In this document: positions 1 to 64,000 of the stretch, piece by piece
Layout: the number at the start of each line of letters is the position of its first letter
Position numbering within the stretch: position 1 is the stretch's first letter
Source: a candidate division WOR-3 bacterium
GTDB taxonomy: Bacteria > Hydrothermota > Hydrothermia > LBFQ01
Length of the DNA stretch: 64,000 nt
Assembly (NCBI GenBank): GCA_027050205.1
Contig: JALUCS010000093.1
Coordinates: 35,533-99,532 of the forward strand
Direction: 5' to 3'
Translations under genes and position numbers: made by a program
The notes under the pieces: model-generated
The model's input: the letters and a program-made list of their open reading frames with translations, nothing else
What the model was told of the DNA's origin: nothing
Database searches by the model: none

Positions 1-1063
1 CACCTTGGCCAGGGACGAGAACGCCATAATCTGGGGCCTCGGCTTCCTGAAGGACGTCGGGTTTGATATGGCCGAGAGGATAGTGAAGGAGAGGAAGGAG
101 AGGGGACCCTACAGAAGCGTCTCCGACTTCGCCCGTCGCACCAAGGCCAACCGCAAGGTCCTTGAGGCCCTGACCAGGGCGGGGGCGCTTGACTCCATAT
201 CCGGAATGACCCGCTCCCAGCTCCTTGAGGACGTCCGGGCCGGTAAGGTGGGCAAGAGGTCCGCCGGCAACCTCTTCGGCGATATGATGAAGCGTAAGGC
301 CAAGGAGCGGAAGGAGGACCTGAACACCCTCCTGCACATGGAGAGGCAGTCCCTCGGCTTGTACATATCCGGCAAGCCCTACGAGGCCTACAGGGACGTC
401 GCCAGGGCCTACGGCTTCCCGAAGATAGAGGACCTGGAGGCGGGGGCGCAGAACGGTGAGGTCACCTTCGTCGCCTCCCTCCTGTACTACGACAAGAGGA
501 AGTTCCGCAGCGGTACCAAGCTCACCCTCCTCCTTGAGGACGACACCGGAACGGTTGAGGCCAGTATGTTTATCTCCGAGGGCCTGACGGAGCTTCTGGA
601 CAGGTTAGAGAACAACCTCGTCTTCGTCGTCAGGGGGACGGTCAGGAAGGTATCCGACGAGAACGAGGAGGAGGAGAGGGTGGAGGTCCGGATAAAGGAC
701 GCCTCCTCCATCGTACCGGTGAGGGAGTTCGTAAAGGGCAACAGGATAGTGGCCAACGGGGACCCGGACGCCGCCCTTGAGAGGATGCTGAAGAAGTTTG
801 AGATAGTCGCCCCCAACGGATTCAAGAGCATAGACGAGGGGAAGAGGGCCTTCGTTAAGTTCTGGATAAGGGAGATAGCCGGCGAGGAGTTCGCCGAGGA
901 CCTGCCCTACCCCCTCGCCCTCAAGGTCCTGAAGAGGCTAACCGTAAAGGACACCTCCCTGCTGTTGGAGCGCAGGGACCCCTACGACGAAGCCGCCTAC
1001 GCCCTCCTCATCAGGGACATAGACGGATGGACGGAGGCCGTTAAGGGCCTGAGGAGGCGTTAG
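1..1063 (+). CDS. dnaE: DNA polymerase III alpha subunit, C-terminal part (5' truncated by window)
   Basis: IIWGLGFLKDVG HhH, GPYRSVSDFARR, LEALTRAGALDS, ERQSLGLYISG and OB-fold LEDDTGTVEA motifs; frame is open to the window start. Confidence 0.92.
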   Translation, partial: TLARDENAIIWGLGFLKDVGFDMAERIVKERKERGPYRSVSDFARRTKANRKVLEALTRAGALDSISGMTRSQLLEDVRAGKVGKRSAGNLFGDMMKRKAKERKEDLNTLLHMERQSLGLYISGKPYEAYRDVARAYGFPKIEDLEAGAQNGEVTFVASLLYYDKRKFRSGTKLTLLLEDDTGTVEASMFISEGLTELLDRLENNLVFVVRGTVRKVSDENEEEERVEVRIKDASSIVPVREFVKGNRIVANGDPDAALERMLKKFEIVAPNGFKSIDEGKRAFVKFWIREIAGEEFAEDLPYPLALKVLKRLTVKDTSLLLERRDPYDEAAYALLIRDIDGWTEAVKGLRRR

Positions 1064-1065
1064 CC

Positions 1066-1113
1066 GGAATTCCGCTGATAGAATGGAGATTGCTCTGCAG
1101 TCTTATCAATCGG
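1066..1113 (+). repeat. 48-bp dispersed repeat (motif D), copy 1
   Basis: 39/48 identical by manual alignment to 32390-32437. Confidence 0.8.
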
Positions 1114-1210
1114 CCCCATAAACTTATCCCACCGTAGGGACGTGTCCCCTGGATAGGCGATCTCGCTGTAAATTTTGGGAATTACGTAAATAGGAGGATA
1201 ATCCCATCCA

Positions 1211-1263
1211 CACCTTCAACGCAAGTTTTAAGATCCCTGCACTTCCCATTAACGGATTCTGAA
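1211..1263 (+). repeat. Partial copy of the ~84-bp intergenic element
   Basis: TTTAAGATCCCTGCACTTCCCATTAACGGATTCTGAA matches the element 3' half at 40751-40787 and revcomp 9735-9773. Confidence 0.7.
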
Positions 1264-1425
1264 CGGTATCAGGGACGACTAGTCTTTGAATGGGAATCGC
1301 CAATGCGGGAAGTTTCACCGGCGACCTCTTGAAAGTTGGCATCACTCTATCCGCAGAATACCACTCGGTCTTGTGGTACATTCCAAGATGGAGTACGACA
1401 TCCCTCCTCCAAGAGGTTGGAATCC

Positions 1426-1490
1426 GGGTATTACACCGATAGGACGCACATTCAAAAGACGCAATTGAACTTCAAAAAATCGGCAATCCG
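1426..1490 (+). repeat. Motif C (GGGTATTACACCGATAGG) followed by a degenerate 5' half of the element
   Basis: 1426-1443 is 17/18 identical to 40681-40698; followed by GCACATTCAAAAGACGCAATTGAAC-TTCAAAAAATC. Confidence 0.65.
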
Positions 1491-1695
1491 GGGTCATATT
1501 TTGGTATCGGTAATGGGGAGAATTTCACCCTAACGGCTCCTCGGAGTTTGTATCACTCCGTCCGCAGAGACCCGTTAAAATCCGGATCACTCCATCAGCT
1601 GAATGCGACTTTTTTCAAGGTTGGAAGCGCATCCAAAATAAGACGTTTTAACGTTCCACCCCTCCCTACGACTTCAGTTTTTCCCCCTCCCCAAA

Positions 1696-1769
1696 TCGGG
1701 GCACCGGGATTCGAACCCGGGACCTCCTGGTCCCAAACCAGGCGCGCTGCCAGGCTGCGCTATGCCCCG
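1696..1769 (-). tRNA. tRNA-Pro(UGG), CCA not encoded
   Basis: Revcomp folds as a cloverleaf: acceptor CGGGGCA/TGCCCCG, anticodon arm CCTGG-TTTGGGA-CCAGG, T loop TTCGAAT. Confidence 0.96.
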
Positions 1770-1827
1770 TAGCCGAGGACGTAATTCTAAGGATGGGAGC
1801 CACCCTATCACCGGTATAATACCTGCG

Positions 1828-2190
1828 ATGCAGGTTGATTTGCAGCGACTCCGCAGCGTAATAAGGGGGACGGGATGGGCGAAGTTCCTCGCCATAATGT
1901 ACTACATAGCCGCCGTCGGCTACATCCTCGGATGCGTCACCATCCCCTTCGGCATTATAACGATCATCTTGGGGATGAAACTCTGGAGTGCCGCCGACAA
2001 CTTGGACAGGTTGAAGTACAGCGATGACCCTACGGCCCTCTACGCCGCCCTTGATGACCTCGGCTCCTACTTCGTATGGTCTGGCATCCTCGTGGTCATC
2101 GGGATAATCCTGACTATCATATCCGTAATCGCCTTCGTCCTCTACTTCGCCACCTACATGCCCTCCCTCTACGACCTCTACAGCCTCTAA
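1828..2190 (+). CDS. DUF5362-like membrane protein
   Basis: GWAKFLAI and LDDLGSYFVWSG pattern, 3 TM segments; start moved to ATG 1828, 7 nt after TATAAT. Confidence 0.7.
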   Translation: MQVDLQRLRSVIRGTGWAKFLAIMYYIAAVGYILGCVTIPFGIITIILGMKLWSAADNLDRLKYSDDPTALYAALDDLGSYFVWSGILVVIGIILTIISVIAFVLYFATYMPSLYDLYSL

Positions 2191-2885
2191 AACCCCCTCG
2201 CCCGAAGGAAGACGTACGGCACCCCTTCGGCGTCCCTTATCGTCCCCATCTTATCGTACGGCCGGTAGCCCAGACCGGCGGTTAGGTCTCCCTCTTTACT
2301 CCGAAACTCCACCCCACCCTCCAGTTTCAGGCTACCCCTAACCCTCCTGTAGTCCCTCGCCGCGGCGACGGTCAAACTGACGTCTAAGAAGGCTGCCATA
2401 TCACCCTTGAGGGGGCGCCTGAACCTCCGGAAGGCGGAGAAGGCCGTCCCCCAATCCGCCCCCTGGGATAGGAACTTGTACCGGGGGTCGTAGAGGTACT
2501 GGGTTAGGGACACTTCGACGTCCCTCTCACGGTAGAGGAGTCGGAAAGCGTTCCAGTAGAGGGGGAGGGTGTCTAAGCGGTCTATGTAGTGGAAGCAGGT
2601 ATGCTCCAGAAAGAGGTAGCCCACCCCTTTGGCGAACTCCCGGAAGCCCCCAAGCCAGGCGTAGTAGTCGGCGTATATGGGGTCCAACTGTATGGGGCCG
2701 ACGTCGTATCCGAACCATACGACGAAATCTCCCCCGAAGGCCAGGCCGTACCTACCCCACCTGAAGGCTCTCATATAGCCGCCGATGTCGGCGAGGGCGC
2801 TCTTGTCCCTGTACCTGTAGGAGAACTTGGAGAAGGAGGCCCAAGCCTCGTGGTGCATATAGACGAAGGCGGTCAGGAGGAGCAT
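2187..2885 (-). CDS. Hypothetical, probable outer-membrane beta-barrel protein
   Basis: Aromatic-rich alternating strands, C-terminal F; ATG 2885 lies 6 nt after TACAAT. Confidence 0.55.
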   Translation of the reverse strand: MLLLTAFVYMHHEAWASFSKFSYRYRDKSALADIGGYMRAFRWGRYGLAFGGDFVVWFGYDVGPIQLDPIYADYYAWLGGFREFAKGVGYLFLEHTCFHYIDRLDTLPLYWNAFRLLYRERDVEVSLTQYLYDPRYKFLSQGADWGTAFSAFRRFRRPLKGDMAAFLDVSLTVAAARDYRRVRGSLKLEGGVEFRSKEGDLTAGLGYRPYDKMGTIRDAEGVPYVFLRARGF

Positions 2886-2945
2886 ACGGCTATTGTAGGG
2901 CCGCCACAACGACCCCTTTACCCCCTTATAATATCCACCTCAAAC

Positions 2946-3020
2946 GGGGACGTAGTTCAGCCCGGTTAGAACGCCGGCCTGTCACGCCGGAGGTCGCGGG
3001 TTCAAATCCCGTCGTCCCCG
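2946..3020 (+). tRNA. tRNA-Asp(GUC), CCA not encoded
   Basis: GGGGACG/CGTCCCC acceptor, anticodon arm CCGGC-CTGTCAC-GCCGG, TTCAAAT T loop; TATAAT at 2927-2932. Confidence 0.96.
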
Positions 3021-3021
3021 C

Positions 3022-3990
3022 TTGTTTTTTTCTGAACCCGTCCGCGTGGGTGTCGTGGGGGTGGGTTATCTGGGTTCGCTTCACGTCAAAAGGCTTAAAG
3101 AGATAGATTTCGCCCATCTGGTCGGTATCTACGACATAAACCCCTCCCGCGCCGGGGAGGTGGCCTCCGAGTACGGTACGGTAGCCTACCCCTCCCTCCA
3201 AGCCCTCATAGAGGACGTTGAGGCCGTGGTGATAGCAGCCCCGACGACCGCCCACTACGAGATAGCGCGGGAGAGCATAGTCAAAGGTAGGCACGTCTTC
3301 GTTGAGAAACCCCTAACCGACTCCCTTGAGACGGCGAGGGAGATAGTGCAGCTCTCCAAGAGGTACGGCGTCAAGGTTCAGGTGGGCCACATAGAGCGGT
3401 TCAACCCCGCCTTCATTGCTGCGAAGGAGTACATAGAAGGGAGGGTGTACTTCATAGAGAGCGTCCGGATGAGCGTCTACAACCCCCGCGGTACGGACGT
3501 AGACGTCATCCTTGACCTGATGATACACGACATAGACCTCACCCTCTCCCTGATGGGGGAGGAGCCGGAATCCGTGAGCGCCGTCGGCATCCCGGTCATA
3601 ACCGGAGACATAGACATCGCCAACGTCAGGTTGGAGTTCCCCTCCGGCTCCGCCGCCAATCTAACGGCGAGCCGCGTCTCCCTTGAGAAGATGAGGAAGT
3701 TCAGGGTCTTCGTTATGGACAGGTACCTCTCCATAGACCTCTACCGGAGGCGGATAGATATGGTGCAGAAGGTGGGGGACGAGCTTATCCCCTACTTCCC
3801 CCCCGTAGATGCCACGAAGGACGCCATAACGTTGGAGTTGGAGGCCTTCCTCAAGGCCGTAAGGGGAGAGGGAGAGGTGGCGGTGAGCGCCGAAGACGGC
3901 TACCGGAGTATGAAGGTGGCCGATACGATAAAGCGGAAGATATACGAGCGAATAAGGAGGGTGGAAGGGGATGCGGATACCCGGTCATGA
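3022..3990 (+). CDS. Gfo/Idh/MocA oxidoreductase (GnnA-like)
   Basis: VGVVGVGYLG Rossmann motif, VEKP, VGHIERFNP, DLMIHDID. Confidence 0.9.
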   Translation: MFFSEPVRVGVVGVGYLGSLHVKRLKEIDFAHLVGIYDINPSRAGEVASEYGTVAYPSLQALIEDVEAVVIAAPTTAHYEIARESIVKGRHVFVEKPLTDSLETAREIVQLSKRYGVKVQVGHIERFNPAFIAAKEYIEGRVYFIESVRMSVYNPRGTDVDVILDLMIHDIDLTLSLMGEEPESVSAVGIPVITGDIDIANVRLEFPSGSAANLTASRVSLEKMRKFRVFVMDRYLSIDLYRRRIDMVQKVGDELIPYFPPVDATKDAITLELEAFLKAVRGEGEVAVSAEDGYRSMKVADTIKRKIYERIRRVEGDADTRS

Positions 3991-4357
3991 CCTCTGCTTC
4001 GTATGCGGCAGGAACTCCCGTATAGGGCTGGACTTTGAGGAGAGGGACGGGTGGATGTGCGCCACCTTTAGACCTACGGAGGAGTTCCAGAGCTTCAAAG
4101 GGATCATTCACGGGGGAATAATAGCCTCCGTCCTCGCCGAGGCGATGGGCATGGCCGTCTCCCTCCTTGAGGGGAGGTTCTTGGGTAAGCGGATAGGCGT
4201 TGAGTACCACGCCCCCGTCCGGCCAGGAAGGAGGTACAGGGTGTGCGGTAAGGTCGTCCGCAGGGAGGGCAGGAAGATCTTCGCCGTCGCCGAAATCTAC
4301 GACTCGGATGGGAAGGTCTGCGCCGACGCGGAGGGACTTTTCATAGCCCTCCCTTAG
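3971..4357 (+). CDS. PaaI family (hotdog) thioesterase
   Basis: CFVCG.N..GL and GIIHGGIIASVLAE motifs. Confidence 0.85.
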   Translation: MRIPGHDLCFVCGRNSRIGLDFEERDGWMCATFRPTEEFQSFKGIIHGGIIASVLAEAMGMAVSLLEGRFLGKRIGVEYHAPVRPGRRYRVCGKVVRREGRKIFAVAEIYDSDGKVCADAEGLFIALP

Positions 4358-5475
4358 AGGACCTCCCCGTATATCTCCCGGATTATCCTGTTGTTCAGGT
4401 ACTCCTCCGCCGGTAGATCCGTCTGGAGGACCACCCCACCTTGCATACCCTCCGGGAGGACGTCGTAGGCTGCTATGGCCCCTCCGGACGTGGTGGCCTG
4501 TATCGCCGATAGGCGGAAATCTCCGTAGAGGGCGGGCCTGACCTCAACGAGCCTCTCCATAGCCCTTAGCTCCCCCTCGGAGTCGTATCCAGCAACGGAG
4601 ACGTAGACCACCACCCAGTCCTCCTCCACCAAGGGTATCCTCTTAAGCTCCTCAAGGAGCCTCTCTATCTTCTCGTTGTGGGGGAGGTACCGCCAGGTCT
4701 CAAGGAGGGACCTCGCCCAGTCGTAGTGTCCGGGCCACCTCAAGGTCTTGTAATCCAACCTCCGTACCTTACCGGCGAAGTACTCCGGCGTGGTGGAGGC
4801 CCCACCGGACGTCAGATCCGCCTCCAGGACCCTGCCGTTGAGTATCAGGGTCTCCGGCTCCGATAGGGAGGGGACGAGCTGTATCCCACCGTCCCGGAGT
4901 ACCACCGAAGGCTCAACGTACTCAACGGCCACACCGGCGGCGCTCCAGGTCCTAGCGTAGAAGTAGGGGGAGGAGACGTTGGGGGTGAGGGCGCCCACCC
5001 TCATCCTCACCTCGTCGGGGTACTTACCGTACTCCTTCAGGAACCTCTCCGCGAGATAGACGGCGAGGACGTTTACGAAACCGGGAGCCAGGCCGGCCTG
5101 GAGGACGAAGACGGGCGGGTTCTCGGCCTCGGCCACCATCCGCCTTATGGCTTCGGTGGCCTTCACGTGTTCGGTGAGGTTGACGTAGTTCGTGGAGGTC
5201 CTCAAAGCGGCCTCCGCCATACGGGTGGCCTCCCTACCGGGGAGACAGTCAAAGAGGACGTCCGCTTCGGACAGGATGGCGAGGAACTCCTCGCTTAGGC
5301 CCTCCGACGGTAGGTGGAAGGCCTCACCGCCTACGAGGTGCGCTATGGCCTCCGCCTTTTCCCTCCTCCTGCCCCCCACTAAGATGCGGGCCTCCGGATA
5401 GAACCTCCGCACGAGTATGGCCGTGGATTTGGCTACGATGCCAGAACCGGCTATGGCTACGGTCTTGGGTTTCAT
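4354..5475 (-). CDS. Saccharopine dehydrogenase-like oxidoreductase
   Basis: IAGSGIV, GLAPGFVN, TWS..G, YKTLRWPGH, SAIQATT motifs. Confidence 0.85.
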   Translation of the reverse strand: MKPKTVAIAGSGIVAKSTAILVRRFYPEARILVGGRRREKAEAIAHLVGGEAFHLPSEGLSEEFLAILSEADVLFDCLPGREATRMAEAALRTSTNYVNLTEHVKATEAIRRMVAEAENPPVFVLQAGLAPGFVNVLAVYLAERFLKEYGKYPDEVRMRVGALTPNVSSPYFYARTWSAAGVAVEYVEPSVVLRDGGIQLVPSLSEPETLILNGRVLEADLTSGGASTTPEYFAGKVRRLDYKTLRWPGHYDWARSLLETWRYLPHNEKIERLLEELKRIPLVEEDWVVVYVSVAGYDSEGELRAMERLVEVRPALYGDFRLSAIQATTSGGAIAAYDVLPEGMQGGVVLQTDLPAEEYLNNRIIREIYGEVL

Positions 5476-5543
5476 AACCGGCGATTATACCTGTGTAGGG
5501 CGTTTGCATCGCCCCAACTTTCGGGCGTATAATAGCGGGTGCC

Positions 5544-6215
5544 ATGGGTTTTCTAAGGGAAGAAGACAGGGCTTATTTGCGTCAAAAGTTCGGGGCGGAG
5601 CTGGAGAAACCGGTCGTCTTGCTCTTTTTTAAGAAAAACATCGGGTGCGACTACTGTGAGGACGAGGAAAAGCTCCTTAAAGAGGTGGCGGAGCTTTCCG
5701 ATAAGATAGAGGTGGTGGTGAAGAACGTTGTTACCGACAAGGCGGAGGCGGAGAAGTACGCCATCCACGACGCCCCTGCCCTCGCCATACTTCAGAAGAC
5801 GGAGGAGGGCGACCTGATAGACTTCGGGATGAGGTACTTCGGCATACCCGCCGGCTACGAGTTCTCCGCCCTGATAGAGAGCATCGTCCTCGCCTCCACC
5901 GGTCGCTCCGGTCTGTCCCCGGAGATAGAGGAGCAGATAAAGGACATAGACAAGGACATAGTCATCTACGTCTTCGTCACGCCAACGTGTCCCTACTGTC
6001 CCCGTGCCGTCCTCACCTCCCACCGCTTCGCCGTAGCAAATCCCCACATAAAGGGCTATATGATAGAGGCCTTGGAGTACCCCCACTGGGCCGACCAGTA
6101 CCACGTTCACGCCGTACCCAAGATCGTTATAAACGACATCGTTGAGTTTGAGGGGGCATATCCGGAACCTTTCTTCGCCGAGAAGATAAGGGAAGCGGCA
6201 GCCTTAACTAAGTAA
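5544..6215 (+). CDS. Protein disulfide oxidoreductase (PDO, two thioredoxin folds)
   Basis: CDYC and CPYC motifs, YFGIPAGYEF, FEGAYPE. Confidence 0.92.
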   Translation: MGFLREEDRAYLRQKFGAELEKPVVLLFFKKNIGCDYCEDEEKLLKEVAELSDKIEVVVKNVVTDKAEAEKYAIHDAPALAILQKTEEGDLIDFGMRYFGIPAGYEFSALIESIVLASTGRSGLSPEIEEQIKDIDKDIVIYVFVTPTCPYCPRAVLTSHRFAVANPHIKGYMIEALEYPHWADQYHVHAVPKIVINDIVEFEGAYPEPFFAEKIREAAALTK

Positions 6216-6230
6216 GAGGAGGTTTAGGCA

Positions 6231-6413
6231 ATGACTTCACCGAGAAGGAGACAGTCTGCGACGAGAGGGAGGAAGAGGAGGACCCACTGGAAGGTCAGGA
6301 GGCCGGCCCTATCCACGTGTCCCTCCTGCGGCAAGCCCAAGCCTCCCCACTTCGCCTGTCCCCACTGTGGGTACTACAAGGGGAGGGTGGCCATAGTGGT
6401 TGAGATGAAGTGA
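6231..6413 (+). CDS. rpmF: 50S ribosomal protein L32 (zinc-binding form)
   Basis: PRRRQSATRGRKRRTH, CPSCG..KPPHFACPHCGYY; precedes plsX; AGGAGG SD. Confidence 0.95.
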   Translation: MTSPRRRQSATRGRKRRTHWKVRRPALSTCPSCGKPKPPHFACPHCGYYKGRVAIVVEMK

Positions 6414-7402
6414 TGCGGGTCGCCCTGGACGCCTTCGGTACGGACAACGCCCCGCTACCGGAGATAAGGGGCGCCCTCAAGGTCTTGGAGGAGGAGAGGG
6501 ATATAGAGGTAGTTTTGGTGGGCGATGAAAGGATAATAAGGGACCACCTTGACGAGATTCCTCCCCGCCTGCACGTGGTCCACGCCCCTGACAGGGTCTT
6601 CCACCACGATAAACCCTCGGAAGTTTTGAAGAAGCGACCCGAATCCTCCATGGCCATCGCTATGGACTTGGTAAGGAAAGGGGAAGCCGACGCCTTCATA
6701 TCCGCTGGCAACACGGGGGCCGTTATGGCCTTCGCCCTAAGGAAGCTGGGGAGGATCCGGGGGGTCAGGAGGCCGGCCATCGGCGCCCTCTTCCCGAACA
6801 TAAACGAAGGGAGGACCCTCGTCCTGGACATGGGGGCCAACATCCACGTCTCCTCCGACATCCTCGTACAGTTCGGCATAATGGGGGCGGCCTTCTACAA
6901 CGCTCTCTTCCACCGCCACCCGAGGCTCGCCCTCCTAAACATCGGGGAGGAGGAGGGGAAAGGGGGGGACGTGATAGTCAAGGCGAGGAGAAAGCTTGAG
7001 ACGATGGATGCCCACTACCGCTTCGTCGGCTACGTTGAGGGCCACGAGATCCTTATGGACAAGGCCGACGTGATAGTTATGGACGGCTTCGTGGGGAACG
7101 TCCTCCTGAAGTTCGGAGAGAGCGTCCTAAGTATCATCCTTGAGTTCATAAAGAGGGAGGTGAAGGGGAATCCGAGGGCCTTGCTCGGTGCGATGCTGCT
7201 GAAACCGGCCTTCAAGGCCGTTCGGAAGAAGGCGGACTTTGAGGAGTACGGGGGCGCCCCCTTAATAGGCGTGAACGGTATCGTGATAATAGCCCACGGC
7301 CGTTCCTCCGCCCGTGCCATACACAACGCCATCCTCGTCGCCCGTACCCTCCACAACCACAAGCTCTTAGAGAAGACTCGCAGGTACTTGGAGGAGGCCT
7401 AA
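6413..7402 (+). CDS. plsX: Phosphate acyltransferase PlsX
   Basis: ALDAFGTDNAP, SAGNTGA, LDMGAN, NIGEEEGKG, DGFVGN, AHGRS. Confidence 0.96.
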   Translation: MRVALDAFGTDNAPLPEIRGALKVLEEERDIEVVLVGDERIIRDHLDEIPPRLHVVHAPDRVFHHDKPSEVLKKRPESSMAIAMDLVRKGEADAFISAGNTGAVMAFALRKLGRIRGVRRPAIGALFPNINEGRTLVLDMGANIHVSSDILVQFGIMGAAFYNALFHRHPRLALLNIGEEEGKGGDVIVKARRKLETMDAHYRFVGYVEGHEILMDKADVIVMDGFVGNVLLKFGESVLSIILEFIKREVKGNPRALLGAMLLKPAFKAVRKKADFEEYGGAPLIGVNGIVIIAHGRSSARAIHNAILVARTLHNHKLLEKTRRYLEEA

Positions 7403-8532
7403 CCGGTATATAGGTCCACGAACTGCTCTATCACCCTGTCCCAGGAGAAGAGGCGGGAGCGGGCGTAGGCCCTCCTACCCATCTCCAACCTCGTACTTTC
7501 GTCTAAAAACATCCTTTCTATGGCCTTAGAGAGGGAGAGGGGGTCGTCGGGGGGAACGAACAGGGCGGTATCCTCCGTTGCCACCTCGTTGTACCCCGGA
7601 ATGTCCGTTACGACCACTGGCCTACCGCTGGCGAAGGCCTCAAGTATCACTATGCCGAAAGCTTCCCCACCCTTGGCGGGGAAGACGGCGAAGTCGGAGG
7701 AGGTGTAGAAGCGGGGGAAGTCCGGGTCTCCCATGGGGACGTTATCGTAGAGGAGGACGTTGCCGTAGGTAGCCTTGGCCTTCAGGACGGAGTCCCTTAG
7801 GGGGCCGTTTCCCACTACCACCAACTTGTACCTCTCCCCGAAGCCCTCCATCCTCCGGGATAGAATCCCCCACGCCTCTATCAGGGTATCCACCCCCTTA
7901 CGGGCGTCCAACCTCCCCACGAAAAGGGCGGTCTTCCTACCGTCAATGAGGTGGGAGAGGGGGGGGAGGTCCGGCCTGAACACCTCCGTATCTACGGCGT
8001 TCGGGACCACCTTAACCCCGGATATGCCGAAGAGTTCCTCCATCTCCCTAGCCGTGGAGCGGGAGGGAGCGGTTAGGGCGTGGTGAAGCCGTACGAGGGG
8101 TGATAGGAGCCTGCCGGTTAGCCGGAAGGTGGCGTTTAACTCCATCCTCTTGCTGTGGAAGGTACCCACCCGCCTTACGGAGGGGGCTATCTTTGAGACG
8201 AAGAGGGCGGAGAGCATGGAGTAGGGGGGGCCGAGAGGCCCCTGATTGTGGAAGACGGTTATCCCGTACCTCCTTATCACCTCCTTGAACTTCCCATAGA
8301 CCCTGTGGGGGTGGTCCTTTATGAACCACGTAAAACTCCCGTTAGCGAAGACCTTGCCCACTCCCCCCACCCTCTCAACGGGAAAGGGGGTTTCGGGTAT
8401 CCCTTCGTATCCCCCCGTCAGGACGACGGTCTCGTACCCCCTGCGGTGGAGGTGATAGGCCAGCTCGTAGGCAAACTTGGCTACCCCCGTCTTCAGGGGG
8501 AGGAAGCTCTCGGAGAATATGAGGACCCTCAT
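7399..8532 (-). CDS. GT4 glycosyltransferase (PimA-like)
   Basis: FVGRLDARKG, EAFGIVILEAFASG. Confidence 0.9.
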   Translation of the reverse strand: MRVLIFSESFLPLKTGVAKFAYELAYHLHRRGYETVVLTGGYEGIPETPFPVERVGGVGKVFANGSFTWFIKDHPHRVYGKFKEVIRRYGITVFHNQGPLGPPYSMLSALFVSKIAPSVRRVGTFHSKRMELNATFRLTGRLLSPLVRLHHALTAPSRSTAREMEELFGISGVKVVPNAVDTEVFRPDLPPLSHLIDGRKTALFVGRLDARKGVDTLIEAWGILSRRMEGFGERYKLVVVGNGPLRDSVLKAKATYGNVLLYDNVPMGDPDFPRFYTSSDFAVFPAKGGEAFGIVILEAFASGRPVVVTDIPGYNEVATEDTALFVPPDDPLSLSKAIERMFLDESTRLEMGRRAYARSRLFSWDRVIEQFVDLYTG

Positions 8533-8867
8533 TCGGAGCCGGGGAGGAGGCGGTTAGGGAGGTTGCCAGATAGGACGTGGATATGTACGTGCATCACCGT
8601 TTGGCCCACGGAGGCACCGTTCTTATTGACCACCCTGAAGGAGTCCAGGTTAAACATCCGGGCTACCTCGCGGATGGCCTTGAATAGCTCGTAGGCCGTC
8701 TGCTCGTCCTCTATCTCGTCAAGCCTCTCGTAATGCTCCTTCGGTATTACGAGGATATGCACATCGGCCTCCGGGCGTATGGTGTGGAAGGCTATCACCT
8801 TCTCGCTCTCGTATACAACGCGGGCCTTCTCCTCTCCCTTCGCTATGCGGCAGAAGACGCACTCCAT
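8529..8867 (-). CDS. HIT family hydrolase
   Basis: CVFC, HILVIPKEH, GQTVMHVHIHVL; ATG 8867 lies 8 nt after TACAAT. Confidence 0.93.
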   Translation of the reverse strand: MECVFCRIAKGEEKARVVYESEKVIAFHTIRPEADVHILVIPKEHYERLDEIEDEQTAYELFKAIREVARMFNLDSFRVVNKNGASVGQTVMHVHIHVLSGNLPNRLLPGSE

Positions 8868-8939
8868 CGCCCGGAATTGTAAGCCGGATAAAGGCCCCAC
8901 CACACCCACCTTTCCACCGTATAATATCAACCTCTAACT

Positions 8940-9013
8940 GGGCGCGTAGCTCAGGCGGTTAGAGCGCTCGTTTGACATGCGAGAGGTCGGAGGTTCGACT
9001 CCTCCCGCGCCCA
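8940..9013 (+). tRNA. tRNA-Val(GAC), CCA not encoded
   Basis: GGGCGCG/CGCGCCC acceptor, CTCGT-TTGACAT-GCGAG anticodon arm, TTCGACT T loop. Confidence 0.96.
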
Positions 9014-9015
9014 CT

Positions 9016-9038
9016 TGGGCCGAAAGGCCCATTTTTTT
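9016..9038 (+). terminator. Intrinsic terminator of tRNA-Val
   Basis: TGGGCC-GAAA-GGCCCA followed by T7. Confidence 0.9.
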
Positions 9039-9059
9039 GTTGGTGGAGCATAGGAGATG

Positions 9060-9144
9060 CCTTCCAAAATCCGCAAATGGGATTGTAAGAATCTTGAAGT
9101 ACAACTTACGGTTTATTGAGGTCTGATTTTCAGCTTTTGAAAGG
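9060..9144 (-). repeat. ~84-bp intergenic element, full copy
   Basis: Revcomp is 69/84 identical to 46762-46860 after removing the 15-bp duplication there; ends CCTTTCAAAA ... TTTTGGAAGG. Confidence 0.85.
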
Positions 9145-9357
9145 ACAGACGATCTTCACATCCCTCCCGGATACAACTTCAGGCGATGGACCCTCCATCG
9201 GTATAGGTCGCTTCCCAGTATTCGGCGACTTTGACAACGGCCCCCGATGATCCGCCGAAACGGAATTCTCCGTATGATAGGTGCCAAAATCCCAAATCCC
9301 GATGAGCGATCTCCCTAAACCCGGCTTCAACTCTCCGGGGTAGGACCCGGCAATAAA

Positions 9358-9536
9358 CTTCAAAATCTTGCCATCAGCTTGCAGTAATCCCAAAGCGCGA
9401 TTGTCAGCTTTTCAACTTTTGAAGGTGCGAACGGGAGGAGTACCTGTCGGCGTAGTGCCGAATTCTTTGACGGAGATTGCGGGAATTTTGAAACGCAATT
9501 AATATTTTTTAAAGTCAATTTTGCGGTTTTTAAAAC
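9358..9536 (-). repeat. Two degenerate element copies (9358-9429, 9475-9536) with motif C at 9443-9459
   Basis: Revcomps read CGCACCTTCAAAAGTTGAAAAGCTGAC and TTTTAAAAACCGCAAAATTGAC-TTTAAAAAATATTAATTGCG-TTTCAAAATTCCCGCAATC. Confidence 0.6.
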
Positions 9537-9734
9537 ATACCCAAACATCCATTCATCTTTAATTCACCAAAAGTGCGAGTCTTTACCGATACTACTCAAA
9601 ATTTGACATCAGGCGTAATACCAACGGGGAGAGCCTATCCAATTGAGGGCATTCTGTGGATGGGGTGATATCCATCCTAAGGGAGTCGGCGGTATGAAAT
9701 TCTCCATATCACAGGAGGGAGGTTTTCCCTGGTC

Positions 9735-9826
9735 CCTTTCAAAATCCGTTAATGGGAGTATAGGAATCTTGAGGTCCGACTATCATCAAGTTTCCTAAAG
9801 TCTGACTTTCAGTTTTTGAAGGTGCG
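9735..9826 (-). repeat. ~84-bp intergenic element, full copy
   Basis: Revcomp CGCACCTTCAAAAACTGAAAGTCAGAC...CCTCAAGATTCCTATACTCCCATTAACGGATTTTGAAAGG. Confidence 0.85.
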
Positions 9827-10124
9827 GTTGGGGTGATGTCGGGTGGAAGGTAGGCTATCCCTCACCTTCCCGTCCAAAGGTGGGCCGTCCGTTCAAAATT
9901 GGCCATAAGGAGTACAAGGACGTTATCAGTGAAATACCGGACGGAGCATCACCCTATCGGTGCAATGCCAAATTGAGTTCAAAATTGAGATTTTGCAGAG
10001 CAACCAGTAGGCGGAAGGATCCTTCCCACCCCAAACCCTTCAAGGGTAGTGCAACGTCAGGTATCGGACCGAGAACTTGAGGTGAGACTTACCGACGCCC
10101 TCGCCCATCAAGGCCAATGGAACC

Positions 10125-10859
10125 CTATCCCAGGTCCCTCCTCATCTCCGACCATCCGGCCGTAGCCCTATCCCGTGGGAGGTACAGGACCTTCGTCGGC
10201 CTTATATCTACCCCGTAGTCCCGCAGTATCCTGTCCCTTACCTCCTTTATCCTCCAGAAGAAGAGTAGCCTCCCGCCATGGGGGGCCGTGGTCCATCTGC
10301 CGAGCCGGAGGGGTACCTCCCATTCCTTCACCTCGTTTAGGAGGTTCCCGTAGAACTCACCGAGGACGGGGTTGTCCCTAAGGAAACCCTGCTCCATCCT
10401 TATCAGGGCCTCCGTGAAGGACCTACCCGCATACTTAAGCCTCTCCCAAGCCTCTGCTTCCACCTCAACTGGTACTTCCAACGTGCCGTAGAAGGCCTCG
10501 GTACGGAAGTCCCGAACATCGTACCCTTTCTTCAGGTCTAAGACCTCCACCACCACCTTGGAAAGCCCCTCTTCGGGTAGGGGGATACGCTCCGGGACAC
10601 GTAAGCCCTTCAGTATCGGATACCTCTCAAACACCATTCCGTATACCCGTTCCGCGAGGGCTTCCATCTCCAACTTCCCGCCGGTCAGGTACCTTCTAAC
10701 CGCCGCCTCAAGGCTACCGTCCTTCTTAACGAAGTAGAAGACGACGGCGTCCTTTACAGCCTCCGTCAGGTAATCGCCGGGTACGTAGGGCCTACCGTCC
10801 TCGTCCCGTGGGAACGCTCGCCCCTTTGATAGGATCCTCGTCCAAGTCAGCAGGAACAC
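10125..10859 (-). CDS. Hypothetical protein resembling a stand-alone Csm5-like RAMP
   Basis: GRPYVPGDYLTEAVKDA resembles RAMP PYIPGSSLKGAIRTA; C-terminal PLRLG...P...GW as in Csm5; G-rich loop eroded. Confidence 0.55.
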   Translation of the reverse strand: MFLLTWTRILSKGRAFPRDEDGRPYVPGDYLTEAVKDAVVFYFVKKDGSLEAAVRRYLTGGKLEMEALAERVYGMVFERYPILKGLRVPERIPLPEEGLSKVVVEVLDLKKGYDVRDFRTEAFYGTLEVPVEVEAEAWERLKYAGRSFTEALIRMEQGFLRDNPVLGEFYGNLLNEVKEWEVPLRLGRWTTAPHGGRLLFFWRIKEVRDRILRDYGVDIRPTKVLYLPRDRATAGWSEMRRDLG

Positions 10860-10936
10860 GAACGTATTGTAAGGCCGAAATTATGTGAGATTTTACTGCG
10901 AATGTTTGGGCGTAGGGTGGGTAGTCCTGTGATGGG

Positions 10937-10995
10937 AAGTTTATAAGAAAGTTTAAGAAAATTTGCATAAATTTTGTCATAAAATTTAAGAATTC
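10937..10995. other. AT-rich tandem 10-12-mers upstream of dnaA-like gene (candidate DUE/oriC)
   Basis: AAGTTTATAAG AAAGTTTAAG AAAATTTGCAT AAATTTTGTCAT AAAATTTAAG; no canonical TTATCCACA seen. Confidence 0.35.
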
Positions 10996-11187
10996 TTTCC
11001 GTACTCGTAGGGAAGTTTGGCCCTTAGCACGGAGACCGTAGGCGGTGGTCAATTTCCCTCTCTTCCGTACGCCTCCGTTTCACCCCTCAAGTGGTTCAAT
11101 TTTCGCATAAGCTGTATGGAGTTAGGCTCCTCCGTAGGTTTCCGCTCCCTCATCCCTGCGTTCCATCCGCAGGATAATATCCAACCC

Positions 11188-12348
11188 TTGGATAGGACCC
11201 TAGTCGGCCTCCTGAAACTGCACAAGTTGGGTTCGCTCCTCGCTTTCGTGGACGGGGTGGAGGAGAGGGGAAACAGCATAGTCCTGAAGTGTAGGAACGA
11301 GATCCTAGCCCGCCTCCTGCAGGAGAGGTTTGCCAACCATATACGGGACGTAGAAGCGAGGCTCGGTATAAAGGTGGTGCTAACCTACCCACAGGGGGGG
11401 AAGAAGGTCTTCCGGGAGACCTTTGACAACTTCTTCTACGGTAAGGAAAACGAGTTCACGGTGGCGGCCCTGCGGAGCGTCGCCCTCGGCGGAGGTTTGG
11501 CTTCCTCCGTCTTCTTAACCGCCGAGGCTGGCATGGGCAAGACCCACCTCCTCAAGGCTACGGCTAACCTCGCCCAGTTCGCCGGTAGGAAGGCCGTATA
11601 TCTCACCGCCGGCAAGATCATGGAGCGACTGGTGGGGGCTTACAGGAGCGGTGGGAGGCCGGACTTCTCCAACCTCAAGGATGCCGAGGTCGTCCTGATA
11701 GACGACGTCCATACCCTCAAGGGCAAGGTCTTCGCCTTGGAGTTCCTATCCCGCCTTATGGATAGGGCCAACTCAACGGGGAGGACGGTGGTCATGGCCT
11801 CGGAGATCGGGCCGAAAGGCTTCCGCAAGCCCAAATCCTTCCGCAACAGGCTTATGTCCAACCTCGTCCTCAAGATCCACCCGTACCCTGCTGCCGTACG
11901 GAGGAGGATCCTCCACGCCCGGTTGTCTCTCCACGGGGTGTCCCTACCTCCGGATTACGAGGGCTACGTCCTTGAGAGGGTCCATAACCCCCGCGCCCTC
12001 CTAGGGGTCGCCGTCAGGGTTAGGGCGCATACCGATATTTACGGGACGCTTCCGGACTTTACCACCTTCCGCAACCTCATATCCGACCTCACCGACGACG
12101 ATGGAGAGGACGTCTTTTCCCTCTTCGGTGTCAGGGATACCCGGAGGAAGGGGGCCAACTTCTACCTCGCCGTATATGCTATGAGACTCCTCGGTTTCAA
12201 GGCGACGGAGATAGCAGAGAGGGTCGGATGCTCAAGGGCGAGCGTGTATAACTACATAAAGCGGGCGAAGGCGATCCTCAAGAACGACCCCGATAAGGCG
12301 GAGGAGTTCAACGGTAAGCTGAAGGTGCTTCGGAGGGACCTCCTGTAG
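11188..12348 (+). CDS. dnaA: Divergent DnaA-family AAA+ initiator-like protein (start uncertain: 11017, 11116 or 11188)
   Basis: Domain-I-like N-terminus, ETFDNFFYGKENEF, Walker A GMGKTHLL, Walker B LIDDVH, C-terminal HTH; TTG 11188 lies 7 nt after TAATAT. Confidence 0.7.
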   Translation: MDRTLVGLLKLHKLGSLLAFVDGVEERGNSIVLKCRNEILARLLQERFANHIRDVEARLGIKVVLTYPQGGKKVFRETFDNFFYGKENEFTVAALRSVALGGGLASSVFLTAEAGMGKTHLLKATANLAQFAGRKAVYLTAGKIMERLVGAYRSGGRPDFSNLKDAEVVLIDDVHTLKGKVFALEFLSRLMDRANSTGRTVVMASEIGPKGFRKPKSFRNRLMSNLVLKIHPYPAAVRRRILHARLSLHGVSLPPDYEGYVLERVHNPRALLGVAVRVRAHTDIYGTLPDFTTFRNLISDLTDDDGEDVFSLFGVRDTRRKGANFYLAVYAMRLLGFKATEIAERVGCSRASVYNYIKRAKAILKNDPDKAEEFNGKLKVLRRDLL

Positions 12349-12357
12349 AATGCCCAC

Positions 12358-13140
12358 TTGAAGAGGCTGACGGCCGAGGATTTGAAGTCCTACGATGCCA
12401 TCGTGTGCGATCTGGACGGTGTCATATACAGGGGTAGGCGGGTGATAGAGGGGAACGTCTCAGTCCTCCTCCGGCTCCAGAGAGAGGGGAAGGTAGTCCG
12501 GTTCCTAACCAACAACTCCACCCGCACGCCGGAACATTACGTAGAGAGGTTGAGGAGCCTCGGTTTTGCCGTAGGGGAGGGGGACGTCATCACGAGCGGT
12601 CTGGCTACGGGTATGTACCTCAAGGAGGAGGGGATCTCCAGCGCCTACGTCGTCGGTTCCCCCGCCCTTAGGGAGGTTTTGAGGCGGTACGGTGTGAGGT
12701 TTTCCCCCAAGGGGGCGGAGGTAGTGGTCGTGGGTATGGATCCGCGTTTCAACTACCGAAAGCTTCGCCGGGCAGCATCCCTCGTGTACTCCGGTGTGAG
12801 GTTCGTCGCCACCAACCCCGATACCTCCCTCCCCGTTGAGAACGGTGTCCTCCCCGGTGCCGGGTCCATGGTGGCGGCTATATCGGCCGCGGCGGGCAGG
12901 AATCCCGACGTCATCGTTGGAAAGCCCAACCCGACCATATTCCGTATGGCTACGAGGGACCTAAAGGAAAAGAGGGTTCTCTTCGTAGGGGACAGGTTGA
13001 ACACGGACATACTCGGCGGGAACCGGGCCGGCTTGGATACCCTCCTCGTCCTCACCGGGGTCCACGGCTTAGAGGACGTAGAGCGTCTGGGCATAATCCC
13101 CACCTACTACGCCCCCTCCCTCTCCTCCGTACTCAACTGA
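12358..13140 (+). CDS. HAD-IIA hydrolase (NagD-like)
   Basis: DLDGVIY, LTNNS, ATNPD, GKP, VGDRLNTDI. Confidence 0.93.
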   Translation: MKRLTAEDLKSYDAIVCDLDGVIYRGRRVIEGNVSVLLRLQREGKVVRFLTNNSTRTPEHYVERLRSLGFAVGEGDVITSGLATGMYLKEEGISSAYVVGSPALREVLRRYGVRFSPKGAEVVVVGMDPRFNYRKLRRAASLVYSGVRFVATNPDTSLPVENGVLPGAGSMVAAISAAAGRNPDVIVGKPNPTIFRMATRDLKEKRVLFVGDRLNTDILGGNRAGLDTLLVLTGVHGLEDVERLGIIPTYYAPSLSSVLN

Positions 13141-13141
13141 C

Positions 13142-14083
13142 TCACCTTATCCCACGCTTCTTCAGTTTCCCCCTCAGCTCCTTTACCTCCCTCTGCCTGT
13201 ACCGGTCCTTCTCGGCGTTTAGGTACCAGAGGGCCTTATACCACGTACGGCGGGCCTCCTTCTCCTTTCCGGCTCCATACAGGCTCTCCCCCATGTAGTA
13301 CAGGGTTTCGGCAACGCACACCTTACAGCCGGGGTTCCTCCGCTTTATGTCCCGCCTTATCTCGTCGTAGGTCCTGTAGGCCTCGTTATACATACCGGCC
13401 TTGAGGTAGGCCTCGGCGAGGATCCACCGAAAGGTGCGGCTCTGCGGGTACATGGAGAGGGCCTTAAGGCCGTACTTTATGGCCTTACCCGGCTTGTTGT
13501 CAAAGATATACACGTAGACGAGGCCGGCGTAGGCGAGGGGTCTGGCCAGCACCCCCCGCTTCAGGACGACCTTTATCTTCCCTATCCCCTTACGCTTACG
13601 GGAGGAGGAGCGGGTCAGGTACCCGATGGCGTAGTCGTAAAGGCCTATAGGGAGAAGGGCGTCGTAGACGGTGGTGTCCTCACGGTAGGCCTCCCTGTAG
13701 AGGTTGAAGGCCTTGTTTCCGAGGGCGAGAGCCTTCGGGATGTCCCTCCTCCGGCCGTAGAAGACGGCCCCCATAGCCATGGTCGTGGCCAGGAGCATCT
13801 TCTCGCGGGTACTCTTGCGGGGTTTCCTCCCGTAGGCCGATATGAGGGAGTCCATCAGGGAGACGAACTCCCCGTAGCGGTAGTCGGTGTCGTTGTCGGC
13901 CATGTAGAGCTGGAGGTAGGCCAGTTTCAGGACGGACCACAGGAAGGGGTCCATCTTTCCCTTTAACGCCTTCAGGGACCTCTCAAAATCGGCGAACCTC
14001 TCCGTGTATAGGAGATGGGAGAGGGAGTCTATCGCCTTAACCTCGGCTCCCGTCAGGACGTAGGCCACCAGGAACATGCTCAC
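13142..14083 (-). CDS. Tetratricopeptide repeat protein, probably exported
   Basis: TPR-like helices (LAEAYLKAGMYNEA, YYMGESLYGAG); short hydrophobic N-terminus. Confidence 0.7.
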   Translation of the reverse strand: MSMFLVAYVLTGAEVKAIDSLSHLLYTERFADFERSLKALKGKMDPFLWSVLKLAYLQLYMADNDTDYRYGEFVSLMDSLISAYGRKPRKSTREKMLLATTMAMGAVFYGRRRDIPKALALGNKAFNLYREAYREDTTVYDALLPIGLYDYAIGYLTRSSSRKRKGIGKIKVVLKRGVLARPLAYAGLVYVYIFDNKPGKAIKYGLKALSMYPQSRTFRWILAEAYLKAGMYNEAYRTYDEIRRDIKRRNPGCKVCVAETLYYMGESLYGAGKEKEARRTWYKALWYLNAEKDRYRQREVKELRGKLKKRGIR

Positions 14084-15027
14084 CTTCCGGTAAGGGAGGG
14101 GTAGTCCAGGTTGAAGCGGAGGCGGTAATACACCTTGAGGGCGATTAAGACGATAACGGCGGGGATGAGGAAGGGCGGGTACTTCACTATCAGGGCGAGG
14201 ACGAAGGCGACCCCCGAAACCCTGTAGGCCAGCTTTATGCTGAACTCGTCCCCCCTTACGGCCCCGTAGGAGTAGAAGGGTAGGGAGATCGCTCCCACGA
14301 CCAGCATGAAGGGGTTGTACCGGGGCCAGAGGGAGAAGAGGACGGTCAGGAGGACGAAGAGGGCGCCGAGGACAGCCGTCGGACGCTCTCCGAGGAGGAC
14401 ACCGGTGGTTATCAGGCCGGCCCTCCGGTCTCCGGGGATATCCGGTACGGTGGTGTTGAGGTAGAGGGCGGAGACGGCGAAGAAGTAGGGGAGGGTGGCC
14501 CTTATGCCTTCGTAGATCCCCCCGCCCCCGGAGACGTAGCCAGCGGCAACGTTGAGGACGGCGTAGCCGACGGCGTTGGAGAGCATGTCAAGGAAGGGCC
14601 TCCCCTTGAACCGGAAGGGGGGGAGGGAGTAGAGGGTACCGACCACCGTCCCTAAGACGAGGAGGAGGAGGAAGTCCCTTCCGACGAGGGCGCCGAAGAG
14701 GAAGGAGAGGAGGAGGAGGAGGAGAGAGAAGGTGTAGGCCTCGCCGACGGATATGTGGCCGTCGGCTATCAGGAAGAGCTTGCGGTTGAGCCTGTCGCTC
14801 TCCCTGTCGTATATCTGGTTGAGGACGTAGATGTACGCGCTTATGAAGGTGGTGGCCAGGAAGCCGTACCAGAAGGTGGGCCAGGGCGGTACCTCAAGGA
14901 CGGGACGGAGGTCCCCCATGTAGCCGCGGGCGTGGAGGTATCCGAGGACGAAGAACCCCCAGCCGGGCAGAATGAGGGTGGGCCTCGTCAGGAAGACGAA
15001 GTCTATGGCCTTCCGTAGCACGGACAC
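14080..15027 (-). CDS. UbiA family prenyltransferase
   Basis: NQIYDRESDRLN, YSLPPFRFK, DIPGDRRAG motifs; multiple TM segments. Confidence 0.9.
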   Translation of the reverse strand: MSVLRKAIDFVFLTRPTLILPGWGFFVLGYLHARGYMGDLRPVLEVPPWPTFWYGFLATTFISAYIYVLNQIYDRESDRLNRKLFLIADGHISVGEAYTFSLLLLLLSFLFGALVGRDFLLLLVLGTVVGTLYSLPPFRFKGRPFLDMLSNAVGYAVLNVAAGYVSGGGGIYEGIRATLPYFFAVSALYLNTTVPDIPGDRRAGLITTGVLLGERPTAVLGALFVLLTVLFSLWPRYNPFMLVVGAISLPFYSYGAVRGDEFSIKLAYRVSGVAFVLALIVKYPPFLIPAVIVLIALKVYYRLRFNLDYPSLTGR

Positions 15028-15045
15028 CCGATTCTAAGGCGGACT

Positions 15046-17304
15046 CTACCTCCCCTCCAATATCTCCGAGATGAGGTAGTACGCTAGGCTCAAGATGGAC
15101 TCCTCGTCGTCCCCCTTCTGTATGACGTGGGCGGGTTTGCTCAAGCCCATCAGGATGGGGCCGACCATCTTTATACGGCAGGAGGCGCTTAGGACCTTGT
15201 AGGAGATGTTGGCGGAGTTGAGGTCGGGGAAGATCAGGATGTTGGCCCTCGTGTTGTGCTGGGCGAAGACGGAGAAGGGGTAAAGCTCCTTCAGGACCTT
15301 TGCGTTGAGGAGGACGTCCGCGTGGCCCTCACCCTCGGCGAGTATGTCCGGGGCCGTCCGACGCAGTATCTTCAGGGCCTCCCTCATCTTCCCAACGGAG
15401 GGGTGGTCCGAGGTGCCGAAGTTAGAGAAGGACACGAAGGCCACCCGCGGCTCCTGTCCGAACTTCCTCGCCACCTCCGAGGCCATCACGGCTATGTGGG
15501 CCAGATCCTCGGCCGTGGGGTCGGGGTTGACGGTGGTGTCCGCGAAGAAGAGGGGGCCAAGGTGCTTGCTTAGGGCGACGTACAGGCCGGCCACCTTCTT
15601 CACGCCCTCCCTCGGCTTTATTATCTCAAGGACGGGCCTTAGGGACTCGTTGTAGTTATGCACGACGCCGTAGAGCATACCGTCCACGTAGCCCTCGTGG
15701 AGGAGCATCGTACCGAGGTAGCCCCTGCTCCGGAGTTTGACACAGGCGTCTGCCTTGGCCAGCCCCTTCCTCCACCTCATCTGCCAGAGCTTCTCGGCGT
15801 AGGGCTTCACGTCAAACTTCCAGAGGTCCACTATCTCGTACCGGAACTTGAGCTGGAGGGCGTTTATCCGCCTCTCTATCACGTCCCTATCACCGATGAG
15901 GACGGGGAAGGCCATACCCTCCCGACTTAGGGTGTTGGCCACGCGGAGGATGGTCTCGTTGTCCCCCTCCGGGAAGACTATGCGCGGGGCCTCCTTCGGC
16001 TTTACGTGGATGAGGGAGCGGGTGAAGCTAACGGCCTTCTCCGTCACGCCCCGGAGCCTCTCCCTGTACTCCTCTATGTCCAACGTTAGCCGGGCCACTC
16101 CGTCCTCCATAGCCGCCTTGGCAACGGCCGGGGCCACCCAGTATATGAGCCGGGGGTCAAGGGGCTTGGGCAGGATGTAGTCCTTGCCGAAACTAAGGGT
16201 GGTGAGGTTGTAGGCCTTCAGGACACTCTCCGGCACGTCCTCTCTTGCAAGTTTGGCCAGGGCCTCCGCCGCCGCCACCTTCATGTTGTCCGTTATCCTT
16301 CTGGCCCTGACGTCCAACGCCCCCCTGAAGATGTAGGGGAAGCCGAGGACGTTGTTTAACTGGTTGGGGTAGTCGGACCTCCCCGTGGCAACTATGGCGT
16401 CCGGACGAGCCTGGACGGCGACCTCGTAGGGTATCTCCGGGACGGGGTTTGCGAGGGCGAAGATTATGGGCCTCTCCGCCATCCCCTTGATGTCCTCCGC
16501 ACTTACGAGGTTGGGGCCGGAGACACCGATGAATACGTCCGCACCCTTGAGGGCATCCCTCACCGTCCTCTCCTCCGTCTCCACGGCGAAGGCCTCCTTG
16601 TAGGGGTTCATCCCCTCCTTCCGGCCCCTGTATATCACGCCCCTTGAGTCTATCAGCCGCAGGTTCTCCCTTTTCGCCCCGTAATGCACCAACATACGGG
16701 CTATGGCTATGCCGGCCGCCCCGGCTCCGAGTATCACTATCTTGACGTCCTCTATCCGCTTCCCTTGGAGTTCAAGGGCGTTTATGAGGCCGGCCAGGAC
16801 GATTATGGCCGTACCGTGCTGGTCGTCGTGGAAGACCGGTATGTCTAAGGCCTCTATGAGCTTCTCCTCTATGTAAAAGCACTTGGGCGCCCTTATGTCC
16901 TCAAGGTTTATCCCACCGAAGGTGGGGGAGATGGCCTTGACCACCTCTATGAAGTGGTCGGGGTCCTCGGAGCTGACCTCTATGTCTATGGAGTCCACGT
17001 CGGCGAGTCGCTTGAAGAGGAGGGACTTCCCCTCCATTACGGGTTTGGCGGCGAGGGGACCTATGTTTCCGAGGCCGAGGACGGCGGAACCGTCGGATAT
17101 GACGGCCACAAGGTTGGCCTTGAGGGTGAAGCGATAGACGTCCTCCGGGTTGGAGTGTATGGCCTTTGAGACCTCGGCCACACCGGGGGTGTATGCTATG
17201 GAGAGGTCCCTCTGGGTCTCGGCGGGCTTGGAGGGTACGATGGAGAGCTTACCGGGTTTTCCCTCTTCGTGGTACCTAAATACCTCCTCTTTGGAGATCT
17301 TCAT
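15046..17304 (-). CDS. maeB: NADP-dependent malic enzyme with PTA-like domain
   Basis: AYTPGVA, KPVMEGK, FHDDQHGT, GAGAAG, ATGRSDYPNQ; C-terminal IVFPEG and LIFPDLNSANI. Confidence 0.95.
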   Translation of the reverse strand: MKISKEEVFRYHEEGKPGKLSIVPSKPAETQRDLSIAYTPGVAEVSKAIHSNPEDVYRFTLKANLVAVISDGSAVLGLGNIGPLAAKPVMEGKSLLFKRLADVDSIDIEVSSEDPDHFIEVVKAISPTFGGINLEDIRAPKCFYIEEKLIEALDIPVFHDDQHGTAIIVLAGLINALELQGKRIEDVKIVILGAGAAGIAIARMLVHYGAKRENLRLIDSRGVIYRGRKEGMNPYKEAFAVETEERTVRDALKGADVFIGVSGPNLVSAEDIKGMAERPIIFALANPVPEIPYEVAVQARPDAIVATGRSDYPNQLNNVLGFPYIFRGALDVRARRITDNMKVAAAEALAKLAREDVPESVLKAYNLTTLSFGKDYILPKPLDPRLIYWVAPAVAKAAMEDGVARLTLDIEEYRERLRGVTEKAVSFTRSLIHVKPKEAPRIVFPEGDNETILRVANTLSREGMAFPVLIGDRDVIERRINALQLKFRYEIVDLWKFDVKPYAEKLWQMRWRKGLAKADACVKLRSRGYLGTMLLHEGYVDGMLYGVVHNYNESLRPVLEIIKPREGVKKVAGLYVALSKHLGPLFFADTTVNPDPTAEDLAHIAVMASEVARKFGQEPRVAFVSFSNFGTSDHPSVGKMREALKILRRTAPDILAEGEGHADVLLNAKVLKELYPFSVFAQHNTRANILIFPDLNSANISYKVLSASCRIKMVGPILMGLSKPAHVIQKGDDEESILSLAYYLISEILEGR

Positions 17305-17334
17305 GGTACTGCGATTCTACGGGGGCCGCTTTTC

Positions 17335-17366
17335 CGGTTGCATCCACCCCTCTGCAACCGTATAAT
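17335..17366. promoter_or_regulatory. 8-bp inverted repeat abutting a TATAAT box between divergent promoters
   Basis: CGGTTGCA-N10-TGCAACCG followed immediately by TATAAT; maeB TAGAAT on the - strand at 17314-17319. Confidence 0.5.
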
Positions 17367-17396
17367 ATCTGATAGCCTGAAGCGGGTGGGGGTGGG

Positions 17397-17539
17397 TATT
17401 TATCGCAAAGGTGGAGTTCAACGTTTATTGCAAACATCACCTAAGTGTTTTAACGTTCTTTTATGCCGGGGTGAGTTATGATTTTGAAAATTGCTAAACA
17501 AAAGAAATGACAGGGGGTGGAGAATTTTTGCGATAAATA
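17397..17539. repeat. AT-rich segment bounded by a 13-bp perfect inverted repeat
   Basis: TATTTATCGCAAA (17397-17409) and TTTGCGATAAATA (17527-17539). Confidence 0.7.
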
Positions 17540-17606
17540 TCTTGGAAATTATGTCCGATGTATCGTAGGCCCCGGACCTAACGTGCCTGCCCTATAATTC
17601 CCCGTT

Positions 17607-18464
17607 ATGCCCACCCTCATCCGCGAGAACGTACCCCTGGCCCCTTACACCACCTTTCGTCTCGGTGGTCCCGCCCGGTACTTCATCAACGCCCGTACGG
17701 TTGAGGACGTAGTGGAGGGTGTGAAGTTCGCCCTGGACAGGAACCTCCGGATTCTGCCCCTCGGCGCTGGTTCGGACGTCCTGATCTCCGACTCCGGATT
17801 TGACGGCCTCGTGATCAGGTTGGCCAACCTCCGTGGGGTGAAGGTCAGGGGCGATAGGGCCTACCTGATGGCCGGTGAGCCTCTCCCCCGCATAGCGAGA
17901 GAGATGGCCGAGAGGGGGTTGAGTGGCTTTGAGTACGTGGTCGGTGTTCCGGGTACGGTGGGTGGGGGAGTGGCGAAGAACGCCGGCGCCCACGGTAGGG
18001 AGATAAGGGACATCCTGGTGGAGGCCTACGTCGTAGACGGCGAAGGAAACGTACGCACGTACAGAAGGGACGAGCTGGGGCTGGCCTATCGTTCCTCTCT
18101 ACTTCCGGAACTTGGGATCCTCGTGGAGGCCCTGTTCAAGTTGGAGGAGGACGACCCCGCCGCCATCAGGGACCGGATAGAGGAGTTCCTAACCTACCGG
18201 GAGAGGAGCCAACCCTGGACGGAGAGGACGGCCGGTTGTATGTTTAAAAACCCCCCCGGTGAGTACGCCGGGAGGCTCATAGATCTAGCCGGTCTCAAGG
18301 GGTTCAGGGTGGGAGGTGTGAAGGTGTCGGAGAAGCACGCCAACTTCTTCGTGAACGAGGGTGGGACGGCAGACGATGCGATAAGACTCATAGAGTACGT
18401 GCGCGACCGCGTAAGGAGGGCTTTTGGTATAGAACTGGAGGTAGAAATTGAGATCGTCAGATAG
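17607..18464 (+). CDS. murB: UDP-N-acetylenolpyruvoylglucosamine reductase
   Basis: YTTFRLGGPA, GVPGTVGG..KNAGA, AGCMFKNP, SEKHANFFVN. Confidence 0.96.
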   Translation: MPTLIRENVPLAPYTTFRLGGPARYFINARTVEDVVEGVKFALDRNLRILPLGAGSDVLISDSGFDGLVIRLANLRGVKVRGDRAYLMAGEPLPRIAREMAERGLSGFEYVVGVPGTVGGGVAKNAGAHGREIRDILVEAYVVDGEGNVRTYRRDELGLAYRSSLLPELGILVEALFKLEEDDPAAIRDRIEEFLTYRERSQPWTERTAGCMFKNPPGEYAGRLIDLAGLKGFRVGGVKVSEKHANFFVNEGGTADDAIRLIEYVRDRVRRAFGIELEVEIEIVR

Positions 18465-19671
18465 GGAAATCTCTGGGGTCCTGGTGATAGATCTGGGAGC
18501 CTTCAGGACGAGGGCTGCGATGGTGGGGACCGCAGGGGTCTCCAAGGTGGAAGAGGTGAAGACGAGGGGCTTTACGGGGTACATATCCAACTTGGACGCC
18601 CTTACAGAAACGGTGCGGGAGATAGTCAGCAGGCTTGCGAGCAGTGTCCAACTACCGCAGGACGGGGTCGTACCCACGGTCCTGGCCGTGCATCTGAAGG
18701 ACAGTACCCTCTTCAAGGTATCCGACCACGAGATCTCGGTCTCCCACTCCTCCGAGGACGGACGGGTCACCAACGAGCAGGTGGAGAAGCTCCATACGGA
18801 GCTGAAGGAGAAAATAACGGGGACGGACGGACACGCCCTCTTCTTCGCCGTATCCCGCTACCGGGTGGTGCAGAAGGGAAAGGAGAGGGACGTCGAGAAT
18901 CCCAGAGGGCTTAGGGTTGATATCCTGAAAGGTAGGGCTGTAGGGGTGGTCGTGACGCGGGACATATACGAGAACCTGATGGACGTGTTCAGGGAGTACA
19001 ACCACCTGTACGGGGAACCCGAACTGGAGCCTCTCGGTGCTTACAGCTCTCCCATATGCGCCGCCCTCGGTGCGGTGGAGCTGGGCGTGGACCTGCACGT
19101 CCACCTGGACCTCGGCCACACCTCCTTCCGGGTAATAAAGCTCATAAACGGCCGGGTGTTCTCCTACGGCGAGTACGGAAAGGGCGGACACAGCATCATA
19201 AAGGCCATAAGCTCCACCTTGAGCATACCGCCGAGGTACAGCTTTGAGGTCTTAGAGCGGTACCTCAAGGAGGGGAGCCGGATCGTTCAGGTTCAGGGGA
19301 AGAGCATAGACACCACCATAGTTGAAGGGATCCTCCGCCGGACCTTCTCGGAGTTCTTAGGGAGCGACACCGTAAGGGAGGTCGTTGGAAACGGCGACAG
19401 GGCCTTCACCTTAAGCGTATCCGGGGGTCTAGCCAACTACCGCCGTATAAACGAGTACATATCCGACGCCGGTTTCCCCGAACCGTTGGCCTTTACGGAC
19501 GTACCGCCGGAGCAACTCGTCTTCCACGGGGCGTCCAAGCTGATGAGGGACATCTCCCCCCTTGAGGGTAAGCCCAACAGGAACGGCTCCTTCCGTGGGA
19601 AGGGGTGGGGTAAGAAGTTCCTTGACTTCCTGAAGAGGGAGGTCTTCGGCATAGAGGAAAAAGGAGGTTAA
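18448..19671 (+). CDS. ftsA: Divergent cell division protein FtsA
   Basis: Actin-fold motifs VIDLG, LDLGH, SGGLA; NPRGL subdomain 1C; amphipathic C-terminal helix; between murB and ftsZ. Confidence 0.75.
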   Translation: MRSSDREISGVLVIDLGAFRTRAAMVGTAGVSKVEEVKTRGFTGYISNLDALTETVREIVSRLASSVQLPQDGVVPTVLAVHLKDSTLFKVSDHEISVSHSSEDGRVTNEQVEKLHTELKEKITGTDGHALFFAVSRYRVVQKGKERDVENPRGLRVDILKGRAVGVVVTRDIYENLMDVFREYNHLYGEPELEPLGAYSSPICAALGAVELGVDLHVHLDLGHTSFRVIKLINGRVFSYGEYGKGGHSIIKAISSTLSIPPRYSFEVLERYLKEGSRIVQVQGKSIDTTIVEGILRRTFSEFLGSDTVREVVGNGDRAFTLSVSGGLANYRRINEYISDAGFPEPLAFTDVPPEQLVFHGASKLMRDISPLEGKPNRNGSFRGKGWGKKFLDFLKREVFGIEEKGG

Positions 19672-19673
19672 GT

Positions 19674-20798
19674 ATGATTGATCGCGACGAGGAACAGAGT
19701 ACGCAGATACTACTGGTGGGAATCGGAGGAGCCGGCTGCAACATCGTGGATCAGGTGGCCGGTCAGTATATCAACCCAGCGACCTACCCCTATAAGGTGG
19801 ACGTGTATGCCATAAACACGGACAGGCAGAACCTCCGCAATCTACAGAACGTGGGTATGACCATACAGCTGGGGAAGAAGGGAAGAGGAGCTGGCTCCGA
19901 TCCGGAGAGGGGGAGGAGGCTGGCCCTGAAGGCCATAAGCGACGGAGCGCTGGATGCCCTGAAGCACTCCCCCGACGGTGAGGAGGCGCCGGAGTACGAC
20001 CTCATCCTCGTGACCGCTGGCCTCGGCGGTGGAACGGGGACGGGATCGGGTCCGGTGATAGTGGAGTACCTGAGGGAGATGTTTCCCGAAGCTCTGATAA
20101 TGGGCATACTCATATACCCGGAGGATATGGAGGCTGGGGTGAAGACGGAGATAGCGAAACAGGGGTTGGCGGAATACTACGGATTACTTGACTCCATAGT
20201 CGTCATAAACAACGGCAGCATAGTGGACCCCAACAAACCCATAAGCGAAGCCTACGAGCTGGCCGACAAGTACGTGGCCAACACCATTATGACCATCTTA
20301 GACATAAGCGAAGACTACGGTAAGCCCAACCTCGACTTCAACGACATCCAGAAGGCCTTGGAACCGCCGAGACCGGGGGAGCAGAACGTCTCCAAGTTCG
20401 CCTTCGTCTCCACCATAGAGCTTCCGAGCGCCAACGACGTCTCCAAGGTGGCAGACATCCTAAACGAGAGGAAGAAGCACCTGTCCATAAAGAGCTTCAG
20501 CGGCGCCCGTACCCTCCTCGTGGGCTTCTTCCACAGCGGCAAGTCCCTTACGTGGGAGAAGGCCCAGGCCGTGGTAAGCATCCTGAAGAACGAGATCATA
20601 ATGGCGGGGCGGCAGCCTTACGTTAAGGCCGGAGACTTCACGAAGAACAAGGAGGGTATGCTGGACCGGGTCAAGATCTCCGTAATCATATCCGGCGTGA
20701 ATCCCGACTCCTATATCCTCAACGCCCTCCAGGACGCCGCCGCCGAGAGGGAGGTGGAGGAGATCCTCAAGGGTTTCCAGGATGAAAGAGGCACTTAA
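19674..20798 (+). CDS. ftsZ: Divergent cell division protein FtsZ
   Basis: VGIGGAGCN, AINTD, GAGSDPERG, GLGGGTGTG signature, NLDFND T7 loop; GGAGG SD. Confidence 0.9.
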   Translation: MIDRDEEQSTQILLVGIGGAGCNIVDQVAGQYINPATYPYKVDVYAINTDRQNLRNLQNVGMTIQLGKKGRGAGSDPERGRRLALKAISDGALDALKHSPDGEEAPEYDLILVTAGLGGGTGTGSGPVIVEYLREMFPEALIMGILIYPEDMEAGVKTEIAKQGLAEYYGLLDSIVVINNGSIVDPNKPISEAYELADKYVANTIMTILDISEDYGKPNLDFNDIQKALEPPRPGEQNVSKFAFVSTIELPSANDVSKVADILNERKKHLSIKSFSGARTLLVGFFHSGKSLTWEKAQAVVSILKNEIIMAGRQPYVKAGDFTKNKEGMLDRVKISVIISGVNPDSYILNALQDAAAEREVEEILKGFQDERGT

Positions 20799-21609
20799 GG
20801 CCTTCCTCGCCGCCTCCTACCGGAGCGTCTTCGCCGTCCTCGGTATAACCCTATCCATCTTCATGGTCGTCCTGACGGCTAACGCCACCTACGTGTCTTA
20901 CTACACGTACTCCCGAATCAGGGACGCCGTACGTATAGAGGTGTTTCCCGCCGTAAGGGCGGAGGAGGTGGAGTCCTTCCTGAAGGTTCTCGGAGGTGTG
21001 GAGAGGGTGGAGATCGTGAGCGAGAGGGAGGCCCGCGAGGAGTTCGTGAAGCTCTATCCCCAGCTCGCTGACCTCCTCAACCGCCTGGGCGAGGACGTTT
21101 TCTACCCTATGCTCCGGGTCTATCCCAAGGACCACTGGAGGGATGTACGGTTCCTGGACCTCCTAAGCGGGGAGATCTCCGCTTACAGGGGTGTGGCGGG
21201 GGTGTATTACGGGAGGGAATGGCTGAAGGCCGCCCAAGACTTCTTCAACTTCCTCTTAGGCGCCAACGTGGTGGTCCTCCTTACGGCCTTCGTAGTTAGT
21301 CTCCTCGTCTCCTTCTACACCGTGAGGTTCGTCGTGCATCACCGTAGGAACCTGATAGAGATCCTCCGTCTCGCCGGCGTTTCCCCCTTCCGTCTCCGCT
21401 ATCCCTACGTCCTCCTCTCCGTCCTCTACACCCTCGTATCTTGGGCAGTGGTCGCCCCGTTGGTTCTGTACTTTGCCGGACGGTACGACCCCGTTCCGGG
21501 TATCCTACGGTTCAACGCCCTCCTCTTGGGCGGCATCCTCGTCGTCGTACTCGTAACGACCACCTTCGGGAGCTTGAGGGCCTTAACGGACCTGGAGAGG
21601 GGACTCTGA
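20782..21609 (+). CDS. ftsX: Permease-like cell division protein FtsX
   Basis: TM1, periplasmic domain (VSEREAREEF), 3 TM, IEILRLAGVS..LRYPY motif. Confidence 0.8.
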   Translation: MKEALKAFLAASYRSVFAVLGITLSIFMVVLTANATYVSYYTYSRIRDAVRIEVFPAVRAEEVESFLKVLGGVERVEIVSEREAREEFVKLYPQLADLLNRLGEDVFYPMLRVYPKDHWRDVRFLDLLSGEISAYRGVAGVYYGREWLKAAQDFFNFLLGANVVVLLTAFVVSLLVSFYTVRFVVHHRRNLIEILRLAGVSPFRLRYPYVLLSVLYTLVSWAVVAPLVLYFAGRYDPVPGILRFNALLLGGILVVVLVTTTFGSLRALTDLERGL

Positions 21610-21610
21610 T

Positions 21611-22093
21611 TCAGAACTTCAGGGTTCGGGAGAGCTTTACGGGGTAGGGGATACTCTGCTTACCTACGAAGGGTAGGTTGAACTCCATGTAGGCCTTACC
21701 CTCCACTCCTACGTTCGCCCTCCGGGAGTTTATCACCCCCATTATCCGGTTCGCGGCCCCCTTGAGGTAGGAGTACCTGACGGATACGGTGATGGGTACG
21801 GTGGCCGAGGATCTGGCCTTTACCGTCCTCCCGAAGGTATTGGATACGTCCGCCACCTTTATGCCCTCCAACTTTACGCTGCCAACGAAGCGGTCCAGGA
21901 CGGCATCCACCGGGTTGGGATTCTGAACGGACAGGAGGACGTCCATAGAGAAGCCGCTCAAGCTTACGCTCTTCAGCCGGGCGCCCGCCAGGGAGAACTT
22001 ACAGTCCTTCAGGGCGACCCTCTTCTGGATGAGGGAGCAACCGGCGGTCAGGGCAGCCGCCGAAAAGAGGGCTAAAACTACGAAGGTGCGCAT
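21611..22093 (-). CDS. LEA type 2 / WHy domain lipoprotein
   Basis: Lipobox LTAGC; VQNPN motif. Confidence 0.85.
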   Translation of the reverse strand: MRTFVVLALFSAAALTAGCSLIQKRVALKDCKFSLAGARLKSVSLSGFSMDVLLSVQNPNPVDAVLDRFVGSVKLEGIKVADVSNTFGRTVKARSSATVPITVSVRYSYLKGAANRIMGVINSRRANVGVEGKAYMEFNLPFVGKQSIPYPVKLSRTLKF

Positions 22094-22102
22094 ACCGCTA
22101 TT

Positions 22103-23056
22103 CTAAGGGGTTTCGCCCCTTAGGTAGGCCTCAAGGAGGCTCTCAAAGTCGGGGAGGCGGATGATGTCCCGCAGGACCCTCGCCTTGTAGTGGAGGGCCA
22201 TGCTCTCCACGACCGTAGCCGTCGCCTTAAGGGGGTGGAGTTTCACCCTGTACTTGGGTAAGGTTATGCCGAGCAGTTCCGTCTCCTCAACTGGCCTCTC
22301 CTCACCTTCGGAGAGTTCAACCACCACGTGGAGAGGGTACTGCCTCCTGACCGCCCCCACGCCGAAGTAGTGGGGTACGTACACCGTCCCCACCCCCCTA
22401 ATGAGCATAAAGAACATGAAGTCCTCCCTACCCGGAGGGGGTTCCGCGAGGAGGGAGTTCGGGGGGTACCTACGGATCAGGACGACGTCGTCCGCTACGA
22501 AGCGATGGCCTCTCCTTATCAGCTCAAGGGCGGTCTCGCTCTTTCCTACGCCGGGCTTCCCAACTATGAGGACGCCGACGCCGTAGATCTCCACCATGAC
22601 GCCGTGGACAGTCGTACGGGGGGCGAGGAGGTAGGTTAGCCTATCGGCCATACGGGCCATAAAGTACGGAGTCTGGATAGGGGTAGATAGGACAGGGGTA
22701 CGGTAGGTTCGGGCGACCTCAAGGATTACGGTTATTAGGCTGTCGGGGAGTTTCCTGCCAGAGGCAGTTAGGACGACAGCCGGTACCTTCCTAGAGAAGA
22801 GGAGGGACAGGGCCTTCCGGACCTCCCTTCGGCCCTTCTCACGCATAAGGTGAAGGAGGTAGGCCCTCTCGGTGAGGCCGAGGATCTGGATCCTCTCGCG
22901 GGGGAACTCACGGGTGAAGCCGGCGAGTAGTAGCCCTGGACGGTTGAGGTCCGGGGACCTCACCTTACGGCGTAGGAGCCTCCTCCCGTATATGATCTCA
23001 AGGGGTCCCGGAAAGTGGCGGATCACCTCCTCAAGTCTCACGGTCGGGGACCTCAC
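22103..23056 (-). CDS. hprK: HPr kinase/phosphorylase
   Basis: LNRPGL.LAGF, HGVMVEIYGVGVLI.GKPGVGKSETALEL, FVADD. Confidence 0.95.
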   Translation of the reverse strand: MRSPTVRLEEVIRHFPGPLEIIYGRRLLRRKVRSPDLNRPGLLLAGFTREFPRERIQILGLTERAYLLHLMREKGRREVRKALSLLFSRKVPAVVLTASGRKLPDSLITVILEVARTYRTPVLSTPIQTPYFMARMADRLTYLLAPRTTVHGVMVEIYGVGVLIVGKPGVGKSETALELIRRGHRFVADDVVLIRRYPPNSLLAEPPPGREDFMFFMLIRGVGTVYVPHYFGVGAVRRQYPLHVVVELSEGEERPVEETELLGITLPKYRVKLHPLKATATVVESMALHYKARVLRDIIRLPDFESLLEAYLRGETP

Positions 23057-23832
23057 CTCTCCCCTCCCATCTTCCGAACCATCACCTTCAGGATCCTCTG
23101 GGGGGACACCTCCACCGCCTTGAACTCCACGTCATCCACCCTCAACACCTCCCCCTCCTCCGGCATGCTCCCCAACTTCTCTATCATAAACCCCCCTACG
23201 CTCGTACTCTCGGTCTCCCCGAAGTCCACCTCAAGCAGGTCCTCCAACTCGCTTATGGGCATCTGGGCGTTTACGAGGTAACCCCCATCCGGGAGTTCCT
23301 CGTACAAGCTCTCCGGTTTGTCATGCTCCTCGTATATGTCCCCCACTATCTCCTCCACGAGGTCCTCTATGGTGACTATCCCGATGGGGCTGCCGTACTC
23401 ATCCACCACTATCCCGATGGACACCCTCCTCTTCTGCATCTCCTTCAGGGCGTTGTAGCAGCTCTGGGTAGCGGGGACGAAGAAGGGGGGCTTCATTATA
23501 TCCGCAACTTTCATACGGTTCAGGTCTTTGTCCAGATGGAGCAGGACGTCTTTCATGTAAGCCACCCCTACTATATCCGCCCCCTCGGACACCCCAGAGG
23601 AACGTACAGGGTACTTGGAGTACAGATGCTCCCTGAATTTGGCGACAAGGTCCATCAGGGTGTCGTCCTCCGAGACCATCACCACGTCCACGCGGGGCCT
23701 CATAACCTCCTCCGCCGTCTTGGAGAGGAGACGATGGACACCCTTCAGGAGCTTCTCCACCTCCTTGTCCTTCTCCGCCCGTTTCTTCAGATCGTTAAGC
23801 AGCTCGTCCAGACCGTTCCTCTTGAAAAACAT
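23053..23832 (-). CDS. CBS-pair/CorC-HlyC domain protein (CorC-like)
   Basis: VMRPR, VVDEYG, TIEDLVEEIVGDI.EEHD, SVGGF. Confidence 0.9.
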   Translation of the reverse strand: MFFKRNGLDELLNDLKKRAEKDKEVEKLLKGVHRLLSKTAEEVMRPRVDVVMVSEDDTLMDLVAKFREHLYSKYPVRSSGVSEGADIVGVAYMKDVLLHLDKDLNRMKVADIMKPPFFVPATQSCYNALKEMQKRRVSIGIVVDEYGSPIGIVTIEDLVEEIVGDIYEEHDKPESLYEELPDGGYLVNAQMPISELEDLLEVDFGETESTSVGGFMIEKLGSMPEEGEVLRVDDVEFKAVEVSPQRILKVMVRKMGGER

Positions 23833-24409
23833 TTATCAGTCCTCCGGATATTAGGGCCTTCAGGGCGTCCTCTACGCTCATCTTGGCCTCCGACACCTTT
23901 CCCTTCCTGACCAGAAGGAGGAACCCCGTAGTGGGGTTGGGGGTGGAGGGTAGAAAGACCACGTACTCGTCTGTGGTCTCGTCCGTCACGAAGCCGAGCA
24001 TCCTCTTCCCCTCCCCCACCTCTATCCACACAACCTTCCTGAAGGCCACCTTCCGCGGTATGTTATAGACGGCGTTTATGGTGTCCTTGGCTATACGGTA
24101 GATGTGCTGGAGGACGGGGATGCTTAGGAAGATCTCGTCAAGGAAGCCGAATAGAGCCTTTCCGAGGTAGGTCGTGGCAAACCAACCTACGACGTATATG
24201 ACGGCCAACATTATCAGGAGGGAGGGGACAAGGAGGACGACGTAGGGGACGGGTTCCAACACTCTGGATAGGGGACGGGCCAGCCATCCGGCTATGAAGT
24301 TAGTAATGAAGACGACCACCCAGGCCGTCACGAACAGGGGGGCGAGAACAACCACCCCTGCTATCAGCCTCTGGCGAAACCTCAACCGCCGTTCACCGCC
24401 CTCGTTCAT
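23795..24409 (-). CDS. DUF502 membrane protein
   Basis: AGVVVLAPL, IPVLQHIY, FLPSTPNPTTGF, LISGG. Confidence 0.9.
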   Translation of the reverse strand: MNEGGERRLRFRQRLIAGVVVLAPLFVTAWVVVFITNFIAGWLARPLSRVLEPVPYVVLLVPSLLIMLAVIYVVGWFATTYLGKALFGFLDEIFLSIPVLQHIYRIAKDTINAVYNIPRKVAFRKVVWIEVGEGKRMLGFVTDETTDEYVVFLPSTPNPTTGFLLLVRKGKVSEAKMSVEDALKALISGGLINVFQEERSGRAA

Positions 24410-24879
24410 ACCAGTCTAACTTTGAACAGGGGCTGCCCGTACTCCACGGGGTGGGCGTTCTCCACGAGGACCTCCTCTATTATGCCGTCCACGTCGGACT
24501 TTATCTCGTTCATTATCTTCATCGCCTCTATTATGCACACCACGTCCCCCTTCCTCACCCTGTCCCCCTCCTTGACGAAAGGCTCCGCCCCCGGCGCCGG
24601 CGCCCTGTAGAAGGTCCCCACCATAGGCGCCCGTATGTAATGGACGTTCTCCTCCTTCTCGCTCGCCTCCTCCTTAGATCCCTCGGCTTTGGGAGGTTCC
24701 GGGGATGGAGGGGGAGGGGGCGTATAGGATGGCGCCGGAGCCTCGGCGTACTTGGAGAGCTTCAGCTTGAAGTCCTTCGTGGATAGCTCCAACTTCGCTA
24801 CGCCGCTCTCCTCAAACACCTTCACTATCTCCTTAAGGAGGTCCAGACTGAAGCCCCTGCCTTTCTTGGAATCGGCCAT
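24406..24879 (-). CDS. accB: Biotin carboxyl carrier protein
   Basis: APMVGTFYRAP, IIEAMKIMNEI, VEYGQPLF. Confidence 0.96.
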   Translation of the reverse strand: MADSKKGRGFSLDLLKEIVKVFEESGVAKLELSTKDFKLKLSKYAEAPAPSYTPPPPPSPEPPKAEGSKEEASEKEENVHYIRAPMVGTFYRAPAPGAEPFVKEGDRVRKGDVVCIIEAMKIMNEIKSDVDGIIEEVLVENAHPVEYGQPLFKVRLV

Positions 24880-24880
24880 A

Positions 24881-25429
24881 TCAAGCCCTGCCTATGTACT
24901 CCCCCGTACGGGTATCCACCTTTACGACGTCTCCGGGGTTGATGAAGAGGGGGACCTTTATGACCTTTCCGGTCTCAAGGGTTGCGGGCTTGGAGCCTCC
25001 GCTCACGGTGTCCCCCCTTACGCCGGGAGGGGTATCTACGACCTCTAACTCCACGACCGTGGGCAGCTCCACCGTAACGGGGCGGTTGTCGGCGTAGACT
25101 ATCTGGACCTCAAGACCCTCCTTGAGGTAATGGACGGCCTCCCCCAGGTCCTCGGCCGAGAAGGTTATGTCCTCGTAGGTTTCGGCGTCAAGGAAGTGAT
25201 AGAAGTCGCCGTCCCTGTAGGAGAATATGGCGGGCTTCCGCTCCACCATCACGAACTCTATGCTGTCAAGGTCCCGGATGGTGAAGGTCTGCACCCTACC
25301 CGTGTTGAGGTCCTTGAGCTTGGCGGAGACGGTGGCACCTCCACGTCCCTTGTGGATGTGCTGAAAGTCCAAGACGATGTACTCCCTACCCTCGTACCTT
25401 ATGACGGAGCCAACTCGCAGACTTGCCAT
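24881..25429 (-). CDS. efp: Elongation factor P
   Basis: PGVRGDT, KPATLETG, VPLFI, DTRTGEY; efp-accB order. Confidence 0.96.
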   Translation of the reverse strand: MASLRVGSVIRYEGREYIVLDFQHIHKGRGGATVSAKLKDLNTGRVQTFTIRDLDSIEFVMVERKPAIFSYRDGDFYHFLDAETYEDITFSAEDLGEAVHYLKEGLEVQIVYADNRPVTVELPTVVELEVVDTPPGVRGDTVSGGSKPATLETGKVIKVPLFINPGDVVKVDTRTGEYIGRA

Positions 25430-25489
25430 TCTCCGGGAATTATACGGGAGGACACCCTACGTCGCCGTTCCCCTCTAAAATACGGGTGC

Positions 25490-28339
25490 GTGGAAAGGGT
25501 AGATAGGCTTTTCAGGATCCATCTGGCCATAACCTTCGGTTTGGTGGTCGGTACGGGAGTTTTGGTCTCCGCCGTCCTCCTCTGGAGGGGTTGGCCGTGG
25601 CTCGTACCCGCCCACATCATCCTATCGCTTGCCTTCCTCCTGTGGGTCAGGCCCTGGGACAAGAGGAGGTTCGTATGGTACCTTGAGGAGAGCAACCCCG
25701 CCCTACGGGAGAGGCTCGTATCCCTTTACGAGCTGGTGGAGAGGGGGGTATCCCACCCCTCGGTGGAGAGGCTCCGGCGGGAGGTATCCTCCCAACCCTT
25801 CGGCTATCGCCCCAACTTCCGCCTCTTCCTGCCGTTTCTAATACCCTCCGCCCTGTTCCTCCTATCCGCCCTCGTTCCCTTCCCCCACAGGCCCCCTGTC
25901 ATCTTCCGCCCGAAGGCCCTAAAGGTCCTCGCCGGGGACACCCTTAAGGTCTCCGGCCTCCGGGTGGGGGATACCCTCGTAGTCCGTATCGGCGAGGGAG
26001 GGGGAAGGGAGCGGTTTACCCTCGTCATCCGTGGTGAGACCAACAGGGAGGTACCCGTGGAGGGTACGGTCAGGCTGTACGACCTCCCTCCGGGTAGATA
26101 CGTCCTAAGCGTCAAGGGGAGATCCGGTAAAGGAAATCTTGAGGTCCTACCCCGTCCCGTCCTCTACGGTGTGGATGGCTACATCGTCCCCCCTCCCTAC
26201 ACCGGACTCGGAAAGCGTCCCCTTCAGAGGGAGAACGTAGCATACGAGTACAGCACCTTTGACAGCCTCCGGATCCGGCACAGTGGGGACAGCGCCCACT
26301 TCGTCAATCTGCCGGATACCCTGAAGGAGGACGTTGAGGTCTTCGCAGACGTCTTCCGGATGGGGGAGAGGTTCAGGTACCCCGCCTTCAAGGTCAGGGT
26401 GATAGAGGACAGGCCTCCGAGCGTAACCCTGCAGCCGACGGGGATACTGAAGACGGAGGGGGACGTACCGGGAGTGGTGGCGGCCTACGACGACATCGCC
26501 CTTAGGGACGTAGGCCTTTACGTGTATCAGGGGGGGAGGTGGGAGAGGAGTTCCCTCGGTCTCCGGGGCCGCACCCCCAACGCCTCGTACGACGTAACCT
26601 TCCGGGGAGGGGACACCCTTAAGGCCGTAGCCTACGCTGTGGACGTCGCCGGTCAGGTCTCCCTATCCGACACCCTCATACTTCTGCCCAAGGCACCGGA
26701 GGAGGTCCTTAAGGAGAAGCTCTTAACGGAGAAGGGGGAGGAGGTTAAGGAGCTTGAGAGGAGGCTGAAGGAACTGCAGGAGGACTTGGAGGTCTCCCAG
26801 AACCTATCGGAGGGGACGAAGAGGGAGATCTCCAGCGCCATAAAGGAGACGGAGAGGACGTACAAGGACATAAAGGAGGCCCTTGACAGGATAGCCTCCC
26901 AGATAAGGGACCCGGACCTGGCCCGCCTCGTTATGGAGGTGCAGAGGCTGTTTCAGGAGAGTATGGACGAGGAGCTGGCCAAGGCCCTCCAAAAGCTCCA
27001 GGAGGCGATGCGGAAGATGGACCCCAAGGCCGTCGCCAAGGCCCTAAAGGACCTCCGCATGAACCAGAGGGAGTTGAGGGAGGAGCTGGAGAGGTTCAAG
27101 GCCCTCCTGAAAAGGTACGTACAGGAGAAGAGGCTCCGTGAAATGGCGGATAGGCTCCAGGACCTCGCCACCAAGCAGGCGGAGATAGAGGGTAAGAGGT
27201 CCCCCTACGAGCAGGGGAAACTCCGCCGGGAGGTTGAGGATCTAAAGCGGAAGTTGGACAGTCTCAAGGAGGCCAAGGATATAAGTAAGGAGAACCTGAA
27301 GAGACTTGAGGAGCTGATGGACAAGGCGGAGAGGAGGATGGAGGCCGCAATGAGGATGATGGAGAGCGGGGGGGACTTCCGGAGGGAGCAGAGGGAAGCC
27401 CGTAGGAACCTTGAGGAGGCCGCCCAGCTCGCCCAGAGGACGTACGAGGAGACGGTGGATAAAAGGAAGAGGGAGGTGGTGCAGACGCTTCAGGAGATAG
27501 GGGACGCCGCCGCCTTTATGGACATGCGTCTAGAGAGGGACCTAGGCGAGAAGACCCTTGAGGCGGGTAAGGCCGTATCCCTTGACATGGAGGCGAGGCT
27601 GAAGGAACTTTCCAAGAAGAGCGTCTTCGTATCCCCCAAGCTCTCCAAGATAGCCCGTCTCGTACATAACGAGTTGGAGGCGGCTAGGCAGGAGCTGAAG
27701 AGCGGAGACAGGAAGGGGGCGGAGGCCCACGTAAAGCAGGCCCAGGCCCTCCTACGGACCCTCTCCCTTATGACTTCCTCCTCCGCCCAGGCCTGCCAGA
27801 ACGCCGGGGGTTCAACGGGTATGGAGGCCTATATGAGACAGCTCGCCCGGATGGCGGGGGAACAGAACAGCATATCCCAACAGCTCGGTAAGGGGATGAC
27901 CTCCGAGCAGCTCGCCGAGATGCTCGCCCGCCAGATGGCCCTCCGCAAGGCCCTTGAGGGGTTGATAGAGGGGATGAGGAGCAGGGGCGCCCCCTCCGAC
28001 GCCCTCAACCGAATGGAGGAGGCCCTAAGGGAGATGAAGGAGCTGGAGAGGCAGATGAGGTCGCCCGACGCCCTCAAGAGGGCGGAGGAGCTGAAGAGGA
28101 GGGCGCATCGCATCACCATACGCCTCCTTGAGGCCCGCAAGGCCCTCCGACGCCAGAGGACGGAACCGAAGTACGAGGCCCAGAGGCCCAAGCCCTTCAA
28201 GGTTGAGAGGGCGCACATCAAACCCGTCATAGACAGGGAGAGGATCGTAGAGATATACCGGAGGTACCTGCGGGAGGGTAAGCTCTCCCCGGAGGAGAGG
28301 AGGCTCTACGAGAGGTACATAAGGGGGATATTAGAGTAG
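25490..28339 (+). CDS. Large membrane-anchored coiled-coil protein (DUF4175-like)
   Basis: N-terminal TMs, LRERLVS, PPPYTG, DRPP, AYDD.AL, long coiled coil; GTG 25490 lies 8 nt after TAAAAT. Confidence 0.75.
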   Translation: MERVDRLFRIHLAITFGLVVGTGVLVSAVLLWRGWPWLVPAHIILSLAFLLWVRPWDKRRFVWYLEESNPALRERLVSLYELVERGVSHPSVERLRREVSSQPFGYRPNFRLFLPFLIPSALFLLSALVPFPHRPPVIFRPKALKVLAGDTLKVSGLRVGDTLVVRIGEGGGRERFTLVIRGETNREVPVEGTVRLYDLPPGRYVLSVKGRSGKGNLEVLPRPVLYGVDGYIVPPPYTGLGKRPLQRENVAYEYSTFDSLRIRHSGDSAHFVNLPDTLKEDVEVFADVFRMGERFRYPAFKVRVIEDRPPSVTLQPTGILKTEGDVPGVVAAYDDIALRDVGLYVYQGGRWERSSLGLRGRTPNASYDVTFRGGDTLKAVAYAVDVAGQVSLSDTLILLPKAPEEVLKEKLLTEKGEEVKELERRLKELQEDLEVSQNLSEGTKREISSAIKETERTYKDIKEALDRIASQIRDPDLARLVMEVQRLFQESMDEELAKALQKLQEAMRKMDPKAVAKALKDLRMNQRELREELERFKALLKRYVQEKRLREMADRLQDLATKQAEIEGKRSPYEQGKLRREVEDLKRKLDSLKEAKDISKENLKRLEELMDKAERRMEAAMRMMESGGDFRREQREARRNLEEAAQLAQRTYEETVDKRKREVVQTLQEIGDAAAFMDMRLERDLGEKTLEAGKAVSLDMEARLKELSKKSVFVSPKLSKIARLVHNELEAARQELKSGDRKGAEAHVKQAQALLRTLSLMTSSSAQACQNAGGSTGMEAYMRQLARMAGEQNSISQQLGKGMTSEQLAEMLARQMALRKALEGLIEGMRSRGAPSDALNRMEEALREMKELERQMRSPDALKRAEELKRRAHRITIRLLEARKALRRQRTEPKYEAQRPKPFKVERAHIKPVIDRERIVEIYRRYLREGKLSPEERRLYERYIRGILE

Positions 28340-29338
28340 GTGGAGCAGGACCTCCCGGAGGGCGAGAAAGGGGGAGCCTCCGCCGGAGGCTTCCATCTGG
28401 ATGGAGAGGAATAGGTAGAGGGCGTAGAGGGAGAGGAAGACCATCCCCCTCCTCCTGCCGAGGAGTTTCCCTCCGCCGGTTAGGGCGAAGAGGAGGAAGA
28501 GAAAAGTAGCAAACAGGAGGAAGAGGACGTCAAAGACCGCCCTCCTTGGCAGTGAGATGGGGTTTATGAGGGCGCTAAGGCCGAGGATCATAGCAACGTT
28601 GAAGATGTTGGAGCCGGAGACGTTGCCGAGGGCTATGTAGGGGTTGCCTCTAAGGGCGGCGAGGGTGGAGGTGACCAACTCCGGCAGGGAGGTGCCAACG
28701 GCCAGGACGAATAGGCCGACGAAGACCTCGCTTATGCCGAGATGATGGGCGAAGGAAACCGCCCCGTCCAAGGCCCACTCCGATCCGAAGGCCAGGGCTA
28801 CGCTGCCCCCGAACACCCTCAAGAGGGCCTTGGGAACCGTACCGTCTACACCCTCTACCTCCATCCCCTCCCCCTTGGAGCGGAAGATGGTGAGATAAAG
28901 GTAAATAGCGAAGAACAGGAGTAGGATGAGGCCCTCCGTACGGGATATGAGCAGACCACCGGAGCTTGGGAGGAGTACGAGGGTGACCAGGAGGAGGACG
29001 AGTAGGAGGTTGGCGGGAAGTTCCCTCTTTAGGATGAGGGCGTGGCTCTTTAAGGGGGAGACGAGGGCGGTTATACCGAGGATCAGGAGGATGTTGGCGA
29101 CGTTGGAGCCGACTATGTTTCCTACCGTTATCCCCGCCTCCCCCCTAAAACTGGCCAGAACGTTTATTACCAGCTCCGGCAGTGAGGTACCGAAGGCCAC
29201 CACCGTGAGACCCACCAACAACTCCGGCACCCTCAACCTCCGCGACAGGAAAACCGCACCGTCCAAGAGGTGATCCGCCCCCTTTATCACCACCGCCAAC
29301 CCCACGACCACCAAGAGGACGTCCTTCACCACCCCCAT
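28331..29338 (-). CDS. Calcium/sodium antiporter (YrbG/CaCA family)
   Basis: Two alpha repeats GTSLPEL, GNIVGSN and GNVSGSN. Confidence 0.95.
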   Translation of the reverse strand: MGVVKDVLLVVVGLAVVIKGADHLLDGAVFLSRRLRVPELLVGLTVVAFGTSLPELVINVLASFRGEAGITVGNIVGSNVANILLILGITALVSPLKSHALILKRELPANLLLVLLLVTLVLLPSSGGLLISRTEGLILLLFFAIYLYLTIFRSKGEGMEVEGVDGTVPKALLRVFGGSVALAFGSEWALDGAVSFAHHLGISEVFVGLFVLAVGTSLPELVTSTLAALRGNPYIALGNVSGSNIFNVAMILGLSALINPISLPRRAVFDVLFLLFATFLFLLFALTGGGKLLGRRRGMVFLSLYALYLFLSIQMEASGGGSPFLALREVLLHLL

Positions 29339-29378
29339 ACCAAAAGTGTAAATTCTAAATCCGAACGCCCCGGTGCGG

Positions 29379-31355
29379 CTACCTCACCACGACCTTGAGG
29401 AGCCTACCTCCCGCCCTTACGAAGTAGACCCCCGGACGCTTCAGGGTGTAGGAGTCCTTGAAGCGGGCCACCAACCTACCGGATGCATCGTAGAGGACGG
29501 CGGAGCCTTCCACCTCAACCGTACGGCCCACAACCCTAACCGAAGAAGGGGGAGTGGAGGGGCGGGCCTCGGCTACCGACGTCATCTCACCGCACGTGTG
29601 GCCCGTGGCCACCTTCAGGAGGGTGTTGTTCCGGTCGTTGAGACTTACGAAGAGGAAGATGGGATCGTCGGGGGAGGTGCATTCCGGCCATACGTCCATA
29701 CCCACGACGAGGGGGAGGGAGTCGGCCTCTAAGAGGGTCCCACCGTAGGAAACCCTGAATATCTGGCTGACGTGCATTCCCCCGTAATACACCTCGTTGA
29801 GGGGCTTGAAGACGGAGATGTCTAGGAGCGTCCCCCCGGAGGCGTTGGGGAAGGTGCCGACCGTGTCTTTGGCGGCTACGTCTATCTTGTAGATGGAGTT
29901 GGACCCCTGTCCGTAAACTCCCCAGAGCAGCCCCGTGGATGCGTCCCAGTCCATACCGGCCATGTAGCCGCCGCTCTCAACGTTGGACCATACGTCAAGA
30001 CTGTCTACGAGGTTGCCGTTGCTGTCGTAGTATCCTATCACGCTCCCCGTGATGGAGGAGCCATCGTATCCGAAGTGGGAGACGTAGAAGCGGCCGTTCC
30101 CGTAGGCTATGCCCCAAGCGTAGTCGTCCCCGCCGAAGAAGGGATGGAGGCCCAGAGAGGACAGGTCCAAGGTGCCTGACGGGTCGTCGGGGTCAAAGGT
30201 CAAGACACCCCTCGGATTGAGGGAGACGACGTAGAAGTTGCCACTGTCCGGGACGTAGGTCATACCGGCGAAGCTGTATCCGCTCCCATCCCCTATATCG
30301 GGGAACTGCCACCTCCTTACCACCTCTCCGAAGAGGTAAACGGTGCGCACATAGGTTGAGGCCGTATCGTTGTAATGCACCGTATCCGCCGGCTCTACAG
30401 CCATTACCTCCACCCTATAGACCTTACTTGGCGAAGGGGTGAAGGGGTCAAAGGTCACCTCAACGGTGGAGGTCTCCGGTATGGCTACAGTCTGGGTATC
30501 GCTGAAGGCCAGGGTTGAGGAGGAGGTGTCGTAGACGTTCAGGATCACTGCCGTGGAGGTCGTGGGGACGAGTCCGCCGTTTTCCACCGTCGCCCTAAAG
30601 GATATGGGGGCAACATCTATGGGACCCGAAGGGGAGACCTCCAAGGCCCCTACGTTGTAGTCTATGGGGACGGGGTAGTAGAACATAATAACGGTACCGC
30701 TGTCGGGGATGTGGGAAGACGGGTTCCCGTTATAGACGTACTCCATATAGTAATCGTTGAGGGTGTCGGCTCCGGAGTTCTGGATACCTACGGTGGCGTC
30801 CCCGTAATCTACGGCGGAGTTGTACTGGAGCTTTATGTTCCCGTTGTCGTAGAGGATCACCTCAAAGTTCATCAACAGGCTCCCTCCAAACCTCGGTACG
30901 TTGTGCCACTCAACTACGGCGCAGGCTCCGGAGTACCCGTCGGGACAGGAGGAGAAGGACTGGAAGTATATGTCGTCAGCCCCAGAGCCGTTGGGGTTGA
31001 GGTCGTTCCACAGGGCAGCGATGAAACCGGCAGACGTGGAGGTGTAGGGTAGGGCGTAGTTGGAAAAGCCAAGGTATGTGCTTAAGTCCCGCAGGATCAC
31101 GGTTCCGTTGGAACATATGGAAATGGAGTCCGTTACCCCATCGTAGAAGGGGAAGGAGAAGCCGAGGTAGTAGAGTCTTGAAGCCGAGTACCCCGAACAC
31201 CAGTCGTCGGTAGCCCCCGTAGGGGTACCGGTGGTTGAGATCTCTATCCAGTTCATCACTACGGAGTCTCCGTCCTGCGTGGACCTGTACCTGTAGCCGT
31301 ACCCGTCCGGTCCGCCTGCGAGGGGTGTTATCCCTGCAAAGATAACGTTTAGCAT
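29379..31355 (-). CDS. Secreted multidomain protein (NIDO-like, CARDB-like, beta-propeller) with T9SS-like C-terminal tag
   Basis: GGPDGYGY, FSFPFY, IAALWNDL, VENGG; C-terminal LYDASGRLV...PGVYFVR; ATG 31355 lies 8 nt after TAAAAT. Confidence 0.7.
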   Translation of the reverse strand: MLNVIFAGITPLAGGPDGYGYRYRSTQDGDSVVMNWIEISTTGTPTGATDDWCSGYSASRLYYLGFSFPFYDGVTDSISICSNGTVILRDLSTYLGFSNYALPYTSTSAGFIAALWNDLNPNGSGADDIYFQSFSSCPDGYSGACAVVEWHNVPRFGGSLLMNFEVILYDNGNIKLQYNSAVDYGDATVGIQNSGADTLNDYYMEYVYNGNPSSHIPDSGTVIMFYYPVPIDYNVGALEVSPSGPIDVAPISFRATVENGGLVPTTSTAVILNVYDTSSSTLAFSDTQTVAIPETSTVEVTFDPFTPSPSKVYRVEVMAVEPADTVHYNDTASTYVRTVYLFGEVVRRWQFPDIGDGSGYSFAGMTYVPDSGNFYVVSLNPRGVLTFDPDDPSGTLDLSSLGLHPFFGGDDYAWGIAYGNGRFYVSHFGYDGSSITGSVIGYYDSNGNLVDSLDVWSNVESGGYMAGMDWDASTGLLWGVYGQGSNSIYKIDVAAKDTVGTFPNASGGTLLDISVFKPLNEVYYGGMHVSQIFRVSYGGTLLEADSLPLVVGMDVWPECTSPDDPIFLFVSLNDRNNTLLKVATGHTCGEMTSVAEARPSTPPSSVRVVGRTVEVEGSAVLYDASGRLVARFKDSYTLKRPGVYFVRAGGRLLKVVVR

Positions 31356-31422
31356 GACCCAGAATTTTAAACCGGATGTCGGAACTTTTGGCCGGGTGTA
31401 GCGGCTGTAAAATTTTCTCTCT

Positions 31423-31941
31423 ATGAGTGTAGTTGTGGGCATAGCTCTATTTACCTTTCTAGGGATGGTCCTCTACGTCGCCGGTACGGTCGCTGGCATC
31501 GTACTCCCCGTACTCTCCGACCTCCCCGAGTACAGCAGCAGCGACTACTCCTGCAATGAGGTAGATACGGTCGTTGTGGATACGGAGGCGAAGAGGATAA
31601 AACTGACCGACAGGTGCTACTACGTTAAGGTCGACGCCCCGGTAGGGAGGATGAACGTATCCGTCGGGACGGTGGAGGTGGGCAGTGAGGTGGGCCATCT
31701 GGAGATATACGTAGGGAACGTAATAAACAGGGGACGCATAGACACGCTGCGTTTGAGCGTGGGAGACGTAAAAAACGAGGGGAATATCGGGTTCCTAAAG
31801 GTTAGCATAGGGGACGTGGATAACGGGGGGACCTTAGGCTCCGTAGAGGTCGGGATAGGGGACGTCCGAGGGAACGGGAAGATAAAAGGAGAGGTCTCCA
31901 TCGGGATAGGGGATCTGGAGCGGGCCGAAGGACAGGATTAG
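31423..31941 (+). CDS. Hypothetical membrane-anchored protein with beta-solenoid repeats
   Basis: N-terminal TM, about 7 repeats of roughly 16 aa (L.VS.GDV.N.G.I). Confidence 0.6.
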   Translation: MSVVVGIALFTFLGMVLYVAGTVAGIVLPVLSDLPEYSSSDYSCNEVDTVVVDTEAKRIKLTDRCYYVKVDAPVGRMNVSVGTVEVGSEVGHLEIYVGNVINRGRIDTLRLSVGDVKNEGNIGFLKVSIGDVDNGGTLGSVEVGIGDVRGNGKIKGEVSIGIGDLERAEGQD

Positions 31942-31951
31942 AATACCAACT

Positions 31952-32260
31952 ATGAAGGACGTAGATGCCAAGCAGTTCTGGGAGGAGGTAAAGGATGGGA
32001 CGGTGGTAGTAGACCTTTGGGCGGACTGGTGCCGTCCCTGCAAGGCGATAGAGCCTTACCTCTACGAGCTTGCCAAGGTCTATACGGACGTTAAGTTCAT
32101 CCGCTTGAACACGGACGAGAATCCGGAGGTTCCGATGGAGTTGGGGGTCGTGAGCATCCCGACTATCCTCTTCTTCAAGGACGGCAAGGAGGTGAAGCGG
32201 ATAGTTGGAGCCAAGCCCAAGCACGTGTATAAGAAGGCGTTGGAGGAGGTGAGGGGATAG
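31952..32260 (+). CDS. trxA: Thioredoxin
   Basis: VDLWADWCRPCK, SIPTILFFKDG. Confidence 0.92.
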   Translation: MKDVDAKQFWEEVKDGTVVVDLWADWCRPCKAIEPYLYELAKVYTDVKFIRLNTDENPEVPMELGVVSIPTILFFKDGKEVKRIVGAKPKHVYKKALEEVRG

Positions 32261-32389
32261 GCCGTCGGAGGTTGGTATTTGGCTGATAGGGAGATGTATT
32301 CCCCAATGTAAGGAGTTTTTCGTACTGCATATGCCAGAACGATTTCCGTTTAAAGGTGGGGCGTATTACTTGATGCGGTCCAAGATTTG

Positions 32390-32437
32390 GGGATTCTACT
32401 AATAGAATGGCGATTGCCCCGCAGTCTCATCAAACGG
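32390..32437 (+). repeat. 48-bp dispersed repeat (motif D), copy 2
   Basis: 39/48 identical to 1066-1113. Confidence 0.8.
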
Positions 32438-32682
32438 GAAAATAAAGGAATTTTGGAATTCTTCGGAGATATTTGCAGAATTTTAGGCAACTTAATAGCA
32501 ATAACCGCATATTTTCACAAATTTACGAGGCATTTCCATATCTTATACATTTTTCCTGATGACTCAAAAATTCAGAAGTTCTACGAGACTATGCGGACGG
32601 TGGATTACCCCCTCTATCGGCTTAATACCGGTGGGCCATCTCCCAGCAGTGTAATCCACATTTGAAGACAATTCCTGATCGC

Positions 32683-33303
32683 TTACCTCCCCTTTTTCCC
32701 GTACTTGTAGTAATAGTACGTATCCCTGTAGGGATGTGAGGGGTCCTCTTCCAAGGCGTCCTTGAGATCGGAGAAGGGTGAGGGTGTCGTGGTGAAGATG
32801 TCCAACGTTCTTTCCCTATCATCGCCGTAGAAGAGGTAGTAGGAGTGTTTGTATATCTTCCGCCCATCTATCTCATCAACAACGGCCGACTTTATGTAGA
32901 ATATCTGGGAGAGGTTTATGTGGAGAATGTTTCCATCCAACAGCTCCGCCTTTATCCACCCTTTCCTTTTCATCGCTTCAACCTCCTCCTTTGTTGGGTG
33001 TTTTATTGGGGATATACGACCACTTTTTGTAAATTTTTCGTACTTTTCCCTATAATCCTCAAAATAATGAATCTTCACTTCAGCGTTGTTCATGTCGTAA
33101 AGCGGGTACGGGCATACCGTCATAACCTCTACGAAGTACATATCAATGAAATACGAGTGGTAGGGGTAGTATCTGTGTTTCCACACGTTTAGATCGCCGA
33201 TTTTACCAATCACAAACGAATCCACATAGACGATCGTATTGAGGCCTATATATGAAACCTCTCCATCAATTCCTCTTATCTCTATCAGGTCCTCGCCCTT
33301 CAC
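32683..33303 (-). CDS. Hypothetical protein, lower GC, two tandem homologous domains
   Basis: Internal duplication; GTG lies 7 nt after TAAAAT. Confidence 0.65.
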   Translation of the reverse strand: MKGEDLIEIRGIDGEVSYIGLNTIVYVDSFVIGKIGDLNVWKHRYYPYHSYFIDMYFVEVMTVCPYPLYDMNNAEVKIHYFEDYREKYEKFTKSGRISPIKHPTKEEVEAMKRKGWIKAELLDGNILHINLSQIFYIKSAVVDEIDGRKIYKHSYYLFYGDDRERTLDIFTTTPSPFSDLKDALEEDPSHPYRDTYYYYKYGKKGR

Positions 33304-33405
33304 GTCCTCTATTTTAAGGGTGCCATCGCAACGGGGCCGTAGCCGCCCACCGAATCCTCGTTGAGCCTACCCAACCGGTACGATCCGACAGTAGAATAGA
33401 CGACT

Positions 33406-34278
33406 ATGGCCATACTTCTAACCAAGGACAACCGCGTCATCGTCCAAGGGATAACCGGCAGGGACGGCTCCTTCCACACCAAGCTGATGTTAGAGTACGG
33501 CACCAACATCGTGGGTGGCGTCACCCCCGGAAAGGGTGGGCAAGAGGTCCACGGCGTCCCCGTCTTCAACACCGTTAAGGAGGCCGTCAAGGAGACCGGG
33601 GCGGACACCAGCATAATCTTCGTGCCAGCGAAGTTCGCCGCCGATGCTATGATGGAGGCTATAGACGCCGGCATAAAGCTCGTGGTCACCATAACCGAGG
33701 GCATCCCCGTAAACGACGTTATGAAGGCCAAGCTCTTCGCCGAGGAGAGGGGCGCCCGGATAATAGGACCCAACTGCCCCGGCCTCATCACCCCCGGTCA
33801 GGCCAAGGTGGGTATAATGCCCGGTCATATCTTCAAGGAGGGGGGTGTCGGGGTCGTATCCCGCAGCGGTACCCTCACCTACGAGATAGTCTCCCACCTG
33901 ACGGCCAACGGCTTCGGCCAGAGTACGGCCATCGGTATAGGTGGGGACCCCATCATCGGGACCAAGTTCATAGATGCCCTTAGGCTCTTCAAGGACGACC
34001 CCCAGACCGAGGCCGTGGTCCTGATAGGGGAGATAGGGGGTACGGACGAGCAGGATGCCGCCGATTACATAGCCAAGGAGTTCAACAAGCCCGTGGTGGC
34101 CTTCATCGCCGGCCGCACCGCCCCCAAGGAGAAGAGGATGGGCCACGCCGGCGCCATAATAATGGGGTCCGAAGGGACCTACGAGGAGAAGAGAAAGAAG
34201 TTTGAGAGCGTGGGCGTACCCGTCGCCGATCTTCCGGAGGAGGTGCCGAAGCTCCTCAAAGACCTCCTGAAGAGGTGA
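33406..34278 (+). CDS. sucD: Succinyl-CoA synthetase alpha subunit
   Basis: [38 protein letters not shown]. Confidence 0.97.
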
Positions 34279-34324
34279 GCGGTAGGGGAGGGCCTCCGTC
34301 CTCCCCCGTTATACTACCCTCCTA

Positions 34325-35698
34325 ATGAAGTTCTACCCAGCGATAGGGCTTGAGGTCCATATAGAGCTGAAAACGAAGAGCAAGATGTTCTGCTCCTGTC
34401 CGGTGGGGGAGTGGGAGGAGCCGAATACGGCAGTCTGCCCGGTCTGTATGGGACACCCCGGAACCCTCCCCGTACCCAACAGGGGGGCGGTGGTCTTCGC
34501 CGTCGCCCTCGGCCTATCTTTGGACGGTGAAATCTCCCGCGTCTCCCAGTTCTACCGGAAGAACTACTTCTACCCCGACCTACCCAAGGGGTACCAGATA
34601 ACCCAGTACTCCGTCCCCATAGTAAGGGACGCCAACCTCTTCGGCGTCCGGATAGAGCGGATAAACCTTGAGGAGGAGACCGCCAAGTCCCTCCATATGG
34701 AGGACGGGAGCGTCCTCCTGGACTTCAACCGGGCGGGTATCCCGCTCCTTGAGATCGTCTCCGCCCCGGACATAAGGGAGCCGGAGGAGGCCAAACGGTA
34801 CCTCGTAGCCCTCCAATCGCTGGTCAGGTTCCTCGGTATATCCGACGCCCACCTGGAAAAGGGGCAGATGAGGGTGGACGTCAACGTCTCCGTATCGCCG
34901 GACCCGGAGCGTCTCGGCACCAAGGTTGAGATAAAGAACCTCAACTCCTTCAAGGCCGTAGCCGACGCCATCCGGTACGAGATAAGGCGTCAGAGTGAGG
35001 TCCTCGCCTCCGGGGGTGAGATCCGCCACGAGACCCGTATGTGGGACGGGAAGAGGACGGCCGTAATGAGGGTGAAGGAGACGGAGAGCGACTATCGCTA
35101 CTTCCCGGAGCCGGACATCCCACCCCTATACGTGGATGAGAGCATATTGAAGGAGGCGGAGGGTATGTTGGTGGAGTTGCCTTGGGAGAGGCAGAGGAGG
35201 TACGAGGAGGAAGGGGTACCCTCCCATTTGGCCGGTGTTATAGCATACGATAGGGACCTGACCGAGGCCTACGAGAGGGTTAAGGCCATAGACCCGAAGC
35301 TGACGGCCGACCTGCTCCTGAACGTCGTCCTCGGCAAGTTGAACAAGGCCGGGAAGTCCTTAAAAGAGTTTGATATAGACGGATTCGGAGACTTCGTAAG
35401 GGCCTTCAAGGAGGGCAAGTTCGTAAGGGACTACCTCAAGGAGGGGATAGAGAGGCACATAAGCGAGGGGTGGCCTTTCGCAAAGGTGATAGAGGACGCC
35501 CCCAAGGTGGAGAGGGTGGATATAAGGCCCTTCGTTGAGGACCTGATAAGGAACAACCCGAAGGAGGTTGAAAAGTACCGGAAAGGGCAGAAGGGGGTCA
35601 TAGGTTTCTTCGTCGGTCAGGTTATGAGGAGATACAGGGGGAAGGTAGACCCGCGGGAGGTCCGTAAGGTGGTGGAGGAGATGTTGGAGGGGGGATAG
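34325..35698 (+). CDS. gatB: Asp/Glu-tRNA amidotransferase subunit B
   Basis: IGLEVH, RKNYFYPDLPKGYQITQ, DFNRAG.PL.EIV, DYRYFPEPD. Confidence 0.97.
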   Translation: MKFYPAIGLEVHIELKTKSKMFCSCPVGEWEEPNTAVCPVCMGHPGTLPVPNRGAVVFAVALGLSLDGEISRVSQFYRKNYFYPDLPKGYQITQYSVPIVRDANLFGVRIERINLEEETAKSLHMEDGSVLLDFNRAGIPLLEIVSAPDIREPEEAKRYLVALQSLVRFLGISDAHLEKGQMRVDVNVSVSPDPERLGTKVEIKNLNSFKAVADAIRYEIRRQSEVLASGGEIRHETRMWDGKRTAVMRVKETESDYRYFPEPDIPPLYVDESILKEAEGMLVELPWERQRRYEEEGVPSHLAGVIAYDRDLTEAYERVKAIDPKLTADLLLNVVLGKLNKAGKSLKEFDIDGFGDFVRAFKEGKFVRDYLKEGIERHISEGWPFAKVIEDAPKVERVDIRPFVEDLIRNNPKEVEKYRKGQKGVIGFFVGQVMRRYRGKVDPREVRKVVEEMLEGG

Positions 35699-35770
35699 CA
35701 CCTCCTAAACTCAATAGTACTTAACTTTATAGTGCAAAAAGTGTAAGTTTCCGGGATATACTACCCACTT

Positions 35771-37732
35771 ATGATGACGATTCTGCTCTTAACGCAGGAG
35801 ATAAGGATAGATACCACCTACATCTACAAGGGGAAACCCGTGGTCGTAATAGGGGAGGAGAAACGCTGGACGGAGGAGATGACCTACACCAAGACCTCCC
35901 CCTTCCGCATCCTTGAGAGGAACGGCATAGACATCATAAGGAAGGGGCCAGCGTTCAGCGCCGACGTCTACGTCTCCGGTTTCAAGGGCCACGACGTACC
36001 CGTCAGCATAGACGGTGAGAGGTTCTACAACGCCTGCCCCAACAGGATGGACGCCCCGACTGTGCGCATAAATCCCCTTGAAGTCTCCGTGATGCAGGTA
36101 AAGACCACCTCCACGTCCAACTTCACCGGTCTGGGGGGCGGCGTGATAGTGCATCGCCGTGTCCCTCCCAAGAAGCCTACCTTGAGGGCCTTCCTGATGG
36201 GAAACGCCCTCGCCTCCACCGGTGGGGATGCCGGAGTTTCACTTGAGGGGTTCAACCAGGGTCTCTATCTCCGCTTCACCCAGAGTACTCCCTACACCAC
36301 GGGTACCAACTACAAAGATGAGCGCTACAAGGGTGTTGCCGGAAAGAGCATAACGGAAGTCTACCCCTACATCCCGGACAGCTTCGCCGGTGCCAACAAC
36401 CTCTCCTACCGCGTCGTGGAGGCCACCTTCAACGGCAGGGCCATGGAGGGGCTTCTGGACTACGGCCTCCTGGCCAACTACTACGGTAAGGTCCTCTTCC
36501 CCTACCTCCTGATGGACGAGATCTACAGTAAGCAGATAGGGGGCCACGTCGCCTACATGGGCCACAAGGTCTACTTCAACACCCTCCACCACTATATGAC
36601 CAACGAGCTGCGTAAGTCCCTCGGTATGATGTTTATGAGTACGGACGCCTACGTCCTTAATGCCGGTATCACCAACCCCAACTTCCCCCTCTTCGGCTAC
36701 GAGGTCTTCTACAGGAAGTGGTGGGCCTACAACAAGATAAAGCCCAAGATGATGCCTGATACCATAAAGAACCACATGCTCCCCAACCTCCAGGTAGCCC
36801 AGGCCGACCTGAACCGTACCTTCACCTTTGAGGGTATCCCCGGCCTCTCCCTCTCCCTAAAGGGAGGTCTAGCTTACTACTTCATATCCCCCGACGAGAA
36901 CTACGACCCTGCGGTTATGATGAAGCTCAAGGCCGTAGACCCCAACGCCAAGAAGGGTAAGCCCTTCCCCATCTTCAACCTCGTGAGCCGCTACAACCTC
37001 TCCACAGCCCTGGCGGGTGTGTTTGAGCTGGCGGCGGAACCTCCGGACCCGGAGTACGTCTATATAAACGTCAAGAAGCCTATGGGCAAGCCCTGGTGGG
37101 TGGGGAACTACTCCCTGAAGTGCGGTAAGAAGGTGGGCGGCCGCTTAGAGCTTACCCCCACGCTCGGTGATTACGGACTCAACCTCAACTTTGACCTCTA
37201 CTCCTACTTCGTTAAGGACCAGAGCTACCTGACGAAAGTCAAGAGGGAGATAAACATGAACGGTACGCCTACGACGGTCGTCATCCAGACCTACAAGAAC
37301 GTAGACGAGGTCCTCGCTGGGTACAGGTTCAGGCTAAGCTGGAGGGAGATGGTGGCCCTGACCTCCACCTACACCTACGCCCAGAACCTGACGGACAAGG
37401 TCCCCTTCGCCGAGACCCCGCCCCTGATGGTGGGTCTGGACCTCTCCACCCCCAGGCTCTACGGCTTCAAGGCTGGTCTCTCCTTCATATGGAACGACGC
37501 CCAGACCCGCGTGGACACCATCCTAAACGAGAAGCCCACGACCTCGTGGTGGAGGAGCGACCTGTCCCTTGAGTACTCCTACAGGAACTTCACCGCCAAA
37601 CTGGAGATAGACAACCTGACCGATAACCTCTACTACCGCCACCTCTCCTACATGCGCAATCCCTTCGCCTCCGGCATGCCCGTCTACGAGCCGGGTCGCA
37701 CCTTGAGGCTGACCGTTTCTTACGGAATGTAA
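35771..37732 (+). CDS. TonB-dependent receptor, OprC-like (putative copper)
   Basis: ACPNRMD CxxxM plug motif, Met-rich loops, DNLTDNLYYRHLS, EPGRTLRL C-terminus. Confidence 0.85.
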   Translation: MMTILLLTQEIRIDTTYIYKGKPVVVIGEEKRWTEEMTYTKTSPFRILERNGIDIIRKGPAFSADVYVSGFKGHDVPVSIDGERFYNACPNRMDAPTVRINPLEVSVMQVKTTSTSNFTGLGGGVIVHRRVPPKKPTLRAFLMGNALASTGGDAGVSLEGFNQGLYLRFTQSTPYTTGTNYKDERYKGVAGKSITEVYPYIPDSFAGANNLSYRVVEATFNGRAMEGLLDYGLLANYYGKVLFPYLLMDEIYSKQIGGHVAYMGHKVYFNTLHHYMTNELRKSLGMMFMSTDAYVLNAGITNPNFPLFGYEVFYRKWWAYNKIKPKMMPDTIKNHMLPNLQVAQADLNRTFTFEGIPGLSLSLKGGLAYYFISPDENYDPAVMMKLKAVDPNAKKGKPFPIFNLVSRYNLSTALAGVFELAAEPPDPEYVYINVKKPMGKPWWVGNYSLKCGKKVGGRLELTPTLGDYGLNLNFDLYSYFVKDQSYLTKVKREINMNGTPTTVVIQTYKNVDEVLAGYRFRLSWREMVALTSTYTYAQNLTDKVPFAETPPLMVGLDLSTPRLYGFKAGLSFIWNDAQTRVDTILNEKPTTSWWRSDLSLEYSYRNFTAKLEIDNLTDNLYYRHLSYMRNPFASGMPVYEPGRTLRLTVSYGM

Positions 37733-37759
37733 AAGAGGAGAATCAGGGTACGCCTTTTG

Positions 37760-37788
37760 GCCCCGTCCATGGAAGGGCGGGGCTTTTT
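37760..37788 (+). terminator. Intrinsic terminator
   Basis: GCCCCGTCC-ATGGAA-GGGCGGGGC-TTTTT. Confidence 0.85.
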
Positions 37789-37791
37789 CTT

Positions 37792-38508
37792 TCAGTACCC
37801 CCTCCTCTCAATCCACACCCCACCGAGCAGCAGTAATACGAGGGAGATTAGGAAACGGAGGCCATCGTTTAGGAGCTGGACGTCTAAGACCCTACGCAGG
37901 TCCGAGGGGTCGGATACCCCGGTAGCCTTAGCACCGAATATGGGGGATAGGTCTATCCAGCCCAATGCCCAAACTATAACCACGAGGAGCAGGATGGCTA
38001 TGAACCACTTAAAGGGCATATCCTTAACGAGGGCGGCCGCCACCATTCCAGAGGTCAGGGTCAGGAGGATACGGAGATATCCGGAAAGGGCCAACTTCAG
38101 GGCATCCCCGGTGTTTATAAAACTCCCTAACGAGGCCACGTTCGTATCCGTGGTCATTTTGGAGATGATATAGGCGGCCAGTGCAAAGATAGCGAAATAA
38201 ACCGTAGCCTGTAGAACGAGCCAGACCTCCTTGGAGAGGAGCAGGAGGGTGCGGTTGACGGGGAGGGAGTTGACGAACTCGTATATCCTACCCTCCCTCT
38301 CCGAGAAGTAGGTAGCTACGCCGGCGAAGATGGACCAGATGAATACCCCCGCACCGCCGAGGAGGAGGAAGAGGAAACCGACGTCGTTCTTTCTTTGGAC
38401 GTTGTAGATGGCGATGGCCATAAATATGGTAATGACAGCCGTATTAGTGAGAAACCATCCCATAGAGAGACGCACATCCTTTTCAAAAAGGGTCCAAAAC
38501 CTTTTCAT
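37792..38508 (-). CDS. ABC-2 type permease-like membrane protein
   Basis: LFEKD, FSEREG...SLPVNR..LLLSK; 6 TM; ATG 38508 lies 6 nt after TATAAT. Confidence 0.75.
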   Translation of the reverse strand: MKRFWTLFEKDVRLSMGWFLTNTAVITIFMAIAIYNVQRKNDVGFLFLLLGGAGVFIWSIFAGVATYFSEREGRIYEFVNSLPVNRTLLLLSKEVWLVLQATVYFAIFALAAYIISKMTTDTNVASLGSFINTGDALKLALSGYLRILLTLTSGMVAAALVKDMPFKWFIAILLLVVIVWALGWIDLSPIFGAKATGVSDPSDLRRVLDVQLLNDGLRFLISLVLLLLGGVWIERRGY

Positions 38509-38552
38509 CCTGAAATTATACCCTCGGGGGGTGTGCGGCCCCCCGAAAAGAC

Positions 38553-39539
38553 TCACTTCTCCTCCAACTTCAGTATGTCCGTTATCTTCACCCCCACCTG
38601 CGCCCCGCCGGAGAAGACGCTGCCGGTACGTTTGGCCTCAAGGCGCTTCTTATCCAGTTCGTAGGCCTCGTCGGGAAGCTCAACGTACCCGACGTCCCTT
38701 ATGAGGTTTTTCACATTAGTGAGATAGTAATCCACGAACTTCTTCACGTAGGGCTTCGTCTCGTAGGACTTCTTATTGACATAGATGAAGAGGGGTCGGG
38801 AGAGGGGTACGTACTTGCCGCTTACGACGTTCTCAACCGTAGGCATTACAGGGCCGTTCCCTCCGTCTATCGGCACGGCCTTCAGCTTGTCCTTGTTCTC
38901 AAGGTAGTAAGCTAGGCCGAAGTACCCCAGGGCGTACTTATCGGAGGCCACCCCTTGGACGAGGACGTTGTCGTCTTCGGAGGAAGTGTAGTCTCCCCTG
39001 CTGGCCCCCTCCTTCCCGACTATGGCCTTGGTGAAGTAGTCAAAGGTTCCGGAGTCTACGCCGGGGCCGTAGAGGTGTATCTCCTTGTCCGGCCATCCCT
39101 CCCTTATCTGGCTCCACTTCGTTATCTTCCCTTGGGATTCGGGCGCCCAGATCTTCCGCAGTTCCTCTACGGTCAGGTAGTCCACCCACGTGTTGTCGGG
39201 GTTGACGACGACGGTTATGGCGTCGTACCCTATGGGTAGCTCGTAGAACTCTATGCCGTTCTTCTTGCACAACTCCAGCTCCGTCGGCTTTATGGGGCGG
39301 GAGGCGTCGTTTATGTCCGTCTCACCCCTGCAGAACTTCTTGAAACCCCCACCCGTCCCCGATATCCCGACGGTCACCTTGATGTCGGGGTTGTCCTTCT
39401 GGAACTCCTCGGCTACGGCCTCGGTTATCGGATACACGGTTGAAGAGCCGTCTATGGAGACGACCTTGGTCCTCCTGGACTTCCCGCACCCGGAGAGGAG
39501 AGCCAGGACAGCAGCCGCAAGCAGAAACTTCCTCATCAT
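38553..39539 (-). CDS. pstS: Phosphate ABC transporter substrate-binding lipoprotein
   Basis: Lipobox [41 protein letters not shown]. Confidence 0.95.
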
Positions 39540-39553
39540 GGTTGTCCTTCCAT

Positions 39554-40576
39554 TTAAAACTTCGCCTCCGTATGGAGGCTAACCGTGGGGGTTTTCCCCT
39601 CCTTCCACCTGTAAGAGAGGGCTGCCCGGAGGTTGTCGCTAAGCCTGTAGGAGATGCCCCCTATGACGGTGTGAGCCGTATAGTTGGCCATGAGGTCGTA
39701 CCTGCCGAATAGGTTTAGATGCCCCTTGAGGAGGTGAAGGACGGCGAACGCAGACGCCCCTTTCGTGTAGGATCTGTAGGACGTCGTATAGTGCGCGTGG
39801 GTGAGCATCAGGGTCAGAGGGGTGGTCTTCAGGCTAAGGCCGGCGATGTACCTGTCCTTAAAGCCCAGGCCCTCCGTGGTCGTGTGGGCGAAGGCGTGTA
39901 TGCCCAGGAGGTCGCCGAAGCCGAAGAGGGCGGACGGATATACGGAGAGGCGGCCCATGACGTCCTTGTGGGGGTCGCTCTCAAGTTCCTTGTAGCCGTT
40001 CCCGTTGTATATACCGGCGTTGAGGTCCCACGGAAGCTGTTTGCACTTGTATATCAGGGAGGCTCCCATATCGGCTGTGTATTCCAAACCGGCGAGGTCG
40101 TAGGCCGTCTTCTCAACGAAGCGATGGCCCCAAAGCCCCTCCTCAAGCCCCGTCCATACCGTCGGGATGACCCCGAAGCGGAGGGTTAAAGAGCGCTTGT
40201 CGCTCTTCAGAGCCTTCCACTGGACGTAGGCGTGCTTCAAATACACGGCGTAGGCGCTCTTCTTTGAGGTCTCACCCACGAGTTTCGTCAGGGGGGCGAC
40301 GTCCGTCGTGAAGCGTATCAGGATGTCCCCTCTCCTGAACTTCGTTATGATATACATACGGTCCACGTAGAAGCCGTTCTCGTAGGGGGAGGAGGTGCCG
40401 ATGCTGTACCTTAGGTAGGTCTTCCCGCCGAACTTGAGGTTGCTTTCTTCCATAGAATTTTTAAAAGGACGAACCCTGCGTACCTGATGGACCGGTATGG
40501 TCTTAACCTCCGATACCTTGAGCCTTACAGTTCCCTTTAGGGTATCAACAGGGAAACCGATCATTAGGGCAATCAT
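39554..40576 (-). CDS. Outer-membrane porin (phosphate-porin-like)
   Basis: [24 protein letters not shown]-terminal F; upstream of pstS. Confidence 0.7.
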
Positions 40577-40680
40577 AAGCAGATAGTATTCTACCGATGT
40601 ATAACCTTCCGGTGGGTCGCCTGTGTTTGCTCCGTTCGGAGCATACCGCGTCTAGTATAGGGATAATGGCGAACCGATAA

Positions 40681-40788
40681 GGGTATTACGCCGATAGGGG
40701 AAACAGCTCCACTCTCATCCTCAAAAAATGAAAGTTGAACTTGGTGGCACTTCAAGATTCCTTTACTCCCATTAGCGGATTCTGAAAA
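40681..40788 (+). repeat. Motif C plus internally shortened ~84-bp element
   Basis: GGGTATTACGCCGATAGG...CCTCAAAAAATGAAAGTTGAAC...CTTCAAGATTCCTTTACTCCCATTAGCGGATTCTGAAAA. Confidence 0.8.
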
Positions 40789-40910
40789 CACCGGTACATT
40801 CCACTTTCAAATTCTGGTATTCAAAGGATAGAGGGATTGGCAGGTTCTGTAGCTATGGGATTGATAGAAACGTGAATCCCCACTGTAATGCTGACCTTTG
40901 AATGCAAGCC

Positions 40911-40993
40911 ATTTTAAAATTCTAAAGTTGTATTTTAAAAAACTTAAAATGTGTGTTTAAAAAATTGAAAGTACTACTTTAAGATTTTGGAAC
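40911..40993 (+). repeat. AT-rich tandem ~22-bp units with phased A/T tracts
   Basis: TTTAA at 40913, 40934, 40956 and 40978. Confidence 0.7.
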
Positions 40994-41195
40994 CCTACAG
41001 ATCTGAGGATTGGATGTCGTCTATTGTTTTCATTTGGAGACGTTGGTCACGGGGCATCATTCCATAAGCGTAATATCTCCTCCTATCGCACCCTATCCGG
41101 CATTGTATTCAACCTCCCTCCGGAACCGGCTTTCGGGAAGTACGGGCCATAATTGACAGAAGCCGCCAACACGACACAGTACAGGAAATTCGCTC

Positions 41196-41227
41196 CAACC
41201 CCACCTGAAAGCAACCCCACCTGAAAG
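41196..41227 (+). repeat. Perfect 16-bp tandem duplication
   Basis: CAACCCCACCTGAAAG x2. Confidence 0.9.
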
Positions 41228-41283
41228 ACCATCGGCCGGATACGGGAGACCCTCACCTGCGGGCTAAAACGCCCAAAGGCCTA

Positions 41284-41844
41284 TCATTTCCCACCCTTCA
41301 GCACCTCTAAGGCCTTTCCCGGTCCCTCCTCCTCGTTCTGACTCAACACGAAAAGAACCTCGTCCAAGAGGGTCAAGAGCTTTTCGTCTATGGAGTTCCT
41401 GCGAACGGCCCTGTCCACGAGGTCGTAGAGAGTGGAGAGCAACCTCTGGGTACTCCGCAGGGTACGGAGGCCAGGACTGTAATGGAGCATCTCAAGGATG
41501 TCCATTATCCTATCGTACAGCTCCTGGTAGCCCTCAACTTCCCTCCCCTCCTCCAAGCGGGTCAAGAGATCCATAAAGGCGTTGAGAAGTTCGGCCATAA
41601 CGGAGAAGACCGTTTCCCTCTCCGGCTCCGTCTTCCCCAACCCCATCTGGTTGGAGACGATATCCGCCATGTACTGGAGTATGGGAACCAACCTACCGTC
41701 GGGCGCTACCCCCATCGCCTCGGCGAGGGATTTGAGCATCTTCTCCATATAACCCTTGCGGCGTTTGTAGGAATCGTAAGGCTCCATGAAGTACGAGGTG
41801 ACCCACGACTTCACCTCAACCAGTTTGCCAATGAAGGTCTCCAT
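41284..41844 (-). CDS. Hypothetical all-helical protein
   Basis: Typical codon use; ATG lies 8 nt after TACAAT. Confidence 0.65.
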   Translation of the reverse strand: METFIGKLVEVKSWVTSYFMEPYDSYKRRKGYMEKMLKSLAEAMGVAPDGRLVPILQYMADIVSNQMGLGKTEPERETVFSVMAELLNAFMDLLTRLEEGREVEGYQELYDRIMDILEMLHYSPGLRTLRSTQRLLSTLYDLVDRAVRRNSIDEKLLTLLDEVLFVLSQNEEEGPGKALEVLKGGK

Positions 41845-41878
41845 AGGCCGATATTGTATCCCCGCTTAGAATAGGGAG

Positions 41879-42526
41879 ATGTTCGGCATAGGGACGGTCC
41901 TTGACAAGATAACGAGCCTGTTTTGGGGCTTCGGCTTCCTCTACCATCTCGGTGGGGGCGTATCCTTCCCCACCACCGCCTCCCTGAACGGCTACCTTAG
42001 GGACTACGGTTATCCATCCGTCCCGGAGGCCTACCTCTCCGAGGTGTCGGGATGGAGGATCTTCCTGAAGGGCTACACCGTATCCAGATTCTCTGGCAGC
42101 ATATGGGGAGGGGAGGCGACCTCCGGGGATAAGGTGGTCTCCATAGACGGGAGCTACTCCTACTACTCCCTTGGGAAACTCCTGACCCTCAAGAGCGGGA
42201 CCTTCTACCTCCTGCCATCGGTAGGGCTTGGGCGATCCAACCTAACCCTGACGGTGGGGGACAACGTCGTCCGGTTTGACTCTCTCCTATCATCGCCTGG
42301 GAACGTCTCCACCCTCCGGACCGACTCGTGGATCCTGACCCCCGAAGCGGAGTTCCTCTGGAGGAAGGAGGCCTTCCTGTTTCTGGGGGCGAGGTTGGGG
42401 TACATGCTCGCCTTCCCCAAAGGGAGATGGACGACGGAGGGTGTGGAGGTGAAGGGAGGCCCAAATACGGCTATGGACGGTCTATATTTCAACCTAACCA
42501 TAGGGTTGGGGTTCGTGGTGCTTTAA
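41879..42526 (+). CDS. Hypothetical outer-membrane beta-barrel protein
   Basis: Gly/aromatic strands, terminal GLYFNLTIGLGF. Confidence 0.6.
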   Translation: MFGIGTVLDKITSLFWGFGFLYHLGGGVSFPTTASLNGYLRDYGYPSVPEAYLSEVSGWRIFLKGYTVSRFSGSIWGGEATSGDKVVSIDGSYSYYSLGKLLTLKSGTFYLLPSVGLGRSNLTLTVGDNVVRFDSLLSSPGNVSTLRTDSWILTPEAEFLWRKEAFLFLGARLGYMLAFPKGRWTTEGVEVKGGPNTAMDGLYFNLTIGLGFVVL

Positions 42527-42563
42527 CAAGCACGATAATTTATCTTCCTTATAATACCCTCCT

Positions 42564-42833
42564 ATGACGAAAGGGGAACTCATAACGCGGCTCAAGAACA
42601 GGACGGGCTTGACCAAGCAGCAGCTTGCCGAGATCGTTGATGCCCTGCTGGCCGAGCTGGCGGAGGCCTTCATCCGCCAGGAGAGGGTTGAGATAAGGGG
42701 CTTCGGGGTGTTCATCCCCGTACACCGCAAGCGCAAGAAGAGCGACGAGAAGCTCCCCCGCATAAAGTTCAAGCTCTCGCAGGTGATAAGGCAGAAGATG
42801 ATAGAGGAGGAACGGAAGAGGAGGAAAGGGTAA
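42564..42833 (+). CDS. HU/IHF family DNA-binding protein with shortened arm
   Basis: MTKGELI, RVEIRGFGVF, KFK; no GRNP. Confidence 0.85.
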   Translation: MTKGELITRLKNRTGLTKQQLAEIVDALLAELAEAFIRQERVEIRGFGVFIPVHRKRKKSDEKLPRIKFKLSQVIRQKMIEEERKRRKG

Positions 42834-42922
42834 TGCCCTGCGGACGCAAGCGGAAGCTGAAGAAGATAAAGAAGCACAAGCTCAAGAAGCGCCGCAAGAA
42901 GATGCGTCACAAGAAGAAGTGA
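42833..42922 (+). CDS. Small ribosomal protein bS22 (AURKAIP1/COX24 domain), 29 aa, absent from ORF track
   Basis: MPCGRKRKLKKIKKHKLKKRRKKMRHKKK; TAATG and GTGA couplings to neighbours. Confidence 0.88.
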   Translation: MPCGRKRKLKKIKKHKLKKRRKKMRHKKK

Positions 42923-43533
42923 GGGAGAGCCTCCCCCTCCTCGCCGTTGATACGGCCTATAAGTTCTTCAGCGTAGCGCTTTGGAAAGAGGGGAAAGTGC
43001 GCGAGATGAAGGAGGGGGAGGCCTTCAGACACGTAGAAGGGCTGAATCTAAAGGTTCGGAATCTCCTGAAAGGGGAGGGGATTAGGATAACGGACATAGG
43101 TGCGGTCCTCATAACGGTGGGACCCGGCTACTTCACCTCCCTAAGGGTGGCGGCATCCTTCGCCAAGGCCCTCCACCTGACTTTCGGCATCCCCATCTAC
43201 GGCTTTGGCTCCCTGCAGGCCATGGCTGTGGGGGTAGAGGACGGACGGTACATAGCCACGATGGACGCCCGTAAGGGTCAGGTGTATGCCCAAACCTTCA
43301 AAGTGGAGGGGGGAATACCCATAGAGGACGGGGTCATCCCCCTGGGGATATACGGCTCCGACGACCTCCCCTACGGAAGGTACGCTCCCCTACCTCCGCC
43401 GGAGGAGAGCCTTAGGGCCTCAAACCTCTTCCCTCTGTACTTCGCCGGCCTCGGCGACGAGTTGGAACCGAACTTCTCGCCCCTCTACCTCCGGCCGCCC
43501 GACGCCGTCGTGAACAGGCGACGGGAAGCCTGA
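42919..43533 (+). CDS. tsaB: tRNA t6A biosynthesis protein TsaB
   Basis: LAVDTA, VGPGYFTSLRV, MDARKGQVY, PLYLRPPDA. Confidence 0.92.
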   Translation: MRESLPLLAVDTAYKFFSVALWKEGKVREMKEGEAFRHVEGLNLKVRNLLKGEGIRITDIGAVLITVGPGYFTSLRVAASFAKALHLTFGIPIYGFGSLQAMAVGVEDGRYIATMDARKGQVYAQTFKVEGGIPIEDGVIPLGIYGSDDLPYGRYAPLPPPEESLRASNLFPLYFAGLGDELEPNFSPLYLRPPDAVVNRRREA

Positions 43534-43561
43534 TCCCTTTCGGGGGTAAAATAACCCACCT

Positions 43562-44761
43562 ATGAGGCTACTAACGATAAGAGATGAGACCGAGGCTTTT
43601 AAAGGCAAGAGGGTTCTCGTCAGGGTAGACTACAACGTCGTAAAAGGTGGGAAGATAAGCGACACCTACAGGATAGACAGGACCCTGCCCACGATTAAAG
43701 CTCTCCTTAATGCTGGAGCCAAGCAGGTGGTCCTCGCCTCCCACTCCGGTAGGCCCAAGGGAAGGGATAAGTCCTTGAGTCTGAAGCCCATCGTAAAGTA
43801 CCTGAAGGATAAGCTGGGGGAGGAGGTGGGCTTCGTTGAGAACGTAATAAACGATGAGGCTCCGGAGGATAAGAGGGTGGTCCTCCTTGAGAACCTCCGC
43901 TTCTGGGAGGGGGAGAAGAAGGACGACCCCGAATTCGCCAAGGCCCTGTCCAAATTCGGAGAACTTTACGTAAACGACGCCTTCGGCGTATCCCACCGGA
44001 GGAACGCCTCCGTCCACGCCATAAAGGACTTTTACGACAAGCGGTACGCCGGTCTCCTTATGGCCGAGGAGGTGGAGAATCTGACCACCGTACGGGACAA
44101 CCCCGAAAGGCCCTTCCACGTCCTCTTCGGCGGGGCCAAGATAAAGGACAAGATACCCGTCCTTGAGTCCCTCGTTCAAAAGGCGGACAGGATATACATC
44201 GGTGGAGCCATGGCCTACACCTTCCTGAAAGCCAAAGGTAAGGAGGTGGGCCGGTCCCTCGTAGACGAGGAACACCTGGATTGGGCCAAGAGCTTCCTGG
44301 AGAAGAACGGGAAGAAGCTCGTCCTCCCCTCGGATCACGTGTGCGCCACTGCCCCCGTAGAGGAGTGCGGTAAGGGGTACGAGGTCAGGGACGTTGAGAG
44401 TGAGGACATACCCGACGACCTCGTCGGCTACGACATAGGGTGGGAGACCGTAAAGAGGTACAGGGAAGGTCTTAAAAAGGCCCAAATGGTCTTCTGGAAC
44501 GGCCCGATGGGGATGTTTGAGTGCGAGGACTTTGAGTGCGGTACCAAGCTCCTCGCCATATTCCTCTCCTCCCTCAAGGACGACGGGAAGAAGGTTGTCG
44601 TGGGTGGAGGGGACACGGTGGCGGCCATCTCCCGTTTCCACATCCCCTACGAGGACTTCCACTTCGTATCTACGGGAGGAGGGGCAGCCCTTGAGTTCCT
44701 CGCGGGTAAGGAGCTACCCGGCATAGCCATAATCACCAGGAAGACCAAGAAGGAGGATTAG
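43562..44761 (+). CDS. pgk: Phosphoglycerate kinase
   Basis: VRVDYNV, SHSGRP, LLENLRF, WNGPMG, GGGDT, STGGGA. Confidence 0.97.
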   Translation: MRLLTIRDETEAFKGKRVLVRVDYNVVKGGKISDTYRIDRTLPTIKALLNAGAKQVVLASHSGRPKGRDKSLSLKPIVKYLKDKLGEEVGFVENVINDEAPEDKRVVLLENLRFWEGEKKDDPEFAKALSKFGELYVNDAFGVSHRRNASVHAIKDFYDKRYAGLLMAEEVENLTTVRDNPERPFHVLFGGAKIKDKIPVLESLVQKADRIYIGGAMAYTFLKAKGKEVGRSLVDEEHLDWAKSFLEKNGKKLVLPSDHVCATAPVEECGKGYEVRDVESEDIPDDLVGYDIGWETVKRYREGLKKAQMVFWNGPMGMFECEDFECGTKLLAIFLSSLKDDGKKVVVGGGDTVAAISRFHIPYEDFHFVSTGGGAALEFLAGKELPGIAIITRKTKKED

Positions 44762-44764
44762 AAG

Positions 44765-45577
44765 TTGCGAATCTTCCACAGGATCCTCGCGGCGGTGGAC
44801 CTCTCGGAGAACAGCGAGCAGGTCAGGAGCTGGGCGGAAGGTATGGCCCAGAGCCTGGGGGACGTCGTTGACTACGTGGGCGTGTTCCCCCGCTTCCCCG
44901 ACATATACATGACCGTCCTGGGCTGGAGCAAGGACTTCATACAGAACGTAAACCGCGCCAAGGAGGAGATGTTCAGGGAGATGAGTAGGCGGTACGGGGG
45001 AGCGGGCAAGGTCCACGAGCTGGAGGGCGTACCCGACGAGACCATCGTCTCCTTCGCCAGAGACAGGAAGGCCTCCCTCGTCGTCATGGGTTTCAGGGGG
45101 GCGGGTAGGTCAAGGATACCCATAGGCAGTACCGCCCTCGGCGTTATAAGGAAGTCCGACAGGAACGTCCTCCTCGTAAGTTCGTCCTTCAACCCGCCCA
45201 AGAGGATAGCCGTGACCCACAGCTTCAGGCCCACGGACAAGAGCGCCCTCCTCATAGCCTCGGCCATAGCCAAGACCTTCGGGGCGACCCTGTACCGGGT
45301 CCACGTGATAGACACCCACTTCTACAGGCTCATACCGGGGGACCTGAAGGAGGAGCTGAAGTTTGAGATAGAGATGGAGCTGTCCAAGTCCATCCCCGGT
45401 GTGAATACGGTCCCCGTGGTCCTTGACGGGGACGTCCCTATGGAGCTGGCACACTGGGCGGCGAAGAACGACATAGACATCGTGGTCTTCGGCTCCGAGC
45501 CTAACAAGATAGGCCTCGCCATACAGGAGTTCCTGATGCAGACGGTGAACAACGTCTTGGTGTGCCGTGGGCTTTGA
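44765..45577 (+). CDS. Tandem universal stress protein
   Basis: ILAAVDLS, VVMG..G, IGSTA; second Usp domain. Confidence 0.88.
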   Translation: MRIFHRILAAVDLSENSEQVRSWAEGMAQSLGDVVDYVGVFPRFPDIYMTVLGWSKDFIQNVNRAKEEMFREMSRRYGGAGKVHELEGVPDETIVSFARDRKASLVVMGFRGAGRSRIPIGSTALGVIRKSDRNVLLVSSSFNPPKRIAVTHSFRPTDKSALLIASAIAKTFGATLYRVHVIDTHFYRLIPGDLKEELKFEIEMELSKSIPGVNTVPVVLDGDVPMELAHWAAKNDIDIVVFGSEPNKIGLAIQEFLMQTVNNVLVCRGL

Positions 45578-46218
45578 TCTCCTTCCTCGCCGACTTGAGG
45601 GGTACCTATCCCCTCGGCGGGGATAACCTGCTGTTCCCTGTAAAGTGCGGGGACCTACCCACCCTCCGTTTCGGAGGGGGAAGGATGTTCGGGATGGTGA
45701 GTGAGGGTTTCCTGTCCTTTTCCCTACACTCCGTCGCCCTCGGTATCCGGTACTACGGCACGGGGGACAGCCTCTTCTCCGATTACTCCGGGTATCTTGC
45801 TGTGAGGTTCGGTAGGTTGGGGGTATCGGCCTCCTACGGCTCCAACTCCGTAGGGAGCAGCCGGAGTACCTACGGCGGGGCGATGGTGTCCTTTGAGGGC
45901 AGGGCCTCGCCCGTGATCTTGAGGGTGTCGGCAGGGTACGTAATTACGCCCATACTGGCGGCGGAAGGCGACTTGAGACGGACGGATTCGGGCATTAGGT
46001 TCGTGGCCGTCTCCCGGCCGGGGATCTACGTAGATGTGGCCGTCCTCCCCTACATCCACGTTGGCCAGATTTCAATAGGGGGACTCTACCGGACCTCCGG
46101 GAACACCTTCGGCCTCTTCCTATCCTATCGCCACACCCTTGGCCTCCTCTCCCTCCTCTTCTCCACCCACGAGGCCCTCGGAGAGGGCGTACTTTCGGAC
46201 AACCTACTGGTCCTCTAA
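45562..46218 (+). CDS. Hypothetical protein, probable beta-barrel
   Basis: Fills the gap between usp and dut; strand-like composition; start uncertain. Confidence 0.55.
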   Translation: MPWALISFLADLRGTYPLGGDNLLFPVKCGDLPTLRFGGGRMFGMVSEGFLSFSLHSVALGIRYYGTGDSLFSDYSGYLAVRFGRLGVSASYGSNSVGSSRSTYGGAMVSFEGRASPVILRVSAGYVITPILAAEGDLRRTDSGIRFVAVSRPGIYVDVAVLPYIHVGQISIGGLYRTSGNTFGLFLSYRHTLGLLSLLFSTHEALGEGVLSDNLLVL

Positions 46219-46637
46219 CCGCCGGAGCTTCCGAAACCCCTCTCTCGCCTCTCGCTATCGGACAGCTCCCCCTCTACCACCTCCCAATCCGTTAGTTTAA
46301 TAGGGACGAGTTGGGCTATCTTCTGCCCCTCCTCCACGACCACCTCCTCCCCGAAGGAGACCATAACGACCCTTATCTCACCCCTGTAGCCGTTGTCTAT
46401 GACCCCCGCGAGGGTATGCACCCCCTTTAGGGCCATGGAGGAGCGGTCTTTTATGAAGGCCCCCCAGCCCTCCGGAAGTTCAACGGCTATGCCGGTGGGG
46501 ATGGCGACAGGTTCCAGGGGGCGGAGTACGGCCTTAGAAAGGGCGTAGAGGTCGTAGCCGAGGTCTCCCTCGTAGGCCTTGGTGGGAAGTTTCGCCTTGG
46601 GATGCAACCGCTTCACCTTCAACTTCGGCCTGTCCAA
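46215..46637 (-). CDS. dut: dUTP diphosphatase
   Basis: GYDL, RSS, GVID.GYRGE, IAQL, RGFGSSG. Confidence 0.96.
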   Translation of the reverse strand: MDRPKLKVKRLHPKAKLPTKAYEGDLGYDLYALSKAVLRPLEPVAIPTGIAVELPEGWGAFIKDRSSMALKGVHTLAGVIDNGYRGEIRVVMVSFGEEVVVEEGQKIAQLVPIKLTDWEVVEGELSDSERRERGFGSSGG

Positions 46638-46761
46638 GGGCGGGTATTGTAAGGGGGGAGGTGTTTTGTATATCTCTCCTCGGAAACTGCATCGTACAAT
46701 CCGGCGGATACTCCGACGGATGTATTACGCCGGCCATCCCTCGCTGGAGGTGGCACAGCGC

Positions 46762-46880
46762 CCTTTCAAAAACCGTAAGTCTGACGTCAAAAAATCATAA
46801 GTTGCCCTTCAAGATTCTTGCAATCAAGATTCTTGCAATCCCAATTGTGGATTTTGAAAGTAGGGTATTTCCCCGATAGG
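46762..46880 (+). repeat. ~84-bp element with internal 15-bp duplication, followed by motif C
   Basis: CAAGATTCTTGCAAT x2 at 46810-46839; GGGTATTTCCCCGATAGG at 46863-46880; partial motif C at 46722. Confidence 0.85.
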
Positions 46881-47473
46881 TGGATAGTTCAGAGGCTGCG
46901 TATCCGCCAAACGCCTCGTTATTCTCGGTGTGAATCTTGGCGTTGCACCTTCAATGAACGATTGTGGTCATCAACTTTTGGGGATTGTGCCGATGGTTCT
47001 ACACTACAAAAACAGGCATAACTTTATCTGCAGAATACCAACTTTTGAGCGAAATTTTGTTATATTAGAATCTAAACCCAAAAATTGCGTAATTTTACAA
47101 CGATAAGCCGCCGATATTACAATATTCGGTTTCATATAAAGCATCTCAACCGAAAGTGGGGCCACCCCATTGGCCGAATACGTCCCCCTCGGAGCCTATG
47201 GCACCGTTAAAAGTCGGTATAGGAGTGTCTCACCTTTACAAAAATACGTTGAAAAGTGCGACAGTGCGATTTCCGGTGGGACGGTGGTTATAGGTCGCAT
47301 CCCAAAGTTAGGGGCATACCTTTAAGGCGGCAATCCGGTTGAGTTCGTAGGAGGGCGGTTCCATCTGATTTTATGAGGTTGATAGTGTAAATGTGCCTGC
47401 GAATCCTACAGGGGTAGGAGGAGAAGGCCCGGTTTTAAGGCCCCCATTCATAGGCGACGTTGGAGGTTAGAAT

Positions 47474-47989
47474 ATGGTGATGGACCTCTTCGGCTTCCGG
47501 GTGGAGGTTGTCTTCCTCCTCGCCGGTGGTAGGCCCCTCACCTACGCCTGGCACTATACGAGAGACAGGGCGTTGAAACATCTAAGGAAGATAGCAGAGT
47601 ACCACGGCATAGAGGGTGAGGTAGTTGAAGACGGCGGCCCCCTGAAGTGGTTGGAGGATGAGGTTAAGGCCGTAGTTTTAAAGGGGAAGAGGTTCATCCT
47701 GCCCGATTTCCCGTACAGGCACCGGGAGGTGTATGAGGCCTTACTGCGGATACCGAGGGGGCAGGTAAGGACCTACGGTGAGGTGGCCAAGGAGATCGTC
47801 GTCCCTTTCCCTACCCTCCTAACCGCCCTTATGAGGAAGCCCTTCCAGATCCTGATCCCCTGTCATAGGCTCATAACCTCCAAGGGTACCCTTATGGGCT
47901 TCTACCCCCTCGGAAGGGAGGTAAAGGGGAGGCTGCTGTGTGTTGAGAGGGCTATCAGATGTAGTCCTCCCTCCGGACGACGTTCCTAA
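47474..47989 (+). CDS. ogt: Methylated-DNA-protein-cysteine methyltransferase family protein
   Basis: IPRGQVRTYGEVA, IPCHR active site. Confidence 0.85.
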   Translation: MVMDLFGFRVEVVFLLAGGRPLTYAWHYTRDRALKHLRKIAEYHGIEGEVVEDGGPLKWLEDEVKAVVLKGKRFILPDFPYRHREVYEALLRIPRGQVRTYGEVAKEIVVPFPTLLTALMRKPFQILIPCHRLITSKGTLMGFYPLGREVKGRLLCVERAIRCSPPSGRRS

Positions 47990-48923
47990 CCCTCCCGGTC
48001 GTAAGGAAGTCCCTGACGTTCTCCACTGCCCTCCTCAACGCCCTTTCAAACATCCCCGGTACTATGTTGGAGTTGTGGGGGGAGCCGAGGAAGTTCTCCA
48101 ACTCAAAGAAGGGGTAATCTACGGAGAAAGGCTCACCCTTAAAAGGCTCCCTCCACCAGACGTCAAGGCCGGCTTGGAAGTTCGGGTTCTCCTTCAGATG
48201 CTCGTACAGGTCCCTCTGGTTGATGATCTCCGCACGGGCGACGTTTATCAGGATGGCGTCCCGTTTCATCAGGTTCAGCTCGCGGCGGGTGATGAGGTTC
48301 CGGGTCTCCTTGGTGAGGGGTAGGGAGATGACGAGGACGTCCGAGACCTTCAGGACGTGATCCAGGTCTTTCAAAGTACCTACGAAGGCCACAGGCTCGT
48401 CCGTCCTACCGGAGCGGTTTATGGCAAAGACCTTCATATCAAAGCACCGAAAGGCGCGGGCGACGGCCTTACCTATGCCGCCGAAACCGAGGATGCCGAG
48501 GTTCTTCCCCCTTATCTCCTTGTTGAGGCTGACGCGGTCGTATATCCCCTTCGCCAGCTTGAGGTGGTTGGGCAAGAGCCTCTTCGCCAGGGCGAGGACC
48601 ATACCCATAACATGCTCGGCCATGGGTTCGGCGTAGGCCCCGGCGTTGCTGGCCACTATCACACCTTCGGGTATCTCCCCAAACGGTACGTGGTCCACGC
48701 CGGCCCATATGATCTGGAGGAGCTTGACACCTTTGAGGAGGGAGAGGTCTCCTATCTCCGCATCGGGGTAGATGGATATTACAGCCTCTGCGCCCTTTAG
48801 GGCCTCCGCCCTCTTTTCCTCCGGTATCTCCCGGAGATAAACGACCTCGGCTACACCCTTCAAAACCTCCCCTATCACCCGCTTGTGGTCCTCCTTCGCA
48901 TCAAAGGAGACGACGACCTTCAT
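47955..48923 (-). CDS. D-2-hydroxyacid dehydrogenase
   Basis: AGVD, GFGGIG, LPLT.ET, INVAR, LDVW, SPHN. Confidence 0.93.
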   Translation of the reverse strand: MKVVVSFDAKEDHKRVIGEVLKGVAEVVYLREIPEEKRAEALKGAEAVISIYPDAEIGDLSLLKGVKLLQIIWAGVDHVPFGEIPEGVIVASNAGAYAEPMAEHVMGMVLALAKRLLPNHLKLAKGIYDRVSLNKEIRGKNLGILGFGGIGKAVARAFRCFDMKVFAINRSGRTDEPVAFVGTLKDLDHVLKVSDVLVISLPLTKETRNLITRRELNLMKRDAILINVARAEIINQRDLYEHLKENPNFQAGLDVWWREPFKGEPFSVDYPFFELENFLGSPHNSNIVPGMFERALRRAVENVRDFLTTGRVRNVVRREDYI

Positions 48924-48958
48924 AAGAGGGGTATTCTAAGCGGGGAGGCCTTACCCTA

Positions 48959-48974
48959 TGTTTCACGTGAAACA
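48959..48974. other. parS centromere-like site
   Basis: TGTTTCACGTGAAACA, a perfect palindromic consensus, intergenic. Confidence 0.9.
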
Positions 48975-48976
48975 TT

Positions 48977-49777
48977 TTAAACCACCTTCAGTTTTTGCAG
49001 GATCTTCATCACCTCCTCCGCCCACCCCTTCGGCCCCATACACTTCGCCCTAATGAGGTTGGGGACGGAAACGGGGGCGTACCCCCTCTTCGGGTTGGGT
49101 ATGAGAACGGGAATATCCACCTCCCTTAGCATATCCTCGTCGTTCTCGCTGTCCCCAAGGCCTACCGTAAGGACGGGTTCCCCGAAGGTTTCCTTAACCA
49201 CCTTAACCACCACCCCCTTACCCTGTCGGGCATCTACGAGGTGGTAGAACCTCCCACCCCTCAAGACCCTGTACCCGTTCCTCTCCGCCACCTCAACGAA
49301 CTCCTTTAACTTCCCCTCGTCCTTGGCGATGAAAGGCTCCGTGTAGTCCCTCCTCCTCATCATCTCAAGGGCCTCCCCCTTGAGGCCCGTAAGCCTCTCC
49401 AGGTCCTCAACGTCCATGTCCCCCATCCCCACCAAACCGTACTCTCCGGCGTACCTCTCAAAGAAGGCCCTGACCTCCTCGTAGGGCCTACCGAGTATAA
49501 GGACGCAGAAGCCCTCCCCTACCCTCCTACACCCCTCCGGTAGGGGTTGAAAGTCCTCCGGGAAGAATACGGCGGCCCCGTTCTCAACGGCGAAGGGGGA
49601 GGTGAGGCCTATGTCCCTTAGGAGATGGCGGGTCTCGGCGTACGTCTTACTGGTCACCGGTATTACGGGTATGCTTAGGGCCTTCAGGAGGGATAGGATG
49701 GGGGCGGCCTCCTCCCAGGAGTACGTGAAGTGGTCAATGAGGGTCCCATCCAGATCGGTAAATATGGCCACCTTCAT
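48977..49777 (-). CDS. mpgP: Mannosyl-3-phosphoglycerate phosphatase (HAD-IIB)
   Basis: FTDLDGTL, TSKT.AE, VENG, GGRFYH, LGDSEND, GPKGW. Confidence 0.88.
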   Translation of the reverse strand: MKVAIFTDLDGTLIDHFTYSWEEAAPILSLLKALSIPVIPVTSKTYAETRHLLRDIGLTSPFAVENGAAVFFPEDFQPLPEGCRRVGEGFCVLILGRPYEEVRAFFERYAGEYGLVGMGDMDVEDLERLTGLKGEALEMMRRRDYTEPFIAKDEGKLKEFVEVAERNGYRVLRGGRFYHLVDARQGKGVVVKVVKETFGEPVLTVGLGDSENDEDMLREVDIPVLIPNPKRGYAPVSVPNLIRAKCMGPKGWAEEVMKILQKLKVV

Positions 49778-49804
49778 AACGGTTTAGATTGTAAGGCCGG
49801 TTGG

Positions 49805-51721
49805 CTATCCCTCTCCGGCTTTCCGCTCGTCGCTAAGGCTCTCCAAGACCGCTCCCCCTATGGCGGCCGTGTTGAAGTTCACCCTCTCCATATCGGAGAG
49901 GAGGTCCAGATACACCTCCCCCGACTGGGCGTTGGATACGTCTATCCTCGTGTAGAACTCCTTCCTCTTGCGGTCAAGGAGGGCCTTCACCTCCTTTGCC
50001 CTCGCCAGAAGTTCCTTGGCCTTCTCCGGGTCCCAGGTCGTGAGGACGACCATAGCGAGGGCGAGGGTCTTCATAACCTCCGAGTGCATCTCCTTTATTC
50101 CGGACAGCTCCTCCTCCGTTAGGCTTATGCCCTCCTTGTACAACTTCTCAACGTTCCGCACGATGGACTTAGAGATTATGTCGCCTATGTTTTCAATCTC
50201 CTCCATTATCTGGGCGAGGGCCACCACCCGCTTGCCCGTCTCCCCCGTCAGGCCGTGGGCCATCACCTTTGAGACGTAGGCGTTTATGGTCTCCTCCGCC
50301 CTGTCTATCTCGTCGTCCATGCTGGCCACCCTCTCAAACACGGCCGGACTCCGGGTCCTTATCGCCTCGTACACGTCCTGAAACATCCTCATAGCGACGT
50401 TGAGGGCGTCGGATATGACCTTCTCCATATAGACCAACAGGAATTCGGGGTCATCGTATATCACGGCGCGGGAGACCCTCTCCTTTATCGGAGACTCCAT
50501 CCTCCAGAGGGAACGGACGTAGGTCAGGGGTACGACTATGGCGGCGAAGAGGAGGTTGTAGTATATGTGGGAGAGGGCTATGTTCTTACTCAAGTCCCTC
50601 ACCCATATGGCCAGCGAGGGGGCGTAGGGGACGGTCGGCAGGAGGGCGAGGGAGAGGGCCGTCCTTCCGAGTAGGTTTATCAGGGCGACCCTACGGGCCA
50701 CCCGCGAGAGCTGGGCGGAGGCCAGTACGGCCGTGAAGGCTGTCCCTATGTTGGCGCCGAGGACGACGGCCAAGGCTCCGGGGAAGGTTATTATCCCGGC
50801 GAAGGCCATGGAGAGGGCTATACCTATGGTTAGGGCGGAGGAATGCACCAGGGCGGCGAAGACCGCCGAGGTGACCAGCATCAAGAGGACGTTGTTGGAG
50901 ATATCGTGGATGAAGGCGATGACGTAGGGGATGGAGGACATATCGGCGAAGGTGCTTCCCATCTGCCATATTCCGAAGAAGGCCAGACCGAAGCCGAAGA
51001 GGGCGCGGCCGTAATGCTCGTAGACCTGCGTAAACCTCTCAAGGTAGTACCCCAGGGCCATCATTACGATGGCGACGTAGGTGAAGCCGAGGGACAGGAT
51101 ACCTACCGTGAAGGTGGTACCCACCCCCGCCCCGGCGTTCATGGCCATGGCGGAGGCCGGCGTGAGGAAGCCGAGGTCGGTTAGGGAGACCACCATAACC
51201 GTAACGGCCGTGGAGGACTGGAAACCGAGGGCTGCTATGAGGCCACCGAGGGCGGCTAAGAGGGGACTCCGGGATAGACGGGTGAGTAGGGTCCTCGTCC
51301 ATCCCCCTACGGCTCTCATTATACCCGTTGAACCCCGATTGAGGCCAAACATAAAGAGGACGAACCCCCCCAGAAGCTCCAAAAGCTTAACTATCCAGTA
51401 GTTCTTCCGCAGTATCCTCCCTCTGAAAGTCAGGGAGGTGTCCTCCGTGGATGCCACGATCCTGACACGGGAGGGTTTGAGGGGTTTAGGCGGTTCGTAC
51501 ACCGCCGTACTGTCGGCCCCCACCCGCACCCTTCGGAGGTCTATCGTATCCCCCATATAGGTGAAGGAGACCTCACACCCCGGCCCGCTCTTAACCCGTA
51601 CGGGCTTGAACCTCTCCCCCACCGTAACCACCTGGTTGTCCCCGGAGAGGTCCACGTTGTAGAGGGTGTCGTACACCCTAAAGAGGGGACACCCCACACC
51701 TACGAGCGACAGCAGGAGCAT
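49805..51721 (-). CDS. Na/Pi cotransporter with PhoU-like C-terminus and extra N-terminal domain
   Basis: QSSTAVT, HSSALT, GANIGT repeats; DDEID..E and IENIGD PhoU motifs. Confidence 0.9.
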   Translation of the reverse strand: MLLLSLVGVGCPLFRVYDTLYNVDLSGDNQVVTVGERFKPVRVKSGPGCEVSFTYMGDTIDLRRVRVGADSTAVYEPPKPLKPSRVRIVASTEDTSLTFRGRILRKNYWIVKLLELLGGFVLFMFGLNRGSTGIMRAVGGWTRTLLTRLSRSPLLAALGGLIAALGFQSSTAVTVMVVSLTDLGFLTPASAMAMNAGAGVGTTFTVGILSLGFTYVAIVMMALGYYLERFTQVYEHYGRALFGFGLAFFGIWQMGSTFADMSSIPYVIAFIHDISNNVLLMLVTSAVFAALVHSSALTIGIALSMAFAGIITFPGALAVVLGANIGTAFTAVLASAQLSRVARRVALINLLGRTALSLALLPTVPYAPSLAIWVRDLSKNIALSHIYYNLLFAAIVVPLTYVRSLWRMESPIKERVSRAVIYDDPEFLLVYMEKVISDALNVAMRMFQDVYEAIRTRSPAVFERVASMDDEIDRAEETINAYVSKVMAHGLTGETGKRVVALAQIMEEIENIGDIISKSIVRNVEKLYKEGISLTEEELSGIKEMHSEVMKTLALAMVVLTTWDPEKAKELLARAKEVKALLDRKRKEFYTRIDVSNAQSGEVYLDLLSDMERVNFNTAAIGGAVLESLSDERKAGEG

Positions 51722-51730
51722 AGGTCCCCT

Positions 51731-52105
51731 TTACGTATCCCTCCAGAGCCTCCGGACCACCGCACCGCCCGACAGGAGTCCGACGAGGAAGAGGAGGGGA
51801 ACAAGGAAGTACTTACCGGTCAGCCTGTAGGACCAGAAGGCACCGGCGGTATAGACGGAGAGGTACATCATAGAGTTCAGGAGGGCCATGTAGGTGGAAA
51901 GGGGTATCCTGTCCTTGAGGGGCTGAAGTCTCCTGTGAAGGTACTCGTTCAGCTTCTCAAGTCCATAATCTGCTGCGAAGACCATCAATATAGGGACGAT
52001 GGCGTAGAGGGAACAGAGTTCTCCGACTTCTAAACTCCGTACAAGGTACGAAAAAACACTGGCGAGGAGCAGGTAAGGTACCCCGAAGACCAGTAGGGAC
52101 GTCAA
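51731..52105 (-). CDS. Hypothetical membrane protein
   Basis: 4 TM segments; in operon. Confidence 0.6.
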   Translation of the reverse strand: MTSLLVFGVPYLLLASVFSYLVRSLEVGELCSLYAIVPILMVFAADYGLEKLNEYLHRRLQPLKDRIPLSTYMALLNSMMYLSVYTAGAFWSYRLTGKYFLVPLLFLVGLLSGGAVVRRLWRDT

Positions 52106-52106
52106 C

Positions 52107-52466
52107 TCACTCCAACCATATGAGGATTATGCCGCAGTTCGGGCAGGTTACGACCTCGTCGTCTCTGGGGGTTAGGGAGGCGGGCAGGGCGGCGAAGCAG
52201 TTGGTACACATATGGTTCACGACGCGGGTTATTCCCCTACCGTACCTCCTCTTCAGCATTTCGTACCTTTGATAGGTTACGGGATCGGCCTTGAGGAGTT
52301 CCTTTGCCAGCTCGTTCCGTTTCCTCTCCAGATCTGCTATCCTCTCCTCCTCAACCTTCAAGCCCGTTTTGGCCTCGTACTCCGGGTCCTTAACCTGCTG
52401 GATGAGGAGGTCCAGATCCTGGAGGAGGTAGAGCTTGCGCAGGTATTCCCTCTTACTCATGGTCAT
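52107..52466 (-). CDS. C4-type zinc-ribbon protein (DUF164-like)
   Basis: LYLLQDLD, CTNC...CPNCGIIL. Confidence 0.8.
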   Translation of the reverse strand: MTMSKREYLRKLYLLQDLDLLIQQVKDPEYEAKTGLKVEEERIADLERKRNELAKELLKADPVTYQRYEMLKRRYGRGITRVVNHMCTNCFAALPASLTPRDDEVVTCPNCGIILIWLE

Positions 52467-52908
52467 GCTCTAAGATGTAGTCTATCAGCTCCTTGGGTGA
52501 GGAGAAGTCCGTCCTTATCTCCCCTTCGTGGGCTATGGCCCTAGACACCCTCGCTATGGAACCGAGGGCGGTCAGGTACTTCATAGACGGGTCGTTGGGG
52601 GTGGCTATGAGCATAAAGAAGAGGTGAACGGGCTTACCGTCAAGGGAGTCGAAGTCCACCCCCTCCTTTGAGACCCCCACTACGAGGGTTATGTTATCCA
52701 CGACGATGCTCCGGGAGTGGGGTATGGCTATACCCTTCCCTATGCCCGTCGACCCCAGGATCTCCCGCTGCATCAGGGACTTGAAGAGGATCTCCTTCTT
52801 CTCCTCGGAGAGATCCAGGACGTCTACCAACTCCTTGAGCGCCTCCTCCTTCGTCTTGGCCTTCATATCAAGGATGACGCGGTCTTCTCTCAAAAGCTCC
52901 TTGAGCAT
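52453..52908 (-). CDS. PTS EIIA component (PtsN-like)
   Basis: REILGSTGIGKGIAIPH, FDSLDGKPV; ATG 52908 with GGAGG SD. Confidence 0.92.
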   Translation of the reverse strand: MLKELLREDRVILDMKAKTKEEALKELVDVLDLSEEKKEILFKSLMQREILGSTGIGKGIAIPHSRSIVVDNITLVVGVSKEGVDFDSLDGKPVHLFFMLIATPNDPSMKYLTALGSIARVSRAIAHEGEIRTDFSSPKELIDYILEHDHE

Positions 52909-52910
52909 CT

Positions 52911-53621
52911 CTATACCTCCTTTTTTTCTTCTTTCTCCAACCTTACAAGGAGGGGGTCGGGTATCCCGACCTCCGCGAAGGCTTCGGCCCTCTGTACACA
53001 CGTGGGACACTTACCGCAGGGCTTCCCATCAACTGGGGAGTAGCAGGACCACGTCCACTCGTAAGGCACACCCAACTTCAGACCCAACCGGATTATGTCG
53101 GGCTTCTTTAGACCTACGAGGGGGGTATGCACCCTTATGCGGAGCTTTCGGTCAAAGGCTAGGGAAGATCCGGCGTTCAGAAGGGCCTCAAGGGCCGACG
53201 CCCATTCGGGGCGGGTGTCGGGGTAGTTGGGTACGTCCGAGGCGTGCACCCCTATGACGAGGTCTGTAATACCGTAGACCTCCATGTACGCCCCCGCCAC
53301 AACCCCGAATACGGAGTTCCTTAGGGGTACGTAGGTGGATATGGTCCCTTCGGGTGGATAGGGTCCCTCCGGGACCTCCATCTTCTCATCGGTTAAGGCC
53401 GACCCCCCTACCCTCTTCAGAAAGGTCAGGTCTACGAGTATATGCTCCCTGACCCCAGCCATCTCCGCCAGCTTCTTGGCGTACTCCAACTCCACCGAGT
53501 GCCTCTGACCGTACAGGAAGGTCAGGGCATACACCTCCTCAAACTTCCCCTTCGCCCACCACAGGGCGGTCGCGGAGTCTATCCCGCCCGAAAGCAGGAC
53601 GATACACCTACCGTTCTCCAT
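52911..53621 (-). CDS. queC: 7-cyano-7-deazaguanine synthase
   Basis: LSGGIDS, YGQRH, TYVPLRN, YPD, TWSCY...CGKCPTC. Confidence 0.95.
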   Translation of the reverse strand: MENGRCIVLLSGGIDSATALWWAKGKFEEVYALTFLYGQRHSVELEYAKKLAEMAGVREHILVDLTFLKRVGGSALTDEKMEVPEGPYPPEGTISTYVPLRNSVFGVVAGAYMEVYGITDLVIGVHASDVPNYPDTRPEWASALEALLNAGSSLAFDRKLRIRVHTPLVGLKKPDIIRLGLKLGVPYEWTWSCYSPVDGKPCGKCPTCVQRAEAFAEVGIPDPLLVRLEKEEKKEV

Positions 53622-53694
53622 ATAGCAGAAACTTGATATTATAGGGTGGAAGGGACGGGGTTAGAATTCCGACATCCGGGATAAGGATAGGTTC

Positions 53695-54321
53695 GTGAAG
53701 GCGTTCCTAAGGCTCCTCTGTGCCTTCGGTCCCCAGAGGTGGTGGCCGAGGGTGTGGCGAGGGGGTAACTTCCGGGACGAGGTGGTGGTGGGGGCCGTCC
53801 TGACGCAGGGGACGAGCTGGAGCAACGTTGAGAGGGCGTTGAGGAACCTGGAGGAGGCGGGGATAAGGGATCTGGAGGCCATCCACAACACTCCGGACGA
53901 AGAGCTGGACCTCCTCCTGAAGCCGGCCGTGTATGTCAGGAGAAAGGTGAGGACCCTGAAGGAGCTTTACCCTATTATCTACGGAAGGAAGGAGCCACCG
54001 AAGAGGGAGGAGCTGCTGAAGGTCTTCGGCATAGGGGAGGAGACGGCCGACGTTATCCTCCTGTACGCCTACGGCGTACCCGTGGTGGTTCTGGACGGAT
54101 ACACCCGTAGGTGGGCGGAGAGGTTCTTCGGTAGGGAGGTGAGGGACGAGGAGCTGCGGAACCTCCTTATGATCTGGAGAGATACCTTCTACCTGAAGGA
54201 GCTACACGCCCTCCTGGACGAGTTGGGGAAGAGGTACTGCCGTAAGGTGCCGCGGTGTGAGGACTGCCCCCTCGCCCCCCTGTGCCGCTATCCCCATACT
54301 ACTCGCCCTTCCGGTCTATAA
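53695..54321 (+). CDS. Endonuclease III-related HhH-GPD protein
   Basis: GAVLTQGTSW.NV, GIGEETAD.ILLYA, C-X6-C-X2-C-X5-C FeS motif. Confidence 0.9.
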   Translation: MKAFLRLLCAFGPQRWWPRVWRGGNFRDEVVVGAVLTQGTSWSNVERALRNLEEAGIRDLEAIHNTPDEELDLLLKPAVYVRRKVRTLKELYPIIYGRKEPPKREELLKVFGIGEETADVILLYAYGVPVVVLDGYTRRWAERFFGREVRDEELRNLLMIWRDTFYLKELHALLDELGKRYCRKVPRCEDCPLAPLCRYPHTTRPSGL

Positions 54322-54352
54322 TACTTTACCGCCAAAAAGGAGGTAGAAGACC

Positions 54353-54610
54353 ATGGCATACGTCATAACCGAACCCTGTAAGGGCGTTAAGTCTGCGGAG
54401 TGCGTCAACGTATGTCCCGTTGACGCGATACACCCCCGCCCCGACGAGCCGGAGTTTGAGAGCGTGGACATGCTCTACATCAACCCCGACGAGTGCATAG
54501 AGTGCGGAGCCTGTGCCTCCGTGTGTCCGGTGAACGCCATCTTCCACGAGGCCGACGTCCCCGAGGAGTACCAGCAGTACATAGAGATCAACGCCAAGTA
54601 CTTCCAGTAG
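54353..54610 (+). CDS. fdxA: Ferredoxin (7Fe type)
   Basis: YVITEPC...CVNVCPVDAI, CIECGACASVCPV; AGGAGG SD. Confidence 0.93.
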   Translation: MAYVITEPCKGVKSAECVNVCPVDAIHPRPDEPEFESVDMLYINPDECIECGACASVCPVNAIFHEADVPEEYQQYIEINAKYFQ

Positions 54611-54617
54611 GGGAGAT

Positions 54618-54641
54618 GGGGGGCGCAAGCCCCCCGCTTTT
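54618..54641 (+). terminator. Intrinsic terminator after ferredoxin
   Basis: GGGGGGC-GCAA-GCCCCCC-GCTTTT. Confidence 0.75.
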
Positions 54642-54653
54642 ATACAGACAGGG

Positions 54654-55946
54654 ATGCTACCGGAAGGGAATTTCTTTGATAGGGTGAACCAGAGGAGAGG
54701 GGGAGAACGGGAAGAAAAGGTCCGTAGAAGGGAGGATAGGAGCAGCAGTTTTCGGTTTGCCGTCGGGGTATCCGAGAGCGACAAGCCCGGAACCGTGGGC
54801 TATCAGGCGGTCAACAGGGCCGTCGCCAGTTTGGGGACGGAGCCTTCCCTGGCCTTCGTGGCTATCTCCAAGGCCCACGAGCAGAACCGTAAGACGGTCC
54901 TCTACAGCGTCAAGGACGTATTGGGGGAGGATGTCCCCGTAATAGGTGCGGTCGTATCCGACCCGATAATGCACAGGGAGGGGATAACGGAGGGAGGGGT
55001 GGCCGTAGCCCTCTGGTCGGCCGACCGGCACGTGGAGATAGGTACCCACCTGATCAAGCTCCACAACCGGGAGGTGGAGGACCTACGGGAGGAGTTGGCC
55101 GAGGCCTTTTCCGGAGATCTGAACAGGAGGTACCTCAACGTCTTAGGGGTTGCCCCTTACTTCTTTGAGGGTGTGGGGGAGAGGTTGGAGGAGGTCTTCC
55201 TCTCCCTAAGCGAGTACGTAGATTTGGCGGTGGTGGGTATAGTGGGGGGGAGGTCCCCGTCGCCGTGGTCCATCGTCCACGGCTGGGACTTCTACTCCAG
55301 CCACCTGTCCCTCGTTACCATAAAGACGGACATCCCCTTCGGTGTCTTCTTCGCCTACGGCTTCCATCCCCTCGTACCTATGGAGGTGACCAGGGCCGAG
55401 GGTAGGTTCGTGGTGGAGGTAGATAACTCTCCCGCCTACGACGTCCTTACGGATATCCTCGTCTCCCGCGGTATCGCTGGCACCGACCTGAAGGACAGGT
55501 CCCGCCTCCGTAAGGTACTCTCCCGCTTTCAGGTGGCCATACCCGACCCGGCCGCAGCCGGTAGGTTCAAGACGACCGTCATACGGGACATCACGCACGA
55601 GGGTGTGGAGCTGGGGATAGGCGTAGTGGAGGGGGACACCGTGTGGCTCATGGAGGCAGACAACGTAGAGGTCCTGAAGAGTACCACCAAAGGAGCGCTC
55701 CGATCCCTATCCTTCTTGAAGGGGGCCAGGCCCGCAGGTCTCCTCTTCTTTGAGAACCATACCCGTATCCTCGCCCTCGGCAAGGACGTAAAGAGGGATG
55801 TAGAGGGGCTGAAGCAGGCGCTCCCCCTACCCTTCCTCGGAATCCCATCCTCGCAGGAGCTGGTCCTACACCACTCCGTCTTCTCCGGGCTACACAGCGG
55901 CGTGGCCGCCGGCGTCCTCTTCGCCAACACCCCAGAACAGCCTTAA
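54654..55946 (+). CDS. FIST signal-transduction domain protein
   Basis: FIST_N-like (VPVIGA, GVAVAL) and FIST_C-like (GFHPL..MEVTRAEGR.V.EVDN.PA) segments. Confidence 0.75.
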   Translation: MLPEGNFFDRVNQRRGGEREEKVRRREDRSSSFRFAVGVSESDKPGTVGYQAVNRAVASLGTEPSLAFVAISKAHEQNRKTVLYSVKDVLGEDVPVIGAVVSDPIMHREGITEGGVAVALWSADRHVEIGTHLIKLHNREVEDLREELAEAFSGDLNRRYLNVLGVAPYFFEGVGERLEEVFLSLSEYVDLAVVGIVGGRSPSPWSIVHGWDFYSSHLSLVTIKTDIPFGVFFAYGFHPLVPMEVTRAEGRFVVEVDNSPAYDVLTDILVSRGIAGTDLKDRSRLRKVLSRFQVAIPDPAAAGRFKTTVIRDITHEGVELGIGVVEGDTVWLMEADNVEVLKSTTKGALRSLSFLKGARPAGLLFFENHTRILALGKDVKRDVEGLKQALPLPFLGIPSSQELVLHHSVFSGLHSGVAAGVLFANTPEQP

Positions 55947-55969
55947 AATACTATAACGGAGGTAAGGGT

Positions 55970-56419
55970 ATGAACCAGCAAGTTGAAGCCATCTTGAAGC
56001 AACTCGTTAAGAGGAACCCACAGATCAAATCTGTGGCAGTGGTGAACTACGAGGGGATCCTGATAGCCTCCCTCCTGTTCCCCGGCACAAACGAGTCTTC
56101 CTTCGGGGCGATGTCGGCCGCTCTCCTCGGTTTGGGCGAGCATGCCCTAAAGGAGATCCAAGGGGGAGACCTACGAGAGATATACGTGCGCGGCGACAGT
56201 ATGATGCTCATAATCGTCGGCATCGGGGACGTTGGCGTGATAGCCATAACCGTGGATTCCGACGCCCCCTTAGGCGTGGTCCTTATGGAGGTCAGGCGTA
56301 CGGCCAACCAGCTCGCCCGCATCCTATCCCAGAAGCAGGACCTCTCCGAGATCCTCGGCTCCGACCTCTCCATCCTGGAGGGCTTCTCCTTCAAGGACAT
56401 CATAGGCGAAGAAGAGTAG
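55970..56419 (+). CDS. mglB: Roadblock/LC7 protein (MglB-like)
   Basis: VVNYEGILIAS, GAMSAALL, LGVVLME; adjacent to mglA. Confidence 0.88.
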   Translation: MNQQVEAILKQLVKRNPQIKSVAVVNYEGILIASLLFPGTNESSFGAMSAALLGLGEHALKEIQGGDLREIYVRGDSMMLIIVGIGDVGVIAITVDSDAPLGVVLMEVRRTANQLARILSQKQDLSEILGSDLSILEGFSFKDIIGEEE

Positions 56420-56422
56420 GGT

Positions 56423-57013
56423 ATGGTCATAGACGTAAGCAAGCGGGAGATAAACGTTAAGATCGTCTATTACGGGCCGGCCGTAAGCGGCAAGACCACC
56501 AACCTGATCGTCATCCACAGGAGGCTCAAGCCGGAGCATCGGGGCGAGATGGTGTCCATAGATACCAAAGGGGAGCGTACCCTCTTCTTCGACTTCCTCC
56601 CCGTGGAGGTCAAGATAGGTGGAGGGTTCAAGGTCCGTTTCCACCTCTACACCGTACCGGGCCAGTACTTCTACAAGACCTCCCGTAAGTTGGTCCTCCG
56701 CGGGGCGGACGGGATAGTATTCGTAGCCGACTCCCAGAGGAGTAGGGCCAGAGACAACAAGATAATTTGGGAGGAGATGAAAGAGTTCCTGGAGGGCCAG
56801 AATACGTCCATCTACGATATTCCGGTAGTCCTCCAGTACAACAAGAGGGACCTTCAGGACATAATGACGGTTGAGGAGATGAACGCCCTGTTTGAGGGTG
56901 GGAAGTTTCCGTACTTTGAGGCCATAGCCGTACAGGGGAAGGGCGTGTTTGAGACCTTGGACGAGATCTCCAAGAGGGTCCTTAGGAGCGTCCTCCAGAA
57001 GGCTCGCGTATGA
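56423..57013 (+). CDS. mglA: MglA-family small GTPase
   Basis: KIVYYGPAVSGKTTN, ERTLFFD, TVPGQ, NKRD, EAIA. Confidence 0.95.
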   Translation: MVIDVSKREINVKIVYYGPAVSGKTTNLIVIHRRLKPEHRGEMVSIDTKGERTLFFDFLPVEVKIGGGFKVRFHLYTVPGQYFYKTSRKLVLRGADGIVFVADSQRSRARDNKIIWEEMKEFLEGQNTSIYDIPVVLQYNKRDLQDIMTVEEMNALFEGGKFPYFEAIAVQGKGVFETLDEISKRVLRSVLQKARV

Positions 57014-58293
57014 TACACCTCAACAGCCTCATATCGGCCCTGAAGGAACCGGTACTCGTACTGGACAGGGAGCGCACCATCATAGAGGCAGGAGGGGGGA
57101 TAGGGGAGATGGGGTACAGGCGGGATTTCCTCGTCGGTAAGTCCATAGATGCCTTAGTTGCTCCCCCCTTCAGGAGGCCGGTGGAGGCTACGATAGATAC
57201 GGCCTTCCGTCTGGGTAAGCCCACGTCGGCCAAGGTGGAGATCCTCAACGCCTCCTCCGAGTCCATCCCCGTTGAGATGAGGGTAAGTCCGTTAGAGGAC
57301 AAGGGACACGTACGTTTCGCCGTCCTCCTCTACCCTAACAGTCGTCTGGATTACGACCTCTTGAAGTCGCTGGACGTACCCGTGTGGATAACCGACAGGA
57401 AGGGGAACCTGATATTCCGGAACGATAGGGCGGCCCGCATCCTACAGGAGGTGCGGAACCTCCTACCGGAGAACGGCCAGGAGGTGAGGGTGGGAGAGGA
57501 GGAGTTCATCGCCAAGGTGAGGGAGGTGGTGGACGGCTTCCGGAGGGTGAGGCTGGTGGTCTTAACGAGCGTCTGTGCTGCCTACAACCCCTACATAAGG
57601 AAGTTCGCCGTGGCGGGTATTCTATCGGCCCTCGTATCCCACGACGTCAAGAACGCCATAGCCTCTCTGATGCTCCTTACGGACCTTATAGAGGACGAGT
57701 CCCTAAAGACCCGCATCTACAACGGCATAAGGAGGGTCTATCACATCCACCAGAGGATCCTGAACCTCGCCCGTGGGAGGAAGGAGTTGGAGGAGGTCCC
57801 CCTAAAGGACGTATTGGAGGACGTGGAGGAGGACCTGCGTCCCAAGCTCATACGGAAGAACGTCAAGATAGTTAGGGACTTCCCGGAGGATTTTACCATC
57901 CGTACCGATAGGAACGCCCTCTACGAGATACTCCTAAACCTCGTCTCCAACGCCATAGACGCCTCCACCCCCGGCGGTGAGGTCATCGTGTCGGCCGGGG
58001 TCTCCCACAACGTCTCCCTCGGTAGGTTGGAGAGGTACGTGAGCGTCAGGGACTTCGGTCCGGGGATCCCACCGGAGAGGGTCCGCAGGATCTTCAACCT
58101 GTTCTTCACCTCCAAGAGGGAGGGGTCGGGTCTCGGCCTGTTCATAGTTAAGACCTTGAGCGAGAGCATAGGGGCGAGGGTGTCGGTCAGGAGCGAGCCG
58201 GGGAAGGGGGCGGAGTTCGTCGTTTTCTTCCCGGAGGATGAAGCTAAAGGATCTAACGGGGTGTCTGGTGCAGGACCTTCGGGATCTTCTTGA
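57010..58293 (+). CDS. Cytoplasmic PAS-PAS histidine kinase
   Basis: SHDVKN H box, NLVSNAIDA, DFGPGI, FFTSK, GSGLGL; no TM segment. Confidence 0.9.
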   Translation: MIHLNSLISALKEPVLVLDRERTIIEAGGGIGEMGYRRDFLVGKSIDALVAPPFRRPVEATIDTAFRLGKPTSAKVEILNASSESIPVEMRVSPLEDKGHVRFAVLLYPNSRLDYDLLKSLDVPVWITDRKGNLIFRNDRAARILQEVRNLLPENGQEVRVGEEEFIAKVREVVDGFRRVRLVVLTSVCAAYNPYIRKFAVAGILSALVSHDVKNAIASLMLLTDLIEDESLKTRIYNGIRRVYHIHQRILNLARGRKELEEVPLKDVLEDVEEDLRPKLIRKNVKIVRDFPEDFTIRTDRNALYEILLNLVSNAIDASTPGGEVIVSAGVSHNVSLGRLERYVSVRDFGPGIPPERVRRIFNLFFTSKREGSGLGLFIVKTLSESIGARVSVRSEPGKGAEFVVFFPEDEAKGSNGVSGAGPSGSS

Positions 58294-58990
58294 GGTCGCC
58301 TCCCGTATCTTGGGTAAGAGCGTAGCCCTCCTTACGGTAGAGGATTTGAGAGGTATAGAACTGGCGAAGGTCTTAGACGTCTTCCTCTCCCATCCCAAGG
58401 GGTACCCCGTCCCCTACATCGTGCGCGAGGTGGCCTTTTACGGGCGGTCGTTCTACGTGGACAGCAGGGTCCTGGTGCCGAGGAGCGAGACGGAGGAGTT
58501 GGTGGATATAGTCCTGTCCCTCGGAGTGAGGCCGAGGAGGATAGCCGACGTAGGTACGGGGAGCGGCGTCCTGGGTATAACCCTCAAGCTACTCTTCCCG
58601 GATAGTACGGTGATCCTGACCGACCTGTCCGTAGGGGCGCTCCGGGTTGCCAGGATCAACGCCCGAAGGCACGGGGCGGATGTCCTCTTGGTGGCGACGG
58701 ACCTCCTGTCAGCCCTGCGGGGTGGGTTAGACCTGATCGTTAGCAATCCCCCGTACGTCCCCGAAGATGAGGTTGGACGGTACGATAGGAGGGTCCTCTA
58801 CGAACCGCGGGAGGCCTTAGTAGGAGGGAGGACGGGCTTTGAGATAACGGAGAGGCTCATAGGTCAGTCTATGGAGAGGCTCACACCGGGGGGCTACCTG
58901 ATCCTAGAGAGCGACCCGTCCCACTTCCACAGGTTCCCTCCGGGTACGGAGTTCGTCGGTAGGTTCGCCATCCTACGGAGGTCAGGGTAG
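58238..58990 (+). CDS. prmC: Release factor glutamine methyltransferase
   Basis: VLVPRSETEELV, DVGTGSG, SNPPY, EP..AL. Confidence 0.9.
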   Translation: MKLKDLTGCLVQDLRDLLEVASRILGKSVALLTVEDLRGIELAKVLDVFLSHPKGYPVPYIVREVAFYGRSFYVDSRVLVPRSETEELVDIVLSLGVRPRRIADVGTGSGVLGITLKLLFPDSTVILTDLSVGALRVARINARRHGADVLLVATDLLSALRGGLDLIVSNPPYVPEDEVGRYDRRVLYEPREALVGGRTGFEITERLIGQSMERLTPGGYLILESDPSHFHRFPPGTEFVGRFAILRRSG

Positions 58991-60058
58991 GTATTTCGTG
59001 GGGTCTACGGCCTTCCTGCCGGAACCCATTCTGACCTCAAAGTGTAGGGGCCTCCTGCCCACCGTCCCTATCTTCTGGCCCTTTTTGACCCTCTGGTTGA
59101 GCCTGACTGTCACCTTTCGGAGGTTGGCGTAGACGGTGAAGAACCCGTCGTGTTCAAGGATCACTACCTCACCGTACCCCTCTAACCTCCCGGCATACAC
59201 CACCTTGCCACCCTCGGCCGCCACGACCTCCGCCCCGTAGGGGGCGGCTACGTCTATCCCCGAACTCTTCAACCTGACCCCGTAGCGGGGGTCGGTGTAG
59301 TACCCGAAACCCCTGACCACCCTACCCCTAACCGGCCACATCAACTTACCCTTGGGTTTGGCCTTCTTTCCCGACCTTATCTTCTTACTTCTCTTGGCGA
59401 GTTTCTTGAGGATTCCCTCCAGACGTTTCGCCCTCGCCTTGAGGCGGGAGACGTACCTTTCCTTCTCCCTCCTGCTTCTCCTTATCTTCCTAACCGTCTC
59501 CTTCAACTCCCTCTCTGTGCGCTGTATCTCCACGAGGGTACTCTCCTGCTCGGCTATGTTCCCCTCTATCTGTTGGAGCAGTTCCTCCCTCCTCCGCTTC
59601 CACCACCGGTGGTCCCGACGGAAGCCCTCTATCTGCAACAGGGCGTTCCTGTACGCGTGGAGGGTGGCCTCCGTAACGGTGGCCCTCTCGTAGATGGCGT
59701 AGGAGCCGCGGGGGTTGAAAATGGCCGCCCACACCGAGGGTACCCTTAGGATGTATAGGAGGTTTATACCCGCCCTTATCTTCCTTAGGAGGGATTCCTC
59801 CTCCCTACTCAACTCCTTCAGTTGCCTATCCGTGAAGCTCAACCTGATCCTTAGCACCCTCTCCTGCTCCTTCAGGACCTGCAGGTAGTTCTCAAGCAGC
59901 TCCCTCTTCCTCTCGTAAAGCTCCACCCTCCCGACCAGATCCCTCTCCCTCCTCTTGAGCCGCTCTATCTCCCTGCTCACCCTCCTTATCTCCCCCTTTA
60001 TCGCCCGCAGCTCCCTCGCGTAGCCCTGGACGGAGTTTCCTAAGACGAACAGAAGCAT
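58982..60058 (-). CDS. envC: EnvC-like coiled-coil M23 protein
   Basis: Coiled coil then WPVRG, SSGID (no HxxxD His), YANL, LHFEVR. Confidence 0.85.
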   Translation of the reverse strand: MLLFVLGNSVQGYARELRAIKGEIRRVSREIERLKRRERDLVGRVELYERKRELLENYLQVLKEQERVLRIRLSFTDRQLKELSREEESLLRKIRAGINLLYILRVPSVWAAIFNPRGSYAIYERATVTEATLHAYRNALLQIEGFRRDHRWWKRRREELLQQIEGNIAEQESTLVEIQRTERELKETVRKIRRSRREKERYVSRLKARAKRLEGILKKLAKRSKKIRSGKKAKPKGKLMWPVRGRVVRGFGYYTDPRYGVRLKSSGIDVAAPYGAEVVAAEGGKVVYAGRLEGYGEVVILEHDGFFTVYANLRKVTVRLNQRVKKGQKIGTVGRRPLHFEVRMGSGRKAVDPTKYLP

Positions 60059-60059
60059 A

Positions 60060-60767
60060 CTACTGCCTTCGGAAACCCTCCGGTACCCTGAACTTTTCGG
60101 ACGGTATCTCCAGGCGTTTTACGGAGACGCGAGTCACTTTTGTGAGGCTACCGCCGAAGGGTGTGAAGGTCACTATGGGGGCGCCGTACTTCTTGAGGAT
60201 CCCCTTTAGGAAGGGAGTTAGATCAGTGAGAATGGCACGGGACTCCGGGGAGTTCAAGGTCCGTTTGGTGAACTCGTTCAGGAAGTTGAGCCGTACCATC
60301 TCCGCCCTGTACAGGGCCTTCCAATCCTTCACGAGCCACCCCTCAACGCTGTCGGGCATAGCCTGTCCCATCGTGGCGAGGAGGCCCTTTAGGTTCCTTA
60401 GGTAGTATATCACCTTCCTCGCCCTGTGGCCGTTTATGGTGCGGTACTCGTCCGTCGGTTTCAGGACCGACCTGTCGACCTCACACTTCCTCCCTCCGTT
60501 GTCGCACCTTACGAAGAGGGCGAGGTAGGCCGTCCCGAAGGTGGAGGCCATGGAGGATATGTCCGTATAGGTCTTATCCCTTAGGTTGAGGGTGTGGGCC
60601 TCTATCCCCTTCCCCTTTACGCGGAGGATTACGACCGTCCCCGTCTTTGGGAACTCTATCCTAAGGGCCTTCTCCGTGATGTAGGTTATCTGGGTGTCCC
60701 TCTCCTCCCCCCTCTCCACCACCTCCACCATCTTGTAGCCCACCAAAGCAGCGATTACGGTAAGCAT
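60060..60767 (-). CDS. Hypothetical exported protein (DUF4412-like)
   Basis: LRIE, KTY, T.EYRTING..ARK, F.VPEGF motifs. Confidence 0.65.
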   Translation of the reverse strand: MLTVIAALVGYKMVEVVERGEERDTQITYITEKALRIEFPKTGTVVILRVKGKGIEAHTLNLRDKTYTDISSMASTFGTAYLALFVRCDNGGRKCEVDRSVLKPTDEYRTINGHRARKVIYYLRNLKGLLATMGQAMPDSVEGWLVKDWKALYRAEMVRLNFLNEFTKRTLNSPESRAILTDLTPFLKGILKKYGAPIVTFTPFGGSLTKVTRVSVKRLEIPSEKFRVPEGFRRQ

Positions 60768-60788
60768 AGAGGGTATTTTAAGGTTTTC

Positions 60789-62969
60789 CTACCGGCGTAT
60801 GACCTTGAGGACCCTCCTGGTATCCCCGGCTCGCAGGACGAGGAAGTACGTCCCTCTACCTATGTTGGACGTCGGTTTCAGGTCGTACCTGCCGGGGGTT
60901 AGGTAGCCGAGGGTCTTCTTGGCGACGAGCTTCCCGGAGGGGGTGTATAGGGCGTACCCGACGTACGTCCCCTTACCGAGGGTGAGCCTTACGGTACCAC
61001 CGAGGACCTCAACGTCCCAGCCCGCCTCCCTTTCGCCGACGGCCAATTCGTCGTCGCCTCCGAGGGGACACTCCACCCTTATGACGAAGGCGTCGGTCAC
61101 GGCCGTGGTCCCGAAGGTGGGGGGCAGGAACTCCGTAAAGTTCCAACCGGCCCCCGTCCAACCCGTTATGTAGGCCGGGCATAGGGAGTCTATGGCGATG
61201 ATGTCCTCCGCCCCGTCCTCCTCGCTGCTCTTGAAGACGTAGGTGATTATGTGGGTGGTCATATCCGGTGTCAGGGCCGTCATAAAGGCCTCGCCGTTCC
61301 CGGAGTAGGAGCCGTACTGGAAATCTACCCTGCTGGGGGCTATGTCGGAGCTGAAGGTCTTCCCTACTAGGAGTACGTCCCCGCTGGGGTCCGCATCCAC
61401 GCCGTAGGCGTAGTCGGCGTCGCTGCCCGCTACTATGGCCGTCGCTACGTGGATGGAGAGGTCGTTGGAGAGCTTTGTAACGAAGGCCTCGTACCCCCCA
61501 GGGGTACCGAAGATCGTCCTACTTGGGGCGTAGGAGGAGTAGTCACCGGTGTATCCGCCGAGGAGGACGTTGCCGGAGTTGTCAAGGTCCATATCCCAGG
61601 CGTAGTCCCAACCGGAGCCGCCCACAACTGCTACGGCGTCTATACCGGACAGGTCCAAGGGCAACTTTACGGCGAAGACGTCCTCACTGCCGGTCGTACC
61701 GAAGACGGTACGGGAGGGGCCGAAGTTCGCACCGTCGGAGGTGGACCCTCCAACGAATATGGAGGAGGAGTCGGTGTCTATCCCCCTAACCCAGTCCATT
61801 CCCGGCCCGCCGAAGATCACCGTCCGTACGTGGGTGGACAGGTCGGTGGAAAGTTCCGTGACGAAGGCGGAGAACACCCCACCGGGGGAACCGATGATGC
61901 TCCTTGAAGGGGCGAAGGTGTAGACGTCTCCCGTGGAACCGCCGACGTAGACGTGTCCCCCGACCACCACGACGTCCCAAGCGAAGTCGTCGTCCGTACT
62001 GGATATGACGGCCGTACCGAGGTGGGTGGAGAGATCCGGGGAGAGTTTGGTAACCGTAGCCTGAAGGGGGGATTGAGGTCCCATCAGGACGCGGGAGGAG
62101 GAGTAGTTCTCCCCGTCCTCGCTCATACCGACGACGAAAACGTTCCCGTAGGAATCCACGGTCAAGCCGTAGGCGAAGTCGTTCTGGGGGCTACCTATTA
62201 TGGCCGTCGCTATGTGGGTGGAGAGGTCGGGCGATAGCTTGGTGACGAACACGTCCGTGTTTCCGGTGTCCCCGAAGACGGTACGGGAGGGGGCGAAATC
62301 CACCGCCCTGTCGGTGTATCCGGCTATGACTACGTTTCCGGAGGGGTCAAGGGCTATGTCCCTCGCGAAGTCGTCCCCTCCCCCTGCAACGAGTACGACG
62401 GCTATGGGGTCTACGACCACCTCCCCACCCTTGGGCCTATTCCCGAGGATGACGAGGAGGCTGTCTCCGGAGGTGCGGAGTTTCAGGGGTACGTCCCGTA
62501 CGGACTCAAAGGCCCGGAACTTCCCGAAGATTACCGTCGTCTTCCCCCTTGACACCTTGAGGTGTCCCCCCTCGTAGGAGAGGTGGGCGCCCGGAAATCG
62601 GAGTACCAAGGTATCCGGTGAGTCCTGGGATAGGAAGATCTGGACCTCAAGGCTGTCGTAGCCTACCGCCGTAAGGAGGAGGTCCGTTCCCCTCGCTACC
62701 CCCTCAAGGCGCACAGCCCGGAAGGTAGGGATGCCGGAGAACTCAAGGTCGTCCTTGAATACGCTGAAGGTCGCACCGGTAGGTCCCTCCCCTCTCACCT
62801 TCACCTTCCCGCCGGGTGCGGTGAGACGCACGTCCCCCATCACTACATCGCCACCCCTAAGGACGTAGATGCCGAAGGGATGGATGCTGTGGAAGGCTAC
62901 CTCCCCGTCCATCTGCCCCCTGTTCCCTACGAACTCCGTCCGGAAGGTTAGGGAGATAAGCAGGAGCAT
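60789..62969 (-). CDS. SBBP-repeat beta-propeller protein with T9SS-like C-terminal tag
   Basis: FVGNRGQ...VVVDP N-domain, about 7 repeats of ~63 aa (FVTKLSPDLSTH), C-terminal LYTPSGKLV...GTYFL; ATG 62969 lies 9 nt after TACAAT. Confidence 0.8.
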   Translation of the reverse strand: MLLLISLTFRTEFVGNRGQMDGEVAFHSIHPFGIYVLRGGDVVMGDVRLTAPGGKVKVRGEGPTGATFSVFKDDLEFSGIPTFRAVRLEGVARGTDLLLTAVGYDSLEVQIFLSQDSPDTLVLRFPGAHLSYEGGHLKVSRGKTTVIFGKFRAFESVRDVPLKLRTSGDSLLVILGNRPKGGEVVVDPIAVVLVAGGGDDFARDIALDPSGNVVIAGYTDRAVDFAPSRTVFGDTGNTDVFVTKLSPDLSTHIATAIIGSPQNDFAYGLTVDSYGNVFVVGMSEDGENYSSSRVLMGPQSPLQATVTKLSPDLSTHLGTAVISSTDDDFAWDVVVVGGHVYVGGSTGDVYTFAPSRSIIGSPGGVFSAFVTELSTDLSTHVRTVIFGGPGMDWVRGIDTDSSSIFVGGSTSDGANFGPSRTVFGTTGSEDVFAVKLPLDLSGIDAVAVVGGSGWDYAWDMDLDNSGNVLLGGYTGDYSSYAPSRTIFGTPGGYEAFVTKLSNDLSIHVATAIVAGSDADYAYGVDADPSGDVLLVGKTFSSDIAPSRVDFQYGSYSGNGEAFMTALTPDMTTHIITYVFKSSEEDGAEDIIAIDSLCPAYITGWTGAGWNFTEFLPPTFGTTAVTDAFVIRVECPLGGDDELAVGEREAGWDVEVLGGTVRLTLGKGTYVGYALYTPSGKLVAKKTLGYLTPGRYDLKPTSNIGRGTYFLVLRAGDTRRVLKVIRR

Positions 62970-63068
62970 AGCACCAGAATTGTAAGGCGGGAAGGCAGGG
63001 TAAAGTGGTTGAGAACGTTTTGCAACTTCCAAATCCTGACCCAATATATCAGGATTAGAATACCTACC

Positions 63069-63320
63069 GTGAGGACGGTAAGATTGAGCGACCTGAAGGG
63101 GGAGGGTGTGGTCCTGACCTTTGACCGGGACGGGACTCTCCGCAGGCGGTTGGTTTCCTTTGGTATATATCCGGGGGCGCGGGTACGGGTGATAAGGAGG
63201 GGACCATTCGGGAACCCCATTGAGGTGATGGTGGGGGGCAGTCTGGTGGCCGTAAGGGAGGATACCGCCCGCGCCGTTGTGGTAAGGGTGGAAAATGGGG
63301 ATGGAGAGAAAGAGGCTTAA
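63069..63320 (+). CDS. feoA: Ferrous iron transport protein A
   Basis: LRRRLVSFGIYPG, GPFGNPIEV; GTG lies 7 nt after TAGAAT. Confidence 0.92.
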   Translation: MRTVRLSDLKGEGVVLTFDRDGTLRRRLVSFGIYPGARVRVIRRGPFGNPIEVMVGGSLVAVREDTARAVVVRVENGDGEKEA

Positions 63321-64000
63321 GGCAGTTTTCGTCGGCAACCCCAACACGGGGAAGAGTACCATCATAAACGCCTTGGCGGGGGCCAACCTGAAGGTTAGCA
63401 ACTGGGCCGGGACGACGGTTGAGAGGCTCTCCGCCACCCTTGAGTACGGGGACACAGTGATGGAGCTGGTGGACCTACCCGGTACCTACGATATACTGCC
63501 CAACAACCTTGAGGAGAGCATAACCTTCAGGGAGCTGCTCCTCTCGGACGCCGACGTGGTCGTGAACGTCTTGGACGCGGGCAACCTTGAGAGGAACCTC
63601 CACGTCACCCTTGAGCTGGCCGAGATGGGCATCCCTATGGTGGTGGTCTTAAATATGGTGGACGAGGCGGAGAGGAAGGGCTACAGGGTCCATCTGGAGG
63701 CCCTTGAGGAGGTCCTGGGGGTACCCGTCCTTACCGCCGTAGCCGTCAAGGGGATAGGCGTAGGGGAGCTGCCCGAAGCCATCCTCAAGGCGAGGGTCCC
63801 CAGGCCCGTCGTACGGTACCCGGAGGACGTAGAGGAGGCGGCGCGGGAGTTGGAGCCTCTTATACCCCACAGAGCGAAGCGGTGGATGGCCCTCGCCCTC
63901 CTGACGGGGGAGTGGGAGGACCCGGACGTACCGGAGGAGGTGAAGGTCAGGGCGGAGGAGCTGCGGAGGAGGTTTGAGGGGAGGGACCTCTTCGTTGAGA
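63301..64000 (+). CDS. feoB: Ferrous iron transport protein B, N-terminal GTPase (3' truncated)
   Basis: Manual translation MERKRLKAVFVGNPNTGKST, NWAGTTVE, DLPGTY, LERNL, LNMVD. Confidence 0.95.
   Translation, partial: MERKRLKAVFVGNPNTGKSTIINALAGANLKVSNWAGTTVERLSATLEYGDTVMELVDLPGTYDILPNNLEESITFRELLLSDADVVVNVLDAGNLERNLHVTLELAEMGIPMVVVLNMVDEAERKGYRVHLEALEEVLGVPVLTAVAVKGIGVGELPEAILKARVPRPVVRYPEDVEEAARELEPLIPHRAKRWMALALLTGEWEDPDVPEEVKVRAEELRRRFEGRDLFVE

Follow-up and report, generated by a model that had tools for sequence, protein, structure and literature searches.

The window analysed here, a 64-kb stretch from the genome of a heat-loving WOR-3 bacterium whose closest named relative, judged by GatB, is Ca. 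Caldipriscus, carries nine genes whose products begin with very short hydrophobic leaders. On the forward strand, a 653-aa TonB-dependent receptor (35771..37732) opens with MMTILLLT (35771-35794) followed by Q; four TonB models match this protein, each below its cut-off, and its homologues carry PF00593. As the original prediction held, an in-frame TAA at 35744, 8 codons above the ATG, forbids extension of this reading frame. A −10-like hexamer on the same strand (TATACT, 35757..35762, score 4.9) lies 8 nt 5′ of the ATG and makes the gene near-leaderless. The remaining eight genes are on the reverse strand. A phosphate-porin-like protein of 340 aa (39554..40576; leader MIALMIG) is encoded immediately upstream of pstS, resembles Porin_O_P (feature score 0.97), and has four homologues, all four likewise short-leadered. 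An EnvC-like coiled-coil and M23 protein (58982..60058; MLLFVLG), which has no other start codon before an in-frame stop, matches PF01551, with NF008644 below cut-off. It is followed in coordinate order by a 235-aa protein without a family (60060..60767; MLTVIAALV; −10 box TAAAAT at 60775-60780; in-frame stop 7 codons 5′) and by an SBBP beta-propeller protein with a weak T9SS-type C-terminal tail (60789..62969; MLLLISLT; −10 box TACAAT at 62979-62984).

Two further proteins without a family are a 658-aa protein (29379..31355; MLNVIFAG; −10 box TAAAAT at 31364-31369), which ends in a VVR tail typical of T9SS-tail proteins in this genome, and a 232-aa protein with a C-terminal Phe (2187..2885; MLLLTAFV; −10 box TACAAT at 2892-2897). 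A Na/Pi cotransporter (49805..51721; MLLLSLVG) has an in-frame stop 3 codons 5′, and about 95 soluble residues precede its first membrane helix. Finally, a TPR-like protein (13142..14083) begins with MFLVAYVLT from an ATG at 14077 or with MSMFLVAYVLT from a GTG two codons earlier. Eight of the nine N-termini thus begin where the original prediction had put them, and its longer version of the ninth requires the GTG start at 14083. Its family labels are supported for the TonB receptor, porin, EnvC-like, SBBP, and Na/Pi proteins and are weak for the TPR protein; for the 235-aa protein, which it had called DUF4412-like, no family was found. Two reverse-strand lipoproteins serve as internal controls, PstS (38553..39539) and an LEA_2 protein (21611..22093), and both do keep a canonical signal and lipobox, as had been claimed.

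The starts themselves are constrained in several ways. For five of the nine window genes (TonB receptor, porin, EnvC-like protein, the gene starting at 60767, and Na/Pi cotransporter) there is no in-frame ATG, GTG, or TTG before the upstream stop, and in the remaining four the possible N-terminal extension lacks a hydrophobic core. The idea that starts further upstream would restore full signals therefore fails. That most starts are fixed by an adjacent −10 box was borne out in part: four of nine score >5, a value reached by just 10 of 8712 internal ATGs, in addition to the TonB receptor at 4.9, and TAGAAT/TACTAT is visible, though unscored, upstream of the porin. No such box was found for the EnvC-like, Na/Pi, and TPR genes, all three of which closely follow upstream genes.

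The short N-termini are a genome-wide feature extending well beyond the window. A scan of the genome assigned 230 of 1692 genes to the short-leader class, of which about 7% are cytoplasmic false positives. Among 92 class members sampled, 59 had a Pfam family, and these families were envelope in 42 cases, ambiguous in 13, and cytoplasmic in 4. Short leaders were found on BamA, SurA, Skp, TolC, FadL, SprA, a LolA-like protein, and amidases. Under a strict short-leader rule, genes encoding a T9SS-type tail were strongly enriched (30/56 versus 233/1757 others; Fisher p = 3e-12), as they were within leaderless genes (21/35 versus 137/816; p = 3e-8), with paralogues counted as separate genes in both comparisons though they are not independent. 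Canonical SPase I signals are kept as well, on 10 of the 56 genes with a T9SS-type tail.

We considered whether the class might be an artefact of mis-called starts or of U/C-rich codons preferred at the starts of leaderless mRNAs. The gene caller was home-made and missed the porin start, the class includes the cytoplasmic false positives noted above, and leaderless genes make up 149 of 230 short-leader genes versus 659 of 1462 others. However, an in-frame stop lies fewer than 10 codons upstream in 112 of the 230, and where any start codon occurs within 25 codons upstream (54 of the 230), none brings in a hydrophobic core. Moreover, the T9SS-tail enrichment persists among leaderless genes, 39 short-leader genes use a Shine-Dalgarno site instead of a leaderless start, and the short Skp leader is kept in 11 of 11 genomes of the family. 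An artefactual origin is hardly credible on these grounds.

The typical leader consists of Met, about five hydrophobic residues (Leu, Ile, Val, or Phe), and Ser or Ala, often followed by Gln. Across the 230 genes, residue 7 is Ser or Ala in 37% and residue 8 is Gln in 13%, versus a 1.5% background (about 8-fold). Gln occurs at positions 6-12 in 60 of the 230 (26%) and is preceded by Ser or Ala in 40 of these 60, with a modal leader length of 7; after many other leaders, Pro, Asp, or Thr stands in its place. The residue at −3 relative to this Gln is not small but usually Leu (34/60) or Phe (10/60), although the selection rule itself favours a hydrophobic −3. Phe at this position is disfavoured by E. 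coli LepB. The original prediction that no AxA site is present was therefore literally true, but the strong enrichment of a small −1 residue and of Gln at +1 means that a cleavage-like site exists.

Other features bear on the class of signal involved. Mean hydropathy at positions 2-6 is 2.3-3.3, as in an h-region, yet the hydrophobic run is only 5-6 residues long. Lys and Arg are absent (0%) from positions 2-7 by selection and reach 2-3% at positions 8-9, so the leaders have neither a basic n-region nor the Arg pair of a Tat signal. The basic n-region is also missing from short-leader orthologues of proteins whose relatives carry one. The early mature region (residues 8-17) is net negative (−0.44 versus +0.19; p = 2e-10), while residues 26-45 show no difference. 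Lipoprotein signals do not account for the class: [GAS]C occurs within the first 18 residues in 8 of 230, and only one of these (MMFIYLLTTFAGC) resembles a true lipobox.

Comparison of orthologues and homologues places the leaders in the register of ordinary signals. Short and canonical Skp signals end at one position, before a conserved K-I/V-G/A-F/Y-I-D strand, and short and normal signals of TonB receptor homologues likewise end at the same mature start. Ser, Ala, or Thr precedes Gln in 18 of 18 short Skp leaders from three families, and the canonical Skp signals of the phylum, like the short ones, mostly have Leu, Ile, or Val at −3. The same orthologues also carry leaders of intermediate length (7, 8, 9, 11, 12, and 14 aa) that contain at most one Lys. 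The original prediction of non-canonical leaders on exported proteins thus holds, since they replace the normal signals of orthologues and sit on proteins that need export. They might nevertheless direct the proteins to Sec yet remain uncleaved, either passing through on account of their shortness and lack of charge or acting as a weak membrane tether. A helical 7-mer would probably be unable to place its site at the periplasmic face, and the Pro, Asp, or Thr that follows many leaders fits this reading. Without cleavage, however, the Ser/Ala-then-Gln enrichment at the cut register of canonical orthologues would be purposeless, and in other bacteria the chaperones Skp and SurA are soluble. We regard uncleaved leaders as quite unlikely.

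Altered SRP recognition had been proposed as well. In fact, the otherwise nearly universal SRP is absent altogether: Ffh and FtsY were found in 0 of 60 genomes of the class to which this bacterium belongs and SRP RNA in 0 of 46, and a second WOR-3 clade also lacks SRP. SRP54 matches near E 1e-40 in three families proved to be FlhF, encoded between flhA and flhG-like genes at the four loci inspected; the neighbours of ffh vary among six loci examined. Loss of SRP could have caused the shortening by freeing signals from length needs or from sorting against SRP. All lineages with short Skp signals are inside the SRP-less class, and 14 of 14 readable BamA starts in that class give leaders of ≤14 aa. 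However, uncharged BamA leaders of 8-11 aa occur in five of nine SRP-bearing WOR-3 genomes but in none of five from the second SRP-less clade, and Skp signals are canonical in 38 of 38 cases from eight SRP-less families. Because the absence of SRP does not track short signals across the phylum, we reject it as the explanation; that it was the cause is unlikely, and it would be at most a permissive factor. The distribution is best explained if WOR-3 as a whole tolerates short signals, which have become the main form in this bacterium's own family and its nearest families.

The Sec machinery offers no single lesion to which the leaders could be assigned. Genes for SecY, LepB, Fmt, and Def are present in the genome, and SecA is present in its nearest relatives. 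The altered signal peptidase that had been predicted was not found: equivalents of LepB F84, I86, S90, M91, I144, and K145 and the S1/S3 residues are ordinary, L95F is limited to this genus, and I97P is class-wide. SecY has Arg at E. coli position 405 (TM10) in 16 of 16 class members, and also in families with canonical Skp signals. This Arg co-occurs with Asp or Glu at 197, with which it may form a compensated salt bridge. Pore-ring residue I187 is Ala or Ser in this family, although changes at I187 are patchy; no change affects I408, I278, or the plug. No LepB or SecY change coincides exactly with the short-signal clade. SecA had no match in this assembly (93.5% complete). Because 198 of 201 phylum genomes and six of six same-genus genomes (two by weak partial matches) have SecA, we treat its absence as an assembly gap rather than a loss. 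The stretch of SecA bearing the n-region-binding acidic residues gave no alignment with E. coli. Loss of formylation, by which a free N-terminal amine might replace the n-region, is countered by the presence of both fmt and def.

A dedicated, undescribed chaperone, receptor, or peptidase, separate from SecA or LepB, might instead handle the leaders. Short and canonical signals do occur side by side in one cell, and with SRP gone, membrane proteins must have another targeting route. However, the continuum of 7-14 aa on the same orthologues is expected of one tolerant machine, and LepB is present in a single copy, which make such a factor decidedly improbable.

We therefore favour the view that the short leaders are likely Sec/SPase I signals cut down to about their last seven residues and used alongside normal and lipoprotein signals, a reading drawn from sequence comparison. 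On this view, the basic n-region would be gone and little of the h-region would be left. Because no SRP exists, the chain would be delivered to SecYEG by SecA. The leader, too short to span the membrane as a helix and devoid of charged side chains, would be pulled in its entirety into either the lateral gate or the outer leaflet. A published E. coli LepB model includes subsites S7 to S6′ and an extended substrate (PMC2259416); the leader, roughly equal in length to the P7-P1 stretch bound by LepB, would be cut after its small residue. Lipoproteins presumably retain full signals because Lgt and LspA need a membrane-spanning anchor. A more ambitious proposal, which we advance tentatively and hold somewhat less probable than not, is a distinct Sec mode that operates without SRP: an uncharged heptapeptide, too short to span the membrane, would go head first into a SecY relaxed in a prl-like way and would on its own make up the entire P7-P1 substrate of LepB. 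Its seven residues would then hold the information for both steps, targeting as well as cleavage, for most of the exported proteome, including the essential BamA.

If these readings are true, natural signal peptides can be as short as about 7 residues, a new lower limit, and an entire secretome can do without an n-region and without an h-region that spans the membrane. Hundreds of natural sequences would then allow direct tests of the loop model of insertion and of what the n-region does. Independently of this, two free-living WOR-3 lineages do without SRP and offer new systems in which to study how membrane proteins are inserted in its absence. Signal predictors probably overlook short-leader proteins, and WOR-3 envelopes are therefore likely mis-annotated. 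A search of mostly open-access literature found neither ultra-short signals nor a loss of SRP described for WOR-3. A WOR-3 strain, sy37 (NBRC 116057), has been brought into culture, and the main text of the paper on a cultured strain contains neither "signal" nor "secretion" (PMC12285271).

In textbook descriptions, a Sec signal needs an n-region that is positive and at least a minimal h-region (PMC5875014), which counts against our reading. The leaders described here share with canonical Sec/SPase I signals an N-terminal position, a hydrophobic core, a small −1 residue, an acidic early mature region, the substrate classes, and the presence of LepB and SecY, but they are about 7 rather than about 20 residues long, lack a basic n-region and a separate c-region, and have a large −3 residue. 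As in the Bacteroidetes Q-rule (PMC5837995; PMC10653852), Gln is enriched just past the predicted cleavage site and cargo with T9SS-type tails is involved. Bacteroidetes signals, however, are full length, and Gln reaches >60% in P. gingivalis compared with the 26% found here (PMC5837995). Nor was a glutaminyl cyclase of the PF05096 type found in the WOR-3 genome, which is 93.5% complete; its two M28 matches, one weak and the other in a 563-aa protein, are at most candidates. Gln cyclisation can be spontaneous (PMC5837995).

The WOR-3 SecY changes (R405 and Ala/Ser at I187) lie near the sites of the E. coli prlA suppressors L407R, I408N, and I278N (PMC11494458), but WOR-3 SecY retains I408, I278, and the plug, and the resemblance is one of sequence. 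Leptospira, Dehalococcoides, and SAR86 likewise lack Ffh, FtsY, and SRP RNA while keeping Sec and signal peptidase, and the available portion of that source reports no ultra-short signals for them (PMC4758666). In contrast to those cases, the loss in WOR-3 covers a whole class and a second clade of one phylum.

The short, uncharged leaders of the studied genome are real. They represent a variant form of Sec signal, undescribed in the literature searched, whose mechanism can be tested, and a class-wide loss of SRP is an additional finding. The window corresponds to G000:C93:35533-99532 (contig 93 of an assembly of 2.05 Mb that is 93.5% complete). Among the 80 GatB relatives listed, two are set apart, at 77% (a record under the title Thermotogota bacterium) and 65% (Ca. 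Caldipriscus sp.), with the remainder at about 36 to 54%, and one TonB receptor homologue carries the name Ca. Hydrothermae; on these grounds the genome is taken as WOR-3. We infer that the class concerned is Hydrothermia; by 16S, the cultured strain sy37 groups with Ca. Caldipriscus and Ca. Hydrothermae (PMC12285271). The nine short N-termini and two lipoproteins of the original prediction were all present in the window. Genes were called with a home-made dicodon model, an imperfect caller that missed the porin start and yielded 1890 genes. At each position from 6 to 9 nt 5′ of the first ATG, 6 to 15% of 1196 genes carried a TANNNT box, compared with ∼1% of internal ATGs, and therefore a large number of transcripts have little or no 5′ untranslated region. 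The −10 matrix derived from these boxes scores above 5 at just 10 of 8712 internal ATGs. Genome-wide, a −10 box lies 6 to 10 nt before the start codon in ∼45% of genes (851 of 1890), often with a CCCT/CCTT extension upstream, and leaderless mRNAs are widespread; boxes in the window include 62979-62984, 60775-60780, and 31364-31369.

Of the 1692 complete genes encoding 100 aa or more, 230 have a hydrophobic, uncharged start that contains no membrane helix; under a stricter rule, N-termini were classed as short (198), canonical-like (61), or lipoprotein-like (88). An alternative start codon exists within 25 codons in 54 of the 230 genes, and no hydrophobic core was present among the upstream extensions listed. 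Of the 230 genes, 112 have an in-frame stop less than 10 codons upstream, 149 a −10 box, and 39 a Shine-Dalgarno site, and one or more of these features is present in 210. It is highly improbable that the short leaders are an artefact.

The type IX-type C-terminal domain (T9SS tail) was used as an independent label of export. There were 67 matches, reduced to 59 by dropping eight repeat matches in one gene, and 56 were mapped to genes. Short leaders were present on 30 of these 56 genes versus 233 of 1757 others; sorting the 56 by eye gave 38 short, 10 canonical, one lipoprotein, one doubtful, and six fragments or mis-starts. A Pfam scan of 92 short-leader proteins, drawn from the 20 regions where such proteins are most numerous, returned no family for 33, and we sorted the remainder as envelope-type (42), ambiguous (13; TPR, ankyrin, peptidases), or cytoplasmic (4). 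Envelope-type families included FadL, TolC, TonB receptor, SprA, LolA-like, amidases, PCuAC, and FG-GAP, and BamA, SurA, and Skp also have short leaders. A type IX-like system in WOR-3 is supported by an 1851-aa SprA_N protein that is T9SS translocon-like and has a short leader (L328:5210-10762, equal to G000:C56:13258-18810, minus strand), along with a set of ∼60 T9SS-tail genes and one for a C25 peptidase.

Several individual genes were also observed. A putative YajC-like protein, so labelled by reading (L234, G000:C132:21828-22148, minus strand), begins MLNVLIG then QQ, a short leader preceding its membrane helix. Near-identical 210-aa paralogues without a Pfam family, starting MLLYLLS-QPVELEG, are scattered over contigs C109, C114, C126, and C101 of the assembly. 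The Na/Pi cotransporter (window 49805-51721) has an unusual soluble N-terminal domain, and a lipobox may be formed by its Cys11 in LVGVGC, on a leader of 10 residues without charge. At window 54654-58293, Roadblock-like and small-GTPase-like genes (MglB/MglA-type by reading) adjoin a PAS-type sensor gene.

The original prediction had proposed an altered SRP. A change in SRP was indeed observed, but as failure of profile, tblastn, and RNA searches to find Ffh, FtsY, or SRP RNA rather than as an altered form. No full-length SRP54-domain match was found in the studied genome or 59 other class genomes (best E 3e-7; true matches 1e-63 or better), including assemblies 99 to 100% complete in three to four contigs. 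This search scored 15 candidates per genome, and fully scored repeats concur, TIGR00959 in five genomes among them. Ffh and FtsY from relatives gave no tblastn match in the studied genome. SRP RNA was found in none of 46 class genomes and none of 13 genomes from seven other families, versus 78 of 82 in the rest. Strong Ffh/FtsY matches were missing from 21 genomes of other classes too. Four SRP54 matches of E ∼1e-40 were read and all are FlhF. This second SRP-less group comprises families f13, f19, f23, f25, f26, f27, f28, and f34, all but f34 covered by the RNA search. In a SecY tree with midpoint root only, six of these families group as a clade of their own (support 100/99), which suggests a second loss. 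Thus, two independent SRP losses probably occurred in WOR-3, one spanning the whole class. Other bacteria known to have lost SRP are Leptospira, Dehalococcoides, and SAR86 (PMC4758666).

In an alignment of 51 TonB receptors, leaders of 6 to 9 residues and canonical signals of 18 to 25 residues both end before the same D-T/S mature motif. Skp N-termini were read in 60 of 62 class genomes. All 11 from the genome's own family (f1) are short (8 aa, Ser/Ala/Thr then Gln), as are five of seven in f2 (7 aa), the other genus there being canonical. Both sequences from f4 have 11 uncharged residues, both from f11 have ∼12, and all 38 from eight other class families are canonical; an 8-residue leader likewise occurs in the genome under the named Caldipriscus record. 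Families f1, f2, and f4 form one clade in the SecY tree (support 98/94). The Skp open frames in WOR-3 (L114-L143) span 310 to 390 codons, about twice the usual length, and therefore have an extra C-terminal part. The BamA start was readable in 28 of 30 genomes, and all 14 class members have leaders of at most 14 aa (some with GTG/TTG starts, three with one Lys). That SRP loss caused the shortening, a proposal rated separately, appears unlikely despite their co-occurrence, because BamA leaders of 8 to 11 uncharged residues occur in five of nine SRP-bearing genomes but in none of five from the second SRP-less clade. A crude count of pooled loci, which includes marker genes, one duplicate, and some membrane anchors, gave short to canonical-like ratios of 21:4 in f1, f2, and f4 (104 genes), 8:37 in the rest of the class (202), 4:28 in the second SRP-less group (138), and 14:31 in SRP-bearing genomes (219). 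Therefore, short signals are tolerated across WOR-3 and dominant near the studied genome.

Altered signal peptidase recognition, also predicted, was not borne out by sequence inspection: LepB is single-copy, has a single membrane helix, and shows nothing out of the ordinary in its catalytic region. Fmt and Def are both present. SecA is absent from the studied assembly and present in 198 of 201 phylum genomes. Its conserved Glu (E. coli E560, by our count on the alignment) is Gln or Asn in the four sequences from f1, f2, and f4 and Glu in 16 others, one of several clade-specific changes (L162, L163, L167, L168); a large insertion in the preprotein-binding domain, seen in the same loci, is shared across WOR-3. 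In SecY (E. coli numbering), all 16 class members and none of 14 others have Arg in place of S405. Throughout the class (L082, L204-L233), this TM10 residue is always paired with Asp/Glu at 197 (TM5, E. coli A197), a pair that might form a salt bridge close to the plug. At pore-ring position I187, families f1, f2, and f5 and one SRP-bearing genome have Ala/Ser, but f4 has Ile. Family f1 has a degenerate R255-R256-Y258 loop, and I278, I408, and the plug are intact. Because L407R and I408N are prlA sites (PMC11494458), the nearby R405 may be regarded as a lead, no more.

We consider it likely that SecA would drive short-leader proteins through SecYEG and that LepB would cleave after about residue 7. 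In a model of E. coli LepB, P7 to P6′ are bound in an extended conformation (PMC2259416), and therefore the entire leader would match the non-prime footprint of the enzyme. The leader would be too short for helical anchoring of the N-terminus in the cytoplasm, and its uncharged side chains would fit a leader buried in or carried across the membrane. Lipoproteins would retain their signals because they need a spanning one. Handling of short leaders by a dedicated unknown factor is improbable, with only the one LepB in the genome, and that the leader stays uncleaved is only slightly less so.

Canonical signal rules are available (PMC5875014), the portion of PMC9360617 consulted gives no natural signal shorter than those here, and no description of short signals or SRP loss in WOR-3 was found in the literature searched. 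Among the 230 genes, leader positions 2 to 6 are mainly Leu/Ile/Val/Phe, position 7 has Ser in 21% and Ala in 16%, and position 8 is Gln in 13% versus a 1.5% background. Gln occurs at positions 6 to 12 in 60 of the 230 versus 124 of 1462 others (p = 1e-12); Ser/Ala precedes it in 40 of the 60, and 31 of them have a leader of 7 residues. Residues 8 to 17 are net negative, unlike in other genes, and no difference is seen at residues 26 to 45. The pattern reads as a predicted cleavage site and, after it, a mature N-terminus compatible with Sec. No glutaminyl cyclase was identified in the studied assembly. Gln after the predicted cleavage site resembles the Q-rule of Bacteroidetes (PMC5837995), although the preference is weaker here.
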